Under the pieces are notes generated by a model. It ran no database searches and was not told the origin of the DNA. It was given only the letters and a program-made list of their open reading frames with translations. Of a stretch of 64,000 bases of DNA, positions 1 through 64,000 are shown piece after piece. The stretch is taken from the IMG/VR virus record IMGVR_UViG_3300020048_000063, positions 34,804 through 98,803 of that record; one strand, 5' to 3'. The position numbers and the translations under genes are program-made. This stretch comes from a virus. Each line of letters begins with the position of its first letter. Position 1 is the first letter of the stretch.

Positions 1-3000
1 TTGCGGCATATGATGCAGGTGGAATCCATTTAGGAATACCATTATCATAAATTCTGATATATGGGAAGAAATATCCTACACAACTTCTACCATCAATTTC
101 ACCGTGTTGTTGTGCGAACTGATAGTAATAATCAGGATTTTTAGTTTCATCTGCACCAGTTTTAACATATTCAAGATTAAGAGTACCGTCATCATTTACA
201 AATGATGGATTAGTTGATTCTCTAAAGATTTTGGCACTTGGCATACTAATAAATCCTAAGGCATTAAGTTTCATACCACAAAGATCTGCTAATTCTTGTT
301 TTGAACCAAATCCTTCTGGAGGTGTAAGTCCTAATCCAAATGAATCAACAAGATATCTCCAAGTAATCTTATTTTTATCTGCTAAACCTTTTGCAAGATT
401 TGTATCTTTATTAATGATATTAAGAATTGCATTTTGTCGTTCATCTGTACCATCTGGAATTGAATCTGTATGTACAACGAATGGAGAGATTTTCAAAGCT
501 TTATATTCATCAACATATTTATCAATTGAAGGATAATTAAATGTTTGATAATCATATCCTGTTCCTGATCCTGATGATCCAGAACTTCCTGATGATCCAG
601 AAGTTGCAATATTAAAATCTACAATTTTAATAGGTGCGTCAGTATAAAGGATCTTAAGATTTACATCATTAGGATCATTTTTAACATTAACAATTCTGGT
701 TAACTTTCTAGGTACTGAACCTTCTAAATAACCTGGTCCTGAAGGTGCTTCCCAGTTAGCTTCATCATAATAAGCGGCTAAGAAACTTCCTTTAGTAATT
801 TCAGAATATCTGTCTTTATTAACGTATATTTGTTGACAAGTTGTAAGATCATCACCAATCCAAGTTTCAATTTCAACTGATTGTTCCCAATTAGTTTTCT
901 TTGAATGAATTATTAATCCACCAATATCATAAGTACCATAACCAAAATCAGGTGTCGTTGCTACACTCCAATTAGTTGGAAAAGTATCAACTGCATAAGG
1001 AGTATCTGTAAGAGTTTCAGACACAAAATCAACGGTTAAAATACTACTTTGGTCTATAAACATTTTCAAATAACCTTTATTTGTAGAGCCTGTACTATTA
1101 TATTCATAGAAATAATCTAAGTTATTAATAACACCATTATAATAATCCAAGTAAAATTGTGAATATTTACCAACAATACCAGTTTTTGCTGAAATATAAC
1201 CAGCAGTACTTAGTACACTATTTACTGTTAATAAATTAGTAGTAGTATTTGCACCATCTTGTAATAAAAACTCATTATCTATGTAATATAATAAGAATGT
1301 ATTACCTATATGGCAAACTGTTTGGTCTGATGTTCCAACATAAATTTTAATTTTAGCGTTTGCGGTAGATGTAGGAGGAGTTGCAATTGATAATGTAACA
1401 GAAACCTTATCACCATCACTAAAATCACCAGTATTACCACTTGTAATAATAACACTTTTTACTCCTACATTTGAATCTAATTCATTAAAAGCTTGAATTG
1501 CTCTTAAATAATTATAATCTTCGTATGCTCCTGTTTTACCAGAAGTGCCATTAAATTCTATATTGATAAAATTACCAGTAGTATCAGTACCATCAGTTAT
1601 TGCGATTGTGTAACCACTAAGTCTAACATCACCTATTGGGAGATAATATGCCGTTGCTGAAGCATTATCTACAGTAACAGGATAATAATTAACTGAATAT
1701 GTAGAACCAGTTTTTGTATGATGTAAATAACCTAGTATAATAGTTTCATCTAAACTGTATGTATAATCAGGTTTAATTGCGCCTGTGAATGTAGTTGATG
1801 GAGAGCCATATAATGTATTTATAACATTATCACTTGTTAAATATAACACATCATATCTTGATCCTACTGTATAGGTAACACTACTTACCGTTACTGTAGT
1901 GTTTGTGAATCCTGATGTTAATGTACCATTCATAACATTATATCCAAAATCATCATAAACAAAATCCATTGTACAAAATGTTAAACCAGAAACTGGTTCA
2001 TTATTTGGATATATATCGGTAAATCCATTTATATACATACCACTTCTATTTAGATCACCTGGATAATTATTATAAGTTATTGTATTTAAAGTATTTGACA
2101 TCACATTATTACCAGAATCTAAGAATTTTGTAGTATAAGTTGTAGTTTCTTTAAGAGTTGTTTCATATGACATAAACTTAATACTATCAATATCTTGTCC
2201 AACAATAACATCACCAATAATATCTAAGTTACCTAATTTAAAATCTGCTTCTAATAGTGAATTTTCATTATAAGTACAGAATAAACCAGTTTTATCAGTA
2301 TTGTTATTGATAACATTTTTAATGTACATATCTCTGTTGTTTAAATCTTTGAAATATGGTATTAAGGAACAGTCATATTTAGCAAGAATTGTAACAGTTC
2401 TTTCTGCTAAGAAATTATTGACTTGAGTTTTTATCAAACCATTTTTATTAAAATATTTACCAAATGTAAGATCATTGCTTAATGTTCTATAATCTGACCA
2501 ATCACCAGCAACTACTACAACAGTTACTAAATAGTCAGATATCCATTCTCTATAATCTATGTATGCTGGAACTTTTGTTCTATCACCATACCATTCTTCT
2601 GCGGTTACATCAAACCCTGTTACACTTGATTTGAACATAAATACAGTAATATCTTTATCACCCATATTTGTAATATGGAATAGTCTTTGATCATCTTGAA
2701 CACCATAATTATTAGATTTAACAACATTTAAGAAAGCATCTGTATCTCTTTCCCAGAAAGCTTGTCTGTTAAAGAATGATTCATATGCTGATCTTTTAAC
2801 GTCACCATTTTGATATTGTGATGATACTGAGATGGTCTGCCAGTCTACCTTATCTCTATTAGGATTAGTTGCTAAGAGATTCAAAGCCCAAACTGGACCA
2901 CTTCTTAACATTTGTTTGACGGTTTTGTGAAAAAATGAGCCTTTATTCTCTAATCTTCTATCGTCATCACCAAAAATTGAAGTGAAATCATTAGGATTTG

Positions 3001-3160
3001 TTACATAAATTGGTGAGTTAAAAGGTCCTTTTTTAGAAAACCCCGGAACCAAATTTACAAGAACATCCTGTACTGGAAGTTCTATAATACTACTATCAAT
3101 CTCTTCAATGAAGATACCTGGTCTTTTGTATTTTCCGAAATCTTTGTCTTTGATTGGCAT
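1..3160 (-). CDS. Tail sheath protein, 3' end outside window (>1050 aa)
   Basis: Not in the ORF track because it has no stop in the window. Reading from the ATG at 3160 gives MPIKDKDFGKYKRPGIFIEEID..VPGFSKKGPFNSP..FTSIFG, and at the window edge GYFFPYIRIYDNGIPKWIPPASY. Both are sheath-like motifs. A late motif lies upstream. Confidence 0.85.
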   Translation of the reverse strand, partial: MPIKDKDFGKYKRPGIFIEEIDSSIIELPVQDVLVNLVPGFSKKGPFNSPIYVTNPNDFTSIFGDDDRRLENKGSFFHKTVKQMLRSGPVWALNLLATNPNRDKVDWQTISVSSQYQNGDVKRSAYESFFNRQAFWERDTDAFLNVVKSNNYGVQDDQRLFHITNMGDKDITVFMFKSSVTGFDVTAEEWYGDRTKVPAYIDYREWISDYLVTVVVVAGDWSDYRTLSNDLTFGKYFNKNGLIKTQVNNFLAERTVTILAKYDCSLIPYFKDLNNRDMYIKNVINNNTDKTGLFCTYNENSLLEADFKLGNLDIIGDVIVGQDIDSIKFMSYETTLKETTTYTTKFLDSGNNVMSNTLNTITYNNYPGDLNRSGMYINGFTDIYPNNEPVSGLTFCTMDFVYDDFGYNVMNGTLTSGFTNTTVTVSSVTYTVGSRYDVLYLTSDNVINTLYGSPSTTFTGAIKPDYTYSLDETIILGYLHHTKTGSTYSVNYYPVTVDNASATAYYLPIGDVRLSGYTIAITDGTDTTGNFINIEFNGTSGKTGAYEDYNYLRAIQAFNELDSNVGVKSVIITSGNTGDFSDGDKVSVTLSIATPPTSTANAKIKIYVGTSDQTVCHIGNTFLLYYIDNEFLLQDGANTTTNLLTVNSVLSTAGYISAKTGIVGKYSQFYLDYYNGVINNLDYFYEYNSTGSTNKGYLKMFIDQSSILTVDFVSETLTDTPYAVDTFPTNWSVATTPDFGYGTYDIGGLIIHSKKTNWEQSVEIETWIGDDLTTCQQIYVNKDRYSEITKGSFLAAYYDEANWEAPSGPGYLEGSVPRKLTRIVNVKNDPNDVNLKILYTDAPIKIVDFNIATSGSSGSSGSSGSGTGYDYQTFNYPSIDKYVDEYKALKISPFVVHTDSIPDGTDERQNAILNIINKDTNLAKGLADKNKITWRYLVDSFGLGLTPPEGFGSKQELADLCGMKLNALGFISMPSAKIFRESTNPSFVNDDGTLNLEYVKTGADETKNPDYYYQFAQQHGEIDGRSCVGYFFPYIRIYDNGIPKWIPPASYAA

Positions 3161-3182
3161 AATTAAAAATTATTTTTTATTG

Positions 3183-3192
3183 TATATATTAA
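3183..3192 (-). promoter_or_regulatory. Late-type promoter motif TTAATATATA (sheath)
   Basis: The same TTWATATATA motif lies upstream of many structural and tagged genes. A second copy is at about 3240-3249. Confidence 0.65.
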
Positions 3193-3319
3193 AAATTATT
3201 TTGTAAAAAATCTTATTTTAGATGTTTTTACTTTTTTATTATATATTAATTTGATTTTTTGAAAAAAAGCCAAAAAACATGCAAAATACAACTCAATTTT
3301 TTATTTTAAATAAATTTTA

Positions 3320-3387
3320 TATATTTGTAAACAGTGAAAAAATAAATAGTCCTGATTTTTTTTATTCGGATAAAAATTGTACTTTTG
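3320..3387 (+). promoter_or_regulatory. Two Bacteroidota sigmaA-like early promoters
   Basis: TATATTTG at 3320-3327 and TACTTTTG at 3380-3387, each 14-15 nt after a T-run-AT element. Confidence 0.7.
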
Positions 3388-3415
3388 TACTGTTGAAACA
3401 CTAAAAACATAAACT

Positions 3416-4267
3416 ATGAGATACTATTATAACCAAGGTTCAGTTGCAATCAGTAAAGATTTTGATTCAGTAAAAGTGAATGAAGATCTTGATAAATTTG
3501 AAAACAAAGTAGAAGGTGGTGTTCTCACAACCACTTTTGATGGTCGTATTATCTGCAAAGCAGATGTATCAAAAATATATTATAACTTTGATTTTACCAG
3601 TTTCAGTAAATCAATTTTAGCTGAAATTACAAAATATTTTACTCCTGAAAAATACTCACTTAAAGTTGCAAGTGGTGTTCAGGAAATTCGTCTTATTGGT
3701 GATGAACTTTTCATTGACAATCAAAAATATAAAAAAATGATTAGTATTGTTAATTCAACAGACAAATCAAAAGCATTATCAATGAACGTAGGTTTGGTAA
3801 AGGTTGACGAAAGAAATCGTCCACTTTCTTATACTATTCTCACAAGTTTTAGTAACAAACATTACAAATCAACATTACCTGAAAAAATCAAATCATTTTC
3901 AGATAATCTTATCAATTTCAATATTGATATTAATTTCCACATCAAAACTATTGAAGACCTTAAAAATAAGGAAGTTTCGCTTGTTAGTTTTGTAAAGAGT
4001 ATTCTTTATAGGGAAGATGGAAAAGTTATTAAAACTGTTGAAATAAAACTTCGCGCCTTAGGTCACAAATTAATTTATGACTATGGTTTCAGAAAAAATT
4101 ATTCTACTTTGACTAATTTAACTGATGCTAAAATCAACAATATTGTTGATATTGAAATGAATTCAAAAGTTTTATACGATGCTTATCTTGAACTTTTCAA
4201 AGATAGTGATACTTCAATTATCGCAAGGGAATCAAGAAGAATTATTGACGCATTAGAAAACTGTTAA
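3416..4267 (+). CDS. Hypothetical early protein, possibly divergent DUF932/DUF945-like
   Basis: ISIVNSTDKSKALSMNVGL resembles the hhNSxDGS..hG motif. The ORF is solid; the family call is weak. Confidence 0.45.
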   Translation: MRYYYNQGSVAISKDFDSVKVNEDLDKFENKVEGGVLTTTFDGRIICKADVSKIYYNFDFTSFSKSILAEITKYFTPEKYSLKVASGVQEIRLIGDELFIDNQKYKKMISIVNSTDKSKALSMNVGLVKVDERNRPLSYTILTSFSNKHYKSTLPEKIKSFSDNLINFNIDINFHIKTIEDLKNKEVSLVSFVKSILYREDGKVIKTVEIKLRALGHKLIYDYGFRKNYSTLTNLTDAKINNIVDIEMNSKVLYDAYLELFKDSDTSIIARESRRIIDALENC

Positions 4268-4289
4268 GATTATGGAAAAATAAAAATAA

Positions 4290-4637
4290 ATGAATAAAGA
4301 AGAATTAGAAAAATATATTGACCTTGAAATACAATGGTTGAATTATTACGCAAATGAAGAAACCAGAACTAAACTAAATGAAAATTCAGAGATTTACAGA
4401 GATTTAAAATCAATTGGATATACAAAAAGGGTTCTAAAATTAGACTCAAGATGTTGTCCATGTACTATAACTTCCGATGAAATTATAATAGAAGGAACAG
4501 ATTTATCAGTTTTAAGGAAACATGAATATAATATAAGGGGTGAAAATAAATTATCACCTATTGAAACTTATATCACAATTTTTCCTGAAAAAAAGATGGA
4601 AATATTAAATAGATTAATTTATAAATATAAAAATTGA
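4290..4637 (+). CDS. Hypothetical protein
   Basis: 115 aa ORF, operon-like spacing. Confidence 0.7.
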   Translation: MNKEELEKYIDLEIQWLNYYANEETRTKLNENSEIYRDLKSIGYTKRVLKLDSRCCPCTITSDEIIIEGTDLSVLRKHEYNIRGENKLSPIETYITIFPEKKMEILNRLIYKYKN

Positions 4638-4643
4638 AAAATT

Positions 4644-5084
4644 ATGAGTAATGAAGGACCAAAAGATGGATATGCGTTTATTATAGATACAAACTCATAT
4701 GCAGGTAATTTTGAAAGAGAAATGACAGCACATTTAACAGGTATTGTTGGTGAATGTGGTGTTGGAGAGGAACTTATTGAAGATGAAGTAGCAGAAAAAT
4801 TTGATGATATTGTACAACAAGTAGCAGATGAACATGGTTGTGAAAGACCAACATCATGCTGGAAAAGTGTTGACAAAAAGAATTATAACTCTGTTGCTAT
4901 TTTCTTTTATGATAAACCAACACAAGAACAGATTGATTTTATGAAAGAACGCACAAAAACTTTTAATGTGGCACATAAAACAAAAGGACGAATGGCAAAA
5001 TGGACAAAAAATGATCCTGATATTGAAATTTTAGGATTTAGACTTATTGAATTTGTATCAACTTCTAAAGAAATATCATTATGA
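4644..5084 (+). CDS. Hypothetical protein
   Basis: 146 aa ORF, ATGA overlap with the next gene. Confidence 0.75.
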   Translation: MSNEGPKDGYAFIIDTNSYAGNFEREMTAHLTGIVGECGVGEELIEDEVAEKFDDIVQQVADEHGCERPTSCWKSVDKKNYNSVAIFFYDKPTQEQIDFMKERTKTFNVAHKTKGRMAKWTKNDPDIEILGFRLIEFVSTSKEISL

Positions 5085-5278
5085 GCAAAAGATTAATATA
5101 CAATTTAAAAGTATGGCTTATTTATAGTATAATTTGTTATATTATACTTATTCCATTTGAAATATGGATAACTGGAATTTCAATCTCAATTTTAATTGGA
5201 TTCTTTTTTGGTTGTCTAAATACAATAATAACAGAACTTCGCAAATTAAATGGTGAAAAATTTGAAAATATTGATTAA
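5081..5278 (+). CDS. Small membrane protein
   Basis: Two hydrophobic segments. Confidence 0.6.
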   Translation: MSKRLIYNLKVWLIYSIICYIILIPFEIWITGISISILIGFFFGCLNTIITELRKLNGEKFENID

Positions 5279-5279
5279 T

Positions 5280-5447
5280 ATGACAGAAAGAGAAATGTTT
5301 GAGAAATCATTTGAAAGACCTAAAAATTATTTTAAGTTGTCTCCTGAAAGACAATGGGAAATTGATGATCTTTTAGGTATTTTAGATTGGGAAGGTAGAG
5401 ATTTAACGAAAGAAGACAAAGAAAGATTTGATAATTATTACGAATAA
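5280..5447 (+). CDS. Hypothetical protein (start reassigned to MTEREMF)
   Basis: In-frame ATG just after the upstream stop. Confidence 0.6.
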   Translation: MTEREMFEKSFERPKNYFKLSPERQWEIDDLLGILDWEGRDLTKEDKERFDNYYE

Positions 5448-5544
5448 TTTTTTATTTCGTGATAATTATTTTATATTTGAGAAGATTAATTTTTAATTTT
5501 TTAAAACAAAACCATATATTTTTACTATATAGTGGTTCTAAATT

Positions 5545-6177
5545 ATGCTTATGAAAAAAGACAAAATAAACGAACTTGAAAAACAGTTTGAAGAACGCAC
5601 AGGTGTAAATTTTCAAAACTTTTACAAGAATTACAAACCAAAGTTGATGTGGTATCTTTCCAGATACACAAAAGATCCAGAGGTTGCAGAAGATCATGTA
5701 GAAGATGCTTTTATACAAGCATTATTGAATATAAGCACGTACAAGAGACCTGATGAAGGAGGCGCACAAGTTAATACTTGGATTTACAAAATTGCCGAAA
5801 ACATCGTGAAAAAGGCTCACAAAGATAGTGAAAGAATTCCTACCAATTCCTTAGACAAGGAAATGGTTGAGAATGTTCATTTATCTAATCTCATTCCTTA
5901 TGAAGATGGTAAAAAGCACAATGATGAATATAATATATTCGTCAGAAAAGCTTCAATCATCAAAGAAACAATCTATAATTTACCTGAAAAGGATTCTAAG
6001 TACAAAAAAGTTTTAATTATGAGAGAAATTGAAGGTATGGCATATAAAGAAATTGCTGAAGAATTAAGTATTAATTTATCCACCATTAAATCTCAAATTA
6101 AAAAAGGTAGGAATATCATAAAAAAGAAGGTCTTTAAAAAATTTCAAGAAATAGACCACAATGGTATAGACGAATGA
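5545..6177 (+). CDS. ECF-type RNA polymerase sigma-70 factor
   Basis: Region 2 motifs AEDHVEDAF and NTWIYKIAEN; region 4 HTH MREIEGMAYKEIAEELSINLSTIKSQI. Confidence 0.9.
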   Translation: MLMKKDKINELEKQFEERTGVNFQNFYKNYKPKLMWYLSRYTKDPEVAEDHVEDAFIQALLNISTYKRPDEGGAQVNTWIYKIAENIVKKAHKDSERIPTNSLDKEMVENVHLSNLIPYEDGKKHNDEYNIFVRKASIIKETIYNLPEKDSKYKKVLIMREIEGMAYKEIAEELSINLSTIKSQIKKGRNIIKKKVFKKFQEIDHNGIDE

Positions 6178-6401
6178 TATCCTACGAAGGTTCAAAATGG
6201 TATGTAAAAATGTGGAGAGCAAGATGGTATTTATATGCCATCTTGCTTTATCTTAAGGAATATATTAGTATTGATGTGTGGTTAGAATTTTTTGTAAATG
6301 AAGGATTTGAAGATGATGTGAAAAAAAAATTCAGAACAGAATGGAAAGATATTAAAAAACACGTTGAATTAAGTAAAATGTATAAATTTTCCGCAAAATA
6401 A
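6174..6401 (+). CDS. Hypothetical protein
   Basis: Translationally coupled to the sigma gene (ATGA overlap). Confidence 0.65.
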   Translation: MISYEGSKWYVKMWRARWYLYAILLYLKEYISIDVWLEFFVNEGFEDDVKKKFRTEWKDIKKHVELSKMYKFSAK

Positions 6402-6453
6402 TTTTTAATAATGAATAATAAATTGTAGTTTTGTATTTCTAAAAATATAAAAA

Positions 6454-7194
6454 ATGAAAGACGACGAAAAACCAATTGAAGGTTATGATTTTTCCCTGAA
6501 AAAAGAAGAAATCAAAAAAATATTTAATACTCCTGATTATCAGGATTTTAAAAAGAAACAGAAGAAAACTCAAGCAAGGAGAGAAACTACATATAAGATA
6601 ACATCAATTGGTAACTCTACTAATAATGTGAGAAATTTAATTCTTATAAACGTTGTACTCTTTTTATTTCAAGTATTCTCACCAATTATAACAAATATTG
6701 GTGCTTGTTATAATATAATGGATCCAAATTTTGCGATATGGCAACCTGTAACATCAATGTTTCTTCATGGTGGATTTATACATTTAGCATTAAATATGTT
6801 TGTATTATGGTCATTTGGAAATCAAATTGAAAATGTACTTGATGGTAAAAAATTTCTCACACTTTACTTTATAAGTGGATTAGGTGGAAGTTTACTTTGG
6901 ATGTTTTTTGGTACAGGTCCCGCAGTAGGAGCATCTGGCGCATTATGTGGACTATTAGCGGCTTACATTTTCATAGCACCAGAAGCAAAAGTTTTATTAT
7001 TCTTTGTAATACCTATGAAAATTAAAAATGCTGTATATGGATTTGCTGCTTTTTCATTCGTATTTGGTCTGTTATCACTAATAAATCCATCATTTGGCTT
7101 TGGTATTGGGCACTTTGCACACCTTGGAGGAATGATTGGAGGTTACTTATTAACATTATACTGGAGAAAGAAAAATCTAATACCATCTTATTAA
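6454..7194 (+). CDS. Rhomboid intramembrane serine protease
   Basis: TSMFLHGGFIHLALNM, catalytic GASG, HFAHLGG, multiple transmembrane segments. Confidence 0.93.
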   Translation: MKDDEKPIEGYDFSLKKEEIKKIFNTPDYQDFKKKQKKTQARRETTYKITSIGNSTNNVRNLILINVVLFLFQVFSPIITNIGACYNIMDPNFAIWQPVTSMFLHGGFIHLALNMFVLWSFGNQIENVLDGKKFLTLYFISGLGGSLLWMFFGTGPAVGASGALCGLLAAYIFIAPEAKVLLFFVIPMKIKNAVYGFAAFSFVFGLLSLINPSFGFGIGHFAHLGGMIGGYLLTLYWRKKNLIPSY

Positions 7195-7253
7195 GATAAA
7201 TTTTTTTTATTCAAAAATAAATAGTACTTTTGCTGTATCAAAAAAATACAACA

Positions 7254-7595
7254 ATGAAAAAAATAATCTCTATACTATTTTTACTCCTAATCTCGTTATC
7301 GGTTTTTGCTGAATCCAAAATGGATTCTGCATTAAGAGTAAATAAACAACAAAAAGAATTAAAAACCACTGATGGTGGACAAGAACTTGTAAACATCTTT
7401 ACTCCTGATGAACAAAATAGTTTAAGTAGAAATACAGATACAATTGTTTCATCAAGTAAAACAATATGGAGTATTTTGAAACAAGAAGTAAAAATGTTTG
7501 GAATAAAAAAAACAATTCAAATTAATGCAAATATACTCCTACCTATTACAATTTTAATAATACTCCTTTTACTGTGGTTAAAAGGAAGAAAATAA
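7254..7595 (+). CDS. Secreted, C-terminally membrane-anchored protein
   Basis: Signal peptide MKKIISILFLLLISLSVFA; C-terminal TM followed by KGRK. The track's TTG at 7230 lies inside the promoter TACTTTTG (7225-7232). Confidence 0.7.
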   Translation: MKKIISILFLLLISLSVFAESKMDSALRVNKQQKELKTTDGGQELVNIFTPDEQNSLSRNTDTIVSSSKTIWSILKQEVKMFGIKKTIQINANILLPITILIILLLLWLKGRK

Positions 7596-7625
7596 TTTAA
7601 AAACTAAAACAAATAAAAAACAAAT

Positions 7626-9284
7626 ATGTTAGATTTCTATAAACACGTAATTCCTGGTCAAATGCACGAAAAGCTAACAGAAGCTATCGTAGCAATGATG
7701 GCAACTGGTAATTTACCTTACTATGGTGAATTTGCTTTGTTCATCAACTTTTATGAATCAAAAAACAATCCTTATATTCCAACCGCAGGTGTTAATGTTA
7801 CATCTGCTGGTATGAATTTTTATTGGGATCGCAAGTTTATTGATAGTCTTCCACAACCTGAAATCAATTTTCTTTTAATTCACGAAGAATTTCACATCCT
7901 TTTTGATCACATCAAGAGAAGTGTAGGATATGATGCAAGGTCTGCCAATATTGTACAGGATATGATTATCAATCAGATTATTCATGATGAAATTATGAAA
8001 CAACAGGGACTTGGTACGGGTCCTAAACCTTTCATTGATACTCCAAAAGATATGTTCAAAAAAAATAGTGCATTATTTATTCCAAAAGAATATAAAGGCG
8101 AAGCTATCTTTGAAGATTTATACGAATGGTTTGTCAACAAAAAAAGAGAGTGGCAAGAAAAAAATAAGGACAAAATTCAGCAAATGAGAAAAGAAGCGAA
8201 TAAATGTCCTAAATGTGGTACACCTATGGAAAGCGGTGAACCAGATCCAAATAAACAAGATAAGCAAGGTCAACCACAACCAGGTGACGGTGATGGTAAA
8301 GGAAAAGATAAACAGGACAAACAAGACGGTAAAGGTAAAGGTAAAGGTCAACAAGGTCAAGGTCAGCCACAACCAGGTCAAGGTCAACCAGGACAAGGTG
8401 GACAAGGTGGTGAACAAGAAAGTGACCAAGATGGTGACGGTGATGGCAACAGTCCAAATAAATGTCCTAATTGTGGTCATGAACACAGTAACAACAAATC
8501 TCGTCAGGGTCAGAAAGATACTGCTGGTAATGATAAATATGGCAAATATGGTAAGAATGATGCAGAAATGTACTCACTTGATACTATCTTTGAAGGTGAA
8601 GAAAGAGAAGAACAAAATACTCTTGACGCACACCTTGGTGATGATATTCCACAAGAACTTAAACGTGAAATCGTTGAGGGTATTATGACCAAACTTAAGA
8701 ACCGTGGTTTAACATCTGGTGATGTTGAAGCAATTCTTAATAAACTTCGTAAAACTAAAAAGGACTATCTTAAAGAAATCAAAAGAACTATGAGTAATCA
8801 TATCTTTGGTTCAAAGAAAGAAAAAACCATTGTTCGTCCTAACCGTAGAGGTATTGCCGGATTAAAAGGTAGTAAGAAATATAAGAATGAAATCAATGTT
8901 CTTCTTGATACATCAGGATCAATGGGTGGTGAATTTGAAAAAGTTCTTTCCTATATCTTCCAGAATGATATTCAAATGAACCTTATTCAATGTGATGCAC
9001 AAGTTCAACAAGTCCTTAAAATCAAGGATAAAAAACAACTTGAAAAAATGAAAATCCGTGGTCTTGGTGGTACAACACTTCAACCAGGTCTTGATTTTAT
9101 GTCCGATAAAAAGAACAAAATCAATATGTATAATACTGTAATTCTTACTGACGGTTATACAGACTCATTAAACTTCAAATTGATTAAGACTAAAACTCTT
9201 ATTCTTTCAACCGCTGAAAAATGTCCAATCGCATTTGATAATGGTAGAGTAAAACAAATCAATCACATAGGTAAACAGGATTAA
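7626..9284 (+). CDS. DUF2201-type metallopeptidase plus vWA domain protein
   Basis: HEEFH zincin motif; MIDAS DTSGSM, GGT and ILTDG; a Gly/Gln/Asp low-complexity insert between two CPxCG motifs. Confidence 0.88.
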   Translation: MLDFYKHVIPGQMHEKLTEAIVAMMATGNLPYYGEFALFINFYESKNNPYIPTAGVNVTSAGMNFYWDRKFIDSLPQPEINFLLIHEEFHILFDHIKRSVGYDARSANIVQDMIINQIIHDEIMKQQGLGTGPKPFIDTPKDMFKKNSALFIPKEYKGEAIFEDLYEWFVNKKREWQEKNKDKIQQMRKEANKCPKCGTPMESGEPDPNKQDKQGQPQPGDGDGKGKDKQDKQDGKGKGKGQQGQGQPQPGQGQPGQGGQGGEQESDQDGDGDGNSPNKCPNCGHEHSNNKSRQGQKDTAGNDKYGKYGKNDAEMYSLDTIFEGEEREEQNTLDAHLGDDIPQELKREIVEGIMTKLKNRGLTSGDVEAILNKLRKTKKDYLKEIKRTMSNHIFGSKKEKTIVRPNRRGIAGLKGSKKYKNEINVLLDTSGSMGGEFEKVLSYIFQNDIQMNLIQCDAQVQQVLKIKDKKQLEKMKIRGLGGTTLQPGLDFMSDKKNKINMYNTVILTDGYTDSLNFKLIKTKTLILSTAEKCPIAFDNGRVKQINHIGKQD

Positions 9285-9300
9285 ACCTGTTTACCTTTTT
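9269..9300 (+). terminator. Intrinsic terminator
   Basis: AGGTAAACAGG/CCTGTTTACCT hairpin followed by a T-run. Confidence 0.7.
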
Positions 9301-9311
9301 ATAAAGTAAAT

Positions 9312-9437
9312 ATGCACGGAAAAGTCAAAATAACCACCAATGGTAAAATTGCTATGTTGCGAGGCAAAATCTTTACTAAAAAAGGTGAAAAATTCATTGA
9401 AATAGATAATAAAATATACTTGTTAAAAAAAGTCTAA
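9312..9437 (+). CDS. Small hypothetical protein (41 aa, MHGKVKITTNGK...)
   Basis: Read directly from the sequence; fills the gap and stops just before the next ATG. Confidence 0.5.
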   Translation: MHGKVKITTNGKIAMLRGKIFTKKGEKFIEIDNKIYLLKKV

Positions 9438-9438
9438 C

Positions 9439-10482
9439 ATGAACAAGAAAAAAAATTTACTGAATTTATTTACGAAAGATATTTCGTACAATTATCATAT
9501 CATTAAAGTTGATGAACCAAAAGGTCATTTAATTTATTTAATGAAAAATGGTTCTAGTTTAGATACTGATACATTAGAATTCGCTCCAACCAAAATTGCA
9601 GAAGAATTAACTATGGAATGTAAAGTTGATATGGAAAAATTTGCACCTGCAATATTCTTTACTGATGAATATAATTCAGATGAATTAAAAGAAAAATTAA
9701 ATAATAAATTTTCAGAAACTCCTGAATTTTCAACTTTTATTGATTCTATTAAAGATGAATATAGAATTTTAGAAGTTAAAGACTCATTACTTTTCAAAAA
9801 AGATCCTCAAGCATATGAAGAATCAAAAAGAAAAGAATATGAAGATCATCAGAAGGAACTTTGGGACGAAATGATTGAACAACATAAAAACAAAAAACAA
9901 AACAGGGATAATGCCATTATGGCGTATGATAATGATTTGTTTAAATTGCTAAAAGAATATTTTGAAAGTATAATTGAATTTGAAAAAAGAGATTTTGCTC
10001 TTGACTCAGAACTTGAAAAAATAATTGGCAATCTAATTGATCCTGAAACATGGATAAAAATTAATGACCATCCTTTTGCCTGTAGAATTGAACCAATTTC
10101 TTTTGACGGAAAAGATAAACTTAATGTGTTCTTAACTGATAATAATGACTATTCTTATACAGCAACATTAAGATTTGATAAAACTGTTCTTATAACAGAA
10201 AATATTATCAGGATTAATAAAGAAGATGCTTTACCTAAATGTATGCCAGACTATGAATTTATTTCTAATTTATATGATGTTGATATAACATCTGTAAAAG
10301 ATTGGGAATTCAAAAATGACACAGATAGATTTGAATATGTAATTGACTATCTTGTTCCTATTTTCACCGAAGAAAAAAAGAAAAAAGAAGAGGAATTTGT
10401 TGCTAAAGCATTGAAGGAAATGGAAGAAGAAGAAAAAGAAGCAGAAGAAAAAGAAGCAGAAGATGAAAAAAACAATATATAA
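9439..10482 (+). CDS. Hypothetical acidic protein
   Basis: 347 aa ORF. Confidence 0.75.
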   Translation: MNKKKNLLNLFTKDISYNYHIIKVDEPKGHLIYLMKNGSSLDTDTLEFAPTKIAEELTMECKVDMEKFAPAIFFTDEYNSDELKEKLNNKFSETPEFSTFIDSIKDEYRILEVKDSLLFKKDPQAYEESKRKEYEDHQKELWDEMIEQHKNKKQNRDNAIMAYDNDLFKLLKEYFESIIEFEKRDFALDSELEKIIGNLIDPETWIKINDHPFACRIEPISFDGKDKLNVFLTDNNDYSYTATLRFDKTVLITENIIRINKEDALPKCMPDYEFISNLYDVDITSVKDWEFKNDTDRFEYVIDYLVPIFTEEKKKKEEEFVAKALKEMEEEEKEAEEKEAEDEKNNI

Positions 10483-10506
10483 TTTTTTTAATCCAATAAT
10501 TAATTA

Positions 10507-10590
10507 TACTTTTGTACTTCAAAGATGAAACAAACAAAATAAAAATAAAATCATTGAATTTTTTTATATCAAAAATAAATGATACATTTG
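10507..10590 (+). promoter_or_regulatory. Tandem early promoters (TACTTTTG, TACATTTG)
   Basis: TAnnTTTG at 10507-10514 and 10583-10590, each with an upstream T-run. Confidence 0.7.
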
Positions 10591-10626
10591 TAATCTGAAT
10601 TAAAAATTAAAACTAAAAAATAAATT

Positions 10627-11889
10627 ATGGCAGTAAAGAATGAAATTTCAAAGGGTATCAAATTTGACCCAGCTTCCAAATTCCCAAAAGGATTTGAATC
10701 TCTTTCTGATAGGGAGAGAAAATATTTCAAGATGATGAACGCAAAGAGCGGTGTTCTTTATATCACATCTGCACCTGGATATGCAAAATCAGCAATTATG
10801 AGGAATATTGCATATAAAATGGGTTATCAATATTTTGATATCCGATTATCAATGGTTGATGAAACTGACGTAGGATTGTTCCCAACTATTGACGAAGAAA
10901 TGATTGAAAACAAGAAAACCAGGATGCTATGCCACGTTGCACCTAAATGGGCTTATATGGCAAACACAGCACCTACTATTCTTCACTTTGAAGAGTTAAA
11001 CCGTTCCACACTTGCCGTTCGTAATGCCGCACTTCAGATGCTTCTTGAACGTGAAATTGGTGCATTCTTCAAATTTAATGATAATGTTATGATGTGTTCA
11101 TCAGGTAACCTTGGGGAAGAAGACGGTACTGATGTTGAAGAGTTTGACCAGGCACTTAACAACCGACTTATCCACATTGAGCACACTCTTCCTTATCCAG
11201 AATGGGTTGAACAATACGCAAATGATAATGTTTGCCCAGTTATTGTTCAGTTCTTAAAAACTCACACCGAGCACTATTACAAGAAACCTGATGAACGTAA
11301 TCAAAGGAATAAAGCTTATGCTACTCCTCGTTCTTGGACTTTCCTTTCTGATTATATTTTCAGAAACTTCGGTGAAATGGTTACCCGCCTTGACAATCAA
11401 GGAAAGGAAATGACCGATTCAAAAACTGGTGAAGTTCTTCTTTTCAAGAAATTTCCAAGCATCCGTACCTGGATTAATGATATCAAAGAAATCGGACACG
11501 GTTATGTTGGAGCATCTAATGCCCGCTTCATAAGGTATTGTGAAGATACTCTCAAGATTACTCTTGATGATGTTCTTAGCAGATTTGATGAAATTGAAGA
11601 CGATATTAAAAACTTCAACCGAGACAAGAAATCAGAACTTCTTGCCAATATGAAAGAACGTAAAATTTCACAGTTGAAGGTTAAAGAACAAGAAAACCTT
11701 GCAAGGTTCCTTTGCACAATTTCAGATGATGAAATCGTTGGTTACTTGTTACACGTACTTGATGTTGAATACACCTTGTCCGATGATACTAAGGACAATA
11801 AAGCAGCAGAAAAATTCCTTGCTGATAAGAGGTTCAACAAATTCCGTGATGCCATTATGAAACACGTTGATGATGAAGGTGATAAATAA
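10627..11889 (+). CDS. MoxR/AAA_5-like ATPase
   Basis: Walker A variant SAPGYAKS, DIRLS, Walker B variant LHFEELNR, ALNNR arginine finger, TPRSW. Confidence 0.88.
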   Translation: MAVKNEISKGIKFDPASKFPKGFESLSDRERKYFKMMNAKSGVLYITSAPGYAKSAIMRNIAYKMGYQYFDIRLSMVDETDVGLFPTIDEEMIENKKTRMLCHVAPKWAYMANTAPTILHFEELNRSTLAVRNAALQMLLEREIGAFFKFNDNVMMCSSGNLGEEDGTDVEEFDQALNNRLIHIEHTLPYPEWVEQYANDNVCPVIVQFLKTHTEHYYKKPDERNQRNKAYATPRSWTFLSDYIFRNFGEMVTRLDNQGKEMTDSKTGEVLLFKKFPSIRTWINDIKEIGHGYVGASNARFIRYCEDTLKITLDDVLSRFDEIEDDIKNFNRDKKSELLANMKERKISQLKVKEQENLARFLCTISDDEIVGYLLHVLDVEYTLSDDTKDNKAAEKFLADKRFNKFRDAIMKHVDDEGDK

Positions 11890-11898
11890 TCTTAATTG

Positions 11899-11945
11899 AT
11901 ATAAATAAAAAAAGAGGTCAAAATGACCTCTTTTTTTATTTATAT
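11899..11945. terminator. Bidirectional terminator
   Basis: Long perfect inverted repeat AATAAAAAAAGAGGTCA-aaa-TGACCTCTTTTTTTATT between convergent genes. Confidence 0.85.
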
Positions 11946-12304
11946 GATTTTTCTTCAATTATATATGAATTGTGTTTTATATTTATTTTTTTCTTAATAT
12001 TAGATCTATCATTATTACATAGATATGCACCTCTAGCAGAAAGTATAAATTCAACATCAAATTCATTTCTTTCTTCTTTTAACCTAAGTGTATCTTCAAT
12101 ATGCCATATTTTTTCATTAACTGTTTTTAATTCAAAAAAATCCTCATCTTCTTTTAAGTTTAACTCATCAAAAAGTTTTTTTAATTCATTATATTCTTTT
12201 TCAATATTTTGAAGTTTATCTGTATCTTGTATATACATTTGTTTAATTTTCAGTATAGTTATCTTATCAACTAACTCTCCTATAGAAATTGGAACTAGAA
12301 TCAT
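11936..12304 (-). CDS. DUF6165-like protein
   Basis: N-terminal PISIGELVDKITILKIK and C-terminal NNDRSNIKKKIN..S.IIEEKSY signature. Confidence 0.75.
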   Translation of the reverse strand: MILVPISIGELVDKITILKIKQMYIQDTDKLQNIEKEYNELKKLFDELNLKEDEDFFELKTVNEKIWHIEDTLRLKEERNEFDVEFILSARGAYLCNNDRSNIKKKINIKHNSYIIEEKSYK

Positions 12305-12308
12305 ATTA

Positions 12309-13481
12309 TTATCTCATTAATTTTTTTACAGCATCAACAACATCTTTTGGTTGAATAGCTTTACTACAGATATAGTCCATTTTTTTAGGACAAAATAACC
12401 AATCAGAAGCATCATATAAAATATCAGGATTATTCCAGCACCCACTACACACATTAGGATTATGAACTCTAATACAATTAGATTGAAATTCATTCCATGG
12501 TTTTGTAAATCCACTTATCATAACGACTGGCGTTCCAATCGCCCATGACAACCATGCTAAACCTGAACTTAATCCTATAAACATATCAGCATGTTTAATA
12601 TCTACAATTCTTTCTATTAAAGGATGATTACCAGTTTTATCAATTACATTTTTCATTTTTGGTGCCTGATTGAAATATCCTGTTACACCAAAACTTTTAT
12701 GTTTATCTATTACAACAACTTTATAACCATTTTTAGTTAAAAAATCAAATAATCTTTCCCACCCAAAAGGATTATTCCAGTATTTAAGTTGTGCAGTAGA
12801 TTGGATAGCAACAACTACATATTTACCTCTTATTTTAGATGGTGTATCTGGAATATTTACTTTAGGTACAATTTCAACAACAGGTAAACCGAGTATTAGT
12901 GCGGCAATTGATTGTAATGATTGCTTTCTGTAATCAAAATATTTTACACAATTATCAAACTTTAAATTTTCATTGTGCCATTGTTCTGGTGCAGAAGCAC
13001 CATTAATCCGATAAAGTTCTGGACCATAATCAATTCTAAATTTTTTATCAACATCATTAACTATATTTGGATCAGAAACTGAAGTAAAAATTAAGTTTGG
13101 ATAAACTTTATCAAATAAATAATTATGTTCAGTAAAAACAACAACTTCAACATTATTAACTTTTCTATATTCTTCAACATAGGGTATCCAAGCAAGAGTA
13201 TCACCTATAGTTTTAGAACCAAATTTTATATAAACTCTATTAAATTTTTTTGCTTGTTCTCTTTGAAATAAAACTTTATCATCTAAACTAACTCTTATTA
13301 ACATATTATTAGATGATGTCTTTAATTCAGACCAAAAATTTATTTTAATATCACTTTGATATTCTATTTCATTTGTATCTAAATCTATAAAATCTACGTG
13401 ATATAGATTAGTATCATCCGATTCACCTAAAATTTCTAAATATGCTCTATCATTATTAAATATTGTAACAAAATTAACCAT
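12309..13481 (-). CDS. TibC/Aah-family (autotransporter-type) protein O-heptosyltransferase
   Basis: IGDTLAWIPY, QSTAQLKYWNNPFGW, FIGLSSGLAWLSWAIGTPVVMISGF, and Cys iron-finger-like CSGCWN...CP...CSKAI. Confidence 0.88.
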   Translation of the reverse strand: MVNFVTIFNNDRAYLEILGESDDTNLYHVDFIDLDTNEIEYQSDIKINFWSELKTSSNNMLIRVSLDDKVLFQREQAKKFNRVYIKFGSKTIGDTLAWIPYVEEYRKVNNVEVVVFTEHNYLFDKVYPNLIFTSVSDPNIVNDVDKKFRIDYGPELYRINGASAPEQWHNENLKFDNCVKYFDYRKQSLQSIAALILGLPVVEIVPKVNIPDTPSKIRGKYVVVAIQSTAQLKYWNNPFGWERLFDFLTKNGYKVVVIDKHKSFGVTGYFNQAPKMKNVIDKTGNHPLIERIVDIKHADMFIGLSSGLAWLSWAIGTPVVMISGFTKPWNEFQSNCIRVHNPNVCSGCWNNPDILYDASDWLFCPKKMDYICSKAIQPKDVVDAVKKLMR

Positions 13482-14079
13482 GCGAATTTATTTCTTTTAA
13501 TTTTTTCAATCTTATATAAGATTGAGTTTCTTGATGCTCATAATATTTCCAAATTTCTTTTAATTGTGATTCATCTTTAATTCTATGCTCATAATCATCT
13601 TTACCAATTTCAATATCAATTACATCAACATAGAAAGTCTTAGGTGTAAAAGGTAATTTTATATCTTGTTTGCTATAAATTTTTTCATTTTTTGAATTAA
13701 ATACTGAACCTGTAAAAGAAAACCCATTTTCACTTCTCCAGACTATTGCATCTATATAATATGGGTTTCCATTAATACCACATTTAAAGACAGCGGAACA
13801 ACGATTATTTTGAAATAACTCATGATCACCCACGTCAGCACAACTATTCCATTCATCTTCTGTACACATAATAGGTGCTAATGGTTCATGATTTGCTAGT
13901 TTTTCAAAATAATGAATAGCAAATGGTGCTGAACTACCAGAATGACCTTGTTTTGAAAATACTTCTAATAATTCCAATACAGATTCTTGTATCCATTTAT
14001 CTATATCATCTTCACATTCTTCAATTGGTTTATATCCTAATTTCTGAAATTCTCTTTTAGCATGTTCTAAATAACTCAT
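13474..14079 (-). CDS. Hypothetical phage protein
   Basis: 201 aa; contains QGHSGSSA; C-terminal IRLKKLKEI motif. Confidence 0.75.
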   Translation of the reverse strand: MSYLEHAKREFQKLGYKPIEECEDDIDKWIQESVLELLEVFSKQGHSGSSAPFAIHYFEKLANHEPLAPIMCTEDEWNSCADVGDHELFQNNRCSAVFKCGINGNPYYIDAIVWRSENGFSFTGSVFNSKNEKIYSKQDIKLPFTPKTFYVDVIDIEIGKDDYEHRIKDESQLKEIWKYYEHQETQSYIRLKKLKEINSHG

Positions 14080-14091
14080 ATCAACACTATT

Positions 14092-16650
14092 TTATTCACA
14101 TTTAGACCAACCACAAACTTTACAGGTTTTACAACCAGAATCATAAACTAAATCATGACCTGTCGCACCACATTCTGGACAATGCTCACCAGCAACACTT
14201 GAGTTAATATATTTTTTTATAATCCTTTTTACACCTGATTTCCAAGTACCAAAAGCTAACTCTTTATCACCATCCATTTGTAATCCATCAATTACATTAA
14301 TTACACTTGGTAAATGCATTCTATGTCTTAATAGTGCTGATACTAATTTACTATAATTCCAGAACTCACGATCAAATGCTCTATTTAATCCCTCCATTGT
14401 TACATTGTAACCATCTTTATCTTTATAACAAAAGTCATATCTACTTTTAACACCGTCATCCTTGGTTCTTAATATTTCACCCTTTTCTATACTTGGTGGT
14501 ACAAAGAATAAGTCTGCTAAACCTGTAAATAATTCGTAAGGATATTTTTCACCTTTCTCATCAGTCATTAATCCTAAAAATCCAATCCATTTTTCACCTT
14601 TATTTGTAAATCTAACAACTTCACATTCTAATCTTTTAGGTCTTGGTTTTGCATTATTTTCTTGTGATTCTGGTATAACATTTTGTGTTGTACCTTCATT
14701 TGACATAATAACACCTTGTCTTGAACCATCTCTATAAACTGTTATTCCTTTACAGCCTTCTTTCCAACCTGTTTCATAAACCTTTGAAACTATATCTTCT
14801 GTAACATTATTTGGTAAATTTACTGTTACTGATATTGAATGATCAACAAATTTTTGAATACTACCTTGCATTTTAACCTTTTCAACCCAATCAACATCAT
14901 TGGATGTTGCTTTATAATATGGTGATTTTTTTATAATCTCTTGTAATTCAGAATCCTTCATTGATTTAACTGCGATTATATCATATTTATTGACTTCTAA
15001 CCAAGTTTCAAACTTATGATGAAAGACATTATATTCTTCCCATTTTACACCTTCAGCATCAATAAAATCAACTTTTCCACTACCACCTTTATCAGTTGGA
15101 TTAATTTTTCTTCTTCTTTTATAAGAGACTAAATATACTGGTTCTATTCCTGATGTAGTTTGTGTCATTATAGATACAGAACCTGTTGGAGCGATAGTAA
15201 GTAATGCAATATTTCTTCTACCATAATTTTTTAAGTTAAAATCTAAATTAGAATCAAGACTTTTTAATCTTTGTATAAAAGGATTATTAATTTCACTATT
15301 ATAATCATAAATTGGAAATGCACCTCTTTCTTTTGCCATAATTGTTGATGACATATAAGCACCAAGTGCCAAATTTTGATGAACCTCTGTTGAAAATGCT
15401 GTTGCTTCTTTTGTACCATAAATCAAACCAAGAGCCGCTAACATATCACCTTCAGCTGTAACACCTAAACCTGTTCTACGACCTTTTTTAGTCATATCCA
15501 TAATCTTAATCCAAGTTTCTCTTTCAACTCTTTTAGTAAATTCCGTTTCAGGATCTGTATCAATCTTTTCCATAATCTTATCAATCTTTTCAATTTCAAG
15601 ATCAATAATATCATCCATAAATCTTTCAGCATAAATTACATATTCTTTAAATTTCTCCATATTAAATTTAGCATCTTTAGTAAATGGATTTTCAACAAAA
15701 CTATAAAGATTAATTGCAAGTAAACGACAAGAATCATAAGGACATAAAGTTATTTCGCCACAAGGATTCGTTGATACTGTAGTAAAACCATGCTGTTGAT
15801 AACAATCAGGTACAGATTCTTTCATAATTGTGTCCCAAAATAAAACGCCTGGTTCTGCTGATTTCCAAGCATTGTGAATAATTTTTTTCCATAGTTTTTG
15901 AGCATCAATTTCTTTACAATGAATTGGTATCTCAGAATCAATAGGATAACATTGTTTATACATATTAGCATTCATTGCCGCCTGCATAAATTCATCAGTA
16001 ACTTTAATTGAGATATTAGCACCTGTAACTTTACCTTGTTCTAATTTTGCATCTATAAAACTTTCGGAATCTGGATGTTTAATTGAAACTGTTAGCATTA
16101 ATGCACCTCTACGACCACCCTGAGCAACCTCATTTGTAGAATTTGAATATCTGTTCATAAATGGTACTATTCCAGTTGATGTTAGTGCGGAATTTTTTAC
16201 TGGTGTTCCTGCTGGACGTATATGTGATAAATCATGACCAACACCACCTCTGCGTTTCATAAGTTGAATTTGTTCTTCATCAACTTGCATAATGGAGCCA
16301 TATGAATCAGCAGGATTACCAATAACAAAACAGTTTGATAATGATACTACTTGTTTATCATTACCTATTCCTGACATTGGTGAGCCTTGTGGAATAATAT
16401 ATTCAAAGTTTTTTATCAAATCAAATATGAAATCTTCGGATAATGGATTTTCATATTTAGCTTCTATCCGGTGTAATTCTTTTGCCAGTCTCCTATGCAT
16501 ATCATCTGGTGTTTTTTCGTAGTATATCGTTTCACCGTCCTTTGTATCTTTTAATGCGTATTTATTAACCCAAACATCAGCAGCCAATGTATCTCCTTTA
16601 AAATATTTTAATGTAGCCTCATAAACTTCATCTCTTTTTAAAAAATTCAT
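14092..16650 (-). CDS. nrdJ: Class II (adenosylcobalamin-dependent) ribonucleotide reductase
   Basis: SLSNCFV, TNPCGEITL, TIAPTGS, KGITVYRDGSR, and a C-terminal Zn-type Cys cluster. Confidence 0.93.
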   Translation of the reverse strand: MNFLKRDEVYEATLKYFKGDTLAADVWVNKYALKDTKDGETIYYEKTPDDMHRRLAKELHRIEAKYENPLSEDFIFDLIKNFEYIIPQGSPMSGIGNDKQVVSLSNCFVIGNPADSYGSIMQVDEEQIQLMKRRGGVGHDLSHIRPAGTPVKNSALTSTGIVPFMNRYSNSTNEVAQGGRRGALMLTVSIKHPDSESFIDAKLEQGKVTGANISIKVTDEFMQAAMNANMYKQCYPIDSEIPIHCKEIDAQKLWKKIIHNAWKSAEPGVLFWDTIMKESVPDCYQQHGFTTVSTNPCGEITLCPYDSCRLLAINLYSFVENPFTKDAKFNMEKFKEYVIYAERFMDDIIDLEIEKIDKIMEKIDTDPETEFTKRVERETWIKIMDMTKKGRRTGLGVTAEGDMLAALGLIYGTKEATAFSTEVHQNLALGAYMSSTIMAKERGAFPIYDYNSEINNPFIQRLKSLDSNLDFNLKNYGRRNIALLTIAPTGSVSIMTQTTSGIEPVYLVSYKRRRKINPTDKGGSGKVDFIDAEGVKWEEYNVFHHKFETWLEVNKYDIIAVKSMKDSELQEIIKKSPYYKATSNDVDWVEKVKMQGSIQKFVDHSISVTVNLPNNVTEDIVSKVYETGWKEGCKGITVYRDGSRQGVIMSNEGTTQNVIPESQENNAKPRPKRLECEVVRFTNKGEKWIGFLGLMTDEKGEKYPYELFTGLADLFFVPPSIEKGEILRTKDDGVKSRYDFCYKDKDGYNVTMEGLNRAFDREFWNYSKLVSALLRHRMHLPSVINVIDGLQMDGDKELAFGTWKSGVKRIIKKYINSSVAGEHCPECGATGHDLVYDSGCKTCKVCGWSKCE

Positions 16651-16668
16651 GTTATTTTTAATTATTTT

Positions 16669-17343
16669 TTATATAAAATTGATATTGTTTAAGTTATTCA
16701 AATAACCACTTTCTTTCAATTCTATTATTATTTGTGTTGCATATTCCTTGTCTAACAGTTTAAACATGTTAAACATATTATCAGTGAAATAATATGCAAG
16801 TTCAACAAAAATTTCTGATTTTGTATATTCTTTACCTATATTATCTAAAAGCATTTTATAATAATCATTAAATGCTTGTCTATTAGGTTTTCTTCTATTA
16901 GAGGTAAAATCTAGTTCAGTCTTTTCACTTAATAGTCTATAAACATCTCTTGAAAGATTAAGTTTACTAATATAATCTTCATTGTGTTTACTTTCATACT
17001 CATAATTAGTTCCTACTTCAATTGGTAAGCCATCATTAATATTAATTTCATCTTGTATATTAAAATATTCATCTGCTTGATCTGAAGCTTCCTCTATTTT
17101 ACCTTTAAATATTGTATCTCTTTTTAATGAGTGTTTTCCTTCAAGTTTATGATTATTAGTATTAAACCTAAACATAATGTCAACATCATCTAACTCTTCC
17201 TCTTCAACTTCAGTAATCGTAGTTTCTAAATCTTCAACATCTAAACTTCCATCTTCAAGTATATCCAAATCATCTAAGTTGTCCAAGTTATCCAAACCAT
17301 CTTCTAAATTATCGTCTAAATTATCAAATTCATCTTGCTTCAT
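16669..17343 (-). CDS. Hypothetical protein with highly acidic N-terminus
   Basis: 224 aa, inside the replication operon. Confidence 0.75.
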   Translation of the reverse strand: MKQDEFDNLDDNLEDGLDNLDNLDDLDILEDGSLDVEDLETTITEVEEEELDDVDIMFRFNTNNHKLEGKHSLKRDTIFKGKIEEASDQADEYFNIQDEININDGLPIEVGTNYEYESKHNEDYISKLNLSRDVYRLLSEKTELDFTSNRRKPNRQAFNDYYKMLLDNIGKEYTKSEIFVELAYYFTDNMFNMFKLLDKEYATQIIIELKESGYLNNLNNINFI

Positions 17344-17366
17344 TATATAATATTATTTTTAAGATA

Positions 17367-18707
17367 TTATTTAACTCCAACCAAAACGTCATTCTCCATA
17401 GTTAAAAATTTAGTATTAAAATCAAATCTTACTTGTTCTTCGTGATGTTCTCCATCTCTTAATTTTAATATTTTTAATCTATAGATATTATTACGTTTCA
17501 TTTCTGGGTTACGAATAATACCCCAAACAGAATCTGCTGTATCAGCAATTGCCTTACTTTCAGGAATATCACCTAGTTTAATATCAGATGCTCCCCAAAC
17601 AGCTTTATCTGTTTGTGTTGCAGTTACTACTGCACATTCATATTTATCTGCAATCCTTCTTAAGCCTTCTGCTAAATGTTTTCCTTTTAAGTAAAGCATA
17701 TTAGTAATTTCATATCCTTTTTCAATACTCATAATATTTATATAATCTACAATCACCATTCCTACTTTAAGCCTTTTAACTTCTTCAAATTTTTTAATAT
17801 AGTTATCTATATCAGTAACAGTACAATCACTTGTATTATATTTTTTAACAAATATTTTTCCTGGTTGAGAATCAAATAAATTTCCAACAGTTGATTGTGA
17901 CTTTAAATTATTTATTCTTTGCTTCATAAAAACAGAATCTTTTGACTTTTCATCATATTCATCCGAATTTATTTTAAGTCTCATTGATCCTAATCTTTTC
18001 ATTACTTTTCTGGTTGCCATTTCTAATGTTATAACTAACACATTGGCACCATTATTTGCAGCGTTTGTTGCAATATTATGTAACCACATTGATTTACCAA
18101 CATTGGTTTCTCCCATAATTACATTTAATGTGGATTTACTCCATCCACCATTTAAAATAGAATCTATTGAAGACCATCCAGTTGGAATACTATTTTTACT
18201 TATTTGTTGTTTATGTGATTCTGGATCATCAAAATCTTCTCCTAAATCTTGATCATCATCATCAACTAAAAGTACATTACCAAACATACCTTTCAATCTT
18301 TGTGCAATATCTACAATATTATCATAATTCACTTCTTCAATTCCTCGCACCATGTCAATACCTTTTAACATATCACCTTTTAGTTGGTTTTGAATTTTCC
18401 AACCTTTAAATCTCGGTACTAACCACTCCGCACTTATATCACTATTATCAGATTGTAATAATAATTTAATTACTTTATCATTTATTTTATTATCTTGGTC
18501 AGCTAATTTGACCATTGAATAAATTTGCTGTGTACTTGGAACTGAATGACTTTCACTTTTTATATATTCTTCTCTTATTATAGAGTACACAAATTGTATA
18601 TCAGAATTTTTAAAAAAGAAAGGTTCTACTTTGGAAAATTGATCAGGATTATCCATTATATAGATAAAGTAATGTTTTTCCATGTTTGTATTCATCGTTT
18701 CAGCCAT
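17367..18707 (-). CDS. Replicative DNA helicase (DnaB/T4 gp41-like)
   Basis: GETNVGKS, ITLEM, VIVDYINIM, TATQT. Confidence 0.92.
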   Translation of the reverse strand: MAETMNTNMEKHYFIYIMDNPDQFSKVEPFFFKNSDIQFVYSIIREEYIKSESHSVPSTQQIYSMVKLADQDNKINDKVIKLLLQSDNSDISAEWLVPRFKGWKIQNQLKGDMLKGIDMVRGIEEVNYDNIVDIAQRLKGMFGNVLLVDDDDQDLGEDFDDPESHKQQISKNSIPTGWSSIDSILNGGWSKSTLNVIMGETNVGKSMWLHNIATNAANNGANVLVITLEMATRKVMKRLGSMRLKINSDEYDEKSKDSVFMKQRINNLKSQSTVGNLFDSQPGKIFVKKYNTSDCTVTDIDNYIKKFEEVKRLKVGMVIVDYINIMSIEKGYEITNMLYLKGKHLAEGLRRIADKYECAVVTATQTDKAVWGASDIKLGDIPESKAIADTADSVWGIIRNPEMKRNNIYRLKILKLRDGEHHEEQVRFDFNTKFLTMENDVLVGVK

Positions 18708-18753
18708 AAGTCTTTATTTTAGTTGTTTTTTAAAAAAAGTTTATTGAATTTGA

Positions 18754-20019
18754 TTATTCAAAAAGATTTTTATCATCATCAAGATTAAACTCATCAGATG
18801 ATAGCATATCTTTATCTTCAATCTCATTCAATCTTTCATCAACATCTTCTAATTCCTTAAGACATTCATCATAAGTTGGATATTTAAAATAATCATAGAT
18901 TATTGGCTCCATAGCTTTTAAAACTTCAGGTGTAAAAACTTTTCTATTAAAAAGTTGTTTTTCTGCTAATGTTTTATCTAAATGTTTTACAAACCAACGA
19001 TTTGATGGTTGATATGTAACTTCACCAGTATCTTTATCAATAACTTTTTTTACTTGTGCAACACCAACTTTATCAAAGTTTTCGTATGTACAAAATAAAT
19101 CTAACCCCTTATAAGGATTTATACCTTTACTATAATCAATTTCAAATTTAACTTTTTTAGGTTTAGCCAATCTATTTTTTGCAGATTTAGCTGTAATAAT
19201 TGATCCTGACCTACCAAGATCCATTTCATCTTCTTCACCAGTTTTTAATTTTGCATCACTTAAAAGCAAAATAACACTAGCAGCGTAATATAATCCTTCA
19301 CCGCCACTCATAATAGTTTGTGGAAACATATCCTGAGTTAAATAAACGTGATTAGTACAAACTAACGGAATATTTAAATATCCGAGATCATTTGTAATAA
19401 GTCTAACAAGAGATTTAATTTGTTTTGCTCTTGTCATATCTTGTTTAATATTTAATTTAAGAGTATCTTCTTTTTCTTTTTCACTTGATAACATACCAAT
19501 TGAATCAAGAAAAAATATAGTTTTAGATACATCCATACCACTATCTCTAAGTTTCTGTAACCCATCTAATATTGTCATCATGAACATTTTTATTTTTTCA
19601 ACAATATTAGTTCTAATTAACATAAATTTATTTGGATCCATAGTATCAATTCCATACATATCAAAATCAGATTTTTCAATTGAATATTCTGTATCTATCC
19701 AAACAATATTATATCCCATTTTTTGGGCATTCCTTGCAATATTCAAGGAAATAAAAGATTTACCTGTTTGTTTTGGTCCTGCAATAATTGTTATCTTATT
19801 ATTCGGAATACCTCCTTTTAATATGCTTTTTGAAAGTAGTGCATCTAAAGCATGAATTCCAGTAGAAATAAATGTTTTTTCTTTTTCAAAATCTTCAATT
19901 GAAATAATTTCTTTTTTTGAGATATTATCAATTAAACTAGATATTTTAGAAAAATCAAATTCATTAGTTTTCTTTGTGGTTACTACCTTAGCCGATGTTG
20001 GTTTGAGTGTTTTTGCCAT
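18754..20019 (-). CDS. uvsX: UvsX/RecA-like recombinase
   Basis: ISTG..ALD, GPKQTGKS, IDTE, FLDSIGML, TNHVY, MSGGEGLYYAAS, KNR. Confidence 0.9.
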   Translation of the reverse strand: MAKTLKPTSAKVVTTKKTNEFDFSKISSLIDNISKKEIISIEDFEKEKTFISTGIHALDALLSKSILKGGIPNNKITIIAGPKQTGKSFISLNIARNAQKMGYNIVWIDTEYSIEKSDFDMYGIDTMDPNKFMLIRTNIVEKIKMFMMTILDGLQKLRDSGMDVSKTIFFLDSIGMLSSEKEKEDTLKLNIKQDMTRAKQIKSLVRLITNDLGYLNIPLVCTNHVYLTQDMFPQTIMSGGEGLYYAASVILLLSDAKLKTGEEDEMDLGRSGSIITAKSAKNRLAKPKKVKFEIDYSKGINPYKGLDLFCTYENFDKVGVAQVKKVIDKDTGEVTYQPSNRWFVKHLDKTLAEKQLFNRKVFTPEVLKAMEPIIYDYFKYPTYDECLKELEDVDERLNEIEDKDMLSSDEFNLDDDKNLFE

Positions 20020-20182
20020 TATATTAAAATTATTTTTTATTTAGACTTATTATAAATTATTATACTTGAAAGATACATAAAAGTTTAAAATATATGTTTA
20101 TTGTAAACATATGTAAATAATAACATCTTTTTTAAAATGAACTCTAATTCTAAAATATATAACATAAATATAATCTCAATTT

Positions 20183-20581
20183 ATGGACTTCTATGTAGTA
20201 TTTGTTAAAAACAGGAAAAAACTTGATAAGTATATAAAAATCAACAAGATAAGAAATAAAACAATAATAGATATCAAACAACAATTAGAAGATCATGGAT
20301 TGGAAGATGATACTGAATGGAGGGAATACTTCAACCTAATCATATACACCAAGATAATTCAAACAATTAGAAAAAATAAAGATGTTTATTATATTCCGAA
20401 CTTAAATAAGATAAATTTATTGGAAATTGACGATATTTTTCAAATGAAAGAAAATTTATCAGGTGTAAATTTTAATTTACTATTCTTTTTTGAAGATTTT
20501 AAAGATAATCAAAAACTTTATGAAAATCTTTTATCCAGCATTTCTTTATTTGATGCAATACAAATAATTAGAGATTATTAA
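20183..20581 (+). CDS. Hypothetical protein
   Basis: 132 aa ORF. Confidence 0.7.
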   Translation: MDFYVVFVKNRKKLDKYIKINKIRNKTIIDIKQQLEDHGLEDDTEWREYFNLIIYTKIIQTIRKNKDVYYIPNLNKINLLEIDDIFQMKENLSGVNFNLLFFFEDFKDNQKLYENLLSSISLFDAIQIIRDY

Positions 20582-20628
20582 TTCAGAGAAATTATTTTTT
20601 TATATATAAAGAAAATTATATAAAACTA

Positions 20629-22395
20629 ATGGCACATTATTCTGAAATGGATTTTCTTTTTAGTCCTAGTAATAGGGACAGCGTTAATCAACAATTAGAA
20701 AATATTGATAACACAAGAAATATTTTTGCACCTTGGGATACGAATAAGTATGTCATATATAAAAGCAAAACCGGAGATGGAACACAAAATATTAAAAATT
20801 TTTTAAGAGAAAAAGTTTATGATAATGAAAATAATGGAACTTTAAATAATCCTTACATTAATATTCTAAAATATTTTAATAAAACAAGTGGAACTCCTGG
20901 TGCAGCACTAAGAATAAAAGCTGCTGATTTAGCATATTTACGAGATTTAGGAGTTTATCCTATAAATAGAATGATTGTTCTTAGAAGATTTCCTGAAGGC
21001 GGATTTGTTAGAGAAGATTTAAATGAAATGAATGTGGAACCTATTTCAACAGTAATAGGTTGGATAAAGCCAGATCAAAATTTTGGTACAATTGGTTTTA
21101 ATGAAAACTGGTCAATAACAAATGAAAGATTTGATGTTGCATTAACTGAAATATTAAAGAAAGTTACTGGAGGAAAAGCTGATGCACAAGTAATTCCAAT
21201 TCCAGACTTTGCACAAGGTTTACTATTTGAATTTTATAATAGAGTTGGATTAACAGAAAGAAGTGGTGTAGATGAAGATAGTTTTGAATATTATGATCCA
21301 ACAATTGCAGATAACTTGAATCCAACCATAACAGGTGAAGATGGTAAACAAAGAAAAAAATATGGTGAATGGGGATTAAAAAATATACCAGTTGGAGATC
21401 CAAACGTTCTACAAGAAGCACCATTTAGAAATCCTGAAGGACAAAATATTCAATCTACTTTTGCTTTCACTTTTGATACAACATATGAACAAAAGTTATT
21501 AGGTGATGTAGATCCAGGTTCAGCAATGTTAGACATATTGGATAATTTATATGCTATGGGAACTTCTAATATGAGATTTTATTGGGGTGATGATTCTGAA
21601 ATAATACAAAAAGCTAAAAAAGCAGCAATGGACAAAGCAAATAATCTAAACTCTTGGTGGGATTTTATAAAAGAATTAATGGTTAGTTTTTGGGAAGAAA
21701 TAAAAAATCTATTTATAAATGCTGCGAATGTTATCACGGCAAATTTTAACGCGGCACTTTCAGCAACAACAGCAGCAGCATCAAACACAGGAAGCACATT
21801 TATAGCAAATTTAGCAGGTAGTGATGTAGGAAAATCAATGAAAGATTTTGCTGAAAAAACATTGGAAAGTATATTAACAAGTACTATTGCTATACACAGA
21901 TTTAGACTAAGGGGATCAATTGAATTAATGGTAGGTGGTAGAGACAGTTCATCTCCTTGGCATATTACAATAGGAAATCCTTATTCACCATGGTTAGCAA
22001 CAAATCATATAATAGTTGAAAGTGTGTCTGTTGAAACAAGTACAGAAATGGGGTTTAATGATCAACCACAATGGTTAAAAGCAACCTTTAATTGTAAATT
22101 TTCCAGAGCATTAGGTAAACAAGAATTAATGAGAATGTGTAATAATTCATACAGAAGAACTTATTCAGTACCACCAACCGGAACAGCAGCATCTCAAGCA
22201 CATAAAGAGGATAAAGCGAATAATTCTTCATCTAATCAACCTGGAGTTTCAGACAAAAATCCACCAGTTGATCCAAATGCGAATAGACCAGGTGCCGAAA
22301 ACTATTATGGAATGCCACCAACAAAAAATCAAATTCCAAACACAAAAATTGTTAGTATTGGACCAAATGCCCGTTCAGTAAATATTGGACCTTAA
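20629..22395 (+). CDS. Putative baseplate/tail structural protein
   Basis: First gene after late motif TTTATATATA (20599-20608) in the baseplate cluster; SPWHITIGNP motif. Confidence 0.55.
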   Translation: MAHYSEMDFLFSPSNRDSVNQQLENIDNTRNIFAPWDTNKYVIYKSKTGDGTQNIKNFLREKVYDNENNGTLNNPYINILKYFNKTSGTPGAALRIKAADLAYLRDLGVYPINRMIVLRRFPEGGFVREDLNEMNVEPISTVIGWIKPDQNFGTIGFNENWSITNERFDVALTEILKKVTGGKADAQVIPIPDFAQGLLFEFYNRVGLTERSGVDEDSFEYYDPTIADNLNPTITGEDGKQRKKYGEWGLKNIPVGDPNVLQEAPFRNPEGQNIQSTFAFTFDTTYEQKLLGDVDPGSAMLDILDNLYAMGTSNMRFYWGDDSEIIQKAKKAAMDKANNLNSWWDFIKELMVSFWEEIKNLFINAANVITANFNAALSATTAAASNTGSTFIANLAGSDVGKSMKDFAEKTLESILTSTIAIHRFRLRGSIELMVGGRDSSSPWHITIGNPYSPWLATNHIIVESVSVETSTEMGFNDQPQWLKATFNCKFSRALGKQELMRMCNNSYRRTYSVPPTGTAASQAHKEDKANNSSSNQPGVSDKNPPVDPNANRPGAENYYGMPPTKNQIPNTKIVSIGPNARSVNIGP

Positions 22396-22409
22396 AAATA
22401 AAATAAAAT

Positions 22410-22892
22410 ATGAAGATATTATCTTTTGATAGCAACAATAACAATAAAATAAAAAGAGATTCAAATCAGGACAATCTTTTTGATTTATTTCAAAAAAATA
22501 TAAAAAAAGTAGATTTAAATCTTAAATTGTATATTATTCCTAAAGAATTTGAGATGAGGTTAGATAAAATTTCAAATCATATTTATGGAACTCCAGATTA
22601 TGTTGAAGAACTTATGGTATTAAATGATATTATTAATCCTTATTCAGTTAAAGAAGGACAATTAATTTATTTCAGTTCCATTAATGCTTTACCAAATCTT
22701 TACACAAAGGATGAAATGATGAGTGGAAACGAATCTATGAAACAAAAATTAGTTAATTCATCACAACCTAACAGGAATAAACAAAAATTGACAAATAACC
22801 AAAATTTACCACCTACTATTAAACCTTCAAATTTAGAACAAATTAAGGTTAGTAAAGATAATAAAGTTAGTATAATAAATTCATTTCAATAA
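22410..22892 (+). CDS. Baseplate wedge gp53-like (LysM-like) protein
   Basis: RLDKISNHIYGTPDYVEELMVLNDIINP. Confidence 0.7.
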   Translation: MKILSFDSNNNNKIKRDSNQDNLFDLFQKNIKKVDLNLKLYIIPKEFEMRLDKISNHIYGTPDYVEELMVLNDIINPYSVKEGQLIYFSSINALPNLYTKDEMMSGNESMKQKLVNSSQPNRNKQKLTNNQNLPPTIKPSNLEQIKVSKDNKVSIINSFQ

Positions 22893-22895
22893 AAT

Positions 22896-24521
22896 ATGAT
22901 AGAAGTAAAAGAAAAATCCAGAATTAAAACAATTGAATTTTCATTTAATATCGCAGATGATGAAAAGAGAGATAAATTTGTACAATCTTTTGATTATGTA
23001 CCTTTTTTATATTTAAGTAAATTAAATGATACAAATGTACCACCAATTAATGGTACCACGATTGATGCAAAAGAAGTGAACTATGTAAAACTTCATAATA
23101 GTAAATTTCTACCAGAAATTGAATTATCATGTTATGATTCAAAAGGTATTTTCTTTACCGATTTATATCCATTTGATCACGATACAATTTTAAGTATTTT
23201 CGTAAAATCTAACTCAGAAATAACAATGCCAATAAGAATGGATTTTAGAGTTACCGAATTTGAAACAATAAAATCACAAGACAATAATAGTACATTAAGA
23301 TATTTAATAAAAGGTGTACTTGACTTAGATGAATTACATTATACTAGATATGAAGCAAGAAAAGGAACAAGTTATAATGTATTAAAAGAAATAGCAAATC
23401 AACTTAATTTAGGATTTGCATCTAATGTAGATAATAGTGATGATGAAATGAAATGGATAAATCCTAGTGATACGTATATAGCATATATATCAAGTATAAC
23501 TAAAAATTCATTCATTAATGAAAAGTCTTTTGTCTGGACATTTATAGATTTTTATTATAATTTAAATTATATAAATATAGATTTGGAATTAAATTCTTTC
23601 AATAAAACTGAAGAACAAACACTTACAAATCCTCAAACAATAAAACAAGATGAGGAAAAGACTGTTAATTTGTATTTAACAAATAAAACCTCTTTTAGTA
23701 TGACAAATAAGTATATTAGTAAGTTTAATCTTGTTAATCAATCTTTTAAAGTTAATTTAGCAAAATCATATAAAATGAAAGGAACTTGGTACAATAAAAC
23801 TGAAAATAAATCTTACAGACAAATGTTAGTTGATATTGAAACTGAAGGACAAAGTATTAAACCTTTATATGATTACAATTCACAAATTTTTAATGAAAAT
23901 GTAAATGATGAATACTTCGCTGGTAAAATAGATACTGATAATACTCATAAAAATTATGCTTTAGCAAAAATAACGAATGAGTTTAATTTAGCAAACTTAG
24001 AAAAAATGAAAATGATTGTAACTTTAAATCAAATAAATTTTGATATAAAGAGATTTCAAAATATTAAAGTTGAAATCTATAATATAAACGATATGTTATC
24101 TAGAAATGCCTTGGATAAAAGTCCAGTTGATAATATAAATGATAGATTGTCTGGATTCTGGTTTGTTACTGGTATAAATTATTTATATAAAAGAAGTGGA
24201 GGTGTTGAACAAGAAGTAATACTTATGAGAAGAGACCTTAGTGTAAATTATGGTGGAGGTGAAGATGAAAAAAGTGATTTTCGTAAATTTTCTACACAAA
24301 CTTCTCAAACTACTGATCAAAGCGTTGAAGAACCTACTACTAACAATCCTCAATATCAGGATCAAAATACAAATAAATCAGAAGAAATAAAAAAAATAAA
24401 CGAACAAATTTCAAAAGTAATTTCTACTTGGAACCGAAATGGTGAACAAAATAGAAAATTATATGATGCAGAATTAAAAAGGTTAAATGCAGAAAAAGCC
24501 AGATTAATGGAAAATCCTTAA
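22896..24521 (+). CDS. Putative baseplate hub protein (gp27-like)
   Basis: Position in the cluster; LSGFWFVTGINY motif typical of hub proteins. Confidence 0.55.
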   Translation: MIEVKEKSRIKTIEFSFNIADDEKRDKFVQSFDYVPFLYLSKLNDTNVPPINGTTIDAKEVNYVKLHNSKFLPEIELSCYDSKGIFFTDLYPFDHDTILSIFVKSNSEITMPIRMDFRVTEFETIKSQDNNSTLRYLIKGVLDLDELHYTRYEARKGTSYNVLKEIANQLNLGFASNVDNSDDEMKWINPSDTYIAYISSITKNSFINEKSFVWTFIDFYYNLNYINIDLELNSFNKTEEQTLTNPQTIKQDEEKTVNLYLTNKTSFSMTNKYISKFNLVNQSFKVNLAKSYKMKGTWYNKTENKSYRQMLVDIETEGQSIKPLYDYNSQIFNENVNDEYFAGKIDTDNTHKNYALAKITNEFNLANLEKMKMIVTLNQINFDIKRFQNIKVEIYNINDMLSRNALDKSPVDNINDRLSGFWFVTGINYLYKRSGGVEQEVILMRRDLSVNYGGGEDEKSDFRKFSTQTSQTTDQSVEEPTTNNPQYQDQNTNKSEEIKKINEQISKVISTWNRNGEQNRKLYDAELKRLNAEKARLMENP

Positions 24522-24536
24522 AAAATAAAAATAAAA

Positions 24537-26069
24537 ATGCCAGCAAGTTACAGAAATATTATAGACGGTCAACAATTAACAGATGCATTATCATCAGGAG
24601 ATTATTCAAAAGTACTAAAAAAAGGAAAAACTTCTGCTAGATATATAAAAGGTTATGCTCAAGATTCAGCAATTGAAGCCTTAGCAGCATCATTAAATAT
24701 AAATAAAGGACTATTTAAACAATTTTTTGGTCTTGAAGATAAAAAGTTAGATGCCTATGATCCTTATCACACACAAGATGCTAAAGCAGAAGAATTCTGG
24801 TTTAGTGATGGTGGTGGAAAAATTGATGGTAGAACTGTACAAACAAAATATGATGAAGATACAAATACTTTCAAACGTTCATTATATTCAGACTATGGTT
24901 ATAGAGATAGAGATTTTTGGTATGAAGATCCATTTTATCCTTCTTTTGAATTATTTTTTAATATGGATTCACCATTTTTTGCTGGCAATGAAAATTTTTC
25001 AGAAAAAATATCAACCAACTCATTAAAATATTTCATACAGAAATATACAGAGATTGATCCTGATGGATATCAAAGTAGATTTGAACTTTGGAATGAATTT
25101 AAAAATGTATTTTTTAAAATATTTGAAAATGATCTAAAAGGCGGTGATAGTAATAGAAATTTGAAAAATAAAACATATTACATATCAAAAATTGCAGGTA
25201 TTAATAATCTTAAAAAGAAAATGATAACCTATGGTGAAGATAAAATTACAATCACAATAAATGAAGACGTCTCAATGATAGCTTGGTATTTATCTGAATT
25301 ATATAATAATATAGCATATAGTTATAGAAATCAAAGATATGCTTTTCCTGACAATGTGTTAAGATTTGATATGATAATTAAAATAAATGATATAAGAAAC
25401 TTTACTATACCACAAAGTTCAAATCAACCTGCACCAAATGTACCAGTTGATCCTAATTACACAACAAATAAAGATATAAAAAATGTAATATCACCTAAAT
25501 CACAGATTGTATATACATTACATGATTGTAATTTTAATTTTTTTGAAAGTAGAAATCATGGTGATGAACTAGAAATTGGAGGATTTGGTAATCCCACATA
25601 TGCACCTCAAAGTTTATCTTTTGATATTTTTTATAAATCTGTCACCAGATGGAGTGAATTTCCATTATTTGATAGTTTTCCAATAAATCCTTGGGAAAAA
25701 TTCCTTTATAATACAGAAAGCACAAGCCAACAAACTTACTATAATGATTTAGATAGAGTTAAAACATCGCCACCTGTAAGTAAAGGTTATTTAAATCAAC
25801 AAATAACAAAAAGTGCTCAAAATGTAGCAAATCTTGGTTTAAATTATTTAGATAATCTTGAAGCTAAATTAAGAGAAGTTAGAGGCGGAGTTGTTAATGA
25901 TTTATTAACACAATTTAGAAGTTTAACTAATATAAATAAAATTGAACCTGATAATGTATATAATGTGAATTTTAACAATAGAGCAAATTTAACAAATTTC
26001 GGTAAAGAAATAGCGTCAAGTCTATTAAATGATTTGGAAAATAACATAAGAAACGCAACAAATTTTTAA
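24537..26069 (+). CDS. Putative baseplate/tail-tube-associated protein
   Basis: Lies between hub and spike genes; called from context only. Confidence 0.45.
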   Translation: MPASYRNIIDGQQLTDALSSGDYSKVLKKGKTSARYIKGYAQDSAIEALAASLNINKGLFKQFFGLEDKKLDAYDPYHTQDAKAEEFWFSDGGGKIDGRTVQTKYDEDTNTFKRSLYSDYGYRDRDFWYEDPFYPSFELFFNMDSPFFAGNENFSEKISTNSLKYFIQKYTEIDPDGYQSRFELWNEFKNVFFKIFENDLKGGDSNRNLKNKTYYISKIAGINNLKKKMITYGEDKITITINEDVSMIAWYLSELYNNIAYSYRNQRYAFPDNVLRFDMIIKINDIRNFTIPQSSNQPAPNVPVDPNYTTNKDIKNVISPKSQIVYTLHDCNFNFFESRNHGDELEIGGFGNPTYAPQSLSFDIFYKSVTRWSEFPLFDSFPINPWEKFLYNTESTSQQTYYNDLDRVKTSPPVSKGYLNQQITKSAQNVANLGLNYLDNLEAKLREVRGGVVNDLLTQFRSLTNINKIEPDNVYNVNFNNRANLTNFGKEIASSLLNDLENNIRNATNF

Positions 26070-26083
26070 AAAAATAATTTAAT

Positions 26084-28147
26084 ATGTTAGAAACAGGTGT
26101 CCAAATGGACAAAGTCTTTGTAGGAGTAGTTGAGGATAATAAAGATCCTAACAGAAAAGGTAGAATTAAGGTAAGAGTACAAACACTTTTTCATGAAATT
26201 CCAGTAGAAGATATACCTTATGCTTCACCTTTTAATAGTTTAGCAGGTAAGGAATTTCAAATTCCCGCTGTAGGTAAATTAGTTAATGTATTATTTCTTA
26301 CTGATGATATATATGATCCTTATTATATATTTTCAGAAGATTATAATGTGAATTTACAAACTAAACTTAAAGATTTATCAGAAGAAGAATATACCAGATT
26401 TGTGGCTGTTTTATTTGATGATAGAACACAAATTTCAGCAGATTCAAACGAATTAACGTTAGATCATTATTTCAATAAAATGACAATAACAAAATGGGGT
26501 ATAAACTTAGAGTTAAAAGATAACAAACAATTATTAAATTTAGGTGGTAAAGGTGCAGATCAAGAAGCAGTTTTAGGTACAAGATTTTTTGAATGGATGG
26601 ATAAATTTGTAGATGAGTTGGCAAAACCATCAGCATTAATAGGTAATTCAGGAGCCGCAATTTTAAGACCAAAACTTAATCAATTATGTAGTGAATATAA
26701 GAAACTAAGACCTGATTTTGTCTCAAAATACGTAAAAGTTGTAGATAATGACCAAATTGATAATTTAGAAAGAGATACAGTACCACAACAAAATGATGTG
26801 GATTTGATTCTTCCCGCTGATTGTATATCACAAGAATTAACAGATAGTATAAATCAACAAACAAAAGATGCTTGTAATGGTATTTCCGAAAGTTTACCGA
26901 AAGGTGGTATTGGATCAATTCCAGATTCTGCTGATATACCTGATCCAAGTAGTAATACTGCGGTATTTAAAGTTAAGAGATATAAATTTTTAGAAGATAG
27001 AACTTTAGGTAGATTATATATTAATGATGAATATTTTTGTGATACATTAGAAGATAGATATAGAGATTTAGCAAAAGAGAAAAAAGTAATGGGACAAACA
27101 GCTATTCCTTTTGGAATATACAAGTTAACTGTAGGTCCGACAGGTTTATCCAAACAAACAGCACCTACTGGTAGAGCACCACTAGTAAATAATGTACCAT
27201 ATTTTGCCGGAATTAGAATTCATAAATGGGGCAAACCAAAAGATACACAAGGTTGTCTTCTTGTTGGAAATTTAAATACATCAACACAAACTTTAGTTAA
27301 TTATGATAAAGTTGCTGCTACATTAACAGAACTTTGTGAAAAATATCAGAAGAAAAATATAAAAATGACAATTGTTTATACTAAAGATGAAAATATTGAT
27401 ACAACATTAGATAATAGTAGAAACACATTAAATGGTTCTGAATATGTACAAAAAAATGATGGTGATACATCAAATCAAAGCCAATCATCTTGTACAAAAA
27501 CAAAACCTGATCCATCTTGGTCAAGTAACTTAGAAACGCAAGACTATGCTATAAATGGTGAACAACTTAATTTTGACGGTAATTTCCTTATAACTTTAGA
27601 TCAACTAAAGTATATATTACCACAAGCAAGTAAATCTAACATAGAGAGATTTTTAACACCTATAAATCTCACATTGAAAAAATTTGATATAACAACACCT
27701 TTACAAATTTGTGCGTTTATTTCACAAATTGCGGCAGAAAGTGGTGCGTTAAAATATACTAAAGAACTTGGTAGTAATTCATATTTTCAAAAATATGAGC
27801 CTGACACAAGAATAGGTAAAAATTTAGGAAATACAGAGAAAGGTGATGGACCAAAATATAAAGGAAGAGGCATATTACAAGTAACAGGAAGGGCAAACTA
27901 TAAACAAGTCTCAACATCATTTGGTGTAGATTTTGTAAATCAACCCGAACTACTTGAAGAAACAGTTTGGGCAAGTTTATCTGCTGGATTATGGTGGAAG
28001 AAAAGGGAGAAAAAATTAAACACACCTATACTAAAAAAGGATATATATACTATTAGTAAAATAGTAAATGGAAAACATCCAGCTAATGGAATTAATGAAA
28101 GAATAGCTTACTATAATAGAGCACTTAAAGCTTTTAATTTAAGTTAA
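26084..28147 (+). CDS. gp5-like baseplate spike: OB-fold plus DUF5675 plus GH19 lysozyme
   Basis: OB-fold GVVEDNKDPNRKGRIKVRV; DUF5675 TLGRLYI..CDTLED..IRIH..DTQGCLLVG; GH19 FISQIAAESG..YKGRGILQVTGRANY. Confidence 0.85.
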   Translation: MLETGVQMDKVFVGVVEDNKDPNRKGRIKVRVQTLFHEIPVEDIPYASPFNSLAGKEFQIPAVGKLVNVLFLTDDIYDPYYIFSEDYNVNLQTKLKDLSEEEYTRFVAVLFDDRTQISADSNELTLDHYFNKMTITKWGINLELKDNKQLLNLGGKGADQEAVLGTRFFEWMDKFVDELAKPSALIGNSGAAILRPKLNQLCSEYKKLRPDFVSKYVKVVDNDQIDNLERDTVPQQNDVDLILPADCISQELTDSINQQTKDACNGISESLPKGGIGSIPDSADIPDPSSNTAVFKVKRYKFLEDRTLGRLYINDEYFCDTLEDRYRDLAKEKKVMGQTAIPFGIYKLTVGPTGLSKQTAPTGRAPLVNNVPYFAGIRIHKWGKPKDTQGCLLVGNLNTSTQTLVNYDKVAATLTELCEKYQKKNIKMTIVYTKDENIDTTLDNSRNTLNGSEYVQKNDGDTSNQSQSSCTKTKPDPSWSSNLETQDYAINGEQLNFDGNFLITLDQLKYILPQASKSNIERFLTPINLTLKKFDITTPLQICAFISQIAAESGALKYTKELGSNSYFQKYEPDTRIGKNLGNTEKGDGPKYKGRGILQVTGRANYKQVSTSFGVDFVNQPELLEETVWASLSAGLWWKKREKKLNTPILKKDIYTISKIVNGKHPANGINERIAYYNRALKAFNLS

Positions 28148-28356
28148 GATTTAACTTTTTTTCTTTTCTTTACTTCTTTTTCAGTAGTTTCTACTTCCTT
28201 AACTTCTTTTACTTCTTTAATATTGTTAAATGATTTATACTCTTTTTTACTACAGAAAGACCATCCCATATTTATCATTTCATCAATTGCTTTGATATCC
28301 TTCAAAGAACTATCTGGCATTTTCTTAAAAACTTCTTTTTTCTTAATTATTTTCAT
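28144..28356 (-). CDS. Small basic hypothetical protein
   Basis: 70 aa, downstream of a bidirectional promoter. Confidence 0.6.
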   Translation of the reverse strand: MKIIKKKEVFKKMPDSSLKDIKAIDEMINMGWSFCSKKEYKSFNNIKEVKEVKEVETTEKEVKKRKKVKS

Positions 28357-28379
28357 ATCTTTTTAGTTAATTTGTATTT

Positions 28380-28410
28380 TATATAAACATAAAAATATTT
28401 TGTTTATATA
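28380..28410. promoter_or_regulatory. Bidirectional TAAAC-N18-TATA promoter
   Basis: Inverted repeat TATATAAACA...TGTTTATATA yields the motif on both strands between divergent genes. Confidence 0.65.
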
Positions 28411-28429
28411 AAAAAGAAAAATAATTTAT

Positions 28430-29389
28430 ATGGATATATTTAAGAATAAAAATATTTTAATTATAGGTGACGTAATGCTAGATTCCTATTTATTCGGAAA
28501 TGTTGAAAGAATCTCACCTGAAGCACCAGTACCTATCGTAGACGTTATAATCAAACAAGATAAATTAGGCGGGGCGGCAAATGTTGCAGCAAACATAAAA
28601 AATTTAGGTGGTACACCTATATTGTGCTCTGTAATTGGCAAAGATCAAAAAGGTGAAATATTTTTATCATTATTGAAAAAATTAAAAATATCAACTGAGT
28701 ATATTTATCAATCAAAAAATAGAATAACAACAGATAAAACTAGAATCATAGGTAATAATCATCAGATGTTACGAATTGATGAAGAAATAAAGTCAGAATT
28801 AGGTAAAGATCAAACTCAATTTTTATCTATAATAGATTATGCTTTTCAAAGTGAAGAAATAGATTGTATATTATTTCAAGATTATGATAAAGGTATATTA
28901 AATGAAACTATTATCAATTATATAATTTCTAAAGCAGAATTATTAAAAATTCCAACGGTAGTAGATCCAAAAAACAAAAACTTCAATTTCTATAAAAATG
29001 TAACACTTTTTAAGCCCAATTTTAAAGAACTAAAAGAAGGTATAAATTTGAATTTAAATAGAAAAGAATTATTAGAAAATGGTGCTAAAATTTTACACTC
29101 AAAAGGAATAAAAATTGTATTCATAACTCTATCAGAAAGTGGTATTTTTATTTCATACAAAAAAGATGAAAAAACAATTAGTAAAATTATTCCTGGCGTT
29201 TCAAGAGAAATTGTAGATGTTTCAGGTGCTGGTGATACTGTTGCCGCTGTAGCATCTATGTTATTAAATTCTATAGATATAGAAGAAATTGCAAAAATAT
29301 CAAATTTAGCGGGTAGTATTGTGTGTGAAGAAGTTGGCGTTGTGCCTATTGATAAAGAAAAATTATTAAAAGAATATCTTATAAAATAG
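28430..29389 (+). CDS. D-glycero-D-manno-heptose-7-phosphate kinase (RfaE/HldE domain I, HldA-like)
   Basis: IGDVMLDSY, RISPEAPVP, LGGAANVA, DYDKG, PfkB motif DVSGAGDTV; no adenylyltransferase domain. Confidence 0.9.
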   Translation: MDIFKNKNILIIGDVMLDSYLFGNVERISPEAPVPIVDVIIKQDKLGGAANVAANIKNLGGTPILCSVIGKDQKGEIFLSLLKKLKISTEYIYQSKNRITTDKTRIIGNNHQMLRIDEEIKSELGKDQTQFLSIIDYAFQSEEIDCILFQDYDKGILNETIINYIISKAELLKIPTVVDPKNKNFNFYKNVTLFKPNFKELKEGINLNLNRKELLENGAKILHSKGIKIVFITLSESGIFISYKKDEKTISKIIPGVSREIVDVSGAGDTVAAVASMLLNSIDIEEIAKISNLAGSIVCEEVGVVPIDKEKLLKEYLIK

Positions 29390-30437
29390 TACCACTAGTT
29401 CCTCTTATCACTAAGTCTGGTAATATTTTATGAATATCTTTCGCTAATTTTTTTCTTGCAATCCAGAGTTTTGTTTTTACATAATCAGCAGAGTAATTGG
29501 TTCCTTGTTTGTTATTAAGTTCTTCTGCGATTTCTTCTGAACTTAATCCATCCATAGAAAGATTTAGAATATCTTTTTGATGTTCAGGTAGTTCATTAAA
29601 GCATTTCAATATAACTTCAACATTCTGTTCCTCTTGATCATCAAGGTCAATTGGATTTTCATAAATATTTGATAGGTCGCTATCAAAAAAGTCAGGAGTT
29701 AAATCTTCTTTACTATGTCTTTGTTTTTTAAATTTTGCAAGTGTAATATTTTTTGCAATTCTTATCAACCAAGTGCTCATTTTTGCTTTTGGTACATAAA
29801 TATCTTTTTGTCGCAATGCTACCTCTAAAGTGTCCTGAATAATATCCTTATAATTATTTGGCGATAGTCTTCTACAAAAATTGATAAATAATGGATCTTT
29901 TGCTGTTTTTTCTATTTCTTCTATTGTATTATTAACTCTTTTTTCTTTGGTAGTATTAGGAATACCTAATAATTTATTTAGCTTCCAAACTTGTCTTCTT
30001 CTTTTATTTTTCTTTTCGTATCCTTCTCTTTTTTTATCACGTCTTTCTTCAGGAGTAAACTTTTTAAATCTATTTAATTGAATATTAGTATCATATTTAC
30101 GATATTCTTTATAAATATTTCTAACATAATCTAAAGTTGGTTCAAGTTCTGGATGTTTTAATGAATGTACTCTTTTATTAATATTCATCTCATGCTTATT
30201 TATAAATACAGCAAAATTATAATTTAAACCAATTTCTTTTGCTAATTTAACAAGTTTTAGTTGTCTGAATGAAATTTCATCAGAATCTTCAAATTTTAAT
30301 CTTAATTCTTTAATATATTCTAAACCAAGTCTTATCATTTCCTCTTCACCTTTAAGGTTTCCACCTTTTCCAACTGGAGCGATGTCTGATATAGATTCTT
30401 GATTTTCTATTATAAACTCATAAAATTTTACTATCAT
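29379..30437 (-). CDS. Sigma-70 (ECF-like) factor with long N-terminal extension
   Basis: KDIIQDT, MSTWLIRIAKN, LPEHQKDILNLSMDGLSSEEIAEEL..VKTKLWIARKKL. Confidence 0.82.
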   Translation of the reverse strand: MIVKFYEFIIENQESISDIAPVGKGGNLKGEEEMIRLGLEYIKELRLKFEDSDEISFRQLKLVKLAKEIGLNYNFAVFINKHEMNINKRVHSLKHPELEPTLDYVRNIYKEYRKYDTNIQLNRFKKFTPEERRDKKREGYEKKNKRRRQVWKLNKLLGIPNTTKEKRVNNTIEEIEKTAKDPLFINFCRRLSPNNYKDIIQDTLEVALRQKDIYVPKAKMSTWLIRIAKNITLAKFKKQRHSKEDLTPDFFDSDLSNIYENPIDLDDQEEQNVEVILKCFNELPEHQKDILNLSMDGLSSEEIAEELNNKQGTNYSADYVKTKLWIARKKLAKDIHKILPDLVIRGTSGTIL

Positions 30438-30492
30438 ATTTGTTATATATTAAATTTTTAAACAATTTTTTATTATGTATATATAATAAAAC

Positions 30493-30777
30493 ATGACTAA
30501 AAAACCAAAAAAATTAGATGATGAATATAATGGTGAAGTAAATCCCATTGAAGATATTATAGACAAATTAAACTACTGTAGAGTAGATTATTATAAACTT
30601 TATAAAAAGGATTTTAAAGTTGCTTCAATTAGACTAAGACAAAATTTAGAATATGTTATTCAAACTGCCAAGCAAGTGAAACGAGATGCTCTAGCATATA
30701 GAAAACAAATAGAAGAAAGAGAAAGAATTGCTAAAGAAGAATATAGATTAGAAAATGAAGATAACTCAAATATCTAG
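30493..30777 (+). CDS. Possible divergent histone H1-like (Hc1-type) protein
   Basis: KLYKKDFKVASIRLRQNL resembles the KGNKAAGTRARK helix. Confidence 0.4.
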   Translation: MTKKPKKLDDEYNGEVNPIEDIIDKLNYCRVDYYKLYKKDFKVASIRLRQNLEYVIQTAKQVKRDALAYRKQIEERERIAKEEYRLENEDNSNI

Positions 30778-31479
30778 AATATATGCTTCATTCTTATTGA
30801 ATAAGCAATCACAAAAAGTTATTGATGTATCAGAATCACCGACAGTAAAAATCTGTTCAAATTTATTATGACCAACTATTTGATGAAAATTTGGTAATAA
30901 TAAATCTTTTTCCAGTTCAATCTTATCTGCCCAAAGGGGACCAGCATATCTATCTCCTCCATTTCTATAAAAAGATATATCACCTAAAATTCTTCTCCAA
31001 AGAGGATCCTTACTGACTTTATTTAAGATTATTGCTAAATTGCTTTTATCCTCTTTTAAACCAAATTGAACAAATAGTTCTATATGTTCTTGTAACCAAC
31101 CTTTAGTAACACCAGCATGAGTAAAAAGATAATTGTCTTTTTGTACTGCTATTTGAAAAAGATTTTGATTAAGTTGATAAATATCAAGAAGTTCTTGTAA
31201 ATAAATTCTTGATAAATTTCCAGTCTTAGTAAAATTAGGATAATACAAATATTGAGCATCATGATTACCAAGTAGTAAACTTATTTTTTCCGGATTTTTC
31301 TTTTTTAATTCAAGTATTTCTTTTAAATTTTCTATACTCTCATCTTCACTTATACGTTCTACTCTATATGGATCCGTGTAATCACCTAAAAATATAAAAT
31401 TTGAATTGTCAAAATCTTCTTTTATTATTTTTTTCCATTCCGTTCTACCATGCGTATCACCAATACTTACTATTTTCAT
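30766..31479 (-). CDS. Calcineurin-like metallophosphoesterase
   Basis: GDTHG, GDYTD, GNHD, THAG, QIVGH. Confidence 0.9.
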   Translation of the reverse strand: MKIVSIGDTHGRTEWKKIIKEDFDNSNFIFLGDYTDPYRVERISEDESIENLKEILELKKKNPEKISLLLGNHDAQYLYYPNFTKTGNLSRIYLQELLDIYQLNQNLFQIAVQKDNYLFTHAGVTKGWLQEHIELFVQFGLKEDKSNLAIILNKVSKDPLWRRILGDISFYRNGGDRYAGPLWADKIELEKDLLLPNFHQIVGHNKFEQIFTVGDSDTSITFCDCLFNKNEAYILDI

Positions 31480-31553
31480 ATTATTTCTTTTAAACTATTA
31501 ACGCAAATGTATATATAAATATTGGTATAAAAAAATAATATTTTAATTTAATT

Positions 31554-32009
31554 ATGAAATATTTCGCATATGGTAGTAACATGTCAGAAAATAATTTAAA
31601 AAATAGAGGTGTAATTTACTCAAAGAGACAAAAAGGTATATTAAAAGGTTATAAATTTATAATAAATAAAAAATCTTACAAAGATCCAACTATTGGTTTT
31701 GCTAATATTATTATAGATGAAAATTCTTTTGTTGAAGGTGTATTATATGATGTTAAGGAAACAGAAATACTCAAATTAGATAAATTTGAAGGATTTCCAA
31801 AACACTATTATAAATCAAAAGTTTATGTTGACATTGGAGGTTTTTTTGAAGAAGCAATCGTTTATATTGCACAAACTGAATGGACTTCTATAACAGAATT
31901 AAAAACAACAGAAGAATATAGAAATAAAATATTAGAAGGTAAAGATAGCATATCTGATGAATACTTCCAATTTCTAAATGAAAATATAAAAGTAGAAAAT
32001 GGAAATTGA
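31554..32009 (+). CDS. Gamma-glutamylcyclotransferase (AIG2-like)
   Basis: YFAYGSNM, VEGVLY, LDKFEG. Confidence 0.88.
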   Translation: MKYFAYGSNMSENNLKNRGVIYSKRQKGILKGYKFIINKKSYKDPTIGFANIIIDENSFVEGVLYDVKETEILKLDKFEGFPKHYYKSKVYVDIGGFFEEAIVYIAQTEWTSITELKTTEEYRNKILEGKDSISDEYFQFLNENIKVENGN

Positions 32010-32421
32010 AACTATAAATACAAATTTTACAATTAACTTAGATGGTATTGATGTTTATGTTACTGAAATTATAATCAGTAATGATATACAACATGGTAAT
32101 AGTAGATTTATGCAAGTTCCAACTAGACGAAGTATTTTAATTAAAGGTGAAATTTCTAATAAACAATACTACAATTTAGATAAATGGTTTAATGGAATAT
32201 TAAATAATTATAATGGATTTGGATCAAATTTTTATAAAAAAGATATAATTTTTAATACAGTTAAAATATTTGGAATTTTTCCAACTGATTATACTTTTAA
32301 TCAAAACGGTATAGATGTAAAATTTTCTGCTGATTACATTTCAGGAGATTTGCATCTATTTCGTTTAAAACAACTCCGAAAAGCAAAATTAGATAAGTTA
32401 AATGGGATTGCCACATTTTAG
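31999..32421 (+). CDS. Hypothetical protein
   Basis: C-terminal LRKAKLDKL motif. Confidence 0.7.
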   Translation: MEIETINTNFTINLDGIDVYVTEIIISNDIQHGNSRFMQVPTRRSILIKGEISNKQYYNLDKWFNGILNNYNGFGSNFYKKDIIFNTVKIFGIFPTDYTFNQNGIDVKFSADYISGDLHLFRLKQLRKAKLDKLNGIATF

Positions 32422-32632
32422 AAATATAGGTTCTGTATATAGTGTACCAGCACTATGTGAAATATGTAACGAGGCGGGAAATCATTATGGATATGGTAGA
32501 GATAGAGTGAGTGAATATAGTGAAGTACACGATTTTTGTTCTGAACACGCGGAAGAATATAAAGAAATATACAAAAAGAAAATTAGAAAAATAAAATTAG
32601 AAAAAATAAAGGAATGTCAAAAATCTTCATAA
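32402..32632 (+). CDS. Small putative Zn-binding protein
   Basis: CEIC...CSEH; C-terminal IRKIKLEKI. Confidence 0.6.
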   Translation: MGLPHFRNIGSVYSVPALCEICNEAGNHYGYGRDRVSEYSEVHDFCSEHAEEYKEIYKKKIRKIKLEKIKECQKSS

Positions 32633-33591
32633 TCAGTAACACAAATTTTAATATTTCAAAAAACCTTTCTTCAAAAGAATGGTTAAAACACATGGATTAC
32701 TATTTCTATAATGAATTTATACCTTATTTAACTAATAACGTTCAACCTAATGATATATTAATTCATTTAGGTAACTTTCTATACAAAAGTAAATCTATTG
32801 ACCTAAACATCTTAAAATTCATTCAGGACCTTTTTGAAAAAATATCCACAATATTACCAATTTATATTATTGAAGGTGAAAACGATAAATTAGGATTAAA
32901 CATTCTTAAAAATTTCAATAATATTGAAATTATCAGAGAACCAAAATATATTGAGATTCTTTTAATGCAACAATTTATAATGTTACCATATGGTACTAAG
33001 CCTGATGATATTGATAAATATAATTCTGAATTTTGTTTTTTAAACTTTGATTATAAGAATTCACCACAGAAAGACATTTATATATCAAAACTTAAAAAAT
33101 TTGAAAAATGTTATTGTGGTTATTATGATAAAAATGGTGTAATTGGAAATATAAAAAATCTAGGCGCACCTTATAATATTGATACTGATGATAAAAAAGG
33201 ATTTATTATTTTAGATGTTCTTAACAATAAAGACAAATTTGTTCAAAATAAATTAAGTCCTAATTTCAAAAAAATTTCAATAGAAACAGAATCAGATTTA
33301 AATATTTCACCAGATATTTTTAAAAATAATTATGTAAGTTTAACTATTAACAAGAAACTTCTAATAGATAATAAACTTAAAATTGAAATGCTAATTTCTG
33401 AATATGATATTGTAAATATAACATATTCAGATGATGAGATTATTAAAGACCGAGAAGATATACTAGAATTAAACGAATCATCACTATCATTAAATGATAT
33501 GGTGATTGATTATATAAATCAAACACCATCAGAGAATAAAAAAAGAATTTTGGAAGAATTCAAGAATATTGTTGAACTAAATAGAAAATAA
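32614..33591 (+). CDS. SbcD/Mre11/T4 gp47-like protein with degenerate active site
   Basis: Motif order is conserved (ISNTNF, LIHLGNF, EGEND, CGYYD, LGAPY..DDKKGF) but metal ligands are substituted. Confidence 0.7.
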   Translation: MSKIFIISNTNFNISKNLSSKEWLKHMDYYFYNEFIPYLTNNVQPNDILIHLGNFLYKSKSIDLNILKFIQDLFEKISTILPIYIIEGENDKLGLNILKNFNNIEIIREPKYIEILLMQQFIMLPYGTKPDDIDKYNSEFCFLNFDYKNSPQKDIYISKLKKFEKCYCGYYDKNGVIGNIKNLGAPYNIDTDDKKGFIILDVLNNKDKFVQNKLSPNFKKISIETESDLNISPDIFKNNYVSLTINKKLLIDNKLKIEMLISEYDIVNITYSDDEIIKDREDILELNESSLSLNDMVIDYINQTPSENKKRILEEFKNIVELNRK

Positions 33592-33596
33592 TTTAA

Positions 33597-33941
33597 TTAA
33601 ATAGGAAGACCTTGTAAATCAGATAGTTCAATAACGCTACCATTAAATGTAGTAGGTCCTAATTTTTGAATTGCGGATTTAACTTGATTTGAGCATTCTT
33701 CATAATTAATAAAACATACTGGTTTATCTGTTTCAAAATTAGATTGACGATAATATCCACCATTATTATCTGGTAATCCTAATATATCCTCAATACTAGA
33801 AGTACTACAATCCACAACTACACAATTAGAATCTATCCACGATTTAACTTGCATAGACGTTCTATCATATTCATTGAATATAATATATTTGTCATAACTA
33901 TCTGGTTTAGCAAAATTTTCAAATTTTTTGAGATGTTTCAT
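33597..33941 (-). CDS. Tagged hypothetical protein resembling an AAA ATPase fragment
   Basis: MKHLKKFENF N-terminus; EDILGLP and VKSAIQKL; late motif at 33959-33968. Confidence 0.6.
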   Translation of the reverse strand: MKHLKKFENFAKPDSYDKYIIFNEYDRTSMQVKSWIDSNCVVVDCSTSSIEDILGLPDNNGGYYRQSNFETDKPVCFINYEECSNQVKSAIQKLGPTTFNGSVIELSDLQGLPI

Positions 33942-33985
33942 AATTTATTTTTTTAGTATATATATTAATTTTTTTATTCATATTT

Positions 33986-34624
33986 TTAACTTATATTATT
34001 TTTAAACCTCTTTTCTATAAATCCATAATCTACAAAAGCACCTTCTATATCAGAAAAAGAATTCATCTGGGTAGTCAACATAGGATTTGGCATTAAGCAT
34101 ACAAATTTATCTTGAAAATATTGAGCACAAAATACATCTAAAATATCACCGAAAACTTTTATTTCTTTTATTTTATCGTATTTATTTATAAAATGATCAT
34201 AAGCTAAATTACTATATGCTAATGAATGTGTTGCAAATGCGTTTTTTAATAAAATTAAATTAGGCTTAAACTTAATTAATTTATCATGTGTATTTGCACC
34301 AAGATAAAATATATGCCAATTTATGCCTTGTGATTGGTTTATTGCAAGTTGTAAAATTTCAGATGGATTTGGAACCAAAAATTCAAAATCATCTTCAAAA
34401 ATAAGCACATTTTTTAATTTCTTTTCTTTTGCCTTTTTTATAATTTCTAAATTTGATTGTATTAAACCTATTCTTCCATCAGTATGTTTTATGGCAGAAA
34501 ATCTTTGTACTCTTTCTAATATATCAACTTTCTTAAATTCTTCTTGTGCATGTTGCCATCTATCCACACGATGGTCTAAATTAATACAATGTATTTCATC
34601 AAAATAATCAAATGGGTTACTCAT
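33986..34624 (-). CDS. Glycosyltransferase family 25-like
   Basis: CINLDHRVDRW, RFSAI, VLIFEDD, YLG, THSLAY. Confidence 0.85.
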   Translation of the reverse strand: MSNPFDYFDEIHCINLDHRVDRWQHAQEEFKKVDILERVQRFSAIKHTDGRIGLIQSNLEIIKKAKEKKLKNVLIFEDDFEFLVPNPSEILQLAINQSQGINWHIFYLGANTHDKLIKFKPNLILLKNAFATHSLAYSNLAYDHFINKYDKIKEIKVFGDILDVFCAQYFQDKFVCLMPNPMLTTQMNSFSDIEGAFVDYGFIEKRFKNNIS

Positions 34625-34686
34625 ATAAAAGTTTTTTTTATTTATATAAAAGTATTTTTTAATTGTTTAATTTAATATATAGATAT

Positions 34687-35034
34687 ATGAGGCATATTAA
34701 AATATATGAAAATTATAAACCTAAGATACAAGAAGGTGATTATATAGTAATAAACATAAAAACAACATCTTATCAATTTGATGAATTTATAAATAATAAT
34801 ATAGGACAATTAATTTATATAGTACCATATAATACAGACTCATATTATATAAGATATGAAAACATACCAAAAATCATAAACCGCTGGTTTCATGGAAAAG
34901 ATAAATTATTACCAAGTGATCCAGACCTTGAAAATTCCAAATGTTTTAACATACATGCTATAAATATAATAGATTACGCAAAAGATAAAAGTGAATTAGA
35001 ATATATATTTGACTCTAAAAATTATAACTTATAA
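34687..35034 (+). CDS. Tagged hypothetical protein (MRHIKIYENY...KNYNL)
   Basis: Start reassigned to the ATG after late motif 34672-34681. Confidence 0.75.
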   Translation: MRHIKIYENYKPKIQEGDYIVINIKTTSYQFDEFINNNIGQLIYIVPYNTDSYYIRYENIPKIINRWFHGKDKLLPSDPDLENSKCFNIHAINIIDYAKDKSELEYIFDSKNYNL

Positions 35035-35056
35035 AAAATTCAAAATATAACTTATT

Positions 35057-35638
35057 ATGATAAAAAAATATTCAGAATATATTAAAGAATCAATTACTAC
35101 TGATATTACTGGTTTATTAGATAGTATAAATGACAAAAAAGTTGATTTTTATGCCATACATTTAGCAAATGATGAATTTACTAGTATGCCAATAGAAACC
35201 TTATATGATCATGCAGAATTTAATAAGCAGTTGTTCAAGGAAAATCTTAAAAAAGGTGAAATGGAAACTACAATGGACATTGAGAATTTTCTTAGAAAAG
35301 ATATTGACATGAAATTTTTCTTTCTTTATAGTAGAAATGAGACCATATTAAATAATCCCAATTTTTTGATTATACAATATTATAAAGATAATAAGTGGTA
35401 TCCTATTGAAATATATTCTATTAAAGGTTCAATTGAAAAATTCTACGAAAAATTAACTGCAAAAACAGTTGAACTTACACTCAATAATATAACCTATAGA
35501 TATGAAACTTCAAATTCTGGTAATAATTGGTTATTAGTAGATAAAGATAAAAAAACTGATCAATTCAAAGAAAACTTAAATACAAATAGTATTAAAGAAT
35601 TAATTCGTTCAGGTGCTAAATTAAAAATTATTGATTAA
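35057..35638 (+). CDS. Hypothetical protein with CTS-like N-terminus
   Basis: MIKKYSEYIKES. Confidence 0.75.
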   Translation: MIKKYSEYIKESITTDITGLLDSINDKKVDFYAIHLANDEFTSMPIETLYDHAEFNKQLFKENLKKGEMETTMDIENFLRKDIDMKFFFLYSRNETILNNPNFLIIQYYKDNKWYPIEIYSIKGSIEKFYEKLTAKTVELTLNNITYRYETSNSGNNWLLVDKDKKTDQFKENLNTNSIKELIRSGAKLKIID

Positions 35639-36012
35639 TGAAAAATTATAAACTTTTTTGTGAAAATAAGGTTGATGGATATTTTTACAAAATTCATTTC
35701 AATGATAAAAATGTTGAAGATTATTTAATATGTGACATAAATATGTGTGCTAAAAGTTACAGAACATTTGATATAAAATTTTTTGATTTAGTTAAAAATA
35801 GAAAAATTCAAAAAATATTATTTGGTTTCTATTTTAAAGATACTACTATACTTGCTGATATATTAGTTGGAGGTAACAGTGAAAAAGAAGAAAAATTATT
35901 AACAAATCCAACACTTAGAATATTAGCAGAAAACGAAGAACTTTATATTGATCTTTTAGAAATATTTGATCCTGATCATATCAAAGTTGCAATGAGAAAA
36001 TATAACCTATAA
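35638..36012 (+). CDS. Tagged hypothetical protein (MKNYKLFCEN...RKYNL)
   Basis: Both terminal motifs present. Confidence 0.75.
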   Translation: MKNYKLFCENKVDGYFYKIHFNDKNVEDYLICDINMCAKSYRTFDIKFFDLVKNRKIQKILFGFYFKDTTILADILVGGNSEKEEKLLTNPTLRILAENEELYIDLLEIFDPDHIKVAMRKYNL

Positions 36013-36088
36013 AAAATTGAATAAAAATATTAATATATAGAGATATAAAAAATTGAATAAAAATATTAATATATAGAGATATAAAAAA
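36008..36088 (+). repeat. 36-bp direct tandem duplication containing the late promoter motif
   Basis: TATAAAAAATTGAATAAAAATATTAATATATAGAGA at 36008-36043 and 36044-36079, plus a partial third start. Confidence 0.9.
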
Positions 36089-36101
36089 ATAAAGAAAATA
36101 T

Positions 36102-36476
36102 ATGAAACACATAAAAACATTTGAATCATTTGAAGGAACTGAACAAATAGATGAATGGTTCGGTCAAAAATTTATCACAGGACATGATAAGGGAGAAAAA
36201 GAGAATGCTAAAGCTGTTCTTATGGGTTCTATTGAAGATGCTATAGAAGAAATGGAAAGTGATTCTGAATCATATGCACATGATGATACAGAAACTTTAA
36301 GACAAGATTTAATGACATTAGCGAAACAAGATAACTATAGAGGTAGAATTGAAAAAAGAACTTCCAGAGAAAGTGGACTTATAAATATAATTTATGTACC
36401 ACAAGCAACAGGTTTACAAAATTTAGGTTCTGGTGCAGCAGCAGGTACAGGAACAAAATTAATGGGTAGATATTAA
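36102..36476 (+). CDS. Hypothetical protein with CTS-like N-terminus
   Basis: MKHIKTFESF; Gly/Ala-rich C-terminus. Confidence 0.75.
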   Translation: MKHIKTFESFEGTEQIDEWFGQKFITGHDKGEKENAKAVLMGSIEDAIEEMESDSESYAHDDTETLRQDLMTLAKQDNYRGRIEKRTSRESGLINIIYVPQATGLQNLGSGAAAGTGTKLMGRY

Positions 36477-36490
36477 AATACAAATTAATT

Positions 36491-36530
36491 AAACAAAAAA
36501 AACAAGTGAAATCACTTGTTTTTTTGTTTT
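36491..36530. terminator. Bidirectional terminator
   Basis: AACAAGTGA-aa-TCACTTGTT hairpin with A/T tails between convergent genes. Confidence 0.8.
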
Positions 36531-36970
36531 AAAATTTCTAACTCTATAGGCAACAGAGAATCTATTGAATTTGAACTTATCCTATCTAAAATATTATCCT
36601 TTGTTATATTATACTCAATATAACTATTTAATATAGTATTATTATTTTCCTCTGAATATAACTCGAAAAAGTTTTTATCACTATTAATAAAATCAATAAT
36701 ATTATCAACCCTTCCAAATTTAATTAACATTTTATGCTTCCTGAAAAATTCAATTAATTTTGCAACTTTATAATCATCTACAAAAGTAAGATAAATTGAT
36801 TTATCATCAATATCAAGACCAGTAATGGCATCACTATCCTCTGGTTCTAAAAATTGAGAGACATTTTCTACAAATTCTTTTTCTAATTCTGGATTATTTC
36901 TTACTGTAATATGATACAAATCATTTGCAATATTTGTTGTTTTTTTGTTCACGAAGTCCATTATGAGCAT
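36512..36970 (-). CDS. Hypothetical protein with C-terminal DUF6576-like helix pair
   Basis: DNILDRISSNSIDSLLPIELEIL; early promoter at 37007-37014. Confidence 0.6.
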   Translation of the reverse strand: MLIMDFVNKKTTNIANDLYHITVRNNPELEKEFVENVSQFLEPEDSDAITGLDIDDKSIYLTFVDDYKVAKLIEFFRKHKMLIKFGRVDNIIDFINSDKNFFELYSEENNNTILNSYIEYNITKDNILDRISSNSIDSLLPIELEILKQKNK

Positions 36971-37038
36971 ATTCTTTTCTCCTGTATATTAATTAGTTAC
37001 ATAAGCCAAAATTATAACTTTTTTACAAATAAAAAAAA

Positions 37039-37794
37039 TCAAATTTTAGATTTTATTTTTTTTAATGCTAAATCGCATTGTTTTCCACTTATTTCACTAC
37101 CAATAAAATTACATTTTTTTTCTATGGAACCTAAAGCTGTGGTACCAACACCCATGAAATTATCATAAACCAAATCTCCTTCATTACCATATAAATCAAT
37201 AAGTTTGACAACTAAATCTGTTGAAAAAGTTGCCTTATTTAAATCATTAGATCCATCGTTATTTTTAGCCTCAATATAATTATCAACTATTTGATAGTAT
37301 TTTTGACCTCTTTCAGAAACAGAAGTAACTAATTTAAACATCTTAAACGTTTTTACCTCTTTTTTTCTAGCAAAAACCCAAATAAATTCAAAAATCCTAT
37401 TAAGTCTATTATAGCTTGCTGGATGTGGCATAGACGTGTTCTTTTTCCAAAGTATAGTATCAACTATTTCCCAATTTGTATTTTCAACAATTTTAGATGC
37501 TAATTTGTACGGTAGAGATGGATTCTCAATAGAGTAACTAAAATTGTAAAGTACAACTCTATTTTCTTTCACAACTTTATCATAATTATTGAAAATCTCA
37601 ATTGTCCAATCTATATATTCAGATTCATTCATATTATCCCTGTATTGGTCATACTTTCCCATATCAGACGGTCCACCTTTTCTTTTTTTTGAAAAATTGT
37701 ATGGCGGTGAAGTAATCACCAAATCAACAAAATTTGGTGGCATATTATTCATAGTAGTTAAACAATCTTCATTGTATATCGTATTTATATTCAA
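37039..37794 (-). CDS. Beta-class amino (N4-C/N6-A) DNA methyltransferase
   Basis: ITSPPYN motif IV precedes DNFMGVGTT motif I. Confidence 0.9.
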   Translation of the reverse strand: MNINTIYNEDCLTTMNNMPPNFVDLVITSPPYNFSKKRKGGPSDMGKYDQYRDNMNESEYIDWTIEIFNNYDKVVKENRVVLYNFSYSIENPSLPYKLASKIVENTNWEIVDTILWKKNTSMPHPASYNRLNRIFEFIWVFARKKEVKTFKMFKLVTSVSERGQKYYQIVDNYIEAKNNDGSNDLNKATFSTDLVVKLIDLYGNEGDLVYDNFMGVGTTALGSIEKKCNFIGSEISGKQCDLALKKIKSKI

Positions 37795-37839
37795 TTTTCA
37801 TCTTATTTTTTTTATATATAGAAAAAAAGATTTCTAAAG

Positions 37840-38529
37840 ATGATAGTTTATAAAAAAATAAATGAATATTTAGATAATAAAGAAAAAGGTGAATATCAAC
37901 AATTGATTGACTATACCAAAATTTCAGATAATTTAAGTAATGACCATATTAAAGAATTGTGTAAAGAAGCAGAAAATAACAATTTTTATTCAATTTGTAT
38001 TTTACCAAATGCTATATCAACCGCGCATTCATTTTTAAAAGGTGTCAAAATAGTTGCATTAATAGATTTTCCAAAGGGAGAAAGTGATATAAAACAAAAA
38101 ATAAGTGAAATTGATGAAACTATTGTAAATGGTGCAAGTGAAGTTGATGTTGTTATTAATTATAAACTTGTTAAAGATCCTGAAGAACATGAAAAGTTAG
38201 AAAAAGAGATAAGAGAATTAACAGAATATTGCCATCGTGAAAGTATAATAGTTAAAATTATAATTGAAATGGGAGCATTAAATTATCAAGAATTAGAAAC
38301 TATCTGTAAAATGTGTAGTGAAAACAATGCTGATTTTATAATGACTTCAACTGGAAAATTACCAAAAGACGATCCATTTGAAACAAAAGTTGAAAAGGTA
38401 AAATTTATGAGAAAAATATTACCAGATGAAATGAAAATTAAATTTTCTGGTGGTATTAGAACTATAGAACAAATCAAAGAATTAAAACCACTTGTTGATA
38501 GAATCGGCACAAGTGTAATTCCACAGTAA
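37840..38529 (+). CDS. deoC: Deoxyribose-phosphate aldolase-like protein (Schiff-base Lys replaced by Met)
   Basis: IDYT, DFPKG, GASEVDVVIN, VKIIIE, ADFIMTSTG, IKFSGGIRT, RIGTS. Confidence 0.85.
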   Translation: MIVYKKINEYLDNKEKGEYQQLIDYTKISDNLSNDHIKELCKEAENNNFYSICILPNAISTAHSFLKGVKIVALIDFPKGESDIKQKISEIDETIVNGASEVDVVINYKLVKDPEEHEKLEKEIRELTEYCHRESIIVKIIIEMGALNYQELETICKMCSENNADFIMTSTGKLPKDDPFETKVEKVKFMRKILPDEMKIKFSGGIRTIEQIKELKPLVDRIGTSVIPQ

Positions 38530-38531
38530 TT

Positions 38532-39014
38532 ATGAAATATTTAAAACTATTTGAAAGTAAAAGAGATGTAGTAGAGAATCAATTAATGAAAATAATTATA
38601 TTTGAAGAAAAAGGATTTGATAGTTATTTATATAAAAATTTTTATAAAGATAAATCTTTTGGAAACTTATATACTATTAATTTTGTAAATGATGATAATT
38701 TCACACCACTAACAGCGGCAGTTTATTATGAAAGAACTGAAATTTTAGAAAAACTTATAAAATTTGGTGCAAATGTAAATTATACAAATGAAAATGGTGA
38801 AACTCCATTAATGGTAGCAGCAACAGAAAACAACTTAGATATGTTAAGGATATTGACTGATAACGGTGCAGATTGGAATAAAAGAAATATAAGTGGAAAT
38901 GATTTTTTTGATTGTTTATTTGACGCTGAGTATGAACAGATACTTATAGAAGAATATCCGAAAAAATATGAAGATTATATTATAAAAAAAGATGCAAAAA
39001 AGTATAATTTATGA
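38532..39014 (+). CDS. Ankyrin repeat protein, dual-tagged (MKYLKLFES...KKYNL)
   Basis: TPLTAAV..LIKFGANVN, GETPLMVA..GADWN. Confidence 0.85.
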   Translation: MKYLKLFESKRDVVENQLMKIIIFEEKGFDSYLYKNFYKDKSFGNLYTINFVNDDNFTPLTAAVYYERTEILEKLIKFGANVNYTNENGETPLMVAATENNLDMLRILTDNGADWNKRNISGNDFFDCLFDAEYEQILIEEYPKKYEDYIIKKDAKKYNL

Positions 39015-39394
39015 AACATCTAAAATTATATGAAGAAACATTTCCAGTTCCAACAGAAGAAGAATTAGAAAAATATGATATCAAAGTTGGGAATTATGTC
39101 ATTGCAAATGAAAATTTTTTCAATTCAATTAGAAATCCATATTTTATTAATGAGTTGATTACTAAAGAAATAGGAAAAGTAGATAAAATTTTTATTAGCA
39201 ATAAGGGATATAGAAATGAGCAGGTTTATTGTAGTGTTCGGTATACTAATATACCAGAAAGTATTTTAAAGCATATTAGTAATAAACCAGCCACGTTTAT
39301 ACATTCTATTAGGATTGATGATCTGAGAAAAGTATCACCAGAGGAATTTGAAAAGTATCAATTATCAAAAGTCGCAAATAAATATAACTTGTAA
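39011..39394 (+). CDS. Tagged hypothetical protein (MKHLKLYEE...NKYNL)
   Basis: Both terminal motifs; similar in layout to 34687-35034. Confidence 0.75.
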   Translation: MKHLKLYEETFPVPTEEELEKYDIKVGNYVIANENFFNSIRNPYFINELITKEIGKVDKIFISNKGYRNEQVYCSVRYTNIPESILKHISNKPATFIHSIRIDDLRKVSPEEFEKYQLSKVANKYNL

Positions 39395-39422
39395 TTTTTT
39401 TATTAAAATAAAAACAATATCT

Positions 39423-39761
39423 TTGATAACAATTTATAAAAGTTTTATGGAATCCAATCTTTCAAATGATTTAAAATCATATGCTGAATATCTTTTAGAT
39501 AAATATATAAAATCTCCGAACTCAACAGAAGATAGTGGATTTTATCTTAGACTAAAACAATTTTGTGAAGAAGGTAGAATCAAAGGAATACTCAGTAAAA
39601 ATGACAAGGTTACAACAAAAATTGATATATTAAATATATGTGGTAATGACTTAAGAAAAGTTTTAGGAGTTGACAATGATACATTTGAAGATTTTCAATT
39701 AAGAAGATATAATCCAAATGAATATAAATTGCAAAAGGATGTAAAAAAATATAATTTATGA
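39423..39761 (+). CDS. Hypothetical protein ending KKYNL (start TTG 39423 or ATG 39447)
   Basis: The TTG start gives a CTS-like MITIYKSFMES but overlaps an early promoter motif (TATCTTTG, 39418-39425). Confidence 0.65.
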   Translation: MITIYKSFMESNLSNDLKSYAEYLLDKYIKSPNSTEDSGFYLRLKQFCEEGRIKGILSKNDKVTTKIDILNICGNDLRKVLGVDNDTFEDFQLRRYNPNEYKLQKDVKKYNL

Positions 39762-40405
39762 TAACACATTTTAACAAATTTCTTATGAACGAATCACTTA
39801 ATCATTTTGATCTCAGTAAACTAGTCACAATTGTTAATATAAAACAGGATAATGAAGGTAACTGGATTTATACAACAAAAGATAATAGACAACTTACTTT
39901 ACCAAAAGAACAAGCAAATAAAATAACCTTAGTAGATAGTAAACTTGCAGATTTTGTAAATAATGGGCATCCAATTACAAAGTATTTTGAACTTGATTTA
40001 GATACTATCATTTATGCCGCAAATTTTGCTGTTGATGCAATAGCAATGAGAGAAGGTAGAGTATATTTAATTGAACGAAAAGATGGTCGCGGTTGGGCAA
40101 TTCCTGGTGGATTTATTGATGCCGGTGAAACACCAGAACAAGCAGCATTAAGGGAATTACAAGAAGAAACATTAGCAAAACCAAAAGATATTAAGAGTGT
40201 TGAATCATTAGGAATGTTTAAAACTAGTGATCCAAGAGAAATTGATTTTTTCTCTTTTATATTTGTTTTTCAAATTAAAGCTTCTGCTGAATTAAAATTT
40301 GCTGATGATGCTACAAATGGAAAATGGTTACTATTAAGTAGGGCAATTAAAAGCAAATTAGCTTTTCCACATCACAACGATTTTCTAAAAAAAGTTACTT
40401 ATTAA
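39758..40405 (+). CDS. NUDIX hydrolase with CTS-like N-terminus
   Basis: Nudix box GGFIDAGETPEQAALRELQEET, DPR, ADDA. Confidence 0.88.
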   Translation: MITHFNKFLMNESLNHFDLSKLVTIVNIKQDNEGNWIYTTKDNRQLTLPKEQANKITLVDSKLADFVNNGHPITKYFELDLDTIIYAANFAVDAIAMREGRVYLIERKDGRGWAIPGGFIDAGETPEQAALRELQEETLAKPKDIKSVESLGMFKTSDPREIDFFSFIFVFQIKASAELKFADDATNGKWLLLSRAIKSKLAFPHHNDFLKKVTY

Positions 40406-41075
40406 TTTTCTCTTTTTCCCTTTTCATTGGTAATGGTGGAGATATTTTAAATTCTCTATTTAAATATCTTCTAAATTCATTTTCAACATAATAAGGTGGT
40501 ACAACTTTATTATCATTCTCTTTTTCCATTTTAGTTGCTAACATATATGCAAAACTTATAATATGTTCTCTTCTCACCATATTTATTAATCCTTTTTCTA
40601 CAGCAAAGGATTTATAAAACCAATCATCATAAAAATGCACAAACTCACCCTCACTAATATCAATTGCTTTTATTATTATACCTGACATAAAACTTTTATA
40701 ATCAACTTTCTTCACAAGCATAATAGGTACTAAAATTTTTATTAATGCCCTTGAACCACCTAAAAATTGTGAAACTACCCATAAAGGAAGATATATAAAA
40801 GCTAATGCTAAAGGAATTGCTCTATGAAGAAACTTAAAAATACCTTGTAAATATTCTCTATTTTCCTTAAATTTTATAGCATCTGAGTGAAGTGCCTTTA
40901 ATACTCCGAATGTTAGTTTTTTACCACTTGCTAATTGATTATATAATTTCCCTTGCTTTGCTACTTCTTTAATCTTTTTTAATTCTTCATCACTTTTAAA
41001 ACTAAAAATATTGGAAATATCAATAGAAGTAAAGTCATATATATCATCAACAAATTCATAAAGTTTTATAATCAT
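40395..41075 (-). CDS. Hypothetical protein with hydrophobic hairpin
   Basis: MIIKLYEF start; late motif at 41081-41090. Confidence 0.7.
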   Translation of the reverse strand: MIIKLYEFVDDIYDFTSIDISNIFSFKSDEELKKIKEVAKQGKLYNQLASGKKLTFGVLKALHSDAIKFKENREYLQGIFKFLHRAIPLALAFIYLPLWVVSQFLGGSRALIKILVPIMLVKKVDYKSFMSGIIIKAIDISEGEFVHFYDDWFYKSFAVEKGLINMVRREHIISFAYMLATKMEKENDNKVVPPYYVENEFRRYLNREFKISPPLPMKREKEKINK

Positions 41076-41094
41076 AGCATTATATATAAAAAAA

Positions 41095-41922
41095 TTATAA
41101 TGATTTTAACATAGCAATTAAATTAGGTTGAGGACTCATGTCAGTCTTATCCGTTCTTATATTAGTATGAGTCCACACACCTGGATAACCATTCATTGTT
41201 AATGGATTATACTCAAATGCTGTTCTACCAATTGATTGTATTGCATATGCAGTATTTTCTCCCCAACTACCATCTTCTGATAAAGGTTTACCGTTTTTAC
41301 CAACAAATCCATTTTTATTCAACCATTTTTGTTGATCCATAATTGATAAATTATTTGGCATAATTAATGTCTCCTTTTTTATCCATTCAACCAAGCCCAT
41401 TTTTAAATTTATACCAAATTTAGTACCTAAAGAAACTAATAATGTCCTCAAACTATCTAATTGTTTATCTGTATATTTATGATAATACTTAAATCCTCTG
41501 AAAGGTTTTGATAATTCAACAACCTGATCTGCAGGCACAGGAGTATTCACATAAGTCATAAATTGTCCAGTTTTTGATAATGTTAAATTTCCATAATTAC
41601 AGACTTCTATTCCTATTGAAATTTTATCAAATAAACCATTGGTACCTTTTACACCAAGATGGAATGCCCATTGACTTTCAGGAAAACATCTAACAACAAC
41701 ACCATCCCAAGTAATATCATTATCTCTGGTACTCTTACCGCCTATAACATATGGTACAGCAATTTTTCTAGTTGAGCCATCTTCATTTTTATCTTTGTTC
41801 CAACTTTGTACAACCCAATCAGGTCTATGACTACCAGCAGTATGATGTAAATAAATTATACTTTTTTTAATATCATTAGAGAAGTATTCGTCAGAATCTA
41901 AAAAAATATCTTTAATATTCAT
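41095..41922 (-). CDS. N-acetylmuramoyl-L-alanine amidase (Amidase_2), putative endolysin
   Basis: LHHTAG, WAFHLG, SIGIEVCN, THTNIRTDKTD; inserted peptidoglycan-binding-like segment DGSWGENT. Confidence 0.85.
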   Translation of the reverse strand: MNIKDIFLDSDEYFSNDIKKSIIYLHHTAGSHRPDWVVQSWNKDKNEDGSTRKIAVPYVIGGKSTRDNDITWDGVVVRCFPESQWAFHLGVKGTNGLFDKISIGIEVCNYGNLTLSKTGQFMTYVNTPVPADQVVELSKPFRGFKYYHKYTDKQLDSLRTLLVSLGTKFGINLKMGLVEWIKKETLIMPNNLSIMDQQKWLNKNGFVGKNGKPLSEDGSWGENTAYAIQSIGRTAFEYNPLTMNGYPGVWTHTNIRTDKTDMSPQPNLIAMLKSL

Positions 41923-41933
41923 ATTTTTATTTA

Positions 41934-43538
41934 TTATTTTTTGACATTACTATTAACATATAAAAATGTTGGCGGCTGAATAGTATTGTTATCCGTTATA
42001 TCATTATCATAGAGTTGTTCGTTTTTTAATGTATTTAAATCTTGTGTATTTTTATACACCCTTTCACCTTTTAATTTATGGTCAACATCTACATCCTCAT
42101 ACAATAATGTTGATTCCATTCTTCTTTTTATTGTTATATTTTTATAAACTTCTTCATTATTTAATGAAGTGATTTTATCTTCTGAATTTTTAAATAGTGA
42201 TTCATTATGTAATAAAGTTTTCTTATCGGGAACATTATCAAAAACAGTTTCTCCCTTTAGTGTTTTATTTGAATCTTTATTTCTATAAACATTTTCATTT
42301 TCCAATCTATTTGTAGAATCAATATTTTGATAAACAAACTCTTTTGGTGTATGACGGCTAACATTTACATTTTTATAAACTTCTTCGTTTTCTAATAAAT
42401 TATTTGAATCTTTATTTCTATAGACATTTTCATTTTCTAATTTGTTTGTAGAATCAATATTTTGATAAACAAATTCATTTGGTGTATGACGATTGACATT
42501 TATATTTTTATAAACATTCTCATCTTTCAAAGCATTATTAGAATCTTTGTTTTTATACGCATACTCATTTTCTAATCTATTTGTAGAATCAATGTTTTTA
42601 TAAACATTTTCATCTTTTAAAATATTATTAGAATCTTTATTCTTGTAGACATCTTCATTTTCTAATTTATTATTAGAATCTTTATTTTTATAGACATCTT
42701 CATTTTCTAATCTATTTGTAGAGTCAATGTTTTTATAAACTTCTTCATTATTTAAAGTAGAATTATCTCCAACATTATCATAAACTTTTTCACCATTCAA
42801 TGTAATTACATTATCAACATTATCATAAACTGTTTCACCATTTAATGTACCATATTCTTCAACATTAACATATACGGTCTCACCTGCTAGTGTACCATTT
42901 TCTTTTATATTATCATAAACCGTTTCTCCATTTAAAGTATTATTATCGTTAACATTTGTAAAAAGATTCTCACCATTTAAAACATTATTCACTCCTACAC
43001 CATAAAAAAGATTTTCATCATTTAAAGTATTATTTACTCCTATACCATAAAAAAGAGTCTGATTTTCTGGTGTCTTATTTCGCTGTCTATCTTTTTCTTT
43101 TACATTATCATAATCAACCATATCAGTAAATGGTGGATTATATACAACTTCACCGTGTAATTTATTATTTATTCCTATACCATTGTAAACAACTTCACCG
43201 TTTGGTGTTTTATTTCTTGCATCTTTTTCAGTAGGATTATCATAATCCATCATAGGAGTAAAAGGAGGATTATAAACAACTTCACCTTTTGGTGTTTTAT
43301 TTCTATCCAACCCAAACTCATTTTTCAAATCATCATAATCAATAAAATTAGTATTACCATAAAGTTTACTACCATTTAATGTTTTGCCTCTTTTTTTATC
43401 TTTTTCACTTAAATTATCATAATCAACAAATATTGTTTTTCCATAAAGAACTTGTCCTTCTGGTGTTTTATTTAATAGTGCGTGATTATTAACAACTATT
43501 CTATCAATTACATTTGAATTTTTAGTATCATTAGACAT
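41934..43538 (-). CDS. Repeat protein with 15-aa LxxExVYxN repeats
   Basis: More than 20 tandem units such as LENEDVYKNKDSNNK. Confidence 0.8.
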   Translation of the reverse strand: MSNDTKNSNVIDRIVVNNHALLNKTPEGQVLYGKTIFVDYDNLSEKDKKRGKTLNGSKLYGNTNFIDYDDLKNEFGLDRNKTPKGEVVYNPPFTPMMDYDNPTEKDARNKTPNGEVVYNGIGINNKLHGEVVYNPPFTDMVDYDNVKEKDRQRNKTPENQTLFYGIGVNNTLNDENLFYGVGVNNVLNGENLFTNVNDNNTLNGETVYDNIKENGTLAGETVYVNVEEYGTLNGETVYDNVDNVITLNGEKVYDNVGDNSTLNNEEVYKNIDSTNRLENEDVYKNKDSNNKLENEDVYKNKDSNNILKDENVYKNIDSTNRLENEYAYKNKDSNNALKDENVYKNINVNRHTPNEFVYQNIDSTNKLENENVYRNKDSNNLLENEEVYKNVNVSRHTPKEFVYQNIDSTNRLENENVYRNKDSNKTLKGETVFDNVPDKKTLLHNESLFKNSEDKITSLNNEEVYKNITIKRRMESTLLYEDVDVDHKLKGERVYKNTQDLNTLKNEQLYDNDITDNNTIQPPTFLYVNSNVKK

Positions 43539-43984
43539 TAACTAGATCTTCTTTTTTTAATCATCTCCTGAATATATTGATCAGCAGGCAATTTAATATC
43601 TGGGTCTTTTCTATTAACCAATTCTTCTTTCGTATTATCTTTTATACCTTCTTTTTCATTTATTTCTTTAACAATAGATGCTAAATATGTTTCTGGACTT
43701 ACTTTTGAATCTTCATTTGTATAAACTAATCCATATATACTTTCATCATTGAAAATATAAAATTCATTATTAGGCAAAGTAAAATCCTGATAAAACATTA
43801 ATTTACCTATTGTACCATATGTTAATATTTGTTTACCTGTCATATTTAAATATTTTAACATAAAAGCATCTTTTATATGAATTTTTTCTTCCTTCAAAGA
43901 AATTAAATTTATACCTAAATCCATTTTGAATATAGGTATTTTTCTAAATATATTTAACATTTGGGTGTTTGCTACTACTATCAT
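43538..43984 (-). CDS. Hypothetical protein
   Basis: 148 aa, in a late operon. Confidence 0.7.
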   Translation of the reverse strand: MIVVANTQMLNIFRKIPIFKMDLGINLISLKEEKIHIKDAFMLKYLNMTGKQILTYGTIGKLMFYQDFTLPNNEFYIFNDESIYGLVYTNEDSKVSPETYLASIVKEINEKEGIKDNTKEELVNRKDPDIKLPADQYIQEMIKKRRSS

Positions 43985-44550
43985 TGTTCGTGAATATCAT
44001 CTTTTAAATCATTCTCATCTACACCAGTATCATCAGATTTATCTTTTAATTGACCTAATTTATCAATCATAAAATCCTCTTTAATATCCTCAACTTTTAC
44101 TTCCTCTACCAATTCTCCTTTTTCTTTATTATTCTCATCAAATTGATGAATTTTTAAAAGAACTTTATTAATTTCTAAATTTTTACCCTCGGCTGGGGGA
44201 GTTGCGGCTGGAGCTTCACCCTGACCTTGAGCAGGAGGTTGTGTTTGTTGAGTTTGTGCTTGTGCTTCATCACCTTTCATTTCATCAAGTCTTATCATAA
44301 AAATAACTCTATATCTCATTGATGTTCCTTCTTCTTCTTCACCTTCTTTTATTGGTTCTGTAAAATTAAATATTAGGAATTTTTCCATTGGATTATAATT
44401 AGAAATTTGAATATCTCCATCCAATTCACAACCCTGAGCACCTAATGAACCATCTGTAAACCATTTTTCAATTTGTGCTTCTAATTCCTTAAAAAAAACT
44501 GAAATTTTATAATCAGCTGATTCAACGTATTCTTCAAATAATTTCCTCAT
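43981..44550 (-). CDS. Hypothetical acidic protein with CTS-like N-terminus
   Basis: MRKLFEEYVES; Q/P/A-rich linker; late motif at 44572-44581. Confidence 0.75.
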   Translation of the reverse strand: MRKLFEEYVESADYKISVFFKELEAQIEKWFTDGSLGAQGCELDGDIQISNYNPMEKFLIFNFTEPIKEGEEEEGTSMRYRVIFMIRLDEMKGDEAQAQTQQTQPPAQGQGEAPAATPPAEGKNLEINKVLLKIHQFDENNKEKGELVEEVKVEDIKEDFMIDKLGQLKDKSDDTGVDENDLKDDIHEQ

Positions 44551-44625
44551 AATTGTTAATTAATTTTACTCTATATATAAAAATCATGTTCATTAAAATC
44601 AAAAATGAAAATTAATATATATTAT

Positions 44626-45342
44626 ATGAAAATTTTAAAAGAATCAGAAGTCTCATCAGGAAATGCGAGCGGAAAAGCAGGTGTAGCATCACTTCCGTTC
44701 AATAAAGGATATTATTCTTCTGGTAACAATGGATCACCAGGTATAGAATTTACTCCAAAAGGTGAACCAAGTTTCAAAACATACAAAAGTATGAAGCATT
44801 CAAAAAAGAATGTTAAAGAAAAAAGAGAAAAAATGAAAAAATTTAGAGAATTCGCAAAAGAATCAGTAAACTACGAAAATCTAGAAATTAGAGGAATCAA
44901 TTTCATTGATGATAATGAAGGTTATGTTAAAATAGAAATGGATGGTAAACAAAAAATGGAGCATTTTAGTATTAATCACGCTGGGTATGTTCATTTTCAA
45001 CTTTTTCATCCAGAACAAAATTATTATCAATTAGTTCAATATGTATATGAACAAATGCCAGAATGCAATTTAAAAACTAAAGTTCTTGATAATTATGAAG
45101 AAGTTTTTCAGTTAGAAACATTAACCGAAGAAGCTTCTGCAACTATGGGTAATACAGGTGGTATGGGTGCTGTTGTGTCGGCACAACCATCAAGTACACC
45201 AGGTGATGTTGCAGGTGGAACAAAAGGTTCTGGTGATATTGGACAAACACTTGGTACTTATACTAAACCAGGAATAAAAATGAAAAAGGATAAAAAGAAA
45301 AAAAGAAAAATAGAATCTTTTGATAATTTTAAAATAAAATAA
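44626..45342 (+). CDS. Hypothetical protein with repeated CTS-like motifs
   Basis: Start reassigned to follow late motif 44612-44621; MKILKES, MKKFREFAKES, KIESFDNF. Confidence 0.7.
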   Translation: MKILKESEVSSGNASGKAGVASLPFNKGYYSSGNNGSPGIEFTPKGEPSFKTYKSMKHSKKNVKEKREKMKKFREFAKESVNYENLEIRGINFIDDNEGYVKIEMDGKQKMEHFSINHAGYVHFQLFHPEQNYYQLVQYVYEQMPECNLKTKVLDNYEEVFQLETLTEEASATMGNTGGMGAVVSAQPSSTPGDVAGGTKGSGDIGQTLGTYTKPGIKMKKDKKKKRKIESFDNFKIK

Positions 45343-45351
45343 AAAATCCAT

Positions 45352-46101
45352 ATGAAAATAGAAAGATTTAATCAAATAAATGAGTCTTCTCATAACGAAT
45401 TTTTGAATCATTATAGTGATGATATACAGAAATCTATCATTTTATTAGTAAAATTAAAAAATTTTTTCATTGAAGCTGAACATAACGATGAAAATATTAC
45501 TGATGAACTTGGTGAACTTGGTGAAAAAATAGAAAATAGACTTAGTGTTTATGATAAAAATGTACCATCAAAAATAGATGAATGGATTTATGATACTCCA
45601 ACACCAGATGAAATTGTTGAATTCGCAATAAGAAACCAATATAAATGGGGAACTGAACCGCAAATGGTATTATACGCAATTGAAGATTATGCAACAGAAT
45701 GTGGAATATATCCTGATGATGAGGATGATATTGATGAAAATGAGAATGAAGATGAATTTTATGAAGGCTCTTTTCAATTTGATAAAGAAGAAGTTGATGA
45801 ACCAAAAAATGAGAATATTGAATTATTTGAAAATTTTGAAACCAGTTATACTTATGAATGTAGTGGTTCACCTAGTCCAACATTTAGAGTTAAAGCAGAC
45901 TTTTTTGAATTTATGGCTAATCATGGATTTAAACACACCACATTAACCAAAAAAACTAACATGCTAATTGTGGAAGATAAAGATATGGGTACTTTAAAAT
46001 GTCAAAAAGCACAAAAATATGGTGTACCAATTTATACATATAGAGAAGCAAAGAAAAAGGTTATAGCATTAGCAGAAGACATGGAAAAATATAATTTATA
46101 A
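45352..46101 (+). CDS. Dual-tagged protein with C-terminal BRCT-like domain
   Basis: MKIERFNQINES...LTKKTNMLIV..KCQKAQKYGVPIYTY...EKYNL. Confidence 0.75.
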   Translation: MKIERFNQINESSHNEFLNHYSDDIQKSIILLVKLKNFFIEAEHNDENITDELGELGEKIENRLSVYDKNVPSKIDEWIYDTPTPDEIVEFAIRNQYKWGTEPQMVLYAIEDYATECGIYPDDEDDIDENENEDEFYEGSFQFDKEEVDEPKNENIELFENFETSYTYECSGSPSPTFRVKADFFEFMANHGFKHTTLTKKTNMLIVEDKDMGTLKCQKAQKYGVPIYTYREAKKKVIALAEDMEKYNL

Positions 46102-46104
46102 CTT

Positions 46105-46473
46105 GTGAGATACATAAAAACATACGAAAAATTTTTCATAAAAAAAGTCTGGAACAAAATACTAGATCCAGAAAGTGATTTAAAAGAAATTGAGGCATCT
46201 TGGAATATGCATGAAATCCCTGTGTTACAAAAATATGGAAAAATAACTGAAGATACATTTGAATATAACTCTGTTATGAGTAATCTTTCAATAAAAATTA
46301 AAAAAATATATGTGGAAGAAGCATTTGGATATACACCAGCAACATTTAAGGTAAATGTTAGCAATGATAGAGGTATATATCGTAAAACATTTACAGATTT
46401 TAATGATGTAATAAAACTTATGGAAAAATTGATTCCAAAAGAAGAAATAGACGCAAATAAATATAATCTATAA
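46105..46473 (+). CDS. Tagged hypothetical protein (MRYIKTYEKF...NKYNL)
   Basis: GTG start; both terminal motifs. Confidence 0.75.
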   Translation: MRYIKTYEKFFIKKVWNKILDPESDLKEIEASWNMHEIPVLQKYGKITEDTFEYNSVMSNLSIKIKKIYVEEAFGYTPATFKVNVSNDRGIYRKTFTDFNDVIKLMEKLIPKEEIDANKYNL

Positions 46474-46523
46474 TTTTTTTATTTAAATAACATTTCATAT
46501 ATTTAACTTCAAATAATAAAATT

Positions 46524-46829
46524 ATGGAAAAAGTAGATAAAGTTACATATGAAATGTCGGGTCCTCCACCGAAATGGTTATGGTATCATAAAGCAGACTT
46601 TGAGAGTGATATGTTGAAATGGGGATATTCTCATACCACATTGAATAAAAATACTGATATGTTAATTGTAGAATCAAAAGATTTAGGTACATTAAAATGT
46701 CAGAAAGCAGAAAAATACGGTATACCTATATACACTTATAAAGAAGCATTTGATAGAAAAGAAAAATTATACACAAGAGTAATTAGGAAAAAAAGATTAG
46801 ATAATATAAATAAAAACAGAGAAGAATAA
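46524..46829 (+). CDS. Stand-alone BRCT-like domain protein
   Basis: Paralog of the 45352 C-terminus; LigA-type KTDxLIV..K..KAxxLGIPI pattern; ends IRKKRLDNI. Confidence 0.75.
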   Translation: MEKVDKVTYEMSGPPPKWLWYHKADFESDMLKWGYSHTTLNKNTDMLIVESKDLGTLKCQKAEKYGIPIYTYKEAFDRKEKLYTRVIRKKRLDNINKNREE

Positions 46830-46856
46830 AACACCTTTTAGGTGTTTTATTTTTTT
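46825..46856 (+). terminator. Intrinsic terminator
   Basis: AATAAAACACCT-ttt-AGGTGTTTTATT followed by a T-run. Confidence 0.75.
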
Positions 46857-46908
46857 AAACAAACTCACATCAAAATTATATATAATTCATAAAAAATAAT
46901 TAAAAATA

Positions 46909-47910
46909 GTGGATTACAATAAAAATTATTATCAAGAATTAGGATTAGATAAAAATGCAACTGAGGACGATATAAAGAAAACATATAGAAAATTAGCACA
47001 TAAACATCATCCCGACAAAAATCAGGGTAATAAAGATTCAGAAGCATTATTTCAAAGAATAAATGAAGCAAATTCTGTTCTGTCGGATGCTAAGTCTAAA
47101 CAAGAATATGATCAAAGAAGTCCACATGGAAAAAGCTATTCACCGAGTCCTTTTGGTGGATTTGAATTTAGTGGTATGGGAGATATTTTTAACCAATTTT
47201 TTGGTGGTGGATTTGATCCATTTGGTGGATTCAATCCTTTCAGAAGAGAGGAATTTATTGAAAATTTAGATATCAATCTAAATGTTAATATCAATCTTAA
47301 ACAGATTTATCTTAATGATCATCTCATTTTAAAATTTAAAAAATATGTATCATGTCCAGATTGTAATGGTACTGGATTTGATAAAAATAGTCATTCTGAT
47401 ACTTGTGAAATATGTAATGGTTCTGGTATTGATAATGGTAGAACTTGTACCTATTGTAAAGGTGATGGTAAAATATACACAGGAACTTGTAAAACATGTA
47501 GTGGTGAAAAAATTATTTTGAAAGATGCAGAAGTAACAATGCAAAATGTATCACAAATAAGAAACAATCTAAGAAATATACATAGAGGATTTGGTCACCA
47601 ATCAAAATATTATAGGGAAAAAGTAGGTAGTTTAATATTAAATATTATTGTTGATAGAAATGATAAATATCAGATAGTAAATAATGTTGAATTACACCAA
47701 ACTTTAGATATACATTTTCAAGATGCTATTGATGGAAAAGAAATTTTATATTCACATATTGATGATACATCACTAAAAATTAAATTACCAACAAAAAGTA
47801 AAAATAACGATATAATTAGAGTAAAAGATAAAGGCTTATTAATAAATGATAAGCAACGAAGCGATTTATATATAAAAATAAATATTATAATTGATTATGA
47901 TAGAATTTGA
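46909..47910 (+). CDS. dnaJ: DnaJ chaperone
   Basis: J-domain HPD, G/F region, four CxxCxGxx Zn motifs, C-terminal domain. Confidence 0.92.
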   Translation: MDYNKNYYQELGLDKNATEDDIKKTYRKLAHKHHPDKNQGNKDSEALFQRINEANSVLSDAKSKQEYDQRSPHGKSYSPSPFGGFEFSGMGDIFNQFFGGGFDPFGGFNPFRREEFIENLDINLNVNINLKQIYLNDHLILKFKKYVSCPDCNGTGFDKNSHSDTCEICNGSGIDNGRTCTYCKGDGKIYTGTCKTCSGEKIILKDAEVTMQNVSQIRNNLRNIHRGFGHQSKYYREKVGSLILNIIVDRNDKYQIVNNVELHQTLDIHFQDAIDGKEILYSHIDDTSLKIKLPTKSKNNDIIRVKDKGLLINDKQRSDLYIKINIIIDYDRI

Positions 47911-48184
47911 TTTTTATTCCTATGATGAAGATAAAGATAAAATAAAAATATATTCAGAAGAAGTTCAGAATTATTTTAGTTCCACATATTATATTGATAT
48001 TGAAACAGTTGATTTTGATGAAAATCAAAATATTGTTTTGTTTATTGAACATTCAAGAAACATAATAAATCCTTCAGAGTTAGAAAAAACACTTTTAGAA
48101 AATTTCAAACATCTAAATGATGTTGAGGTTAGAAATATGAAAATTTTATTGACTTTTGATAGTAAAGAAATTGAAATTTGTTAA
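47891..48184 (+). CDS. Hypothetical protein
   Basis: 97 aa ORF (start may be the second Met). Confidence 0.6.
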   Translation: MIMIEFDFYSYDEDKDKIKIYSEEVQNYFSSTYYIDIETVDFDENQNIVLFIEHSRNIINPSELEKTLLENFKHLNDVEVRNMKILLTFDSKEIEIC

Positions 48185-48474
48185 ATTTCATCAAAAGTTT
48201 TTCTTAATTCATTTAACTCTAAATTAAGTGTATTAACATAATATTCTAAAATATCCTGAACAAACACTACTGTAGCAATTTCATCAGGATTTAGAACCAC
48301 CTCATTTATTACAAATGGATTTGTACTGGATATTCCAGATGATGTAGATGTATCTGATGCGATAATTCTATATGATTTTTTATTCATTATCTCTCGTAAA
48401 TCAAATATAGTTTTTTCTAGTTTATCAATTCTATCAACCAAACCTGCCGCAATATCAAAATCTTTTCTTTCCAT
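48181..48474 (-). CDS. Hypothetical protein
   Basis: 97 aa ORF. Confidence 0.65.
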   Translation of the reverse strand: MERKDFDIAAGLVDRIDKLEKTIFDLREIMNKKSYRIIASDTSTSSGISSTNPFVINEVVLNPDEIATVVFVQDILEYYVNTLNLELNELRKTFDEI

Positions 48475-48496
48475 TTTTATTTTTTATTTTATATAT

Positions 48497-48895
48497 TTAA
48501 ATTTCTTCGTTCTCTCCATTTTCTTTCAAATATTCACATTTATAACTCTGACATATTGCTGGTCTAATATCATATATTGAACAGAATCTTAAATTATTAT
48601 TGTAGAAAATACAGGATTTTTTATTAGTATCAAAATTTAATCTAATTGCAGGATAACTACTTGGTTCTTGCCAAACTGATCTATCTGGAAAAATATTCTT
48701 ACCTTCTTCATAATATATGAAAACACTTTCTTTACTAACTTCTTTTCCAATCTTTTCTGATAATCTTGCTACAAATTCATCAGTATCTAAATGTGGACCA
48801 ATTATCCAATCTCTATTTTCAATAGAACAACAACTTCCATGATAATTATCTTGACCCCAACATAAAAAACTACATATATTACAATTTTTACCCAT
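48497..48895 (-). CDS. YkgJ/CxxCxxCC-family Zn/Fe-S cluster protein
   Basis: CNICS..C..GSCC, CIFY, CSIYDIRPAICQSYKC. Confidence 0.8.
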   Translation of the reverse strand: MGKNCNICSFLCWGQDNYHGSCCSIENRDWIIGPHLDTDEFVARLSEKIGKEVSKESVFIYYEEGKNIFPDRSVWQEPSSYPAIRLNFDTNKKSCIFYNNNLRFCSIYDIRPAICQSYKCEYLKENGENEEI

Positions 48896-48932
48896 TATTA
48901 TTTTTATTTTTTATATTATATAAAATAAAAAC

Positions 48933-48962
48933 AAAAAAGACTGAATAAATTCAGTCTTTTTT
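48933..48962. terminator. Intrinsic terminator
   Basis: AAAAAAGACTGAAT-aa-ATTCAGTCTTTTTT. Confidence 0.8.
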
Positions 48963-48981
48963 AATTAAAAAAATTGTTATA

Positions 48982-50145
48982 TTATATTCTAACTTTTTCA
49001 CCACCAGAATCTCTAATAATATTTCTTAGTTGTTCTGTAGCACATTTATCAAAGGCAGATTTAGTCATACTTAAAACGTTATTTGAACTATCCCATTTAC
49101 ATTTTTGTTTTTCACCTTTTATAAAATTAAGAACTTTTGTAGGTTTTTCTTCAAATCCCCAAGCTAACATCTCTTCTTTCTTAGGCTCAGAAACCATACC
49201 TTCTGTTGATTTTAAATTGATTTTAAAAGTCATTGTATATACTGGTTTATCTTCTGTTCCAGTATTTTTCTTTGATCTATATTTTAAAGCAACTCTATAT
49301 TTTCTTTTCTTCAAAACATTTTCACTATATTCCATAAACAAATCTTGATCATAATCCATTTTGAAATCATTCTTATCTACTTCAAATTCTACATATTGTG
49401 GTTCTCCATTTTGATTGCCTGCAAATTTAATATTTTTACCATAAGCAAACATTTCACTTATAATTTTCTTAACTTCTTTTTGAACTTCACCTGATACTGG
49501 TGCGGCTGCTTCTTTTTTTGCTTCTAAAAAGAGTCCGAAATTTTGTATTTTTCTCATATTTTTTGTATTATTTTTACCTTCAAAAGTTGTATCTGAAGTA
49601 TAGCCTTTATATAATGATTTTTTATTAGGTATATCTGATGATGGTGTGTCATCTTTAGATGTTTCTACTCTATTTTGTCTATCATCTGACCATTTTTTTA
49701 TAGTTGACCAATATATATTACTATATGGTTTTTCTTCTCTTATATAAGGATATTCTTCCTTTAATTTTTTAAGTTCTTCTTTTATTTCATCTTCACTTAA
49801 AAGTAAAATAGATTCCATTTTATCCTTAAATTCTTGTGGTGTAATATTAAATAATTTAGAACGATATGATGATTCCATGTCAGGAGAATCCTCACCATTT
49901 ATAATAGCCTGTGTTATATCTTGCTCATGTGAATCTGCGTTTAGATATTTTTGATGCCATTTTTTAATAACTTCCCAATACGCTTTCTTATATGGTTCTT
50001 CTTCCCTAACAAAAGGATATTCTTTTTTCAATTTTGCTAATGCTCTTGACGCATTTTCTAAATCTTTATCAATAATCTTTTCTATTGAATCTAATTTAAT
50101 ATGAAAATCTTTTAGTGATAATTCACTTAATCTATCTCTTTCCAT
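48982..50145 (-). CDS. Hypothetical protein with internal duplication and internal CTS-like start
   Basis: Two LKxEYPxxREExPY...YWxxIKKW repeats; MRKIQNFGLFLEA at ATG 49557. Confidence 0.75.
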   Translation of the reverse strand: MERDRLSELSLKDFHIKLDSIEKIIDKDLENASRALAKLKKEYPFVREEEPYKKAYWEVIKKWHQKYLNADSHEQDITQAIINGEDSPDMESSYRSKLFNITPQEFKDKMESILLLSEDEIKEELKKLKEEYPYIREEKPYSNIYWSTIKKWSDDRQNRVETSKDDTPSSDIPNKKSLYKGYTSDTTFEGKNNTKNMRKIQNFGLFLEAKKEAAAPVSGEVQKEVKKIISEMFAYGKNIKFAGNQNGEPQYVEFEVDKNDFKMDYDQDLFMEYSENVLKKRKYRVALKYRSKKNTGTEDKPVYTMTFKINLKSTEGMVSEPKKEEMLAWGFEEKPTKVLNFIKGEKQKCKWDSSNNVLSMTKSAFDKCATEQLRNIIRDSGGEKVRI

Positions 50146-50165
50146 GTTATTTTATTATTTTTATT

Positions 50166-51335
50166 TTAAACTTCATAAACTTTAGTTTTATAAGGTTGTA
50201 TAATTTCTTCGTTTCTATCTGGATAATTTACTCTACTTAAAATATATCTTAGAGCATTTAATTGTCCCATCTTCTTATCATTCATATCAATAACACACCA
50301 AGGCGATTTTTTAGTTGATGTTTTAGCAAACATTTGTTCCTTATAATAAGTAAACAAATCATATTTATCAACTGCTTTAGCATCATTAGGACTAAATTTC
50401 CAATATTTAATTGGATGTGCTTTTCTTAAATTAAATCTAAATTCTTGAGTTTCTTTATCAATTGAAAACCATAATTTTATATAAATTACACCTTCATCTA
50501 TTAATTCTTTTTCAAACGGAACAACATCTTTCATAAATTGTCTATATTGTTCTTCGGTACAATATCCATTTACCGGATCATTTACTGCTCTATTATACCA
50601 AGAACGATCAAAGAATTTTAAATGACCAGTTGTAGGTAATGCTTTTACATAACGATGAAACCAATTTCTTTTTTGATATTTTGTTGGTATATCAAACCAA
50701 TCATGACTTACAATTTTTTCTGGTGTATTTTCTTCAATCAAACGAATAAAAGAACCTTTACCTGCTGAATCTCTACCATCTAATGTTACAAGTACTCTTT
50801 GATTTGTATCTTTTATCCATTCAATCATTTTTTGTAATTCAATAAATAATGCCTTATTTTCATTTTCAAAAACTTTTTTAGAAATTTTTCTTTGTTTCTT
50901 TTTAGTATCTTTCAAAGTTTTCAGTTTAGCAAATTTATCACTAAGATTGTATTTAGAATAATCGTTATTTATTTTTAGAAAAATTCTAGGTATTTCTGAT
51001 AAATACTCATCAAAATAACTTTCTGCTATATCTGGATTTAATTTTTGTTTAACCCTAAGAGTTTTGAAAAATGAATCTAATTCCAATAAAAGATATAATT
51101 CTTCACCAAATTCTTCTTTAGCCTTGATTTTTAATTCTCTAACATCTGTTCCCTTATTAAAAAGTTTTCTATATTCTCCAATAAATTTAATTACACTTTT
51201 TTTATCAACATCAGTATAATATTTAGTTTCTGGTTCAGATTCTACTTCAACTTTCGGTGTGTACGTTGTTTTTAAAGGGTATGTAGATGTGGAAGTCCAA
51301 TTTTCAAAGGTTTTTAAATAATCCATATACTTCAT
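50166..51335 (-). CDS. ppk2: Polyphosphate kinase 2 with N-terminal extension
   Basis: DGRDSAGKG, FDRSWYNRA, KLWFSI, WKFSPND; start reassigned to MKYMDYLKTFENW. Confidence 0.9.
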   Translation of the reverse strand: MKYMDYLKTFENWTSTSTYPLKTTYTPKVEVESEPETKYYTDVDKKSVIKFIGEYRKLFNKGTDVRELKIKAKEEFGEELYLLLELDSFFKTLRVKQKLNPDIAESYFDEYLSEIPRIFLKINNDYSKYNLSDKFAKLKTLKDTKKKQRKISKKVFENENKALFIELQKMIEWIKDTNQRVLVTLDGRDSAGKGSFIRLIEENTPEKIVSHDWFDIPTKYQKRNWFHRYVKALPTTGHLKFFDRSWYNRAVNDPVNGYCTEEQYRQFMKDVVPFEKELIDEGVIYIKLWFSIDKETQEFRFNLRKAHPIKYWKFSPNDAKAVDKYDLFTYYKEQMFAKTSTKKSPWCVIDMNDKKMGQLNALRYILSRVNYPDRNEEIIQPYKTKVYEV

Positions 51336-51351
51336 AAGATGAATATTAATT

Positions 51352-51367
51352 TTAATATATATATTAA
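51352..51367. promoter_or_regulatory. Palindromic bidirectional late motif TTAATATATATATTAA
   Basis: Perfect palindrome between divergent ppk2 and rpsU. Confidence 0.6.
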
Positions 51368-51417
51368 AAATTATAACCAATTTTTAAACCAAAAATAAAA
51401 ATAAAACTATACACGTT

Positions 51418-51615
51418 ATGCTAATTATAGAGATAAAAAAAGGAGAAAGTATTGATGTTGCTTTGAAGAGATTAAAGAACAAATTCAAAAGAATTAAGAT
51501 TACAGAAGAATTAAGAGAAAGAAAGACTTTTGAAAAACCATCGGAAGTTAAAAGAAAAGAAAAAAAGAAAGCTATTTATATTCAAAAACTAAAAAATCAA
51601 GAAGATAATTCCTGA
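51418..51615 (+). CDS. rpsU: Ribosomal protein bS21
   Basis: MLIIEIKKGESIDVALKRLKNKF...ELRERKTFEKPSEVKR..KKAIY; Bacteroidota-like. Confidence 0.92.
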   Translation: MLIIEIKKGESIDVALKRLKNKFKRIKITEELRERKTFEKPSEVKRKEKKKAIYIQKLKNQEDNS

Positions 51616-52133
51616 TTTTTTAAATTTTCTTCTTCTTGTTCCTTTTTTAAGTTTTCCATTATTTCTCGCAATTTATCTCTCCTAAGATAAATATTTGCTT
51701 CTTTATAAATTTCATCCTCAGACATTTTACGAACTTTATTATTTAGGTCAATAAACAATTCATTGACAAAACTTTTTGTACCATACATCTGCCACCTACG
51801 ATTAGAACAAAGAACAGGTAAATATTCATCATTAAATTGCGGTTTCATTATATAATAATTTATTGCAGATTCAACTTCCCAACGAAATTTCTTTTTAGTT
51901 TTAGATATTATTTCAGAATAAACATCATTCCAATCACAACCAATCTTAGATTCAATAAAATTTCTAATTGGACTTGTATCAATACTATTCCATCTATATC
52001 CTCTTTTCATTGATTTATGAAAAGGTAATTCATCATTATAATCAATATTTTTATCATGATCATACTGAAACCAACATTTTGAATGTTTTTGTTTGTTTCT
52101 TAATTTTCTATGAAGACATTTTTCTTTTATCAT
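51597..52133 (-). CDS. Hypothetical protein
   Basis: FIESKIGCDWNDVYSEI; LRRDKLREI near the C-terminus. Confidence 0.7.
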   Translation of the reverse strand: MIKEKCLHRKLRNKQKHSKCWFQYDHDKNIDYNDELPFHKSMKRGYRWNSIDTSPIRNFIESKIGCDWNDVYSEIISKTKKKFRWEVESAINYYIMKPQFNDEYLPVLCSNRRWQMYGTKSFVNELFIDLNNKVRKMSEDEIYKEANIYLRRDKLREIMENLKKEQEEENLKNQELSS

Positions 52134-52164
52134 GATATTATATATATTTAAAAAATGAAAGGTA

Positions 52165-53586
52165 TTATCTACCTTTCATTTTTCTCATTTCTCTGCGGTT
52201 GTTATCACGACTTTTTTCTTTCTTCTGATTTTCTCTCTTTTCTTTCCAAGTCATTGATTCACCACCATCTTTTAAGTTTAAGATAGGTTTTACTCTATCC
52301 AATATAGTTGCGGTTGGTTCTATAGCAGCTTCAATCATTTTAGGATTTTTGTAAGCCTGTGGACTTTCATCCAATGTAGATTTACAAACTGAAGTTGATA
52401 CAATCCCTTTCATCTGAAATTCAAAATCTTTCAAGTCAATTTTTCTACTAGCATCTCCTCTTGACATTACTCTACCGGCACCGTGATTAGCTGAAAAATT
52501 CCATTCTGGATTTGATTTACCTTCACAAATTAACATACCATCCTTCATTGAAAAAGGAATAATCATTTTTTCACCAATATATGAAGTGATAGCACCTTTA
52601 CGGATAATCATATCTTCAAAATTGATATAGTTATGAATTGATTCAATTTTTTCAATTTCCTTTGCTGAAACAACTTTAAGGATTTTTTCAATAATAGTTG
52701 CTCTGTTGAATCTTGAATAAGCCTGTGCAAAAATCATATCCATAAAATAATCAATAGCAAACTGTCCTTCTAAGTATTCCATACCCTTCATATCAACTTC
52801 AAAATCAATACCTAATTCTTTTTTTGCTTCTTTTATTTTAGTCAAAATTTCTGCACCTGCAAAGTTTTTTCTAATATCTTCTATTTTTAATTTCAAAGAT
52901 ACATTTCTTTTATCATCAAGAATTTTTTTAGCAATTTTCATATGATATTCACATACCATTTTTCCAAAATTTCTTGAACCAGTGTGAACTGTAATCCAAA
53001 AATTTCCAGTAGTATCTGATAATCCAACTTCAATAAAGTGGTTTCCACCACCTAATGTACCAATAGCCAATTCAGCGGCTTGTCTCATACCGATTTGTTT
53101 ACATTTATTCAAGAACCAGTCATAAGTAAATTCTACTTCTGAATAATTTGTTCCGAATTTTTTGTTATATGAAACAATGAATTTTTTTGCTAAATCATTG
53201 GTTTCTTTCCAATTAAAGTTTTTTTCAAAGAATTTTGATGGTACAGCACTTCTTTCCATAACATTGCTTCCCATAGGAACAACATTTCTGATTTTTTCAT
53301 CAAATTTCAAAAGCTTATCTTTATTCGTCGTAAAGTCTTTTCCAACATTTACAGCTAACATACCACAACCAATATCCACACCGATCACAGCAGGTACTAT
53401 CTTTCCAGTTAATGGCATAGTAAATCCGATTGGAGACGAAGCACCAGCATGAATATCAACCATCATTGCAATTGGTTCAGTAAATGCAGGATTAGCAATT
53501 AAGTTATGAACTTGAGTTAATGCTGATTCTTCAACATCATCAATCATAATTTTTGCGGTCGTATATTTTCCTTTTATCTCTAACAT
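52165..53586 (-). CDS. rtcB: RtcB RNA ligase
   Basis: DIHAG, GVDIGCGM, GTLGGGNHFIE, HTGSR, HNY, HGAGR, DESPQAYK. The track's TTG at 53613 lies in the promoter TACTTTTG (53611-53618). Confidence 0.93.
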   Translation of the reverse strand: MLEIKGKYTTAKIMIDDVEESALTQVHNLIANPAFTEPIAMMVDIHAGASSPIGFTMPLTGKIVPAVIGVDIGCGMLAVNVGKDFTTNKDKLLKFDEKIRNVVPMGSNVMERSAVPSKFFEKNFNWKETNDLAKKFIVSYNKKFGTNYSEVEFTYDWFLNKCKQIGMRQAAELAIGTLGGGNHFIEVGLSDTTGNFWITVHTGSRNFGKMVCEYHMKIAKKILDDKRNVSLKLKIEDIRKNFAGAEILTKIKEAKKELGIDFEVDMKGMEYLEGQFAIDYFMDMIFAQAYSRFNRATIIEKILKVVSAKEIEKIESIHNYINFEDMIIRKGAITSYIGEKMIIPFSMKDGMLICEGKSNPEWNFSANHGAGRVMSRGDASRKIDLKDFEFQMKGIVSTSVCKSTLDESPQAYKNPKMIEAAIEPTATILDRVKPILNLKDGGESMTWKEKRENQKKEKSRDNNRREMRKMKGR

Positions 53587-53642
53587 AATAATCCTTTCTT
53601 GTTTATAATGCAAAAGTAATTAAAAGTTTTGAGATAAAAAAA

Positions 53643-55526
53643 TTACACTATAAATTTATTCCACACAGATTTAGAATTTACATTATATTTAAATAAATAA
53701 AATTTATTTAACATTAATAGTAATCTACTTCTGTTTTTATAAATTTCTACCATTCTATTTACAACACTATCATAATCTATATCAGAAACGATAGAAATTT
53801 TTGGCATCCAATCAATAGTTTCACTAACAAGAATTGGTACTTCATTATAAACAAAATCAGCTGTTATTATATTAAAACTTTCTGTATATGATAATTGAAG
53901 TCCCATATCCATTTGTTTTATTAATTCTTCAAATTCATCGTGTTCCAACCATTCATGACATATTAATTTATGCTTAGCATTAATTTTAAATAATTGTCTT
54001 ATATTTAATAAAACAGGTTCTCTTGAATATTGATCCGCATTTATATGAAAATGTAATATCATACCTAATTTATCAGCTGCTAATATTGCACACATTGCTT
54101 GAAATAGTTGATTTTTTAATAATCTCAAGGCACCAAATGAACCAATGTTTATAATTTCACTATGTTTATTACTTATTAATTCATCCTTAACTTTCAACTT
54201 TTCTACTTTTTCTTCAAGTGCAATTGCTTGACCATCCTCAAAATCAAATATATCTGGTAAACATTTGAAGTTATAATTACAAACTTTTGATAATTCTTCT
54301 GCAAATTCATTATTATTACAAGATAAAATTAATTTATCATTATTTAAATCAATATAATTATGAATGAATTTAAATGCTTGTGGTTCAGCTGCTAAGAAAC
54401 CAGCATTACTATGTATTCTTATAACCCATTTTATAGTTTCGTATGTAAGCATTAAATTATCTAATTTAACACTATCTAACCACAACGCCTCAATAATAAC
54501 AACAGTAGGATTAAAACTATCAATTTCTGTTTGAATATTACCAGCATCCTTAACCATAGATATTTTACATTGATTTTGTGTTGTTTCTAAATAATCAGCA
54601 ACCATTTTAGCCGAACTATAAAGACCTGTTGAAACAGAAGACTCAGGATATGAATTTTCTTTTAATAAAAACAATACTCTATCATGAAATCTTGTAACAT
54701 CAATTGTTTTTGTTGAACTTACAGTCCCACATAAATTAGTAACTGAATATGATATAATTGCTGAACCTTCTGATATTCCCTTAACTATCCCAGTTTTTGG
54801 TTCAACAGATGCAACAAATATATTACTACTACTCCAAAAACCTCCACTATTATTACTATCAGTAGTATATGTTGTTGTTGCTCCAACAGATAAATAATTA
54901 TCACCTATAATATTACCTGGATTTAAAACAGGTTTAACTAAAATTGAAGCATTTGCCTTATTTGTACCACAAATATTTGATACTGAAAATGTTATTGTAG
55001 CAGATCCTTCGGATATTCCAGTTACTACACCAGAATTAGAAACAGTTGCCACATTTATATTATTACTACTCCAAGTTCCAACTACATCAACAGTGCTACT
55101 AAGTGATATTGTTGATCCAACGCAAACAATTTTTTCACCTTTAATAATTCCAGCATTTAAATATTCATTAATTGTAACTGTTTTTTTTGTCCTACTTGTT
55201 TTCCCTCTGCGTGTCACAGAATATGAAATTGTAACTATACCTGCAGAAATTCCTTTTAATATTCCACTTTTTAAATTTATAGTCGCAATATTACTATCAC
55301 TACTATCCCATTCACCACCACGATCACCATTAGTACTATACTTTACAAAATTGCCGACACATGTTGAATCATCACCACTTATAGTTCCTGCATCTGGATA
55401 TCTACTACCAAACTGATTAAGTGCAACTTCCTCAGCTTGATTTTGATTTTGTATATTCTTTTCTTCTTCTATTTTAACAATTTTTTTACCTCTATGTTTA
55501 AAAAAATCTGTAATTTTATTTGCCAT
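53643..55526 (-). CDS. Ig-like (Big_2 x3) plus GT-B (GT4-like) glycosyltransferase fusion
   Basis: Three WxSxNxxVAxV..GxVxGISxGxAxIxYSV repeats; C-terminal IIEALW, IRIHS, QLSYTESFNIITADF..VPILVS. Confidence 0.75.
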   Translation of the reverse strand: MANKITDFFKHRGKKIVKIEEEKNIQNQNQAEEVALNQFGSRYPDAGTISGDDSTCVGNFVKYSTNGDRGGEWDSSDSNIATINLKSGILKGISAGIVTISYSVTRRGKTSRTKKTVTINEYLNAGIIKGEKIVCVGSTISLSSTVDVVGTWSSNNINVATVSNSGVVTGISEGSATITFSVSNICGTNKANASILVKPVLNPGNIIGDNYLSVGATTTYTTDSNNSGGFWSSSNIFVASVEPKTGIVKGISEGSAIISYSVTNLCGTVSSTKTIDVTRFHDRVLFLLKENSYPESSVSTGLYSSAKMVADYLETTQNQCKISMVKDAGNIQTEIDSFNPTVVIIEALWLDSVKLDNLMLTYETIKWVIRIHSNAGFLAAEPQAFKFIHNYIDLNNDKLILSCNNNEFAEELSKVCNYNFKCLPDIFDFEDGQAIALEEKVEKLKVKDELISNKHSEIINIGSFGALRLLKNQLFQAMCAILAADKLGMILHFHINADQYSREPVLLNIRQLFKINAKHKLICHEWLEHDEFEELIKQMDMGLQLSYTESFNIITADFVYNEVPILVSETIDWMPKISIVSDIDYDSVVNRMVEIYKNRSRLLLMLNKFYLFKYNVNSKSVWNKFIV

Positions 55527-55636
55527 TTTTTTATATTATTTTTACGTTATATATAAAAAAATATATAGTTTATTTTACAAAAAATAGGGTTTTTCAATTT
55601 TATATTTTATATATAAGGAAAAAAATAATTAATATA

Positions 55637-56671
55637 ATGAAAATTTTATTCATATTGAAAGATAGATTCTACAACAAGTCACACTCAAAATCTTATGGAC
55701 TAATAAATTCATCTAAACAAGTTGCACAATATCTTGAAAAAATTGGACATGAATATAAAATAGTACAAGTAATAGATGGTAATTCTTTAGATAAAGAAAT
55801 ATTTGAATATAAACCAGATATGGTTATTATAGAGGCTTTATGGGTAACTGGTTCTAAAATAAAAGAACTAATGGAAATACCGAGGTATAAAAATATACAA
55901 TGGGTTATTAGAGTCCATAGTGATATTGGATTTTTAAGTGCTGAAACTTTAGCAATGAAATATATAAATGATTATATCAATCTTAAAAAAGATAATTTAT
56001 TTGTTTCTTGTAATAATTTAGAATTTAATTACTTTTTATCTAAAACGATAAACTATGATTTTGTTTATTTACCAAATATTATTGAATTAGAATTTACTGA
56101 TAGTGAATTAGAAAAGAAAGAACATATTGATATTGGAAGTTTTGGTTCATTAAGAATCTTAAAAAATCAATGTTATCAAGCAATGTGTGCTATAGCAGCC
56201 GCAGACAAATTAGGTAAAAAATTAAAATTTCATGTTTCAGTTGATATTAATATAGATAAAAATGAAAATACAAATCCAGTATTAAAAAATTTAGAAGAAT
56301 TATTCTCTACAAGTGAGCATGAATTAATAAAACATTCTTGGTTGGCAAATGATGATTTTCATGAATTAATTAAAACAATGGATTTAGGATTACAACTATC
56401 ATATACAGAAAGTTTCAATATTGTAACTGCTGATTTTGTTAGACATGGTGTTCCAATAATAGTTAGCGATGCCATAAAATGGATGCCAAATTTCTTAAAA
56501 ACATCAACTGTGGATTATCATGAAACTATTCATAAAATTATAAAAGTTTACAGATTAAGAAATTGTAAATTTTTAACAAAGTGGTCACGAAGAAAGTTAA
56601 AAAAATATAATAATCTCGCAAAAAGTGATTGGTTATATTTTATGAATTATTTTGAAAACAAAAAATCCTAG
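55637..56671 (+). CDS. GT-B (GT4-like) glycosyltransferase, paralog of the adjacent gene
   Basis: QLSYTESFNIVTADFVRHGVPIIVS; start reassigned to MKILFILK after late motif 55606-55615. Confidence 0.75.
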   Translation: MKILFILKDRFYNKSHSKSYGLINSSKQVAQYLEKIGHEYKIVQVIDGNSLDKEIFEYKPDMVIIEALWVTGSKIKELMEIPRYKNIQWVIRVHSDIGFLSAETLAMKYINDYINLKKDNLFVSCNNLEFNYFLSKTINYDFVYLPNIIELEFTDSELEKKEHIDIGSFGSLRILKNQCYQAMCAIAAADKLGKKLKFHVSVDINIDKNENTNPVLKNLEELFSTSEHELIKHSWLANDDFHELIKTMDLGLQLSYTESFNIVTADFVRHGVPIIVSDAIKWMPNFLKTSTVDYHETIHKIIKVYRLRNCKFLTKWSRRKLKKYNNLAKSDWLYFMNYFENKKS

Positions 56672-56692
56672 TAAAACTAGGATTTTTTGTTT
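56656..56692. terminator. Bidirectional terminator
   Basis: AAACAAAAAATCCTAGT-aaa-ACTAGGATTTTTTGTTT between convergent genes. Confidence 0.85.
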
Positions 56693-57173
56693 AACAATTT
56701 TTAATCATATCTCTTACTTTTGCGGCATTTTCATAATCTTCATCCGCTACATATTTTGCCATTTTTTCGGTCAAAAAGCCCTTCTGAATACCACGAATTT
56801 CAGGATCTTCATATTGATAATTTTCCATAAGGTCCTCAAAAACCCTTTCATACTTTTTAGTTTCATTAATCATCATATCCTTTGTAATAAAAGGTATTTG
56901 AATTTGATCCAAAACTATATTAACTTTTTCTTGTGTTTCTTTTAATTTATGATAAATTTGAAACGCATCTACCATTAGATCATCTATATGATGAATAGTT
57001 GTATCTAAAGGAGTATCCTTTATTTTATAGGTTTCAGCTTGCTCTAATAAATTCTGATGGTTGAATTTTTTACCTTCAATCAAAACGAAAGTTTTAATCC
57101 AATAAATTAGAGTTAAAAAATCATCAATATTTATTTTACTTTTCACTTGCATCTCTTTGTTTTTTACTATCAT
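56691..57173 (-). CDS. Protein with C-terminal UVR (UvrB/C) motif
   Basis: MAKYVADEDYENAAKVRDMI. Confidence 0.75.
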   Translation of the reverse strand: MIVKNKEMQVKSKINIDDFLTLIYWIKTFVLIEGKKFNHQNLLEQAETYKIKDTPLDTTIHHIDDLMVDAFQIYHKLKETQEKVNIVLDQIQIPFITKDMMINETKKYERVFEDLMENYQYEDPEIRGIQKGFLTEKMAKYVADEDYENAAKVRDMIKNC

Positions 57174-57199
57174 TATATTTTGTTTTTTAGTTATTGTTT

Positions 57200-57586
57200 T
57201 TATTCTTGAGGAAAAAATTCATCAATAGATAAAAGTTCATCAACAGATAAATTCATCAATAAAGAATGTAACGTATCTTCGTTAATATTTCTTAGTTTTA
57301 CTATTAGTTGATCAACGAGAGGTTTTTTAGCAAGTTTTTCAAGTTTTAGTTTTCTATCTTCTTTTATATATGATAATTTGCCTTCCCAATATAAATCTAT
57401 TACATCCTTACATTCTTTTAAACCACCACTTGTATATTCTTTCAATGCTTTTACACTTGCAAGTTTGGCATTTGTCCTGGTAAATTCTACAAATTCATCT
57501 TTATGTTGATAAATTGCTTTACATGCTCTATCAAAAAAAATATCATCAATATTAATTGTGCCAAATTTAGTATTAAAAGTTTTCAT
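57200..57586 (-). CDS. Protein with ribosomal bL12 C-terminal-like domain
   Basis: KLASVKALKEYTSGGLKECKDVID; early promoter at 57612-57619. Confidence 0.65.
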   Translation of the reverse strand: MKTFNTKFGTINIDDIFFDRACKAIYQHKDEFVEFTRTNAKLASVKALKEYTSGGLKECKDVIDLYWEGKLSYIKEDRKLKLEKLAKKPLVDQLIVKLRNINEDTLHSLLMNLSVDELLSIDEFFPQE

Positions 57587-57642
57587 GATTTTTTCTATGA
57601 TTATTGTTCTACAAAAGTATGAAAAATTCTATAATAAAAAAA

Positions 57643-57954
57643 TTATTTGTACAATTTTTTCAATTTCATTTTTCTGATAATTTTAATACCATTTAAAATT
57701 TCTACATAATCAAAAATAAATGAATCTCCCTCAATCTTTTTTGCAACATATACTGTATTATATAAAATAAAAAGAAAATAACTTTCCTGAAAAAGAGGAT
57801 GATCCTGTTTTATTCTTTCATTTAATTGAAAAGTTTTTAATTTGAATAAATAAGATTTAAAAATCTCACTTTTAGTTTTTAAGTCAATTGGATTTTTATT
57901 CCTTATATGAAAGTTTATATCCTTAACAAAATCATATGATTGATAGGTTGACAT
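57643..57954 (-). CDS. Hypothetical protein
   Basis: C-terminal IRKMKLKKL. Confidence 0.65.
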   Translation of the reverse strand: MSTYQSYDFVKDINFHIRNKNPIDLKTKSEIFKSYLFKLKTFQLNERIKQDHPLFQESYFLFILYNTVYVAKKIEGDSFIFDYVEILNGIKIIRKMKLKKLYK

Positions 57955-57955
57955 C

Positions 57956-59077
57956 TTAATCCATTTTATTGGGCTGAATTGATGCTTTAACAGCCGAACT
58001 ATCTATTAATTGTTGCCTTACATATTGTGGTGGTTGATAACCCAATTTACCATTATTGTAAATAACATTCATAAATATTCCGTGAATAAAACTACCATCA
58101 TTTATAACACCATCTAACCAAAATCCATTTTCCCAATACCCATTATTAAAGGTTCCACCTGACCAAAATCCTTCAAACCAATATCCATTATTAAAATTAC
58201 CTGTTTTATGAGTTCCACCATACCATTTACCATTATACCAAACACCATTATACCAAACAGTTCTATTATGATTATCCGATACTAATGTAACACCCGATAC
58301 AATATTTAAACCTGAATGAAATTCACCATCCATAAATTGACCATTATACCAAAATACCGTAGTACCTGTATTTGTAGTACCTGTAAGAGGCATTGAACCA
58401 AATCTACTTTTAACATCTGGATTTGTTTGATTAAACTTACCATCTAACCAATAACCTAAAACAAAATCTCCACCTGTAAAATTTCCTGTCCACCACATAT
58501 ATCCTTGAAAAGTACCATTTGAGAAAACTCCATCTATCCATTCACTATTATAAAAGATTCCATTTTGAAACATTCCACCTAACCAAGCAGAATTTCTAAA
58601 TATACCATTATAAAATATACCATCTTCCCATCTAGTTTCATAATAAATTATATCAACAAAAGTTGAAGCTGACCAATTCATTAATGGTTCCGCACCAAAA
58701 TATCCATTAAAAAATTCACCTCTACGCCAAATTCCATGTAAAAATTGAGAATAAATTGGATTATCTTTCTCTAAAATTCTAATATTTCTTTGTAGTAATT
58801 GTCTTGTATCAAAACGATATGAATAAAATTTACCGTTTTTCCATTCACCATCATACCAAATTCCTGAATACCAAGTACCATCTTCCCATTCACCTGCTAT
58901 CCAATTACCTGAATACCATACTAATCCATAATCATCTTGTCCTATAATTGCATTTTCAATAATAGCATTTAATAGCCAAATATATTTTCTTTTAATTATA
59001 TCAGCGGTTAAACCATCTATCATGGTTATATTTGTTAATGTGTCACTATAATTTAGGATATCAGTAATTTTTGTCAT
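57956..59077 (-). CDS. [WF]xxGx pentapeptide-repeat protein
   Basis: Dozens of WYSGN/WIAGE/WEDGT/FYNGI units; late motif at 59082-59091. Confidence 0.8.
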   Translation of the reverse strand: MTKITDILNYSDTLTNITMIDGLTADIIKRKYIWLLNAIIENAIIGQDDYGLVWYSGNWIAGEWEDGTWYSGIWYDGEWKNGKFYSYRFDTRQLLQRNIRILEKDNPIYSQFLHGIWRRGEFFNGYFGAEPLMNWSASTFVDIIYYETRWEDGIFYNGIFRNSAWLGGMFQNGIFYNSEWIDGVFSNGTFQGYMWWTGNFTGGDFVLGYWLDGKFNQTNPDVKSRFGSMPLTGTTNTGTTVFWYNGQFMDGEFHSGLNIVSGVTLVSDNHNRTVWYNGVWYNGKWYGGTHKTGNFNNGYWFEGFWSGGTFNNGYWENGFWLDGVINDGSFIHGIFMNVIYNNGKLGYQPPQYVRQQLIDSSAVKASIQPNKMD

Positions 59078-59134
59078 GTACTATATATAAATTTTTATTT
59101 ACTGAACAGATTTATTTGTTCATTAATTTGTATT

Positions 59135-61975
59135 TTAAGCAGGAGAACCCTTTGGACCTGTGGATCCTGTTGAACCCTTATTTCCAATAGAACCTTTTGA
59201 ACCTATAGGACCTATAGCTGTTCCTTTAGAGCCTTGTGGACCTGTTGAACCGACTACTCCTGATGGACCTGTGGAACCCGTAGAACCTACAGATCTTGAT
59301 GTTGTGCCAGCTGCACCAATAGAACCAGTTGATCCGGTAGAACCTGTGGAGCCTCCAACTCCTGATGGACCTGTTGATCCTTCACCTCTACCACTATCAC
59401 CAAGTGAACCTGTAGAGCCAAGTGAGCCAATTGGACCAGTTGATCCTGCAATTGTACCGGCTGGACCGACAGATCCTGTGGAACCAACTACACCTGAACC
59501 GACACTACCTGTAGAACCAATGGAACCTGTGGAACCCGTAGAACCTTGTGGACCTGTAGACCCAGTTGAACCTATTCCACCCTGAGAACCTGTGGATCCA
59601 CTTGATCCAACAGATCCAGTTGAACCTATTGAACCTATTGAGCCTCTTGAACCAGTTGGTCCTGATGAGCCTGTGGAGCCTATTGTACCGTTTACTTGTG
59701 AACCTGTTGAACCTGTTGATCCTCTTGAACCTATTGAACCTATTACACCTTGTGGACCTATTGATCCTTGTGAACCCTGTGAACCTGTTGAACCAGTTGA
59801 TCCTGTTGATCCAGAAGAACCTTGTGCACCTATTGATCCAATAGAGCCTATCACACCTTGTGGACCTATTGATCCTTGTGAACCAATAGGTCCAATAGAA
59901 CCTGTTGATCCTGAACTACCTGTGGAGCCGATAGAACCTATTATTCCTGTTGTTCCTATTGAACCTTGTGGACCTGATGGTCCTGTTGAACCTTGGGAAC
60001 CAGTTGATCCTAATGATCCTGTGGAACCAATAGAACCGATAGAGCCTATTACTCCTGTTGTGCCTATTGAACCTTGTGGGCCTGATGGTCCTGTTGATCC
60101 TTGTGAGCCAGTTGATCCCAAGGAACCTGTGGAACCACTAGAGCCAATAGATCCAATCACACCTATTGTACCTATTGATCCCTGTGGACCTGATGGTCCT
60201 GTTGATCCTTGTGAACCAGTTGATCCTACAGATCCTGTTGAGCCAATAGAGCCAATAGAGCCTATTACTCCTGTTGTGCCTATTGAACCTTGTGGACCCG
60301 ATGGTCCTGTACTTCCTTGTGATCCAGTTGATCCTAATGATCCTGTGGAACCAATAGAACCTATTGATCCAATCACTCCTGTTGTGCCTATTGAACCTTG
60401 TGGTCCTGATGGTCCTGTACTTCCTTGCGAACCAGTTGACCCTAATGATCCTGTAGAACCACTAGAACCAATGGAACCAATCACTCCTGTTGTGCCTATT
60501 GAACCTTGTGGTCCTGATGGTCCTGTTGAACCTTTAGATCCTGTTGATCCTGTTGATCCTGTGGAACCAATGGAACCAATGGAACCTATTACTCCTGTTG
60601 TTCCTATTGAGCCTTGTGGACCTGATGGACCAGTTATACCTTGTGAACCAGTTGATCCTGTTGATCCTGTGGAGCCTATTGAACCAATAGAACCTATTAC
60701 TCCTGTTGTACCAATAGAACCTTGTGGTCCTGATGGTCCAGTCAAACCGACTGATCCTGTGGAACCCACTGACCCAGTAGAACCTATTGAACCTATTGAT
60801 CCAATTACTCCTGTTGTTCCTATTGAACCTTGTGGACCTGATGGTCCTGTTGATCCTTGTGATCCTGTTGATCCCAAAGAACCCGTAGAACCTATTGAAC
60901 CTATTGATCCAATTACTCCTGTTGTTCCTATTGAACCTTGTGGACCTGATGGTCCTGTTGATCCTTGTGATCCTGTTGATCCCAAAGAACCCGTAGAACC
61001 TATTGAACCTATTGATCCAATTACTCCTGTTGTTCCTATTGAACCTTGTGGACCTGACGGACCTGTGCTTCCTTGTGAACCAGTTGACCCTAATGATCCT
61101 GTTGAACCAATAGAACCAATAGAGCCTATTACTCCTGTTGTACCTATTGAACCTTGTGGTCCTGATGGTCCTGTACTTCCTTTTGATCCTGTAGAACCTA
61201 CTGATCCGGTGGAGCCGATAGAGCCGATAGAACCAATAACTCCTGTTGTACCTATTGAACCTTGTGGTCCTGATGGTCCTGTAGAACCTTGTGAACCAGT
61301 TGATCCTAATGATCCTGTGGAACCGCTAGAGCCAATAGAACCTATTATGCCTGTTGTACCAATAGAACCTTGTGGACCTGATGGACCCGTTATACCTTTT
61401 GATCCTGTTGATCCTGTTGATCCTGTGGATCCTATAGAACCTCTTGAACCTATAACTCCTGTTGTTCCTATTGAACCTGTGGAACCAATTGAACCAGTTG
61501 TACCTTGTGATCCAGTTGATCCAGTTGATCCTGTTGAACCTATTGAACCAATAGAACCTATTGAACCTGTTGTTCCTATTGAGCCTTGTGGTCCTGATGG
61601 ACCAGTTAAACCTTTTGATCCTGTTGCTCCAAGAGAACCTGTGGAACCAATAGAACCAATGGAGCCTATAGAACCTATGGAGCCAATTGAACCAGTTGAA
61701 CCAATTGATCCAATTGAACCAATAGAACCTAGTGATCCGGTAGATCCAATACTACCTTGTGATCCAGTTGAACCATTAACACCTGTTGATCCTTGTGGTC
61801 CATTTGGTCCTGCACCTTCTAAATATAATTTTTTTCTTATAGAACCAACGGTTACCCACAAATTAGTACCATCCCACTCAATAGAGCCATCTGGTGGTAC
61901 TGTAGGTAATAAGCCATCAGGGTTAGTAAAATTTACTACCCCGCCTGCTGGTGTGATAAGAACATCTCTTGCCAT
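59135..61975 (-). CDS. Gly-Ser-X collagen-like fibre protein
   Basis: About 890 aa of G-X-Y dominated by GST/GSI/GSQ; 36-aa higher-order unit; short N-terminal domain. Confidence 0.85.
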
Positions 61976-61978
61976 TCT

Positions 61979-64000
61979 TTATATATTTAATTTAATTATA
62001 TCTATTTGTTCTTGTTGCTTTTCTATTTGTGATTTCAATTCATTAATTTGTAGTTGTTGCTCTTTAATTGCTTGAACTAACACACCAGTTAAATGTGGAT
62101 AATCAACACCCAAATAACCATCACCAATTTCCATAACTAATTCAGGATAAACCTCTTGAAGTTCTTGAGCGATAACACCAACTTGAGGTCCGATACCATA
62201 TTTTTCATCAATGAATTCATATGATACACCACGTATTTTATCTATCTTATCTAATACTGTCTCTAACGTTACTATATTAGTTTTTAACCTTATATCTGAT
62301 CCTGAACTACCTTGTGGACCTGTTGGACCTGTAGAACCTGTTGATCCAGTTGAACCTCTTGAACCTACTGAACCTACTGAACCTGTTGAACCTTTTGCTC
62401 CTAATGGTGTTGTACCGACAGATCCTGTTGAACCTTGTGGTCCTGTACCACCACTTGAACCGGCTGAACCAATTAAGACGTCTCTACCAACTGAACCAAC
62501 TGTACCATTAGTACCAGTAGAGCCTAATGAACCATTTGGACCCGTAGAACCTTGTGGACCTAGTGAGCCTGTAGAACCAACCGAACCAAATTTAGGACTA
62601 CCAATTGATCCTGTTGAACCTATTGATCCTGCTCCAGTAGGTCCAATTGATCCAGTTGAACCTCTTGAACCAGCAGAACCCTGTAATCCTGTTGAACCTA
62701 CTGAGCCAGTTGAACCAAAAGAACCTCCAACTGTACCAGTTTTATAAAGATTAACTTCATCTACTTCAAACCAGCTTGTTGCGGGTGCACTAAGTAAATC
62801 AAATGTTAAGAATGTTAGATCAGTACCAGTCCAATAATACTCTAAATATGTTGCAGTAGCTGCTGATGGAATACTATTATCTGAATTACTACCACCAGAA
62901 CCCTGTAAAACAACCATCATAGTTTTTGATGATCTATATTTAAAGGATAATTTATAAATGAATGTACCAGCAATAGAAAGTGTTTGATAAATACGAGCAG
63001 CTGTTGTGAAAGAATCCACATATAATCTTTGAGCATTTGTTGTAAAACCATTTCCAGTTACTATACTAGGTGTAGTACTACCTGGAGAAACTTCTACCCA
63101 GCTATCAGCTAATCCATCCGCATTTGTATCTGTCCAATCTGTTGTACTATCACCACCACCATTTATTATATAATTGCTTCCTGAAGTACCACCAGTAACC
63201 ATACCAGCGTTACCTGTTGAACCAGTTGATCCGATTGAACCAATTGAACCAATTGAACCAATTAATCCTACACCACCTGTTGAACCTTGGCTACCTTGTA
63301 CACCCGTTGATCCAATTGCACCTTGAACACCTTGTGAACCTGTTGACCCTTGTGAACCTGTTGATCCTCTTGAACCAATTGATCCTATTGGACCAATTGA
63401 GCCAACATTTCCTGCTGAACCTGTTGCGCCTGTTGATCCTTGCGAACCTGTTGAACCAATAGAACCTGAACTTCCTATTGAACCTACTGATCCTGATGAA
63501 CCTACTGCACCTTGAACTAATGAACCAATTGATCCTTGTGAACCTCTTGATCCTGTTGATCCTTGTGAACCAATTGATCCAATTGAACCACCAGAACCTG
63601 TAATACCTTGTGGACCTGTTACTCCTATTAAGCCTGTTGATCCTTGTGAACCTCTTGATCCTGTTGATCCTTGTGAACCAATTGATCCAATTGAACCACC
63701 AGAACCTGTAATACCTTGTGGACCTGTTACTCCTATTAAGCCTGTTGATCCTTGTGAACCTCTTGATCCTGTTGATCCTTGTGAACCAATTGATCCAATT
63801 GAACCACCAGAACCTGTAATACCTTGTGGACCTGTTACTCCTATTAAGCCTGTTGATCCTTGTGAACCTCTTGATCCTGTTGATCCTTGTGAACCAATTG
63901 ATCCAATTGAACCACCAGAACCTGTAATACCTTGGGGACCAGTTACTCCAATCAAACCAGTTGATCCTTGGGAACCTCTTGATCCTGTTGAACCTTGTGA
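61979..64000 (-). CDS. Gly-Ser-X fibre with CBM-like domain and C-terminal peptidase S74 chaperone (5' end outside window)
   Basis: Frame open to the window edge; [34 protein letters not shown]; a non-repetitive jelly-roll-like insert. Confidence 0.88.
63531..63985 (-). repeat. 108-bp near-perfect tandem repeat
   Basis: GATCCTTGTGAACCTC recurs at 63531, 63639, 63747 and 63855; each unit encodes [36 protein letters not shown]. Confidence 0.9.

Follow-up and report, generated by a model that had tools for sequence, protein, structure and literature searches.

A TibC/Aah-family heptosyltransferase, an HldA-type kinase, and serine-rich collagen-like fibres encoded by a very large uncultured phage

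RESULTS AND DISCUSSION

A TibC/Aah-family enzyme

The window analyzed here is a stretch of 64,000 nucleotides (positions 34,804 to 98,803) of the 98.8-kb viral contig IMGVR_UViG_3300020048_000063. According to CheckV, the contig represents ~14% of the genome of a very large, uncultured phage, and the full genome size is estimated at roughly 700 kb. Unrelated metabolic genes on the contig include those for PPK2, a Prs-like protein, a NUDIX protein, and RtcB.

A stand-alone gene at positions 12309 to 13481 on the minus strand encodes a 390-amino-acid protein that a preliminary description of this DNA had called a TibC/Aah-type heptosyltransferase. The curated model TIGR04414 (hepto_Aah_TibC) bears this out, with 269.6 bits against a cut-off of 200 bits over residues 27 to 388, and the sequence match to TibC (PDB 4RAP) has an E value of 1e-44. 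TibC is defined by the catalytic base Asp110 and the ADP-heptose contacts Thr226, Lys230, Arg286, and Trp305 (PMC4358343), which align with D94, T229, K233, R291, and W310 of the window enzyme. The active-site D, K, and W are invariant across 10 phage TibC homologues, and the R is found in 8 of them. Cysteines 339, 342, 358, and 370 of the TibC iron finger correspond to C345, C348, C364, and C372 and are invariant in the alignment; all four putative Fe-coordinating residues are kept.

The AlphaFold2 (AF2) model of the window enzyme (pLDDT, 86) matches 4RAP with a TM score of 0.70 (E value, 8e-32; ~399 columns), while WaaC and WaaF reach TM scores of only ~0.5. It contains eight strands at residues 3 to 87, forming the N-terminal flattened β-barrel, a GT-B-like core, and a β-hairpin thumb at residues 264 to 271. 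The thumb-tip residues of TibC, F265 and V266, are not conserved and are replaced by G-Y. Judged by its sequence and predicted structure, the protein is a genuine TibC/Aah-family (BAHT) enzyme with intact active-site and iron-finger residues. Ser305 occupies the stereo-determining position of TibC P300 and AAH S294; this AAH-type serine predicts tolerance of ADP-D,D-heptose, so the epimerase HldD would not be required. To our knowledge, ADP-heptose is the only donor used by the TibC/Aah family.

In the phylogenetic tree, the phage enzymes fall outside the autotransporter-associated TibC clade (SH-aLRT, 99), with the sole exception of L021, a contig from a viral collection that carries the classical pairing of an AIDA adhesin with TibC. 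A search of the window and of the other loci of its lineage for AIDA-like ORFs found none. The branch leading to the TibC of the window lineage is long (0.86), and a changed acceptor could explain this.

Four nucleotides downstream of the TibC gene, at 11936 to 12304 on the same strand, lies a gene for a 122-amino-acid DUF6165 protein (PF19662; 55.4 bits), as the preliminary description had noted. The same order, TibC followed by the DUF6165 gene, recurs in separate TibC clusters (L005, L016, L018/19, and L119/120), and the DUF6165 protein is possibly an accessory of TibC; a search for a relative in the PDB and in the literature returned none. The TibC gene of this lineage is located within a UvsX-DnaB-RNR replication operon, 46 kb from the window fibres, and in two members it overlaps a gene for a Tad3-like anti-Thoeris protein. 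None of the 15 lineage loci has a collagen ORF within the fetched TibC flanks (up to 10 kb), and phmmer and profile searches of the 98.8-kb contig returned no homologue of the GT4 and GT1-methyltransferase partners that occur at 62 other loci.

A kinase of the ADP-heptose pathway

The kinase domain of RfaE/HldE belongs to the ADP-heptose pathway. A protein of this type, already recognized in the preliminary description as a stand-alone heptose-7-phosphate kinase, is encoded at 28430 to 29389 on the plus strand. It scores 306.2 bits with TIGR02198 (rfaE_dom_I), below the 345-bit equivalog cut-off; the next-best family is ribokinase, at 73 bits, and the match to PfkB is 120 bits. On this basis the protein is assigned as an HldA-type heptose-7-phosphate kinase. 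HldA was found in 7 of the 15 lineage contigs, including all those with more than 17 kb on the kinase side of TibC; the 8 contigs lacking it extend no more than 16.4 kb on that side, two of them nominally within reach of the gene.

The preliminary description had noted that GmhA, GmhB, and the adenylyltransferase are missing from the window and had proposed a search for gmhA, gmhB, hldC, and hldD beyond it. None of the four was found across the whole 98.8-kb contig, ~14% of the genome, but two turned up elsewhere. The syntenic relative G011 encodes a stand-alone HldC (TIGR02199; 183.2 bits against a cut-off of 181.5 bits), whose position would fall before the start of the contig in the window's record. 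GmhA is encoded in LR756504, 27 kb from TibC, the sole occurrence found. GmhA, GmhB, and HldD likewise had no match in G011 and G001, all of these records being fragments. In LR756501, which is complete, HldA is present, although HldC was not found. Extra GT9 heptosyltransferase genes adjoin TibC in L018, L119, and L130, and in L130 the TibC/GT9 gene array includes a partial HldA. Most other TibC-bearing phages have neither HldA nor HldC. The link to ADP-heptose is strengthened by the HldC of G011, the GmhA of LR756504, and the GT9 genes and partial HldA of L130.

Collagen-like fibre genes and their neighbors

The preliminary description had reported more than 1,200 residues of Gly-Ser-X fibre at 59135 to 64000. 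The region indeed holds two collagen-repeat ORFs on the minus strand, which together have ~1,270 residues in 423 triplets, arranged in uninterrupted G-X-Y runs with Ser at 67 to 68% of the X positions. The ORF at 59135 to 61975 encodes 946 amino acids with 293 G-S-Y triplets and a 36-residue period (PF01391; 379 bits) in which GPSGPQ recurs; Ser fills 67% and Pro 15% of its X positions, and the Y positions hold Thr (34%), Ile (30%), and Gln (13%). The ORF at 61979 to 64000 encodes at least 673 amino acids with 130 triplets (PF01391, 161 bits; PF13884, 65.7 bits), its N terminus being lost at the contig end, and terminates in a Peptidase_S74 intramolecular chaperone domain. The TibC-adjacent collagen ORFs of L051, L085, L055, L020, and L088 have S74 ends homologous to this one. 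With 29 to 37% Ser/Thr, by far the highest content among the window proteins, the two fibres have about 290 G-S-x serines and about 36 x-S-G sites; Ser accounts for only 9% of Y positions, and proline makes up 3 to 5%. Their repeat grammar is thus G-S-[T/I/Q], in contrast to the proline-free G-[T/S]-S of TibC-adjacent fibres, and in the relatives G011 and G014 the corresponding locus encodes fibres of the canonical G-[T/S]-[S/N] type. The sites that TibC is known to modify, xN-S-GG and T-S-AA, have small residues after the Ser. No further collagen ORF was found in the 98.8-kb contig, and G011 has three in 147 kb.

Just downstream of the fibre genes, at 57956 to 59077 (minus strand), lies a conserved gene for a 373-amino-acid protein with a weak match only, to an SV2 luminal-domain-like family. 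Its homologues (66 to 76% identity) follow the collagen ORFs of G011 and G014, and from this gene order we take it to be a syntenic anchor of a variable fibre locus.

Two late GT-B enzymes had been claimed in addition. One of them holds up: the 344-amino-acid protein encoded at 55637 to 56671 (plus strand), 2.5 kb from the fibre genes, is, according to its AF2 model (pLDDT, 89), a GT4-like glycosyltransferase of the GT-B fold. The best structural match is BshA (3MBO/6D9T; TM score, 0.72 to 0.73; E value, 1e-10), SdgB and GtfA are also listed, and T4 α-glucosyltransferase gives a TM score of about 0.6. PF20706 is found in some of its relatives, and a 33%-identical homologue is encoded directly upstream of a 1,217-amino-acid collagen ORF in G011. 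The genes at 48982 to 50145 and 57956 to 59077, also considered as GT-B candidates, were rejected, with no support as glycosyltransferases. The rest of the preliminary inventory stands for the most part, apart from two items that contribute nothing to the heptosylation reading. The supposed GT25 at 33986 to 34624 (minus strand; 212 amino acids) is borderline, scoring 23.3 bits with PF01755 against a cut-off of 24 bits with no stretch passing alone, which leaves its membership unproven. The GSSGSS linker of the sheath protein (2 to 3160, minus strand) is present once, at about residue 855, but it lies outside the region to which the preliminary description assigned the system and is a trivial motif.

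TibC and collagen-like fibres across phages

TibC homologues are encoded in at least 577 viral contigs. Of 12 clusters (defined at <50% identity), 6 place TibC no more than 7 kb from giant Ser/Thr-rich collagen-like ORFs, in varied arrangements and orientations. In the main cluster, 29 loci have 5.2 kb or more of upstream flank, and 27 of these have such an ORF within this distance, as do five other clusters and LR756501. Collagen ORFs are present in all 14 long TibC-bearing records, all these counts being made among TibC-bearing phages only. The genomic co-occurrence of transferase and GSx genes, on which the preliminary description had made its proposal depend, is thus positive. The window departs from the cassette typical of these phages: its TibC is 46 kb from the fibres rather than within ~7 kb of them, the GT4 and GT1/FkbM partners are absent, and the repeat grammar differs.

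Proposed O-heptosylation of tail fibres

We favor the reading, with a probability of roughly 0.55, that the phage TibC O-heptosylates the phage's own Ser-rich collagen-like tail fibres and that the donor supply is boosted by phage HldA together with HldC. With ADP-heptose as the donor, the BAHT enzyme would attach heptose to the hydroxyl groups of fibre serines in the cytoplasm of the infected cell, before or during fibre assembly. HldA and the HldC seen in the syntenic relative would supply the two half-reactions of HldE and so raise the amount of donor, and the sedoheptulose-7-phosphate isomerase and the 7-phosphatase would come from the host; E. coli, for one, makes ADP-heptose. A second sugar may be added or extended by the GT4-like enzyme encoded near the fibre genes, and the resulting glycan coat might stabilize the fibres, protect them from proteases, mask them, or aid adhesion. 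Which protein is modified, with which sugar, and to what end are matters of inference. The co-occurrence of TibC with collagen genes and the ADP-heptose link uphold what the preliminary description proposed; its fibre reading is weakened because the TibC of this lineage lies outside the fibre module and the window fibres have a repeat grammar unlike that of TibC-adjacent fibres.

These same departures suit other acceptors. An unlikely but credible alternative is that TibC glycosylates phage collagen-like fibres of the G-[T/S]-S type whose genes lie in another part of the ~700-kb genome, the window fibres being unmodified or modified by the GT4-like enzyme. This would agree with the G-[T/S]-[S/N] grammar shared by TibC-adjacent fibres and those of G011 and G014, with the targeting by TibC of serines that precede small residues, and with the GT4-like family adjoining collagen ORFs in the window lineage; the three collagen ORFs of G011 make further ones likely beyond the window's contig. 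Against it, the window ORFs occupy the locus of the relatives' canonical fibres and retain many candidate serines, and the contig has no other collagen ORF. TibC could instead have been repurposed in this lineage to a target that is not a fibre, such as a host protein (a surface adhesin or an envelope or defence protein) or a nonstructural phage protein, with early or middle expression. Its conserved place inside the replication operon, the overlap with the anti-Thoeris gene, the long branch, and the loss of the usual partners fit such a change, as does the modification of bacterial surface adhesins by classical family members (PMC4358343), but we consider it distinctly unlikely: the contig offers no evident repeat acceptor, whether of the AIDA type or of another, all other phage clades point to collagen fibres, the lineage has kept its large collagen ORFs, and an early-made enzyme would persist until fibre synthesis. 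Combining these elements, a fibre heptosyltransferase may have moved into the early replication operon, lost its partners, gained HldA and HldC, and switched acceptors, either to fibres with a new G-S-Y grammar or to a nonfibre protein of the host or the phage, heptosylation then being a takeover or anti-defence modification and not a virion coat; this scenario, too, is unlikely.

It strikes us as improbable that the genes have no functional connection, with the kinase altering the LPS core or heptose metabolism of the host (for example, in superinfection exclusion) and the transferase and fibres merely coresident. The three elements are separated by 15 to 46 kb, the genomes of huge phages are rich in unrelated metabolic genes, as here, and HldA and HldC are missing from most other TibC-bearing phages; on the other hand, the lineage conserves TibC along with HldA and, in contigs that extend far enough, HldC, the only donor known for the family is ADP-heptose, and the partial HldA of L130 shares a gene array with TibC. 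It is scarcely plausible that the kinase, HldC, and glycosyltransferases serve DNA hypermodification, with heptose on hydroxymethylated bases and not on protein. Phage clusters do put mono- and diheptose on 5hmC (bioRxiv 10.1101/2023.12.21.572611), TibC lies among replication and nucleotide metabolism genes, and the GT4-like model resembles T4 α-glucosyltransferase. However, the known DNA heptosyltransferases are T4 β-GT-like and not TibC-like (bioRxiv 10.1101/2023.12.21.572611), the window enzyme has the protein-specific modules of TibC (β-barrel, thumb, and iron finger), and searches of the contig, G011, and G001 for a ThyA-like hydroxymethylase or a TET returned neither.

Relation to known systems

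Within the favored reading of fibre O-heptosylation, the nearest models are bacterial. TibC and Aah transfer heptose from ADP-heptose to serines of autotransporters, and the enzyme forms a ring-shaped dodecamer. The TibC-TibA and Aah-AIDA-I pairs of E. coli constitute the bacterial autotransporter heptosyltransferase (BAHT) systems (TIGR04414; PDB 4RAP/4RB4; PMC4358343). The window enzyme has in common with them the curated model, the fold, the catalytic Asp, the ADP-heptose contacts, the 1Fe-0S iron-finger cysteines, the β-barrel, and the β-hairpin, and the chemistry expected is the same, namely, that a long, rod-like protein made of repeats receives O-linked heptose at many serines in the cytoplasm. 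It differs in being phage encoded, without a nearby autotransporter or AIDA repeats and outside the autotransporter clade, and in its thumb tip; instead of a β-helix, its acceptor is presumably a triple-helical, collagen-like repeat. Protein O-heptosylation is known to us only from bacterial autotransporter adhesins, where it is a virulence trait, and the literature searched held no description of O-heptosylation of phage collagen-like fibres by a TibC-type enzyme.

Among phages, the closest counterpart is the TibC-GT4-GT1/FkbM cassette that accompanies giant collagen ORFs with proline-free G-[T/S]-S repeats in uncultured phages, LR756501, and Microcystis phage Mel-JY01. The two share the nonautotransporter enzyme branch in a broad sense and collagen fibres with S74 ends, whereas the window TibC stands alone, without the GT4 and GT1-methyltransferase partners, its lineage adds HldA and HldC, and its fibres contain proline and follow a grammar different from that of both the cassette and the lineage relatives. 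Compared with the HldE or HldA-plus-HldC systems of Gram-negative bacteria (TIGR02198 and TIGR02199), the kinase of the lineage and the adenylyltransferase of G011 correspond to the two HldE domains as separate proteins, like HldA and HldC, but they are virus encoded, GmhA, GmhB, and HldD were not found in the lineage, and the product is presumably destined for protein and not for LPS.

Surface fibres or virion proteins whose Ser/Thr-rich repeats are O-glycosylated by dedicated, co-encoded glycosyltransferases are also represented by BclA of the Bacillus anthracis exosporium (PMC6222408), the fibrils of Mimivirus (PMC9614988), and the capsid and tail proteins of mycobacteriophages, reported in work cited in PMC11256854. 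These systems use other enzyme families and sugars (rhamnose/anthrose and hexoses), and none has a BAHT enzyme or ADP-heptose. If fibre O-heptosylation is correct, virion glycosylation would be widespread in environmental phages, given the number of viral contigs with the enzyme. It would influence how phages adsorb and which hosts they infect, how stable the particles are, and how grazers or immune systems recognize them, and a ring-shaped glycosyltransferase acting on rod-like repeat proteins would have a second, structurally different acceptor class. Because the window lineage encodes donor-making enzymes along with the transferase, it is the one best suited to establishing the identity of the sugar.

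TibC/Aah-type heptosyltransferase

The gene at 12309-13481 (minus strand, 390 aa), named a TibC/Aah-type transferase in the preliminary description, does encode a member of that family: its product scores 269.6 bits against TIGR04414 (hepto_Aah_TibC; cutoff, 200) and is matched over nearly its full length by the TibC structure 4RAP (E value, 1e-44). Compared with the defining residues of TibC, taken from the structure paper (PMC4358343), the window enzyme has D94 in the place of the catalytic base D110 and T229, K233, R291, and W310 in the places of the ADP-heptose contacts T226, K230, R286, and W305, and it keeps all four iron-finger cysteines (C345/348/364/372). The D, K, W, and four Cys residues are invariant in an alignment of ten phage homologues. 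The AlphaFold model (pLDDT, 86) has an N-terminal eight-strand barrel and a hairpin at the position of the TibC thumb, and it superimposes on 4RAP with a TM score of 0.70 (E value, 8e-32), compared with only ~0.5 for lipopolysaccharide heptosyltransferases. At the position of TibC Pro300, a determinant of donor stereoselectivity, the window enzyme has a serine (Ser305), as does AAH, and with this Ser either ADP-D,D- or ADP-L,D-heptose can serve as donor (PMC4358343); an HldD epimerase would therefore be unnecessary.

The best available reading, to which we assign a probability of about 0.55, is that this enzyme O-heptosylates the phage's own fibers. Neither a phage TibC homologue nor ADP-heptose-dependent virion glycosylation was described in the literature searched. 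The window contributes evidence on donor supply (HldA and HldC, together with the AAH-type Ser305) and a lineage in which the enzyme lies outside the fiber module and the fiber grammar is changed.

Linkage of TibC to collagen-like genes

An alignment-based scan of IMG/VR found at least 577 TibC-like stretches, and GenBank phages contain only four, one of them in Microcystis phage Mel-JY01. The 95 loci surveyed form 12 clusters at 50% identity. Six of these clusters have a collagen-like open reading frame (ORF) no more than 7 kb from TibC, as does LR756501, and in the main cluster such an ORF is present in 27 of the 29 loci whose upstream flank covers at least 5.2 kb. Collagen-like ORFs also occur in every long TibC-bearing record (14/14), including the cluster of 714-aa fusions, where the two genes are ~30 kb apart; the co-occurrence on which the preliminary description had staked its proposal is thus borne out. 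The position of the collagen ORF relative to TibC varies: it lies 3 to 6 kb upstream in the same orientation, 1.5 kb downstream in the opposite orientation, or immediately next to TibC (18-nt gap), and the linkage has therefore outlived rearrangement. The case for linkage over chance is a rough one, drawn from within-record geometry. Serine and threonine make up 29 to 55% of nearly all TibC-near collagen ORFs (16% in locus L104), which reach 3326 aa within a locus and 4989 aa in a full record.

In most of these TibC-bearing phages, TibC sits in a cassette together with a GT4-like protein, either separate or part of a TibC fusion, and a GT1 protein often bearing an FkbM methyltransferase; additional GT9 heptosyltransferases or a carbamoyltransferase are present at some loci. 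The cassettes of L085 (8323-9948), L020 (6176-8152), and L061 (6314-8971) contain between them a NodU/CmcH-type carbamoyltransferase and GT1 proteins, with an FkbM domain at least in the L020 GT1; cassettes of this type imply carbamoylated or methylated multisugar glycans rather than single heptoses.

Among bacterial genomes, high-GC Proteobacteria carry the classical pair of TibC and an AIDA-like adhesin, and low-GC contigs assigned to metagenome-assembled genomes (MAGs) resemble the phage type; in one Acidiferrobacterales contig, two small collagen-like ORFs rich in Ser lie ~1 kb from TibC. In a quick maximum-likelihood tree, the AIDA-associated enzymes form one clade (SH-aLRT, 99), outside which all phage enzymes fall except that of L021. 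The window lineage is a clade of its own (support, 100) on a long branch whose deeper placement is not settled by this tree. L021 (IMGVR_UViG_3300028048_000170; GC, 53%) has a gene for an AIDA-repeat adhesin of 683 aa immediately before that of a canonical TibC with a TibC_1st domain, and its enzyme clusters with those of Lentisphaerota and Verrucomicrobiota; this may represent either an adhesin system carried by a prophage or bacterial DNA that entered the viral collection.

Fiber locus and alternative targets

The Gly-Ser-X fiber previously reported at 59135-64000 is present as two minus-strand ORFs with 293 (59135-61975) and 130 (61979-64000) G-X-Y triplets, Ser occupying X in two-thirds of them; the second ends in a C-terminal Peptidase_S74 chaperone. 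Their grammar is G-S-[T/I/Q] with a 36-residue period, Pro at X in 8 to 15% and Ser at Y in only 9% of triplets. TibC-adjacent fibers elsewhere follow a proline-free G-[T/S]-S grammar with Ser at Y in 51 to 100% of triplets. TibC is reported to act on Ser but not on Thr, in the contexts QN-S-GG and NT-S-AA, which are closer to G-T-S-G than to G-S-T-G. Two relatives, G011 and G014, have collagen ORFs of canonical G-[T/S]-[S/N] grammar at the same locus, upstream of their homologue of the conserved gene 57956-59077, and the S74 end of the second window fiber is common to TibC-adjacent fibers elsewhere; the locus is therefore a hypervariable fiber cassette, whose window variant could be either a good or a poor acceptor. 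A resemblance by eye between the N terminus of 59135-61975 and the start of the L081 fiber was discarded, phmmer giving no match at an E value of ≤0.01.

The lineage is represented by 15 IMG/VR contigs with TibC 51 to 67% identical and in full synteny (sheath, sigma factor, rhomboid, VWA/metallopeptidase, MoxR-like, TibC, RNR, DnaB, and UvsX). Window TibC closes a UvsX-DnaB-RNR operon of tightly packed genes, 46 kb away from the fibers, and the flanks retrieved around TibC (up to 10 kb) contained no collagen ORF at any of the 15 lineage loci. Given this detachment from the fiber module and the long branch, a host or nonfiber target in the window lineage is conceivable, though unlikely. The altered repeat grammar bears on a different possibility, that fibers are modified but the two window ORFs are not, which we consider rather improbable. 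The GT4-like GT-B enzyme of this lineage (55637-56671, plus strand, 344 aa; model pLDDT, 89; TM score to BshA, 0.72) is itself fiber-linked: its gene lies 2.5 kb from the window fibers, and in G011 a 33%-identical homologue immediately precedes a collagen ORF of 1217 aa. DNA rather than protein might be heptosylated, as in the 5-heptosyl-hmC made by T4 beta-GT-like enzymes, but the window enzyme retains the protein-specific modules of TibC, and no hydroxymethylase (ThyA-like) was found in the lineage fragments. A TET/JBP search of these fragments was also negative and carries no weight, since it was equally silent in control genomes.

The other glycosyltransferases of the preliminary description fared less well. 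Only one of its two late GT-B enzymes, the GT4-like one, stands: 48982-50145 is without a signal in Pfam, PHROG, or PDB and its atlas model is poor, and 57956-59077 gave only a weak match resembling an SV2 luminal domain. The GT25 candidate scores just below threshold, and the GSSGSS linker in the sheath does occur, once, but is meaningless. Searches of the contig with phmmer and profiles for the cassette partners GT4 and GT1-methyltransferase were negative.

Proposed ADP-heptose supply

The proposed heptose-7-phosphate kinase (28430-29389, plus strand) is probably of the HldA type; it scores 306 bits against rfaE_dom_I, four times the next-best family but under the equivalog cutoff of 345. 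It is present in 7 of the 15 lineage contigs, including each that extends >17 kb from TibC in that direction; the other eight extend no more than 16.4 kb that way, two of them (16.4 and 15.5 kb) being nominally within reach. The kinase is thus likely, rather than proven, to be near universal in the lineage. That kinase and transferase are functionally independent is unlikely because they are jointly conserved and because L130 carries an array of TibC, a GT9, and a partial HldA homologue, in that order on a single strand.

GmhA, GmhB, HldC, and HldD, which the preliminary description proposed to look for beyond the window, were not found in six-frame family searches of the 98.8-kb contig, an uninformative absence at ~14% completeness. 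In G011, the longest relative (147 kb), a stand-alone HldC (TIGR02199, 183.2 bits; cutoff, 181.5) lies ~79 kb from TibC, on the side where the window contig stops. With the kinase, the lineage therefore probably has a separate gene for each of the two HldE half-reactions. LR756504 (636 kb) encodes a true GmhA, 27 kb away from the TibC homologue; in the complete LR756501 (735 kb), the kinase is present and HldC and GmhA were not found. In none of the records searched was GmhB or a true HldD found, so the host must supply part of the pathway. Taken as a whole, the observations of the preliminary description were largely correct.

Genome context and neighboring genes

The window is the final 64 kb of a 98.8-kb IMG/VR viral contig (28% GC) with no terminal repeats. 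CheckV estimates its completeness at ~14%, and the contig is therefore a fragment of a phage genome of several hundred kilobases; its end falls inside the repetitive collagen-like gene, where the assembly probably broke off. The genes present are consistent with a huge myophage: sheath, baseplate hub with lysozyme, two sigma factors, RNR, DnaB, UvsX, RtcB, PPK2, DnaJ, and a tRNA operon. A Prs-like ribose-phosphate pyrophosphokinase (contig positions 7268-8284, plus strand), resembling phage NAD+ reconstitution pathways, a NUDIX hydrolase (window 39758-40405, plus strand), and the PPK2 polyphosphate kinase (window 50166-51380, minus strand) possibly serve nucleotide or NAD+ salvage and antidepletion roles. 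A 461-aa protein with DUF2828 and DUF7788 domains (TROVE/Ro60-like) is encoded at contig positions 10769-12154 (minus strand).

A TTATATAA-like (TATATAA-like) motif lies 20 to 45 nt upstream of many starts (28430, 55637, 34624, 16650, 13481, 20629, and 59077), and the genes it precedes include those for the kinase, the GT4-like enzyme, TibC, and RNR as well as structural ones. Perhaps it marks a class of phage promoters; as evidence of expression timing it was dropped, being shared by structural and nonstructural genes in a 28% GC genome.

The DUF6165-like neighbor of TibC is present as described (11936-12304, minus strand), starting 4 nt past it; PDB searches returned only coiled-coil noise (influenza HA2 helices), and no literature on the family was found. 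On the other side, the gene for a 201-aa protein (13474-14079, minus strand) shares 8 nt with the start of TibC and recurs among relatives only in L017; the first 124 residues of the protein align with Pfam Tad3 (121 bits). Tad3 binds ThsB and inhibits type I Thoeris. Three plus-strand window genes, encoding a rhomboid protease (6454-7194), a DUF2201 metallopeptidase/VWA protein (7626-9284), and a weak MoxR-like ATPase (10627-11889), are conserved right next to TibC at every one of the 15 lineage loci.

Relatives L003, L005, L006, L007, L011, L013, and L015 to L017 have DnaB, RNR, or UvsX homologues that lie within considerably longer ORFs than those at window 14092-20019 or are split into two matches (RNR ORFs of ~3.5 kb, for example, versus 2.56 kb), which suggests inteins or homing-endonuclease insertions missing from the window copies. 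A helicase-RNR-TibC block 62% identical to the lineage occurs in L123 (JAHWHN010000051.1; 5.4 kb; GC, 27%), binned as "Candidatus Woesearchaeota archaeon"; since the window encodes sigma-70-type factors, this is almost certainly a phage contig misbinned into an archaeal MAG. The low-GC "MAG" contigs L124, L126, L127, L130, and L167 resemble phage DNA too.

Follow-up and report, generated by a model that had tools for sequence, protein, structure and literature searches.

A basic near-C-terminal helix shared by many unrelated small proteins in a lineage of large, AT-rich phages

When unrelated proteins share a short terminal tag, it usually marks sorting or docking onto a hub; signal peptides, clamp motifs and sequences for capsid targeting are examples. 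A stretch of viral DNA from IMG/VR (record IMGVR_UViG_3300020048_000063, positions 34,804–98,803; the 64,000 nucleotides analysed here are called the window) raises the question of whether such a tag exists among the small proteins of a large phage. A sequence-only reading of the window had picked out seven peptides of the form RKxKLxx[IL], most of them near C termini, and had proposed that they are short basic amphipathic helices that act as an alternative address for their carriers. We asked whether the recurrence is real, at which level it is selected and what it could be for.

The seven peptides are all present in the window (Table 1), although the positions first given for them are the low ends of the reading frames and not those of the motifs. 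The list was also complete: the sole further match, RRRKINPT, lies in the interior of ribonucleotide reductase and looks like a chance match. Five of the six non-internal motifs end 2–7 residues before the stop codon and one ends 20 residues before it. Eight more tagged genes lie upstream of the window on the same 98.8-kb contig, about 11% of whose genes are tagged; 15 or so unrelated small proteins of this phage thus bear a short basic helix, RKxKLxK[I/L]N, in a terminal or near-terminal position.

Table 1 Copies of the motif in the window
Peptide	Position	Strand	Carrier and placement
IRLKKLKEI	13489..13515	-	ORF 13474-14079 (201 aa), 4 aa before stop
LRKAKLDKL	32374..32400	+	ORF 31999-32421 (140 aa), 6 aa before stop
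IRKIKLEKI	32582..32608	+	ORF 32402-32632 (76 aa), 7 aa before stop
IRKKRLDNI	46782..46808	+	ORF 46524-46829 (101 aa), 6 aa before stop
LRRDKLREI	51660..51686	-	ORF 51597-52133 (178 aa), 20 aa before stop
IRKMKLKKL	57652..57678	-	ORF 57643-57954 (103 aa), 2 aa before stop
DRKLKLEKL (internal copy)	57332..57358	-	ORF 57200-57586 (128 aa), 43 aa before stop

The strict pattern RK.KL..[IL] matched 10 times, against 0.14 expected from 2,000 whole-protein shuffles, and 7 times near the C terminus, against 0.02 expected. Shuffling only the last 25 residues, which preserves local Lys-richness, left the excess in place: the strict motif was found in 8 proteins (0.04 expected) and the loose motif in 12 (0.25 expected), and the observed counts were reached in none of 20,000 shuffles. 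The C-terminal enrichment over shuffled sequence that the sequence-only reading had proposed as a check is therefore present, and the K/L-rich composition that it had named as a possible undoing of the motif fails to account for it. The placement is near-terminal and not strictly terminal, because at least 19 sampled paralogues of one family hold the motif at residues 38–46. Elsewhere the distance from motif end to stop has a median of 15 nt (5 codons; 10th–90th percentile 9–27 nt), and 0–11 variable residues trail the motif.

The logo of the tag has an N-cap Ser, Thr or Asp at −5, Glu at −2 and a hydrophobic residue at −1, followed by R0-K1-x-K3-L4-x-K6-[I/L]7-N8. R0 and K3 are invariant, including in the family with the internal motif, and the extended logo, [FY][FYI][STD]xxE-phi-RKxKLxK-phi-N, has conserved aromatic residues upstream. 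AlphaFold models of two unrelated families place helices at residues 66–80 and 35–46 (pLDDT 84 and 87), each starting four residues before R0; as modelled, the tag is a capped alpha-helix of 12–13 residues. Of the two adjectives first applied to it, basic fits well (net charge about +3.7), but amphipathic fits only weakly, with a mean hydrophobic moment of 0.25 compared with 0.41–0.61 for MinD and FtsA and a mean hydrophobicity of 0.05. The invariant Arg and Lys are positioned within the hydrophobic face.

Selection acts on the protein, because synonymous codons at the conserved Leu4 vary like the background (TTA, TTG, CTT and CTA at 58, 12, 19 and 10%, compared with 64, 13, 13 and 7%). The variable positions of the motif correspond to whole codons. 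A DNA-level repeat or recombination signal was rejected as the conserved entity, given that the codons vary.

The carriers are heterogeneous. We grouped 226 tagged proteins into 165 clusters of bodies, among them Tad3, BRCT-like, gp32-like SSB, SH3-like barrel, helical and membrane proteins (five with transmembrane segments); the largest tagged class is one huge SH3-like family. No common functional theme was obvious among the known bodies. The tag is kept in orthologues: orthologous pairs retain their tag class, with two RK–RK pairs, five YNL–FNL pairs and no swaps. In the window, the product of ORF 31999-32421 has a homologue in locus L013 that retains RKEKLEKI, and the ATG of the next gene begins 1 nt past its tag (AAT-G). 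The body encoded by ORF 32402-32632 is Cys-rich and weakly matches zf-FCS; the next ATG lies 5 nt downstream, and the homologue in L116 (40% identity) retains LRKEKLEKI. The homologue of ORF 51597-52133 in L019 (35% identity) retains VRKLKLQEI, and ORF 57643-57954 has an L019 homologue with 63% identity over residues 1–90. The carrier of the internal copy, ORF 57200-57586, has a body with a weak match to the L7/L12 C-terminal domain, and its L019 homologue has ERADKLERL at the motif site. ORF 46524-46829, which has no coupled downstream gene, carries a BRCT-like body (phrog_3869, NAD-ligase C terminus, E = 6e-6) that is 63% identical over 68 residues to ORF 45352-46101, a protein that ends in KYNL instead.

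The clearest body is that of ORF 13474-14079. Residues 2–181 correspond to the fold of the anti-Thoeris protein Tad3 and residues 182–201 are an added tail; the protein matches PF25185 (E = 3e-35) and PDB 9b7d (E = 1.3e-25), with query residues 2–181 aligned to chain residues 2–189 of 194. By homology it is a full-length Tad3. Tad3 inhibits the Thoeris sensor ThsB (PMC13728456), and we predict the same activity here. The solved protein and homologues with 35% GC end at the YY..-motif, whereas the protein from the window, like its AT-rich orthologues, continues into a 20-residue RK tail; the tail is retained in orthologues at 65–67% identity, and homologues at 40–42% stop before it. As aligned, the tag on Tad3 is an add-on past a complete domain. 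Because one carrier is homologous to an experimentally validated anti-Thoeris protein, the tag is linked to counter-defence.

Catalogue searches returned no family for the tag itself. Pfam and PHROGs scans of the seven window proteins and 27 relatives gave matches on the bodies only and none over the tail, and when the tail alignment was used as a profile against the PDB, the best match, 5gjl, was not significant (E = 0.29). An ESM Atlas search returned only viral clusters without names; PF27001 (Phage_T4_Y07B), a family outside the Pfam set scanned, is found on one match and on 16% of one nearby Atlas cluster. Searched by fold, the SH3-like model matched SH3 and chromo-barrel structures only weakly (best E = 0.15), and the model of the internal-motif family had no match. 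Pfam found nothing in the ten longest tagged proteins of a 256-kb relative of the phage (G002), and the literature searched on C-terminal motifs of small phage proteins and on Tad3 does not describe the motif. The tag thus has neither a description nor a family entry in the literature and libraries searched.

The tag is confined to a single lineage of large, very AT-rich phages, the host of which is probably a member of the Bacteroidota. In G002 it is carried by 90 of 459 genes (20%). When the motif was searched as a DNA pattern in IMG/VR, 61 of the 80 matches in reading frames lay within 11 residues of the stop; the identical pattern in cellular genomes fell in reading frames in 17 of 120 matches and showed no clustering. 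The fetched loci held 305 tagged reading frames in the viral set and 7 in the cellular set. G002 had 57 pattern matches and a second relative, G001, had 16 (1 and 2, respectively, with a reversed-pattern control), but T4 and the Tenacibaculum phage PTm1 had none and the 735-kb megaphage LR756501 had one, as did its control. Because these phages lack the motif and a tblastn search of GenBank phages with one array member gave no match, no cultured carrier is known. In metagenomic data the tag is found across thousands of protein clusters: with E ≤ 1e-3 as the cutoff, the SH3-like family with the tag numbers 4,363 representatives, and the tag is present on 116 of its 119 short top matches.

What is the helix for? 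We tentatively favour, at somewhat less than even confidence, a portable protein-level module that docks tagged proteins onto one shared partner. The address proposed in the sequence-only reading survives in this form, as the most economical account of a tag that is portable and marks as many as 20% of a phage's genes. The helix has been attached to, or retained on, many unrelated and fast-evolving accessory proteins of the lineage. Its conserved face (hydrophobic residues at −4, −1, +4 and +7, with R0 and K3 among them) would dock onto the common partner, and the variable face (x2 and x5, where Glu commonly pairs with K6 and K1) would be turned to the solvent. With as many as 90 different proteins of a single phage tagged, a plentiful, negatively charged partner is probable; nucleic acid is one candidate, and a hub or protein lattice whose groove is acidic and hydrophobic is another. 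The tag could in this way collect non-structural proteins (anti-defence and SSB-like proteins and many SH3-like binders) in one place. Several points weigh against docking: the conserved face may instead pack onto the body of each carrier, 90 proteins competing for the same site would be strange if the hub were present in few copies, the known bodies lack an evident common function, and the close spacing of tagged genes to the next start codon (see below) makes a role at gene junctions conceivable.

Several known systems resemble the tag in part. C-terminal docking peptides tether many clients to one hub in the beta-clamp motif QL[SD]LF, the SspB XB tail for ClpX and the acidic tip of SSB. These share with the RK tag a short, portable, near-C-terminal element that stays constant on varying bodies, but they are unrelated in sequence, and where they place an extended or 3-10 peptide right at the terminus, the RK tag is a basic capped helix; the RK logo lacks the Gln and Phe core of the clamp consensus (Q-L-[SD]-L-F or Qxx[LIM]xxF[FY]). 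The CTS of T4 internal proteins is likewise an address label on otherwise unrelated phage proteins, but it is N-terminal and cleaved after [L/I]xE, whereas the RK tag sits at or near the C terminus. Poxvirus ankyrin/PRANC proteins (F-box-like) and SOCS/BC-box proteins form large paralogous families in which a variable binder is joined to an unchanging helix at the C terminus, through which a single host machine is recruited; the analogy is one of logic, as these eukaryotic-virus families have another fold and partner and no sequence relation to the RK tag. The R-K-x-K core resembles the monopartite nuclear localization signal K-[KR]-x-[KR], but this binds importin in an extended form, and the tag residues are helical with obligatory Leu and Ile. 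The positive charge in the last 20–30 residues that marks type IV secretion signals is present (mean tail charge +3.8), a non-specific feature.

The first alternative to docking, which we consider rather unlikely, is that the strand–turn–helix merely stabilizes small domains and has no common partner; it would persist because most carriers derive from a single SH3-plus-helix ancestor and because 3′ ends recombine within the tandem arrays. The dominance of the SH3-like family among carriers, the high-confidence helix inside compact models, the conserved upstream aromatics and the weak fold matches to chromo-barrel proteins, in which a barrel is joined to a C-terminal helix, all fit such a structural role. 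However, the tag is also found on unrelated complete folds (Tad3 beyond its solved fold, and BRCT-like, gp32-like, helical and membrane bodies), and the distant Tad3 homologues fold without the tail. An Arg and a Lys that never vary, set centrally in the hydrophobic face, would also be unexpected of a helix packing on 165 different bodies.

Less probable still is a turnover or remodelling tag, in which a host or phage AAA+ machine of the ClpX, Lon or FtsH type would read the tail, leading to timed degradation or to flooding of the protease. A degron is indifferent to the function of the body and would suit carriers this heterogeneous, membrane proteins included, and the high mean charge of the tail agrees with it. 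There is also a precedent: the transposase MuA of phage Mu ends in RRKKAI-COOH, the 'C-motif 2' recognition tag of ClpX, which shares with the RK tag its basic nature and its position towards the C terminus of a phage protein and which, in MuA, is read by a host machine. The MuA tag is, however, the extreme C terminus, whereas the RK helix has a fixed hydrophobic pattern, is followed by variable residues and is internal throughout one family, leaving no defined free C terminus; moreover, the motif is a well-capped, stable helix and not a disordered tail. We rejected a ClpX C-motif-2 or ssrA-type end on the same grounds, the RK tag lying a median of 5 codons before the stop.

The gene order could also fit a different role, one at the gene junction, in which the tail, as nascent peptide inside the exit tunnel or as A-rich mRNA, would aid termination–reinitiation at the overlapping start in a host that lacks Shine–Dalgarno initiation. 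We keep it in consideration, at low probability, because the next start codon lies within 20 nt in 83% of tagged genes, whereas the figure for the remaining small genes is 49%. An ATG lies exactly 1 nt past the tag in 69 of the 240 coupled genes (29%); the phage is nearly devoid of Shine–Dalgarno sequences (10 of 135 genes), with A-rich, G-poor leaders; Ile7 favours ATA (75% compared with 49%) and Asn8 favours AAT; and such a role would scale naturally to 20% of genes. Yet the Leu codons are background-like and the Arg, encoded by the G-containing AGA, never varies, so that the mRNA sequence itself is not the conserved entity. In addition, a coupled downstream gene is missing for 48 of 288 tagged genes and likewise for four of the window's seven, the paralogues with an internal tag hold it far from the stop, the spacing from motif to stop is variable and conservation of the N-cap and capping box is understandable only if the protein folds.

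A membrane-targeting helix resembling the C termini of MinD and FtsA, although also C-terminal, basic and furnished with hydrophobic residues, is very unlikely: its moment and hydrophobicity (0.25/0.05) are below those of MinD (0.41/0.27) and FtsA (0.61/0.41), R0 and K3 lie in the apolar arc and deny it a clean apolar face, and some carriers already own transmembrane segments; on the weak moment and the lack of such a face we rejected it. Chance arising from the Lys/Leu/Ile-rich composition of an AT-rich genome has almost no probability left: Lys is indeed commoner in the last 25 residues than elsewhere in the proteins (13.9% compared with 9.3%), but the local shuffles, the reversed-pattern control and cellular AT-rich DNA, in which the same pattern has no in-frame C-terminal bias, all refute it.

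A second tag system in the same lineage, composed of a CTS-like MKYIKTFE start and a K[Y/F]N[L/I] end, is mutually exclusive with the RK tag. The sequence-only reading had described the two sets as disjoint, and this holds. On the contig studied here (G000) the RK tag overlaps neither YNL ends nor the MK[YH][IL]K leader; in G002, one protein is shared between 90 RK and 62 YNL carriers (Fisher P = 1.8e-5) and none between 90 RK and 54 leader carriers (P = 4.9e-6). With the leader written as MK[YH][ILV]K, 0 of 12 RK-tagged proteins in G000 and 0 of 90 in G002 have it, and a T4-type CTS identity for the RK tag was rejected. The promoter-like elements upstream of the two classes in G002, considered as a clue to timing of expression, by definitions that are crude at 22% GC, are as follows: 47 of 62 K[YF]N[LI] genes stand behind TATATA-type elements; 16 RK genes stand behind host-type TAnnTTTG, 20 behind TATATA-type and 58 have no assigned element.

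We therefore put forward, as a speculative and on balance doubtful proposal, that two exclusive terminal tags sort a third of the proteome in these very large AT-rich, probably Bacteroidota, phages: the MKYIKTFE...K[Y/F]N[L/I] pair would send proteins to the virion, and the RKxKLxK[I/L]N helix would bring many host-takeover and anti-defence proteins to a single intracellular site or abundant partner. If true, the two-tag scheme would be a protein-sorting code within the infection of a bacterial virus, and the disjointness of the two classes makes such a code in large phages directly testable. Identifying the partner would place hundreds of phage proteins now called 'hypothetical' in a cellular context and would also yield a portable tag for work on Bacteroidota phages and their hosts.

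All seven peptides listed by the sequence-only reading are present in the window. The positions given there mark the right ORFs, although they are the low ends of those ORFs and not the places of the motif. The tag, a short basic helix (RKxKLxK[I/L]N) on otherwise unrelated phage proteins, ends 2–7 residues before the stop codon in five of the seven, and 20 and 43 residues before it in the other two. In a scan of the whole contig, eight further genes upstream of the window proved to share this ending, and the consensus could be extended to [FY]-x-[ST]-x-x-E-[ILY]-R-K-x-K-L-x-K-[IL]-N, followed by a few residues and the stop. In about 30,000 residues there are 10 occurrences of the strict motif, RK.KL..[IL], seven of them near a C terminus, against 0.14 and 0.02 expected from whole-protein shuffles. 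As a composition control, only the C-terminal 25 residues of each protein were shuffled; that stretch contains the strict motif in 8 proteins versus 0.04 expected and a loose form in 12 versus 0.25, counts reached in 0 of 20,000 shuffles. The proposed C-terminal enrichment is thus upheld: the frequency of the motif is more than chance and is not explained by a composition rich in Lys and Leu.

A degenerate DNA pattern encoding R-K-x-K-L-x-K-I-N matched at least 119 stretches in IMG/VR, nearly all on contigs of 21–27% GC and in proteins of 55–140 aa, and 61 of the 80 in-ORF matches lay no more than 11 residues from the stop. In 185,579 cellular genomes searched with the identical pattern as a control, most matches were broken by stop codons or not in frame, and the 17 of 120 that fell in an ORF showed no clustering near the C terminus. 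The fetched loci contain 305 tagged ORFs in the viral set versus 7 in the cellular set, and some are near-pure arrays (tagged ORFs are 19 of 25 in locus L037 and 22 of 51 in L004). Whole-record scans of two relatives gave 57 and 16 matches versus 1 and 2 for reversed-pattern controls; there were none in T4 or in Tenacibaculum phage PTm1, and the 735-kb megaphage LR756501 had one, the same as its control. In the fully fetched relative G002 (256 kb, 22% GC), 90 of the 459 genes predicted carry the tag, as do 85 of the 301 small ones. The largest body class, an SH3-like domain plus tail, recovered 4363 representative proteins at E ≤ 1e-3 among 1.84 billion in a profile search; among the best 150 matches are 119 short proteins, 116 of them tagged. 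Given these viral and cellular matches, the relatives and the size of the family, the motif is a hallmark of one phage lineage and is itself widespread in metagenomes.

With the tail removed, BLAST sorts the 226 tagged proteins examined into 165 clusters. One window carrier is a full-length homologue (Pfam E 3e-35) of Tad3, an inhibitor of the Thoeris ThsB sensor (PMC13728456). Its residues 2–181 match residues 2–189 of the 194-residue chain in PDB 9b7d (E 1.3e-25), and the tag occupies residues 182–201, past the solved fold. A degenerate tag persists in orthologues at 65–67% identity from AT-rich contigs, and homologues at 40–42% identity on contigs of 35% GC end just ahead of it. Another carrier has a BRCT-like body 63% identical to part of a second window ORF, which ends in KYNL in place of the RK tag. 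A gp32-like single-stranded-DNA-binding protein (PF08804, 30.5 bits against a gathering score of 26.8) bears the basic tag in the position that the acidic, partner-binding tail takes up in T4 gp32. Further carriers are Cys-rich, helical and transmembrane proteins and the very large SH3-like class, and homologues of window proteins keep the tag at 35–40% body identity. Tandem paralogues of the L010 type comprise an N-terminal helix and hairpin, the RK helix at residues 38–46 and a C-terminal domain; the AlphaFold model of one is confident (pLDDT 87, pTM 0.79) and has no significant match in the PDB. Two SH3-like units share one frame in the metagenomic proteins P0081 (150 aa), P0030, P0033 and P0042 (133–156 aa). 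Each unit of P0081 has its own RK tag, and the tag can therefore sit between domains.

Locations of tagged proteins, the second tag system and other features of the window and related loci
Feature	Location	Strand	Remarks
DUF2201-type putative metallopeptidase with VWA-like domain	window 7626-9284	+	
Tad3 homologue	window 13474-14079	-	directly downstream of ribonucleotide reductase gene
Second tag system	window 34687-46473		also across the whole contig and in G002 (loci L252-L264)
ORF ending in KYNL	window 45352-46101		
ORF with BRCT-like body	window 46524-46829		
Collagen triple-helix repeats (PF01391, E 5e-116)	window 59135-61975	-	most of a 946-aa protein; GC-rich stretch (up to 42% at 60-64 kb versus 25-30% elsewhere in window)
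gp32-like protein	L004:5514-6095		ends in IIRKEKLKELSNL
Tandem paralogues with internal RK helix	L010:633-6885		at least 13, 132-168 aa; also in L110, L060 and L009

A logo built from 211 distinct tagged proteins, numbered from the Arg, has the classical N-cap residues S, T or D at −5, a capping-box Glu at −2 and hydrophobic residues at −6, −4 and −1. There follow Arg at 0 (100%), Lys at +1 (93%), a variable +2, Lys at +3 (99%), Leu at +4 (90%), a variable +5, Lys at +6 (67%), Ile or Leu at +7 (100%) and Asn, a common C-cap, at +8 (54%). AlphaFold2 places a confident helix at residues 66–80 after the barrel of the SH3-like family (pLDDT 84) and at residues 35–46 after a β-hairpin in an unrelated second family (pLDDT 87), in both cases beginning four residues ahead of R0. 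On a helical wheel, the hydrophobic −4, −1, +4 and +7 would line up in a single arc that encloses R0 and K3, and the variable +2 and +5, often Glu, would lie on the opposite side in i/i+4 pairs with K6 and K1. The basic helix foreseen from sequence is retained, but its amphipathicity is weak (hydrophobic moment 0.25). We propose that the conserved face would dock its carriers onto one shared partner. That the helix instead caps its protein structurally and needs no partner seems unlikely, and that it marks carriers for turnover slightly less likely again. In its logic the tag resembles hub-docking tails (clamp-binding motifs, the SspB XB tail), the MuA tag for ClpX, the T4 CTS address label and the poxvirus PRANC families; the RK tag has the defining features of none of these, and we found no record of the motif in Pfam, PHROG, the PDB or the literature.

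The conserved entity is the amino acids, because codons vary at the conserved Leu (TTA/TTG/CTT/CTA at 58/12/19/10% versus 64/13/13/7% elsewhere in the same genes) and at the I/L position (ATA, ATT, TTA and CTA), the two variable positions are whole codons, and the invariant Arg codon, AGA, has a G in a phage with G-poor translation-initiation regions. The association of the tag with gene junctions is real: the next start lies within 20 nt in 83% of tagged genes versus 49% of other small genes, and the Asn at +8 arises partly because the next ATG begins 1 nt past the tag (AAT-G), as in 69 of 240 coupled genes. A role in the junction or in translation is nonetheless improbable, since a coupled downstream gene is absent from 48 of 288 tagged genes and from four of the seven in the window, and at least 19 sampled paralogues, 13 of which form a tandem run at a single locus, continue for about 100 residues after a motif at residues 38–46, with R0 and K3 invariant there too. 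We take the close spacing to reflect compaction: once the functional part of one protein is complete, the following gene begins. Membrane targeting can be given very little weight.

What speaks most strongly for a sorting or docking role is that about one-third of G002 genes bear one of two mutually exclusive tags. Sixteen proteins of this contig carry the second system, in which a leader, MK[YH][ILV]K.[FY]E, is paired with the ending K[YF]N[LI]-stop. In G002 the ending is on 62 of 459 proteins, 47 of them encoded behind TTTTTTATATATA-type elements, and on 50 of the 54 proteins that start MK[YH][ILV]K.[FYL] (P 2e-50). There the RK tag coincides with the ending once (P 1.8e-5) and with the MK[YH][ILV]K leader in no protein (P 4.9e-6), as expected from the earlier claim of a set disjoint from the YNL class. 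Among orthologues shared by the contig and G002, two pairs are RK–RK and five are YNL–FNL, with no swaps of class. Judged from arrays, the final Leu or Ile codon of the K[YF]N[LI] class and its TGA appear to form the next ATG (TTATGA/ATATGA).

The window, bases 34804–98803 of one 98.8-kb virus contig (28% GC), encodes myovirus-type and T4-like functions, with genes for a gp5-like baseplate hub with lysozyme, a UvsX/RecA-like protein, a DnaB-like helicase, ribonucleotide reductase, RtcB and PPK2. Across the contig an SD-like core is found in 10 of 135 genes, and leaders are 55–64% A and G-poor; many G002 operons are preceded by TATCTTTG-type (TAnnTTTG) elements, all of these being expression signals of Bacteroidota type, and a conserved 588-aa protein has its nearest relatives in the uncultured megaphage records LR756501–LR756504 and in phage PTm1. 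These features point to a probable Bacteroidota host. CheckV estimates the 256-kb relative as 36% complete; the lineage may therefore consist of very large phages, and the present contig is probably part of a larger genome. In this lineage the RK tag is a portable, helical, protein-level element, lineage-specific, under purifying selection and exclusive with a second tag. A partner docked by so many carriers would probably be abundant and anionic.

Follow-up and report, generated by a model that had tools for sequence, protein, structure and literature searches.

A short N-terminal leader on diverse megaphage proteins resembles the T4 capsid-targeting sequence and aligns with a conserved segment of a capsid protein

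The window analyzed here, 64,000 nucleotides in length, is part of a 98.8-kb contig that covers ~14% of the genome of one uncultured megaphage (~700 kb). Between positions 29379 and 51335 a first-pass annotation had listed sixteen proteins with a leader resembling the capsid-targeting sequence (CTS) of phage T4, and all sixteen leaders are present, one of them behind a GTG start. The set is not confined to this region, as had been supposed: the remaining 35 kb of the contig contains six further strict members. We sorted the leaders by two patterns, a strict seven-residue motif, [KRD][HY][LIM][KQ]x[FY]E, and a looser, T4-CTS-like class, [FY]xx[FY][ILV]xE[SN]. By these patterns seven of the sixteen are strict, six are T4-CTS-like, two are degenerate and one is weak. 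Many of the leader-bearing proteins also end in a C-terminal tag, K[YF]N[LI], which is found on 16 ORFs here and on 42 of 389 in G001, a record that holds orthologs of several of the tagged genes.

The strict leaders are those of a 114-aa ORF (33597..33941, minus strand; MKHLKKFENF) that lacks the C-terminal tag, matched no Pfam family and has a promoter-like motif 16 nt upstream; two members of an SH3-like 'VGDY' family, of 115 aa (34687..35034, plus; MRHIKIYENY, C-terminal end NYNL) and 127 aa (39011..39394, plus; MKHLKLYEE, C-terminal end NKYNL); a 124-aa ORF preceded by two promoter-like motifs (36102..36476, plus; MKHIKTFESF); a 160-aa ankyrin-repeat protein (38532..39014, plus; MKYLKLFES, C-terminal end KKYNL); the 122-aa ORF with the GTG start (46105..46473, plus; (M)RYIKTYEKF, C-terminal end NKYNL); and a 386-aa polyphosphate kinase 2 (50166..51326, minus; MDYLKTFENW), whose leader begins at the second ATG of its ORF and whose PPK2 domain begins at residue 148.

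The T4-CTS-like class comprises a 352-aa sigma-70-like protein with regions 2 and 4 (29379..30437, minus; MIVKFYEFIIEN), which has a promoter-like motif 5 nt upstream; a 193-aa ORF (35057..35638, plus; MIKKYSEYIKES), whose G001 ortholog retains MIKKYLQYITES; a Nudix hydrolase (39758..40405, plus; MITHFNKFLMNES) with its domain from residue 91; a 226-aa ORF (40395..41075, minus; MIIKLYEFVDD) with a promoter-like motif 4 nt upstream; a 189-aa ORF (43981..44550, minus; MRKLFEEYVES), the G001 ortholog of which starts MKKLFEEYVES; and a 249-aa ORF (45352..46101, plus; MKIERFNQINES, C-terminal end EKYNL). Degenerate leaders are carried by a 124-aa ORF (35638..36012, plus; MKNYKLFCEN, C-terminal end KYNL) and by a modular 238-aa protein (44626..45342, plus; MKILKES), the G001 ortholog of which has the N terminus MKYLKAFES. 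The N terminus of a DeoC-family aldolase (37840..38529, plus; MIVYKKINEY, with Pfam DeoC at residues 29-209) fits neither motif class, and its assignment as a leader is weak and uncertain. A 104-aa ORF (39447..39761, plus) carries the C-terminal tag, KKYNL, and no leader.

Pfam and family comparison place ankyrin, PPK2, Nudix, sigma-like and AAA_28 proteins and the SH3-like family behind the leader, and the earlier sigma-70 region 2/4, ankyrin, PPK2, Nudix and DeoC assignments are all backed by Pfam. When both termini are trimmed, most of the tagged proteins have almost no similarity to one another. Not all of the set is unrelated: several of the small proteins form a single divergent SH3-like family. 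The neighbours of the tagged genes encode PfkB, metallophosphatase, GGACT, GT25, methylase, amidase and RtcB proteins. Whether replication genes lack the leader had been named as a check, and the replication, RNR, methylase, amidase and RtcB genes do not carry it.

Searching the full 98.8-kb contig in six frames gave 13 copies of the strict motif, in 13 of 13 cases immediately after the start codon of a real ORF, and across 28,616 protein positions checked there were no matches inside proteins. The looser class gives 8 matches at N termini against ~0.18 expected, an enrichment of ~40-fold. In each of five related records the forward pattern has between 4 and 19 matches and the pattern read backwards none; 125 of the 135 matches found among public viral contigs coincide with the first ATG of an ORF. 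The leader is 8-13 residues long and lies at the extreme N terminus. Its codons vary (AAA/AAG, CAT/CAC, TTA/TTG/CTA/CTT/ATT/ATA, TTT/TTC, GAA/GAG), Leu/Ile and Phe/Tyr swaps are tolerated, and the DNA 5' of the leader ATG shows no conservation between contigs. With synonymous codons free to vary, the leader is kept as a peptide and not as DNA. It is, in short, real, restricted to N termini and conserved as a peptide, and it is carried by ~10-15%, up to ~1/6, of the genes on this fragment.

A promoter-like motif, T[AT]ATATATA, occurs 56 times against ~16 expected. It had been noted ahead of the leader genes, and it does lie 3-25 nt before most of them or their operons; it also precedes structural operons and is not found ahead of the replication operon. 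Several start codons follow the motif by only 3-7 nt, so the corresponding mRNAs may be nearly leaderless.

The likeness to the T4 capsid-targeting sequence holds on closer comparison, and head modules of relatives strengthen it. In both systems a short N-terminal peptide stands on otherwise dissimilar, fast-evolving proteins encoded in gene arrays. T4 IPII and IPIII start MKTYQEFIAEA. The T4 prohead protease follows the rule (L/I)-x-E, with a hydrophobic P3. With the cleavage position in the pattern marked by a slash, T4 MKTYQEFIAE/A can be set beside MIVKFYEFIIE/N and MIKKYSEYIKE/S from this phage and, from T4-like relatives, MKHIKLFEQFINE/A. The long form here ends, like the T4 sequence, in hydrophobic-x-Glu (FIIE/N, YIKE/S, LMNE/S, QINE/S), whereas the short form, MK[HY][LI]Kx[FY]E, stops at Glu8 with K, T, L or I at P3 and has no conserved residue after residue 10; without a conserved hydrophobic P3, cleavage of the short form is uncertain.

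In T4 a CTS of 10-20 residues attaches the internal proteins to the core, and gp21 cleaves it off (PMC5694885, PMC3012670); its carriers are IPI, IPII, IPIII and Alt, as Mullaney and Black (1996) are quoted in these two articles. Against these four T4 proteins, the tag here stands on up to ~1/6 of genes, and its carriers, unlike those of T4, include a sigma-like factor, PPK2, Nudix and ankyrin proteins, many with the C-terminal tag as well. The giant phages phiKZ, 201phi2-1 and SPN3US use propeptides mostly of >100 residues, cut after Glu at (S/A/G)-x-E by a gp21-related protease; prohead targeting is their presumed role, and dozens of proteins are packed (PMC5694885). Such a long propeptide is ruled out here by the 8-13-residue length, the shared consensus and a P3 that is not Ser, Ala or Gly. 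Our literature search did not find the leader motif strings, and 'capsid targeting' is absent from the megaphage and huge-phage papers examined.

No head genes were found in the window or its contig, so the link to a protease rests on relatives at 41-61% identity. One of them, G005 (675 kb, 98% complete), shares a 588-aa protein with the contig at 41-45% identity and encodes a gp23-like capsid protein; its gp21-like protease, unlike that of T4, is fused to the scaffold. The PHROGs portal, protease and major-head families match a related head-module locus (L166). Pfam S77 gave no score in the megaphage records, in which the protease was detected only with a closer protease query. In 76 related head-module loci, conserved genes flanking those for portal, protease and capsid protein bear the leader: ~24 of 59 portal-upstream genes start MKHLRKFEELDYS, and the leader stands on ~40 of the 60 genes that immediately follow the capsid gene and on ~40 of the 54 in third place after it, counts that are not independent events since the loci are related to one another. 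Orthologs just after the capsid gene exchange the short and long forms (MKHLKQFESKK versus MIKNFNSFNESKK). The capsid protein, portal and protease genes are themselves without the motif.

A similar arrangement is seen in more T4-like phages. Three of four leader-bearing contigs of 140-170 kb have a Pfam S77 protease; in the T4-like, S77-bearing contigs the genes at the gp67/68 and gp22 positions start MKHIKLFEEFVSE, MKTIKTFEQFINS, MKIYNTFESFIKEA and MQYVKLFEQFINEA, and the capsid proteins start MANLINE[AS]. In the cultured T4-like Chryseobacterium phage MA9V-2, MKTFTYFINEA stands on the gene directly upstream of the annotated protease. The leader is missing from the head module of the cultured relative Tenacibaculum phage PTm1; this counts against a role in the head.

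The modular protein at 44626..45342 connects the leader to the capsid protein itself. Besides its degenerate N terminus it holds a second, internal leader-like sequence, MKKFREFAKES, a Lys-rich C-terminal tail and a 39-aa stretch with 67% identity to the N-terminal arm of the relatives' capsid protein; this copy of the arm occupies aa 179-216 (~45139-45252) when numbered from the upstream ATG at 44605. In 86 family members a copy of the leader, MKKFEEF[IL]xED, internal or very N-terminal, lies directly ahead of the capsid-like stretch. By hhalign the end of the leader falls on I41-N42-E43-N44 of the capsid protein (probability 98.1%, E 8.6e-14), and I-N-E-N is invariant in the N-terminal region of the relatives' gp23-like capsid protein. 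The leader end is positionally homologous to this INEN. Beyond this point the sequence matches the capsid protein's N-terminal arm in the alignment, which invites comparison with the Delta (propeptide) region of T4 gp23; MAFFT did not place the T4 gp23 LTE/A site on the INEN of the clade's capsid protein.

On this evidence we lean towards reading the leader as a prohead-targeting and cleavage leader of the T4 type, in a short and a long form. Because the tag stands on head-assembly genes of relatives and aligns with the end of a capsid propeptide, the proteins packed by this phage are probably many and of various kinds. Tagged proteins would be expressed from TATATATA-type promoters common to tail and baseplate genes; the flexible leader would dock them on the scaffold/protease core of the assembling prohead, much as the capsid protein would dock by the end of its own propeptide, and the gp21-like prohead protease would then cut after the leader Glu. 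The bodies (small SH3-like proteins, an ankyrin protein, PPK2, Nudix, an AAA_28 NTPase, the sigma-like factor) would stay in the head with the DNA, at least part of them entering the host together with it. The first-pass annotation had proposed that enzymes and regulators are loaded and injected in this way; for the sigma-like, PPK2 and Nudix proteins we likewise infer packaging and injection from sequence comparison. The tagged proteins have no charge bias, which speaks against head targeting, as does the size of the set: to our knowledge a cargo of 10-15% of genes is far beyond anything documented.

A bolder version is possible, if tentative: phages of this ~700-kb clade, no member of which is in culture, may send about a hundred proteins into the capsid by tags at both ends, among them a sigma factor, PPK2, Nudix and ankyrin proteins. 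The N-terminal tag would copy the propeptide end and be cut by the gp21-like protease, and the virion would deliver a takeover kit with its own transcription factor to serve the TATATATA promoters of the phage.

The leader might instead be an address for other machinery, such as a chaperone, a degron protease, a modifying enzyme or a phage-made compartment, with head genes as one use among several. A flexible extension on varied bodies would suit such an address, the short form does not follow the T4 P3 rule, and the second tag, K[YF]N[LI], hints at a recognition system foreign to T4. However, no gene for a modifying enzyme or dedicated partner adjoins the tagged genes here, and both the INEN homology and the leaders around portal, protease and capsid protein point to the head; we consider this alternative unlikely.

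Less probable still, the leader would be a conserved N-terminal part of paralogous families that have expanded, serving in structure or oligomerisation, and would have spread to a few other genes by recombination without any role in sorting. Several strict-leader ORFs (34687, 39011 and others upstream) do belong to the 'VGDY' family and share a C-terminal end with it, and the tagged genes lie in tandem arrays that turn over rapidly between G000 and G001. But the tag is also found on ankyrin, PPK2, Nudix, sigma-like and AAA_28 proteins, on mostly dissimilar trimmed bodies and on conserved single-copy genes of the head module. It is moreover separate from the fold: in an AlphaFold2 model of the 34687..35034 protein residues 1-18 are unstructured, with a mean pLDDT of 52 over the first ten and >90 in the body.

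A nucleic-acid element, either a recombination cassette junction or a translation-start enhancer of short-leader late mRNAs, could account for the promoter-like motifs 3-7 nt before several starts, the KYNL-stop/ATGA junctions that recur within the arrays and the gene content shuffled between relatives, but it is highly improbable given the free synonymous variation, the residue swaps, the GTG start, the unconserved upstream DNA, the lack of the motif on the late genes with the highest expression (capsid protein, portal, protease) and its occurrence inside proteins ahead of the capsid-like stretch. The codon variation already goes most of the way to refuting such an element; the promoter/stem-loop cassettes of T4-type phages would keep the nucleotide sequence and its non-coding flanks, and neither is kept here.

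Were the leader a mark of packaged proteins, the injected cargo of any megaphage could be read from its genome sequence alone. Huge phages carry hundreds of extra genes, and the leader would then bear on what those genes do. The match between leader and INEN suggests both an origin and a mode of action for CTS-type tags, as copies of the docking and cleavage segment of a capsid propeptide. A short, portable tag for loading large capsids is also a possible tool, as the T4 CTS has been (PMC3012670).

T4 has nothing comparable to the C-terminal K[YF]N[LI] tag, and head targeting by the leader does not account for the tag. Encapsulin cargo-loading peptides, short terminal tags that bring unrelated enzymes into an HK97-fold shell, offer no more than a possible analogy for this tag; their sequences are unrelated to the tags here. 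The tag is similar to the C terminus of the gp4-like head-closure protein.

All 16 N termini that the first-pass annotation had likened to the capsid targeting sequence (CTS) of T4 internal proteins are present in the window, including MRYIKTYEKF, the GTG-initiated start of ORF 46105-46473. Seven of them match the strict short form of the leader, M-[KRD]-[HY]-[LIM]-[KQ]-x-[FY]-E, six have the long form, [FY]xx[FY][ILV]xE[SN], reminiscent of T4 MKTYQEFIAE, and two are degenerate copies. MKILKES at 44626 is degenerate; the ortholog in the megaphage fragment G001 reads MKYLKAFES. DeoC does begin with the N terminus listed for it, but its assignment as a leader carrier is weak. The short form has no conserved position past residue 10, with K, T, L or I found three residues ahead of the Glu. 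In the six-frame translation of the contig the strict pattern occurs 13 times, each time (13/13) immediately behind the initiation codon of an ORF 95-386 residues long, and 28,616 positions inside proteins yield no match. The looser form gives eight N-terminal matches where ~0.18 are expected, and a position matrix trained on these same strict members scores them at 26.5 or more and everything else at 13.5 or less. In five related records a degenerate DNA pattern of the motif is found in 4-19 copies per record, and the same pattern read backwards in none. The occurrence statistics and the backward-pattern control together rule out chance or base composition as the source of the motif.

The source is a single contig of 98.8 kb and 28% G+C, of which the window is the final 64 kb. 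CheckV puts the completeness of the IMG/VR virus record at 14%, implying a genome of ~700 kb; contig proteins match the uncultured phages LR7565xx, of 634-735 kb, and a 735-kb genome is the largest phage genome according to PMC7162821. Two public relatives were used: G001, a 235-kb fragment syntenic with the contig, and G005, of 675 kb and 98% complete. A 588-aa protein shared by all three is 61% identical in G001 and 41-45% identical in G005.

We found no head genes in the contig, and a Pfam S77 scan of the contig and five megaphage records gave no match. G005 was therefore queried with two proteins of a T4-like contig that bears the leader, its capsid protein and its protease. G005 encodes a gp23-like capsid protein (36-42% identity to the query) and an 801-aa protein in which a gp21-like protease (41% identity over the protease) is joined to a scaffold-like part, the latter found with this closer query after the S77 scan had given none. 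With the G005 protease as query in turn, we recovered 80 head-module loci, 76 of them parsable; in one representative locus PHROGs identified portal, head maturation protease, major head protein and a gp4-like head-closure protein. In the parsable loci, conserved genes flanking these carry the leader. The one that precedes the portal begins M[KR]H[LI][RK]KFE[ED]L in ~24/59 loci, the 127-130-aa gene directly after the capsid gene carries a leader in ~40/60, and the third gene downstream of the capsid gene in ~40/54. Orthologs after the capsid gene alternate between short and long forms (MKHLKQFESKK, MKYLKYFESKK, MIKNFNSFNESKK, MRIKKYKSFNESK), and the two kinds of leader in the first-pass list are thus variants of one thing. 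Three of four leader-bearing T4-like contigs of 140-170 kb encode a Pfam S77 protease. In these contigs, the small gene that separates portal from protease, where T4 has genes 67/68, starts MKHIKLFEEFVSE, MKTIKTFEQFINS or MKIYNTFESFIKEA, a gene between protease and capsid protein (gene 22 position) starts MQYVKLFEQFINEA, and the capsid protein itself starts MA[NT]LINE[AS].

A direct link between leader and capsid comes from ORF 44626-45342. It contains a 39-residue stretch, ATMGNTGGMGAVVSAQPSSTPGDVAGGTKGSGDIGQTL, with which the capsid protein of G005-type phages shares 67% identity, in the segment after its invariant I-N-E-N. The family of this ORF has 123 members in public data; 86 contain the capsid-like stretch, and nearly all of these have a leader copy, MKKFEEF[IL]xED, immediately in front of it, either internally or at the extreme N terminus. 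N-terminal examples, with a slash at the junction, are MKKFEEFLKED/ATATAGNTGGMGAV and MKHIKEFKLFEE/GTAMATMGN. Profile-profile comparison of family proteins with capsid N termini gives a probability of 98.1% (E 8.6e-14) and aligns the leader end, [IL]-x-E-D, on capsid I41-N42-E43-N44; the leader therefore corresponds in position to the end of the capsid N-terminal propeptide region. MAFFT did not align the T4 LTE/A site with the INEN of the capsid protein. The homology of position given by the profile comparison is our strongest in silico argument that the leader would serve head assembly as an element for docking and cleavage. In the same family the conserved body starts straight after the leader Glu (..FE/SEVSSGN), which suggests that this Glu may mark a module boundary. 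ORF 44626-45342 is itself built like a polyprotein: the leader is followed by a Gly/Ser-rich module (SSGNASGKAG...FTP..EPSFKTYKSMKHSKKN), a leader-like MKKFREFAKES, an inserted domain, LTEEA, the capsid-protein-like stretch and a Lys-rich tail. Many family members have only ~150 aa, and fusions with other domains also occur.

The CTS of T4 is textbook knowledge, and the propeptide region of the T4 capsid protein touches the core and is removed by cleavage after a Glu. IPII and IPIII of T4 share the N terminus MKTYQEFIAEA. Every internal head protein of T4 associates with the core via a CTS of 10-20 residues, which gp21 removes (PMC5694885; PMC3012670). Among cultured phages, MKTFTYFINEA is present in Chryseobacterium phage MA9V-2, on the gene immediately 5' of its annotated protease; a blastn search of cultured phages with a 42-nt consensus returned mostly noise, yet pointed to this phage. 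The strict pattern was not found in MA9V-2 or Tenacibaculum phage pT24, the head module of the cultured Tenacibaculum phage PTm1, which has a related capsid protein, is without a leader, so this phage is no source of proteomic evidence, and tblastn of the leader-bearing protein at the gp67 position against cultured phages gave no match. The tagged share of genes is 10-15% (~28/132 ORFs in the contig; in G001, 17 strict leaders plus many variants among 389 ORFs), and a cargo of this extent would far exceed that of any studied phage; SPN3US, by comparison, is reported to have ~50 head proteins (PMC7411985). Our literature search found nothing on CTS use across dozens of megaphage proteins, nor on the short form, a paired C-terminal tag or a match to the capsid propeptide end. 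It is unlikely, if the most credible of the alternatives, that the leader serves some other machinery, as a degron or as a tag for a chaperone or modifying enzyme: no modifying enzyme or partner gene is found near the tagged genes, and the leader has head-specific links.

The proteins behind the leader are diverse. Pfam bears out the domain identities proposed earlier, namely sigma-70-like (regions 2 and 4), ankyrin, PPK2, Nudix and DeoC, and adds a tagged AAA_28 NTPase encoded outside the window; in each Pfam-assigned carrier the known domain begins well downstream of the leader. Trimmed at both ends, tagged proteins have almost no mutual similarity. That the leader is a mere family signature is accordingly improbable: the bodies behind it are unrelated, and it is also found on single-copy genes of the head module. 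Iterative searches nevertheless unite several small carriers, including 34687 and 39011, in a single divergent family marked by (K)VGDYV (window 34687-35034 and 39011-39394, 16318-16623 of L001 in the rest of the contig, and many further loci in G001). The family is large and evolves fast; its members, 90-130 aa long and with an SH3-like barrel, are encoded in megaphage contigs as tandem arrays. AlphaFold2 modelled the 34687 protein with confidence (mean pLDDT 85.5) as a small SH3-like barrel with helices. Secondary structure is absent from residues 1-18, and the mean pLDDT of the first ten is 52; the leader thus behaves as a flexible extension outside the fold. Foldseek with this model returned generic small-barrel matches only, all with E above 0.03, and single-sequence AlphaFold2 of the ankyrin ORF gave no usable fold (pLDDT 39). 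Tagged proteins do not differ from the rest in isoelectric point and have no charge bias. The replication and nucleotide genes (DnaB-like, UvsX-like, ribonucleotide reductase) are without a leader. We did not find it on baseplate and tail genes, and the neighbouring PfkB kinase, metallophosphatase, GGACT, GT25-like protein, DNA methylase, amidase and RtcB lack it.

Synonymous sites of leader copies vary freely (AAA/AAG, CAT/CAC, six Leu/Ile codons, TTT/TTC, TAT/TAC, GAA/GAG). Among the matches listed, from at least 120 IMG/VR loci, 125/135 sit at the first ATG of the ORF, and upstream of the motif the DNA of these loci is not conserved. Taken together, the conserved unit is a peptide beginning at the initiator Met, and such free codon variation makes a DNA- or RNA-level element very improbable.

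A second short motif, [KN]-[YF]-N-[LI] immediately ahead of the stop codon, ends 16 ORFs of the contig (window 34687-46473 and the rest of the contig, L001/L002) and 42/389 in G001. Both tags are present on 9/13 strict-leader ORFs, and most C-terminally tagged ORFs also have a leader. Since the C-terminal tag is present even where no tagged gene follows, it is a feature of the protein and not of a gene junction. The only protein of the head-module loci with a similar ending, LKKFN[LV], is the gp4-like head-closure protein (L166:446-970(-), L173:293-820(-) and L229); the MA9V-2 gp4-like protein ends LKQFNI, whereas T4 gp4 has no such ending. One possibility is that the C-terminal tag is a second docking signal.

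The promoter-like T[AT]ATATATA is found at 56 sites where ~16 would be expected (for example at window 20600, 30452, 34673, 44613, 55556 and 59090). A TTWATATATA motif had been placed ahead of almost all leader genes or their operons; this stands for most of them, a similar motif lying 3-25 nt before the genes or their operons. T[AT]ATATATA also precedes the baseplate-hub/lysozyme operon, a 1239-aa gene and an Ig-domain structural gene, and is not found in front of the replication operon. This distribution fits a putative co-expression of leader genes with virion genes. With a spacing of just 3-25 nt to the start codon, some transcripts may be nearly leaderless.

Related ORFs and repeats were also noted in the window. 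Two sigma-70-like paralogs (5545-6177 and 29379-30437) have 27% identity over 106 residues, with a leader on the larger one only. Over 60 residues, the C-terminal portion of tagged ORF 45352-46101 (249 aa) shares 63% identity with the beginning of a nearby ORF that lacks the tag (46524-46829, 101 aa), a sign of module shuffling. The divergently transcribed paralogs 53643-55526 and 55637-56671 (47% identity over 327 residues) both have promoter-like motifs, and Ig-like domains are added in one of them. At 59135-63202, two large ORFs (946 and 407 aa) are rich in internal repeats, with 47-59% identity between those of the one and those of the other, and the contig ends in repeats with a 9-base collagen-like period; these repeat-rich ORFs probably encode fibres.

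Follow-up and report, generated by a model that had tools for sequence, protein, structure and literature searches.

In an AT-rich, T4-like megaphage lineage, a large group of small proteins, mostly orphans, carries two portable linear peptide tags, one N-terminal and one C-terminal, on tails of low AlphaFold confidence. The tag pair resembles an address label of a kind not described before, which may serve to load cargo into the head of the virus; as the original prediction had supposed, no paper describing the tag was found in our literature search. The window is the whole stretch of 64,000 nt that was analysed (IMGVR_UViG_3300020048_000063:34804-98803), and counts for the contig refer to its entire 98,803 bp.

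The C-terminal tag

The seven ORFs named in the original prediction were all recovered, each with the ending listed in Table 1. Among the 129 non-overlapping ORFs of the contig (30,339 residues), KYNL is found 14 times at the C-terminus versus only two internal copies, while 0.0034 C-terminal occurrences would be expected from composition, and 16 of these ORFs, or about one in eight, end in [KN]YN[LI]. The ending is thus far above chance in the contig. Relatives have it on 7-11% of their ORFs, with 42 carriers among 378 ORFs in G002 and 13 among 176 in G001, and across the contig and relatives carriers make up 7-12% of ORFs. The tag, T1, has the consensus [DN][TAS]xK[FY]N[LI], invariably with its carboxyl end free, and requires the exact C-terminal position in the contig and relatives; in 71 carriers from three genomes, position -4 is K in 68, -3 is F/Y in 71, -2 is N in 71, and -1 is L/I in 70. 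Tandem junctions between a T1 stop and the ATG of an N-tag are present in at least 119 IMG/VR stretches, with up to nine per stretch.

Within the window's seven ORFs, the DNA encoding the tag varies only synonymously, as had been claimed, at Asn (AAT/AAC), Leu (TTA/CTA/TTG) and the stop (TAA/TGA), and the tag Lys is encoded by AAA or AAG; TAC, ATA (Ile) and TAG are additionally used in the rest of the contig, and KFNI, encoded by different DNA, stands at the T1 position in relatives. Fifteen orthologues of family A1, at 32-64% identity, retain M1, K5, E8, K119, N121 and L122. Since the codons vary synonymously and orthologues this divergent keep both termini, selection acts on the peptide rather than on a DNA site, in agreement with the initial proposal.

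The N-terminal leader and its coupling to T1

The leader, or N-tag, has the consensus MK[HY][LI]Kx[FY]E, with the variants MIT.[FY]..[FY] and MKK[YF][DN][QE][FY]I.E. It had been ascribed to six of the seven proteins, and to the seventh if started from TTG, which holds in the strict form for four (ORFs 34687, 38532, 39011 and 46105), while the other three deviate: 35638 reads MKNYKLFC, with Cys at position 8, 45352 has the variant MKIERFNQ, and 39423, from its TTG, begins with MITIYKSF. This second type of leader is frequent in relatives on carriers ending in KFN[IL], and leaders of the MIT.F type are common among the T1 carriers of G002. The MKxLKxFE core is N-terminal 44 times versus 0.08 expected, and the core motif resembling the T4 capsid-targeting sequence (CTS) nine times versus 0.02 expected.

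Both tags are found together on 11 of the 129 contig ORFs, with two having the leader only, five the C-tag only, and 111 neither (Fisher p = 1e-10). The proposed two-ended pairing is therefore strong in the contig, but it is not obligate: in published related phages of 634-642 kb the N-tag is present on proteins with heterogeneous C-termini, and KYNL enrichment is absent. Because the N-tag occurs without KYNL in these phages, it appears to be the older of the two, with the C-tag a probable later, lineage-specific addition.

Carrier bodies and gene neighbourhood

Carrier cores include ankyrin, BRCT-like and unrelated orphan sequences, and the assertion that the bodies differ is mostly correct, as few carriers are related once their ends are trimmed; it does not extend to a small subgroup with a weakly common core, in which 4 of 16 trimmed carriers are linked at E = 1e-4 to 0.007 (16318-34687, E = 1e-4; 16318-39011 and 31462-39011, E = 0.007 each). 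The full-length homology of a simple paralogue family was not found among them. ORF 45352, which matches phrog_3869 (C-terminal part of NAD-dependent DNA ligase) at E = 2.5e-7, is 63% identical over 68 aa to its BRCT-like neighbour 46524, and the match stops at the tails (KYNL versus RKKRLDNI). Since such closely similar paralogues bear different tails, the tags are portable, and with N-tags common to unrelated cores the idea that bodies can be swapped is upheld. AlphaFold models the core of the A1 protein (ORF 46105) at a pLDDT of about 90, while residues 1-24 and the last ten or so are low, under 50-70; both termini are predicted to be helical.

A promoter-like motif, TTAATATATA, lies at 34673, with the ATG of ORF 34687 situated 14 nt downstream. 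A metagenomic homologue of ORF 39011, at 46% identity, retains MKYLKTFEE...KKYNL. The leader of the protein at 35057..35638 also heads an unrelated T1-ended protein in G002, and the G002 homologue of the gene with a decayed N-tag starts with MKYLKAFESEVSS and ends in KKYNL.

Table 1. Tag carriers, their neighbours and the candidate reader module.
Feature	Coordinates	Strand	Length (aa)	Termini	Remarks
T1 carrier	34687..35034	+	115	MRHIKIYENY...DSKNYNL	strict leader MRHIKIYE; core weakly related to genome ORF 16318
T1 carrier	35638..36012	+	124	MKNYKLFCEN...AMRKYNL	orphan core
T1 carrier	38532..39014	+	160	MKYLKLFES...DAKKYNL	ankyrin-repeat core, Pfam Ank_4 E = 5e-19
T1 carrier	39011..39394	+	127	MKHLKLYEE...VANKYNL	strict leader MKHLKLYE
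T1 carrier	39423..39761	+	112 (from TTG)	MITIYKSFME...DVKKYNL	alternative start ATG at 39447
T1 carrier	45352..46101	+	249	MKIERFNQ...DMEKYNL	BRCT-like domain, C-terminal
T1 carrier	46105..46473	+	122	MRYIKTYEK...DANKYNL	GTG start; first sequence of orthologue family A1
BRCT-like paralogue	46524..46829	+		...IRKKRLDNI...	no N-tag; second tag, T2, in place of KYNL
N-tag-only protein	33597..33941	-	114	MKHLKKFENF	end not KYNL
N-tag-only protein	36102..36476	+	124	MKHIKTFESF	end not KYNL
Protein with T4-CTS-like leader	35057..35638	+	193	MIKKYSEYIKES	no T1; between two T1 carriers
Gene with decayed N-tag	44626..45342	+		MKILKESEVSS	promoter-like motif at 44613
Candidate reader module	7626..11889	+			a lead from sequence
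Metallopeptidase-vWA protein	7626-9284	+			HEEFH and DTSGS motifs intact
Clade-specific protein	9439-10482	+	347		
ATPase	10627-11889	+			distant homologues include MoxR-like-annotated proteins

Similarity to T4 capsid targeting

The N-terminus had been described as capsid-targeting-like, and the leader indeed resembles the T4 CTS, exemplified by the IPIII N-terminus MKTYQEFIAE, while relatives possess near-copies of it together with a T4-type portal and head-maturation protease. Near-copies in the clade are MKTYNQFIEA, MKKFDEFIKE, MKKYDQFINE and, in the window, MIKKYSEYIKE. The CTS alone encapsidates diverse internal T4 proteins into the scaffolding core, and this short N-terminal peptide is the only feature such small proteins have in common (PMC3012670); here, too, proteins that are otherwise unrelated begin with a peptide of this kind, and both follow the pattern M-K-x-hydrophobic-x-x-aromatic. 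However, the dominant leader of this lineage, MKxLKxFE, is another dialect, and each genome has tens of carriers, or by extrapolation a hundred or more, whereas T4 has a handful, and without a C-terminal partner tag.

A T4-type prohead core with a gp21-like protease was found in the relative G005, the head module being located outside this contig. The G005 gene order is head closure, portal (phrog_213, E = 9.5e-59), a 267-aa protein, a 102-aa protein with both N-tag and T1, and head maturation protease (phrog_207, E = 7.6e-31; Pfam Peptidase_S77 at E = 5e-7, below the family cut-off). In G003, where the protease gene was not located, the same small tagged gene is found downstream of the portal gene, and in T4 the corresponding position between portal and protease is occupied by the prohead core genes 67 and 68. 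This slot also gathers homing endonucleases. The G005 protease is fused to about 12 scaffold repeats, EY[ILV]AE[NH][LV]D, resembling T4-type I-x-E sites. CTS-like leaders contain [FY]-I-x-E, as in the scaffold repeats; about 8 of 13 MKxLKxFE leaders contain [LIF]-[FY]-E, in line with the (L/I)-x-E rule of T4, and the remainder have Thr or Lys at P3, the family A1 leader having Thr. Related phages whose protease-scaffold is 63-70% identical have neither T1 nor the small gene that separates portal and protease, and because of these phages the conserved scaffold cannot be a specific reader of T1.

Possible functions of the tag pair

The explanation we favour, tentatively and at somewhat less than an even chance, is that of a cargo system: the N-tag would target cargo to the prohead core, and KYNL would be a lineage-specific docking peptide in need of a free carboxyl end. 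The N-tag would then be this lineage's counterpart of the T4 CTS, docking the protein on the prohead scaffolding core, and would probably be clipped after its conserved Glu by a gp21-type head protease. T1, added later in one sub-lineage, may be a second docking peptide read via the free C-terminus, much as the shell reads encapsulin cargo-loading peptides; the mature protein would retain it, and it would either hold the cargo in the head or act after ejection in the next cell. In encapsulins, C-terminal peptides of about 10 residues, kept on unrelated cargo, suffice for loading into an HK97-fold shell via a pocket on its inner surface (PMC7355545), and T1 is likewise a short conserved C-terminal peptide on unrelated proteins. 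The two differ in sequence, and encapsulin peptides, unlike T1, are not known to have a strict need for the very last residue; their cargo genes adjoin the shell gene, whereas carriers here are dispersed, except for the portal-adjacent one in G005 and G003.

Several observations count against head cargo. At 7-12% of ORFs, the carriers comprise far more species than any packaged phage protein set known to us, and the majority belong to arrays of small accessory genes outside the head module. The promoter-like motif is found upstream of carriers and of every other kind of gene, so it gives no timing for the carriers. Also unfavourable are the imperfect (L/I)-x-E fit of the MKxLKxFE leaders, the T1-less relatives with a similar protease-scaffold, and the mixed pI of the carriers (median 5.9), as opposed to the basic IPII and IPIII of T4.

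The tags could instead be handles by which small client proteins dock, in the cytoplasm, on the phage's own remodelling and processing pair of ATPase and vWA-metallopeptidase, with the peptidase or the vWA metal site as a possible binding place for the free carboxylate of KYNL. We consider this rather unlikely, even though the contig encodes such a module with intact HEEFH and DTSGS motifs, highly conserved in the clade (73-94% identity), and its 347-aa gene is conserved in G001 and G002 but yields no tblastn hit in T1-less LR756502. The MoxR AAA+/metallopeptidase-vWA pair of group 2.2 jumbo phages, described as an uncharacterised chaperone-peptidase, has been proposed to process phage proteins (Iyer et al. 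2021, PMC7824862), and in this respect the present module is comparable; yet the pair is also found in phages without T1, four huge phages having the same pair (vWA-peptidase 44-49%, ATPase 39-50% identical) and no T1 enrichment. The ATPase family is present in over 500 phage records, as a count of the family alone, and the tags are absent from every module protein. Timed destruction of accessory proteins, marked by the basic-aromatic-Asn-aliphatic C-terminus, possibly in concert with the N-tag, and carried out by a host or phage protease reading free termini, as ClpXP does with ssrA-like and MuA-like ends, is in our view unlikely. It would agree with the need for an exact C-terminus, with a tag on a tail of low confidence and with small accessory carriers of many folds, and ClpX, as Flynn et al. 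are said to have found in 2003, recognises motif classes at both N- and C-termini. The ssrA/MuA-type tags and class II PDZ ligands (hydrophobic-x-hydrophobic-COOH) are also portable, with a free carboxyl and hydrophobic residues at -1 and -3. However, KYNL is unlike any characterised degron class, and we know of no AAA+ protease tag or PDZ ligand class with the invariant Asn at -2 and Lys at -4; T1, in contrast to these ligands, is tied to an N-terminal tag, itself present without T1 in sister clades. There is no clear reason to make 10% of the proteome unstable, and no PDZ or protease reader was found on the phage side, PF13180 having no match in five clade fragments that are 14-33% complete.

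An arrangement dispensing with any outside reader, in which amphipathic N- and C-terminal segments pair within one protein or head to tail between carriers, stabilising small domains or building a hetero-polymer, would account for the strong coupling of the two tags and for the helices predicted at both ends. More speculatively, the invariant N-end Lys and Glu and C-end Asn are the residue trio of Lys-Asn isopeptide bonds. Such a clasp is nevertheless improbable, as AlphaFold packs the ends neither together nor onto the core, with low confidence at both, and the N-tag is present without T1 in related phages. Least probable is that no protein signal is involved, the endings being a leftover of fast-diverging paralogues or serving at the DNA or RNA level as a TATAAT-like box in the KYN codons, a cassette-shuffling recombination site or a means of translational coupling. 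Carriers often follow one another in tandem, in 5 of 16 the stop codon overlaps the ATG of the following gene, TATAAT is found within AAATATAAT, and one subgroup has a common core; but no overlapping start follows the other 11 of 16, and where genes do overlap only 2 nt separate the box from the ATG, leaving no room for a promoter. Every tag position varies synonymously, the carriers include ankyrin, BRCT-like and unrelated cores, and relatives have KFNI in this place, encoded by different DNA. On the codon data, this possibility is largely refuted.

The logic of a common terminal module joining variable bodies, ankyrins included, to one hub is familiar from poxvirus ankyrin/PRANC proteins and effector-associated adaptor domains in bacterial conflict systems, although those modules are folded domains of 50-100 residues, whereas the tags described here are linear motifs of 8-13 residues. 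If the tags do label head cargo, the lineage would possess a plug-in system: adding the two ends would turn any small domain into cargo.

A peptide tag at both ends of mostly unrelated proteins

The window covers bases 34,804-98,803 of a viral contig. The whole 98,803-bp contig has a G+C content of 28% and carries genes for ribonucleotide reductase, a DnaB-like helicase, a RecA/UvsX-like protein, RtcB, a baseplate hub with OB and lysozyme-like domains, a metallopeptidase-vWA protein, and an ATPase with MoxR-like proteins among its distant homologues. Because CheckV completeness of the contig and its IMG/VR relatives, which were located via a conserved 588-aa gene, is only 14-33%, and its nearest relatives with a name, the published "uncultured phage" genomes LR756502, LR745206, LR756504 and LR756501, measure 634-735 kb, the contig is a piece of a megaphage of roughly 700 kb. 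Two large ORFs of 946 and 658 aa, with Gly-rich collagen-like ends (e.g. GPKGSPA), coincide with a rise in G+C to ~40% at the end of the window.

The original prediction singled out seven ORFs, named by window start (34687, 35638, 38532, 39011, 39423, 45352 and 46105), that end in [KN]YNL, and all of them are present with ends as described. Of the contig's 129 non-overlapping ORFs, which total 30,339 residues, 16 (the carriers) end in [KN]YN[LI], hereafter the C-tag. In this set KYNL is found 14 times at C-termini, where composition predicts 0.0034 occurrences, and twice internally. The proposal that selection acts on the peptide rather than on DNA is borne out by synonymous change at every tag position: codons vary (TAT/TAC, AAT/AAC, TTA/CTA/TTG), three different stops are used, and the codons of the N-tag, a MKxLKxFE-type leader, likewise vary synonymously. 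Since, in addition, the stop overlaps the next start codon in only 5 of the 16 carriers, the conserved object is the peptide and not a DNA or RNA site. DNA-level readings, namely a promoter box, a recombination site, coupling or a slippery A-run, were rejected because of codon variation and spacing.

The C-tag extends beyond four residues. In 71 carriers, drawn from three genomes, the consensus of the tail, beginning at position -14, is acidic, acidic, hydrophobic, E/K, L/I, x, K, D/N, T/A/S, N/K, K, F/Y, N, L/I, with K at -4 in 68 carriers, F/Y at -3 and N at -2 in all 71, and L/I at -1 in 70. Carrier 46105 (122 aa) has 14 metagenomic orthologues at 32-64% identity, and the invariant or nearly invariant positions of this family include M1, K5, E8, P111, K119, N121 and L122; a 46% identical homologue of carrier 39011 retains MKYLKTFEE...KKYNL. 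An AlphaFold model built on the 46105 orthologue alignment has a confident core (residues 30-110, pLDDT ~90) and low-scoring ends (under 50-62 for residues 1-24, 48-71 for the last 10 or so), so that the termini act as linear motifs on tails left unpacked against the core in the model. The model of the GDYV family, with a pLDDT of 56, was unusable. A literature search for KYNL and phage returned nothing relevant, and we found no published description of the tag.

The strict N-tag and the C-tag were predicted to be paired, and indeed 11 ORFs have both, 2 the N-tag only, 5 the C-tag only and 111 neither (p = 1e-10). About 11 contig ORFs, mostly basic small proteins, bear a second tag, [ILQ]RKxKLxK[IL], close to the C-terminus, and none of them has the N-tag. 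In LR756502, ~50 ORFs end in R[DN]xKLxx[LI]GI, ILK or ILN, which is the version of the second tag in that genome.

Coordinates of second-tag ORFs and other features discussed in the text
Feature	Coordinate system	Position	Strand
Second-tag ORF	window	31999-32421	
Second-tag ORF	window	32402-32632	
Second-tag ORF	window	46524-46829	
Second-tag ORF	window	57643-57954	
Second-tag ORF	window	13474-14079	
Second-tag ORF	genome	5227-6041	
Second-tag ORF	genome	8819-9010	
347-aa protein gene	window	9439-10482	
Gene with promoter-like tandem blocks upstream: the blocks	window	36013-36101	
Amidase-like neighbour of repeat gene	window	41095-41922	
534-aa repeat protein gene	window	41934-43538	-
ORF 44605, decayed N-tag	window	44605-45342	
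Two collagen-like ORFs	window	59135-63955	-
Homing endonuclease gene	L059	14130-15716	-
Head maturation protease gene of G005	L059	17146-19488	
Homing endonuclease gene	L060	18159-19796	-

Carriers with mostly unrelated bodies

That the bodies of the carriers differ was largely confirmed after trimming of the ends, when only 4 of the 16 were linked, by weak core similarity; the other cores are ankyrin repeats, a BRCT-like domain or orphan. The carriers are not one paralogue family, and three cases show that the tags are portable. ORFs 45352 and 46524 have a common BRCT-like domain, 63% identical across 68 residues, and the alignment breaks off precisely where the tails start: the former has an N-tagged extension and ends in ...EDMEKYNL, and the latter is without an N-tag and ends in the second tag, ...IRKKRLDNI.... 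Nine of the 12 residues of the ORF 35057 leader, MIKKYSEYIKES, recur atop an unrelated protein ending in KFNL in the relative G002, and the first 90 residues of ORF 44605 are common with another G002 protein, the other half of which differs and ends in KKYNL.

Pfam and PHROGs searches of carriers from the contig and its relatives yielded only ankyrin, BRCT-like, DUF4240 and DUF7487 matches. For the 46105 family model, Foldseek gave nothing at E <= 0.001 and the best Z in the VIA fold search, 6.7, was within noise; small immunity and inhibitor proteins in middling rows were not counted. The ESM Atlas returned only unnamed viral clusters (score 0.75), carrier 39011 had no tblastn match in cultured phages, a profile of the last 42 residues, too short for significance, matched none of 5.8 billion proteins, and the C-tag tail profile gave chance rows only against PDB sequences.

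The promoter-like motif T[TA]ATATATA occurs 56 times in the contig (e.g. at window positions 34673, 37812, 44613, 20600 and 3191), and lies either 13-17 nt (near-leaderless) or 25-35 nt ahead of the ATG. Gene 36102, which has the N-tag only, is preceded by two tandem ~36-bp blocks, each with such a motif (AAAAATTGAATAAAAATATTAATATATAGAGATAT). In ORF 44605 the gene probably starts at Met8 (44626), 13 nt after the motif, and the N-tag has decayed to MKILKESE, compared with MKYLKAFESE in the G002 homologue.

Distribution and relative age of the two ends

In the 235-kb contig G002, the C-tag, mostly as KFN[IL], ends 42 of 378 ORFs, with 11 internal copies, and in the 147-kb contig G001 it ends 13 of 176, with 4. 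Scanning IMG/VR with a 26-nt degenerate pattern, K[FY]N[LI]-stop overlapping ATG-K-[HY]-x-K, revealed such junctions in at least 119 stretches, with up to 9 per stretch and contigs of up to 330 kb among the matches listed. A 534-aa protein made of ~25 copies of a 13-14-residue repeat, N.L..E.VY.N, is encoded beside a gene whose product resembles a cell-wall amidase by eye only; the repeat protein gene and two upstream ones are conserved beside C-tag arrays in G001 and G002, and the repeat protein has no tblastn match in LR756502.

The four published huge phage genomes lack C-tag enrichment (15-26 pattern matches versus 8-22 in the reversed control), yet the strict N-tag occurs 16 times in each of three of them versus 0 in the control. 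In LR756502, the MKxLKxFE-type leader is found on 27 of 933 ORFs with heterogeneous C-termini, and only 3 ORFs end in [YF]N[LI]; the sole match of the 46105 family profile in the four genomes is N-tag-sized. The presence of the N-tag without C-tag enrichment points to ends of different age: the N-tag and the second tag are old and widespread, and KYNL/KFNI is a lineage-specific addition, almost only on N-tagged proteins.

Links to the head and possible readers

At its N-terminal end the label resembles the capsid-targeting sequence of T4, and at its C-terminal end it resembles, in logic, encapsulin cargo peptides (PMC7355545). The N-terminus of T4 IPIII is MKTYQEFIAE; this N-terminal sequence is the sole feature common to the diverse internal proteins of T4, which it guides to the scaffolding core (PMC3012670). 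Leaders in the clade include MKTYNQFIEA, MKKFDEFIKE, MKKYDQFINE and MIKKYSEYIKE, and the core motif of this type is N-terminal 9 times versus 0.02 expected. In the relative G005, the genes run from head-closure through portal (phrog_213, E = 9.5e-59), an oppositely oriented homing endonuclease, a 267-aa protein and a 102-aa one that bears the N-tag and ends in KYNL to the head maturation protease (phrog_207, E = 7.6e-31). The same small gene lies downstream of the portal gene in G003, where the protease gene was not located; in T4, prohead core genes 67 and 68 are flanked by gene 20 (portal) and gene 21 (protease). The G005 protease is fused to a scaffold-like region with ~12 repeats EY[ILV]AE[NH][LV]D, 12-14 across G005 and the LR7565xx phages (L065-L068), which are putative T4-type cleavage sites; [FY]-I-x-E, which would be a cleavage site as in T4, is common to these repeats and the leaders that resemble the IPIII N-terminus. 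Homing endonuclease genes repeatedly fill the portal-protease gap in this phage group, among them ones in the upstream regions of L066 and L067.

Packaging-related targeting is the reading we rank ahead of a client role for the ATPase and vWA-peptidase, a degron, a clasp and non-protein readings, although it remains tentative and falls somewhat short of an even chance. Against it, in huge phages without the C-tag the protease-scaffold is 63-70% identical, yet the small gene is absent from the slot, which also gathers homing endonucleases; carriers make up 7-12% of all ORFs, mostly among small accessory genes, and are of mixed pI; the promoter-like motif is found ahead of genes of every kind as well as the arrays; and the common leader fits (L/I)-x-E only partly. 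As a reader of the tags, the ATPase/vWA-peptidase pair, which Iyer et al. report from group 2.2 jumbo phages as a chaperone-peptidase not yet characterised (PMC7824862), is a lead only: in the vWA-peptidase, which keeps 73-94% identity within the clade, the HEEFH and DTSGS motifs are intact, and a 347-aa protein encoded between it and the ATPase is conserved (58-60%) in clade relatives, but the pair is also present in phages without the C-tag. In LR756502 the two genes are 25 kb apart, and the 347-aa gene has no tblastn match. A PDZ_2 search for a PDZ-type reader gave no match in five clade fragments, all incomplete, and subtracting LR756502 from the clade-shared genes left 124 ORFs, a number too large to single out a reader.

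Implications

The finding is a real, strongly selected and portable two-ended peptide label. As address labels, if that is what they are, the tags would mark roughly one gene in ten in a widespread group of giant uncultivated phages as one functional class, probably of exchangeable anti-host or accessory cargo. They would offer an 8+4-residue handle with which to pull out the reader, to load foreign proteins and to classify megaphage dark matter, and the older N-tag with its sub-lineage C-tag provides a natural comparison set for the reader search. An unlikely but more far-reaching version is a proteome-wide sorting code, in which each genome would use the N-tag to bring tens to hundreds of different small effectors into the head, and KYNL would survive maturation and, after ejection, dock each of them on one hub in the new cell or order their exit. 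If true, no earlier translocation-signal system for proteins injected by phages would precede it, and its scale would be comparable to that of bacterial secretion-system effector repertoires.
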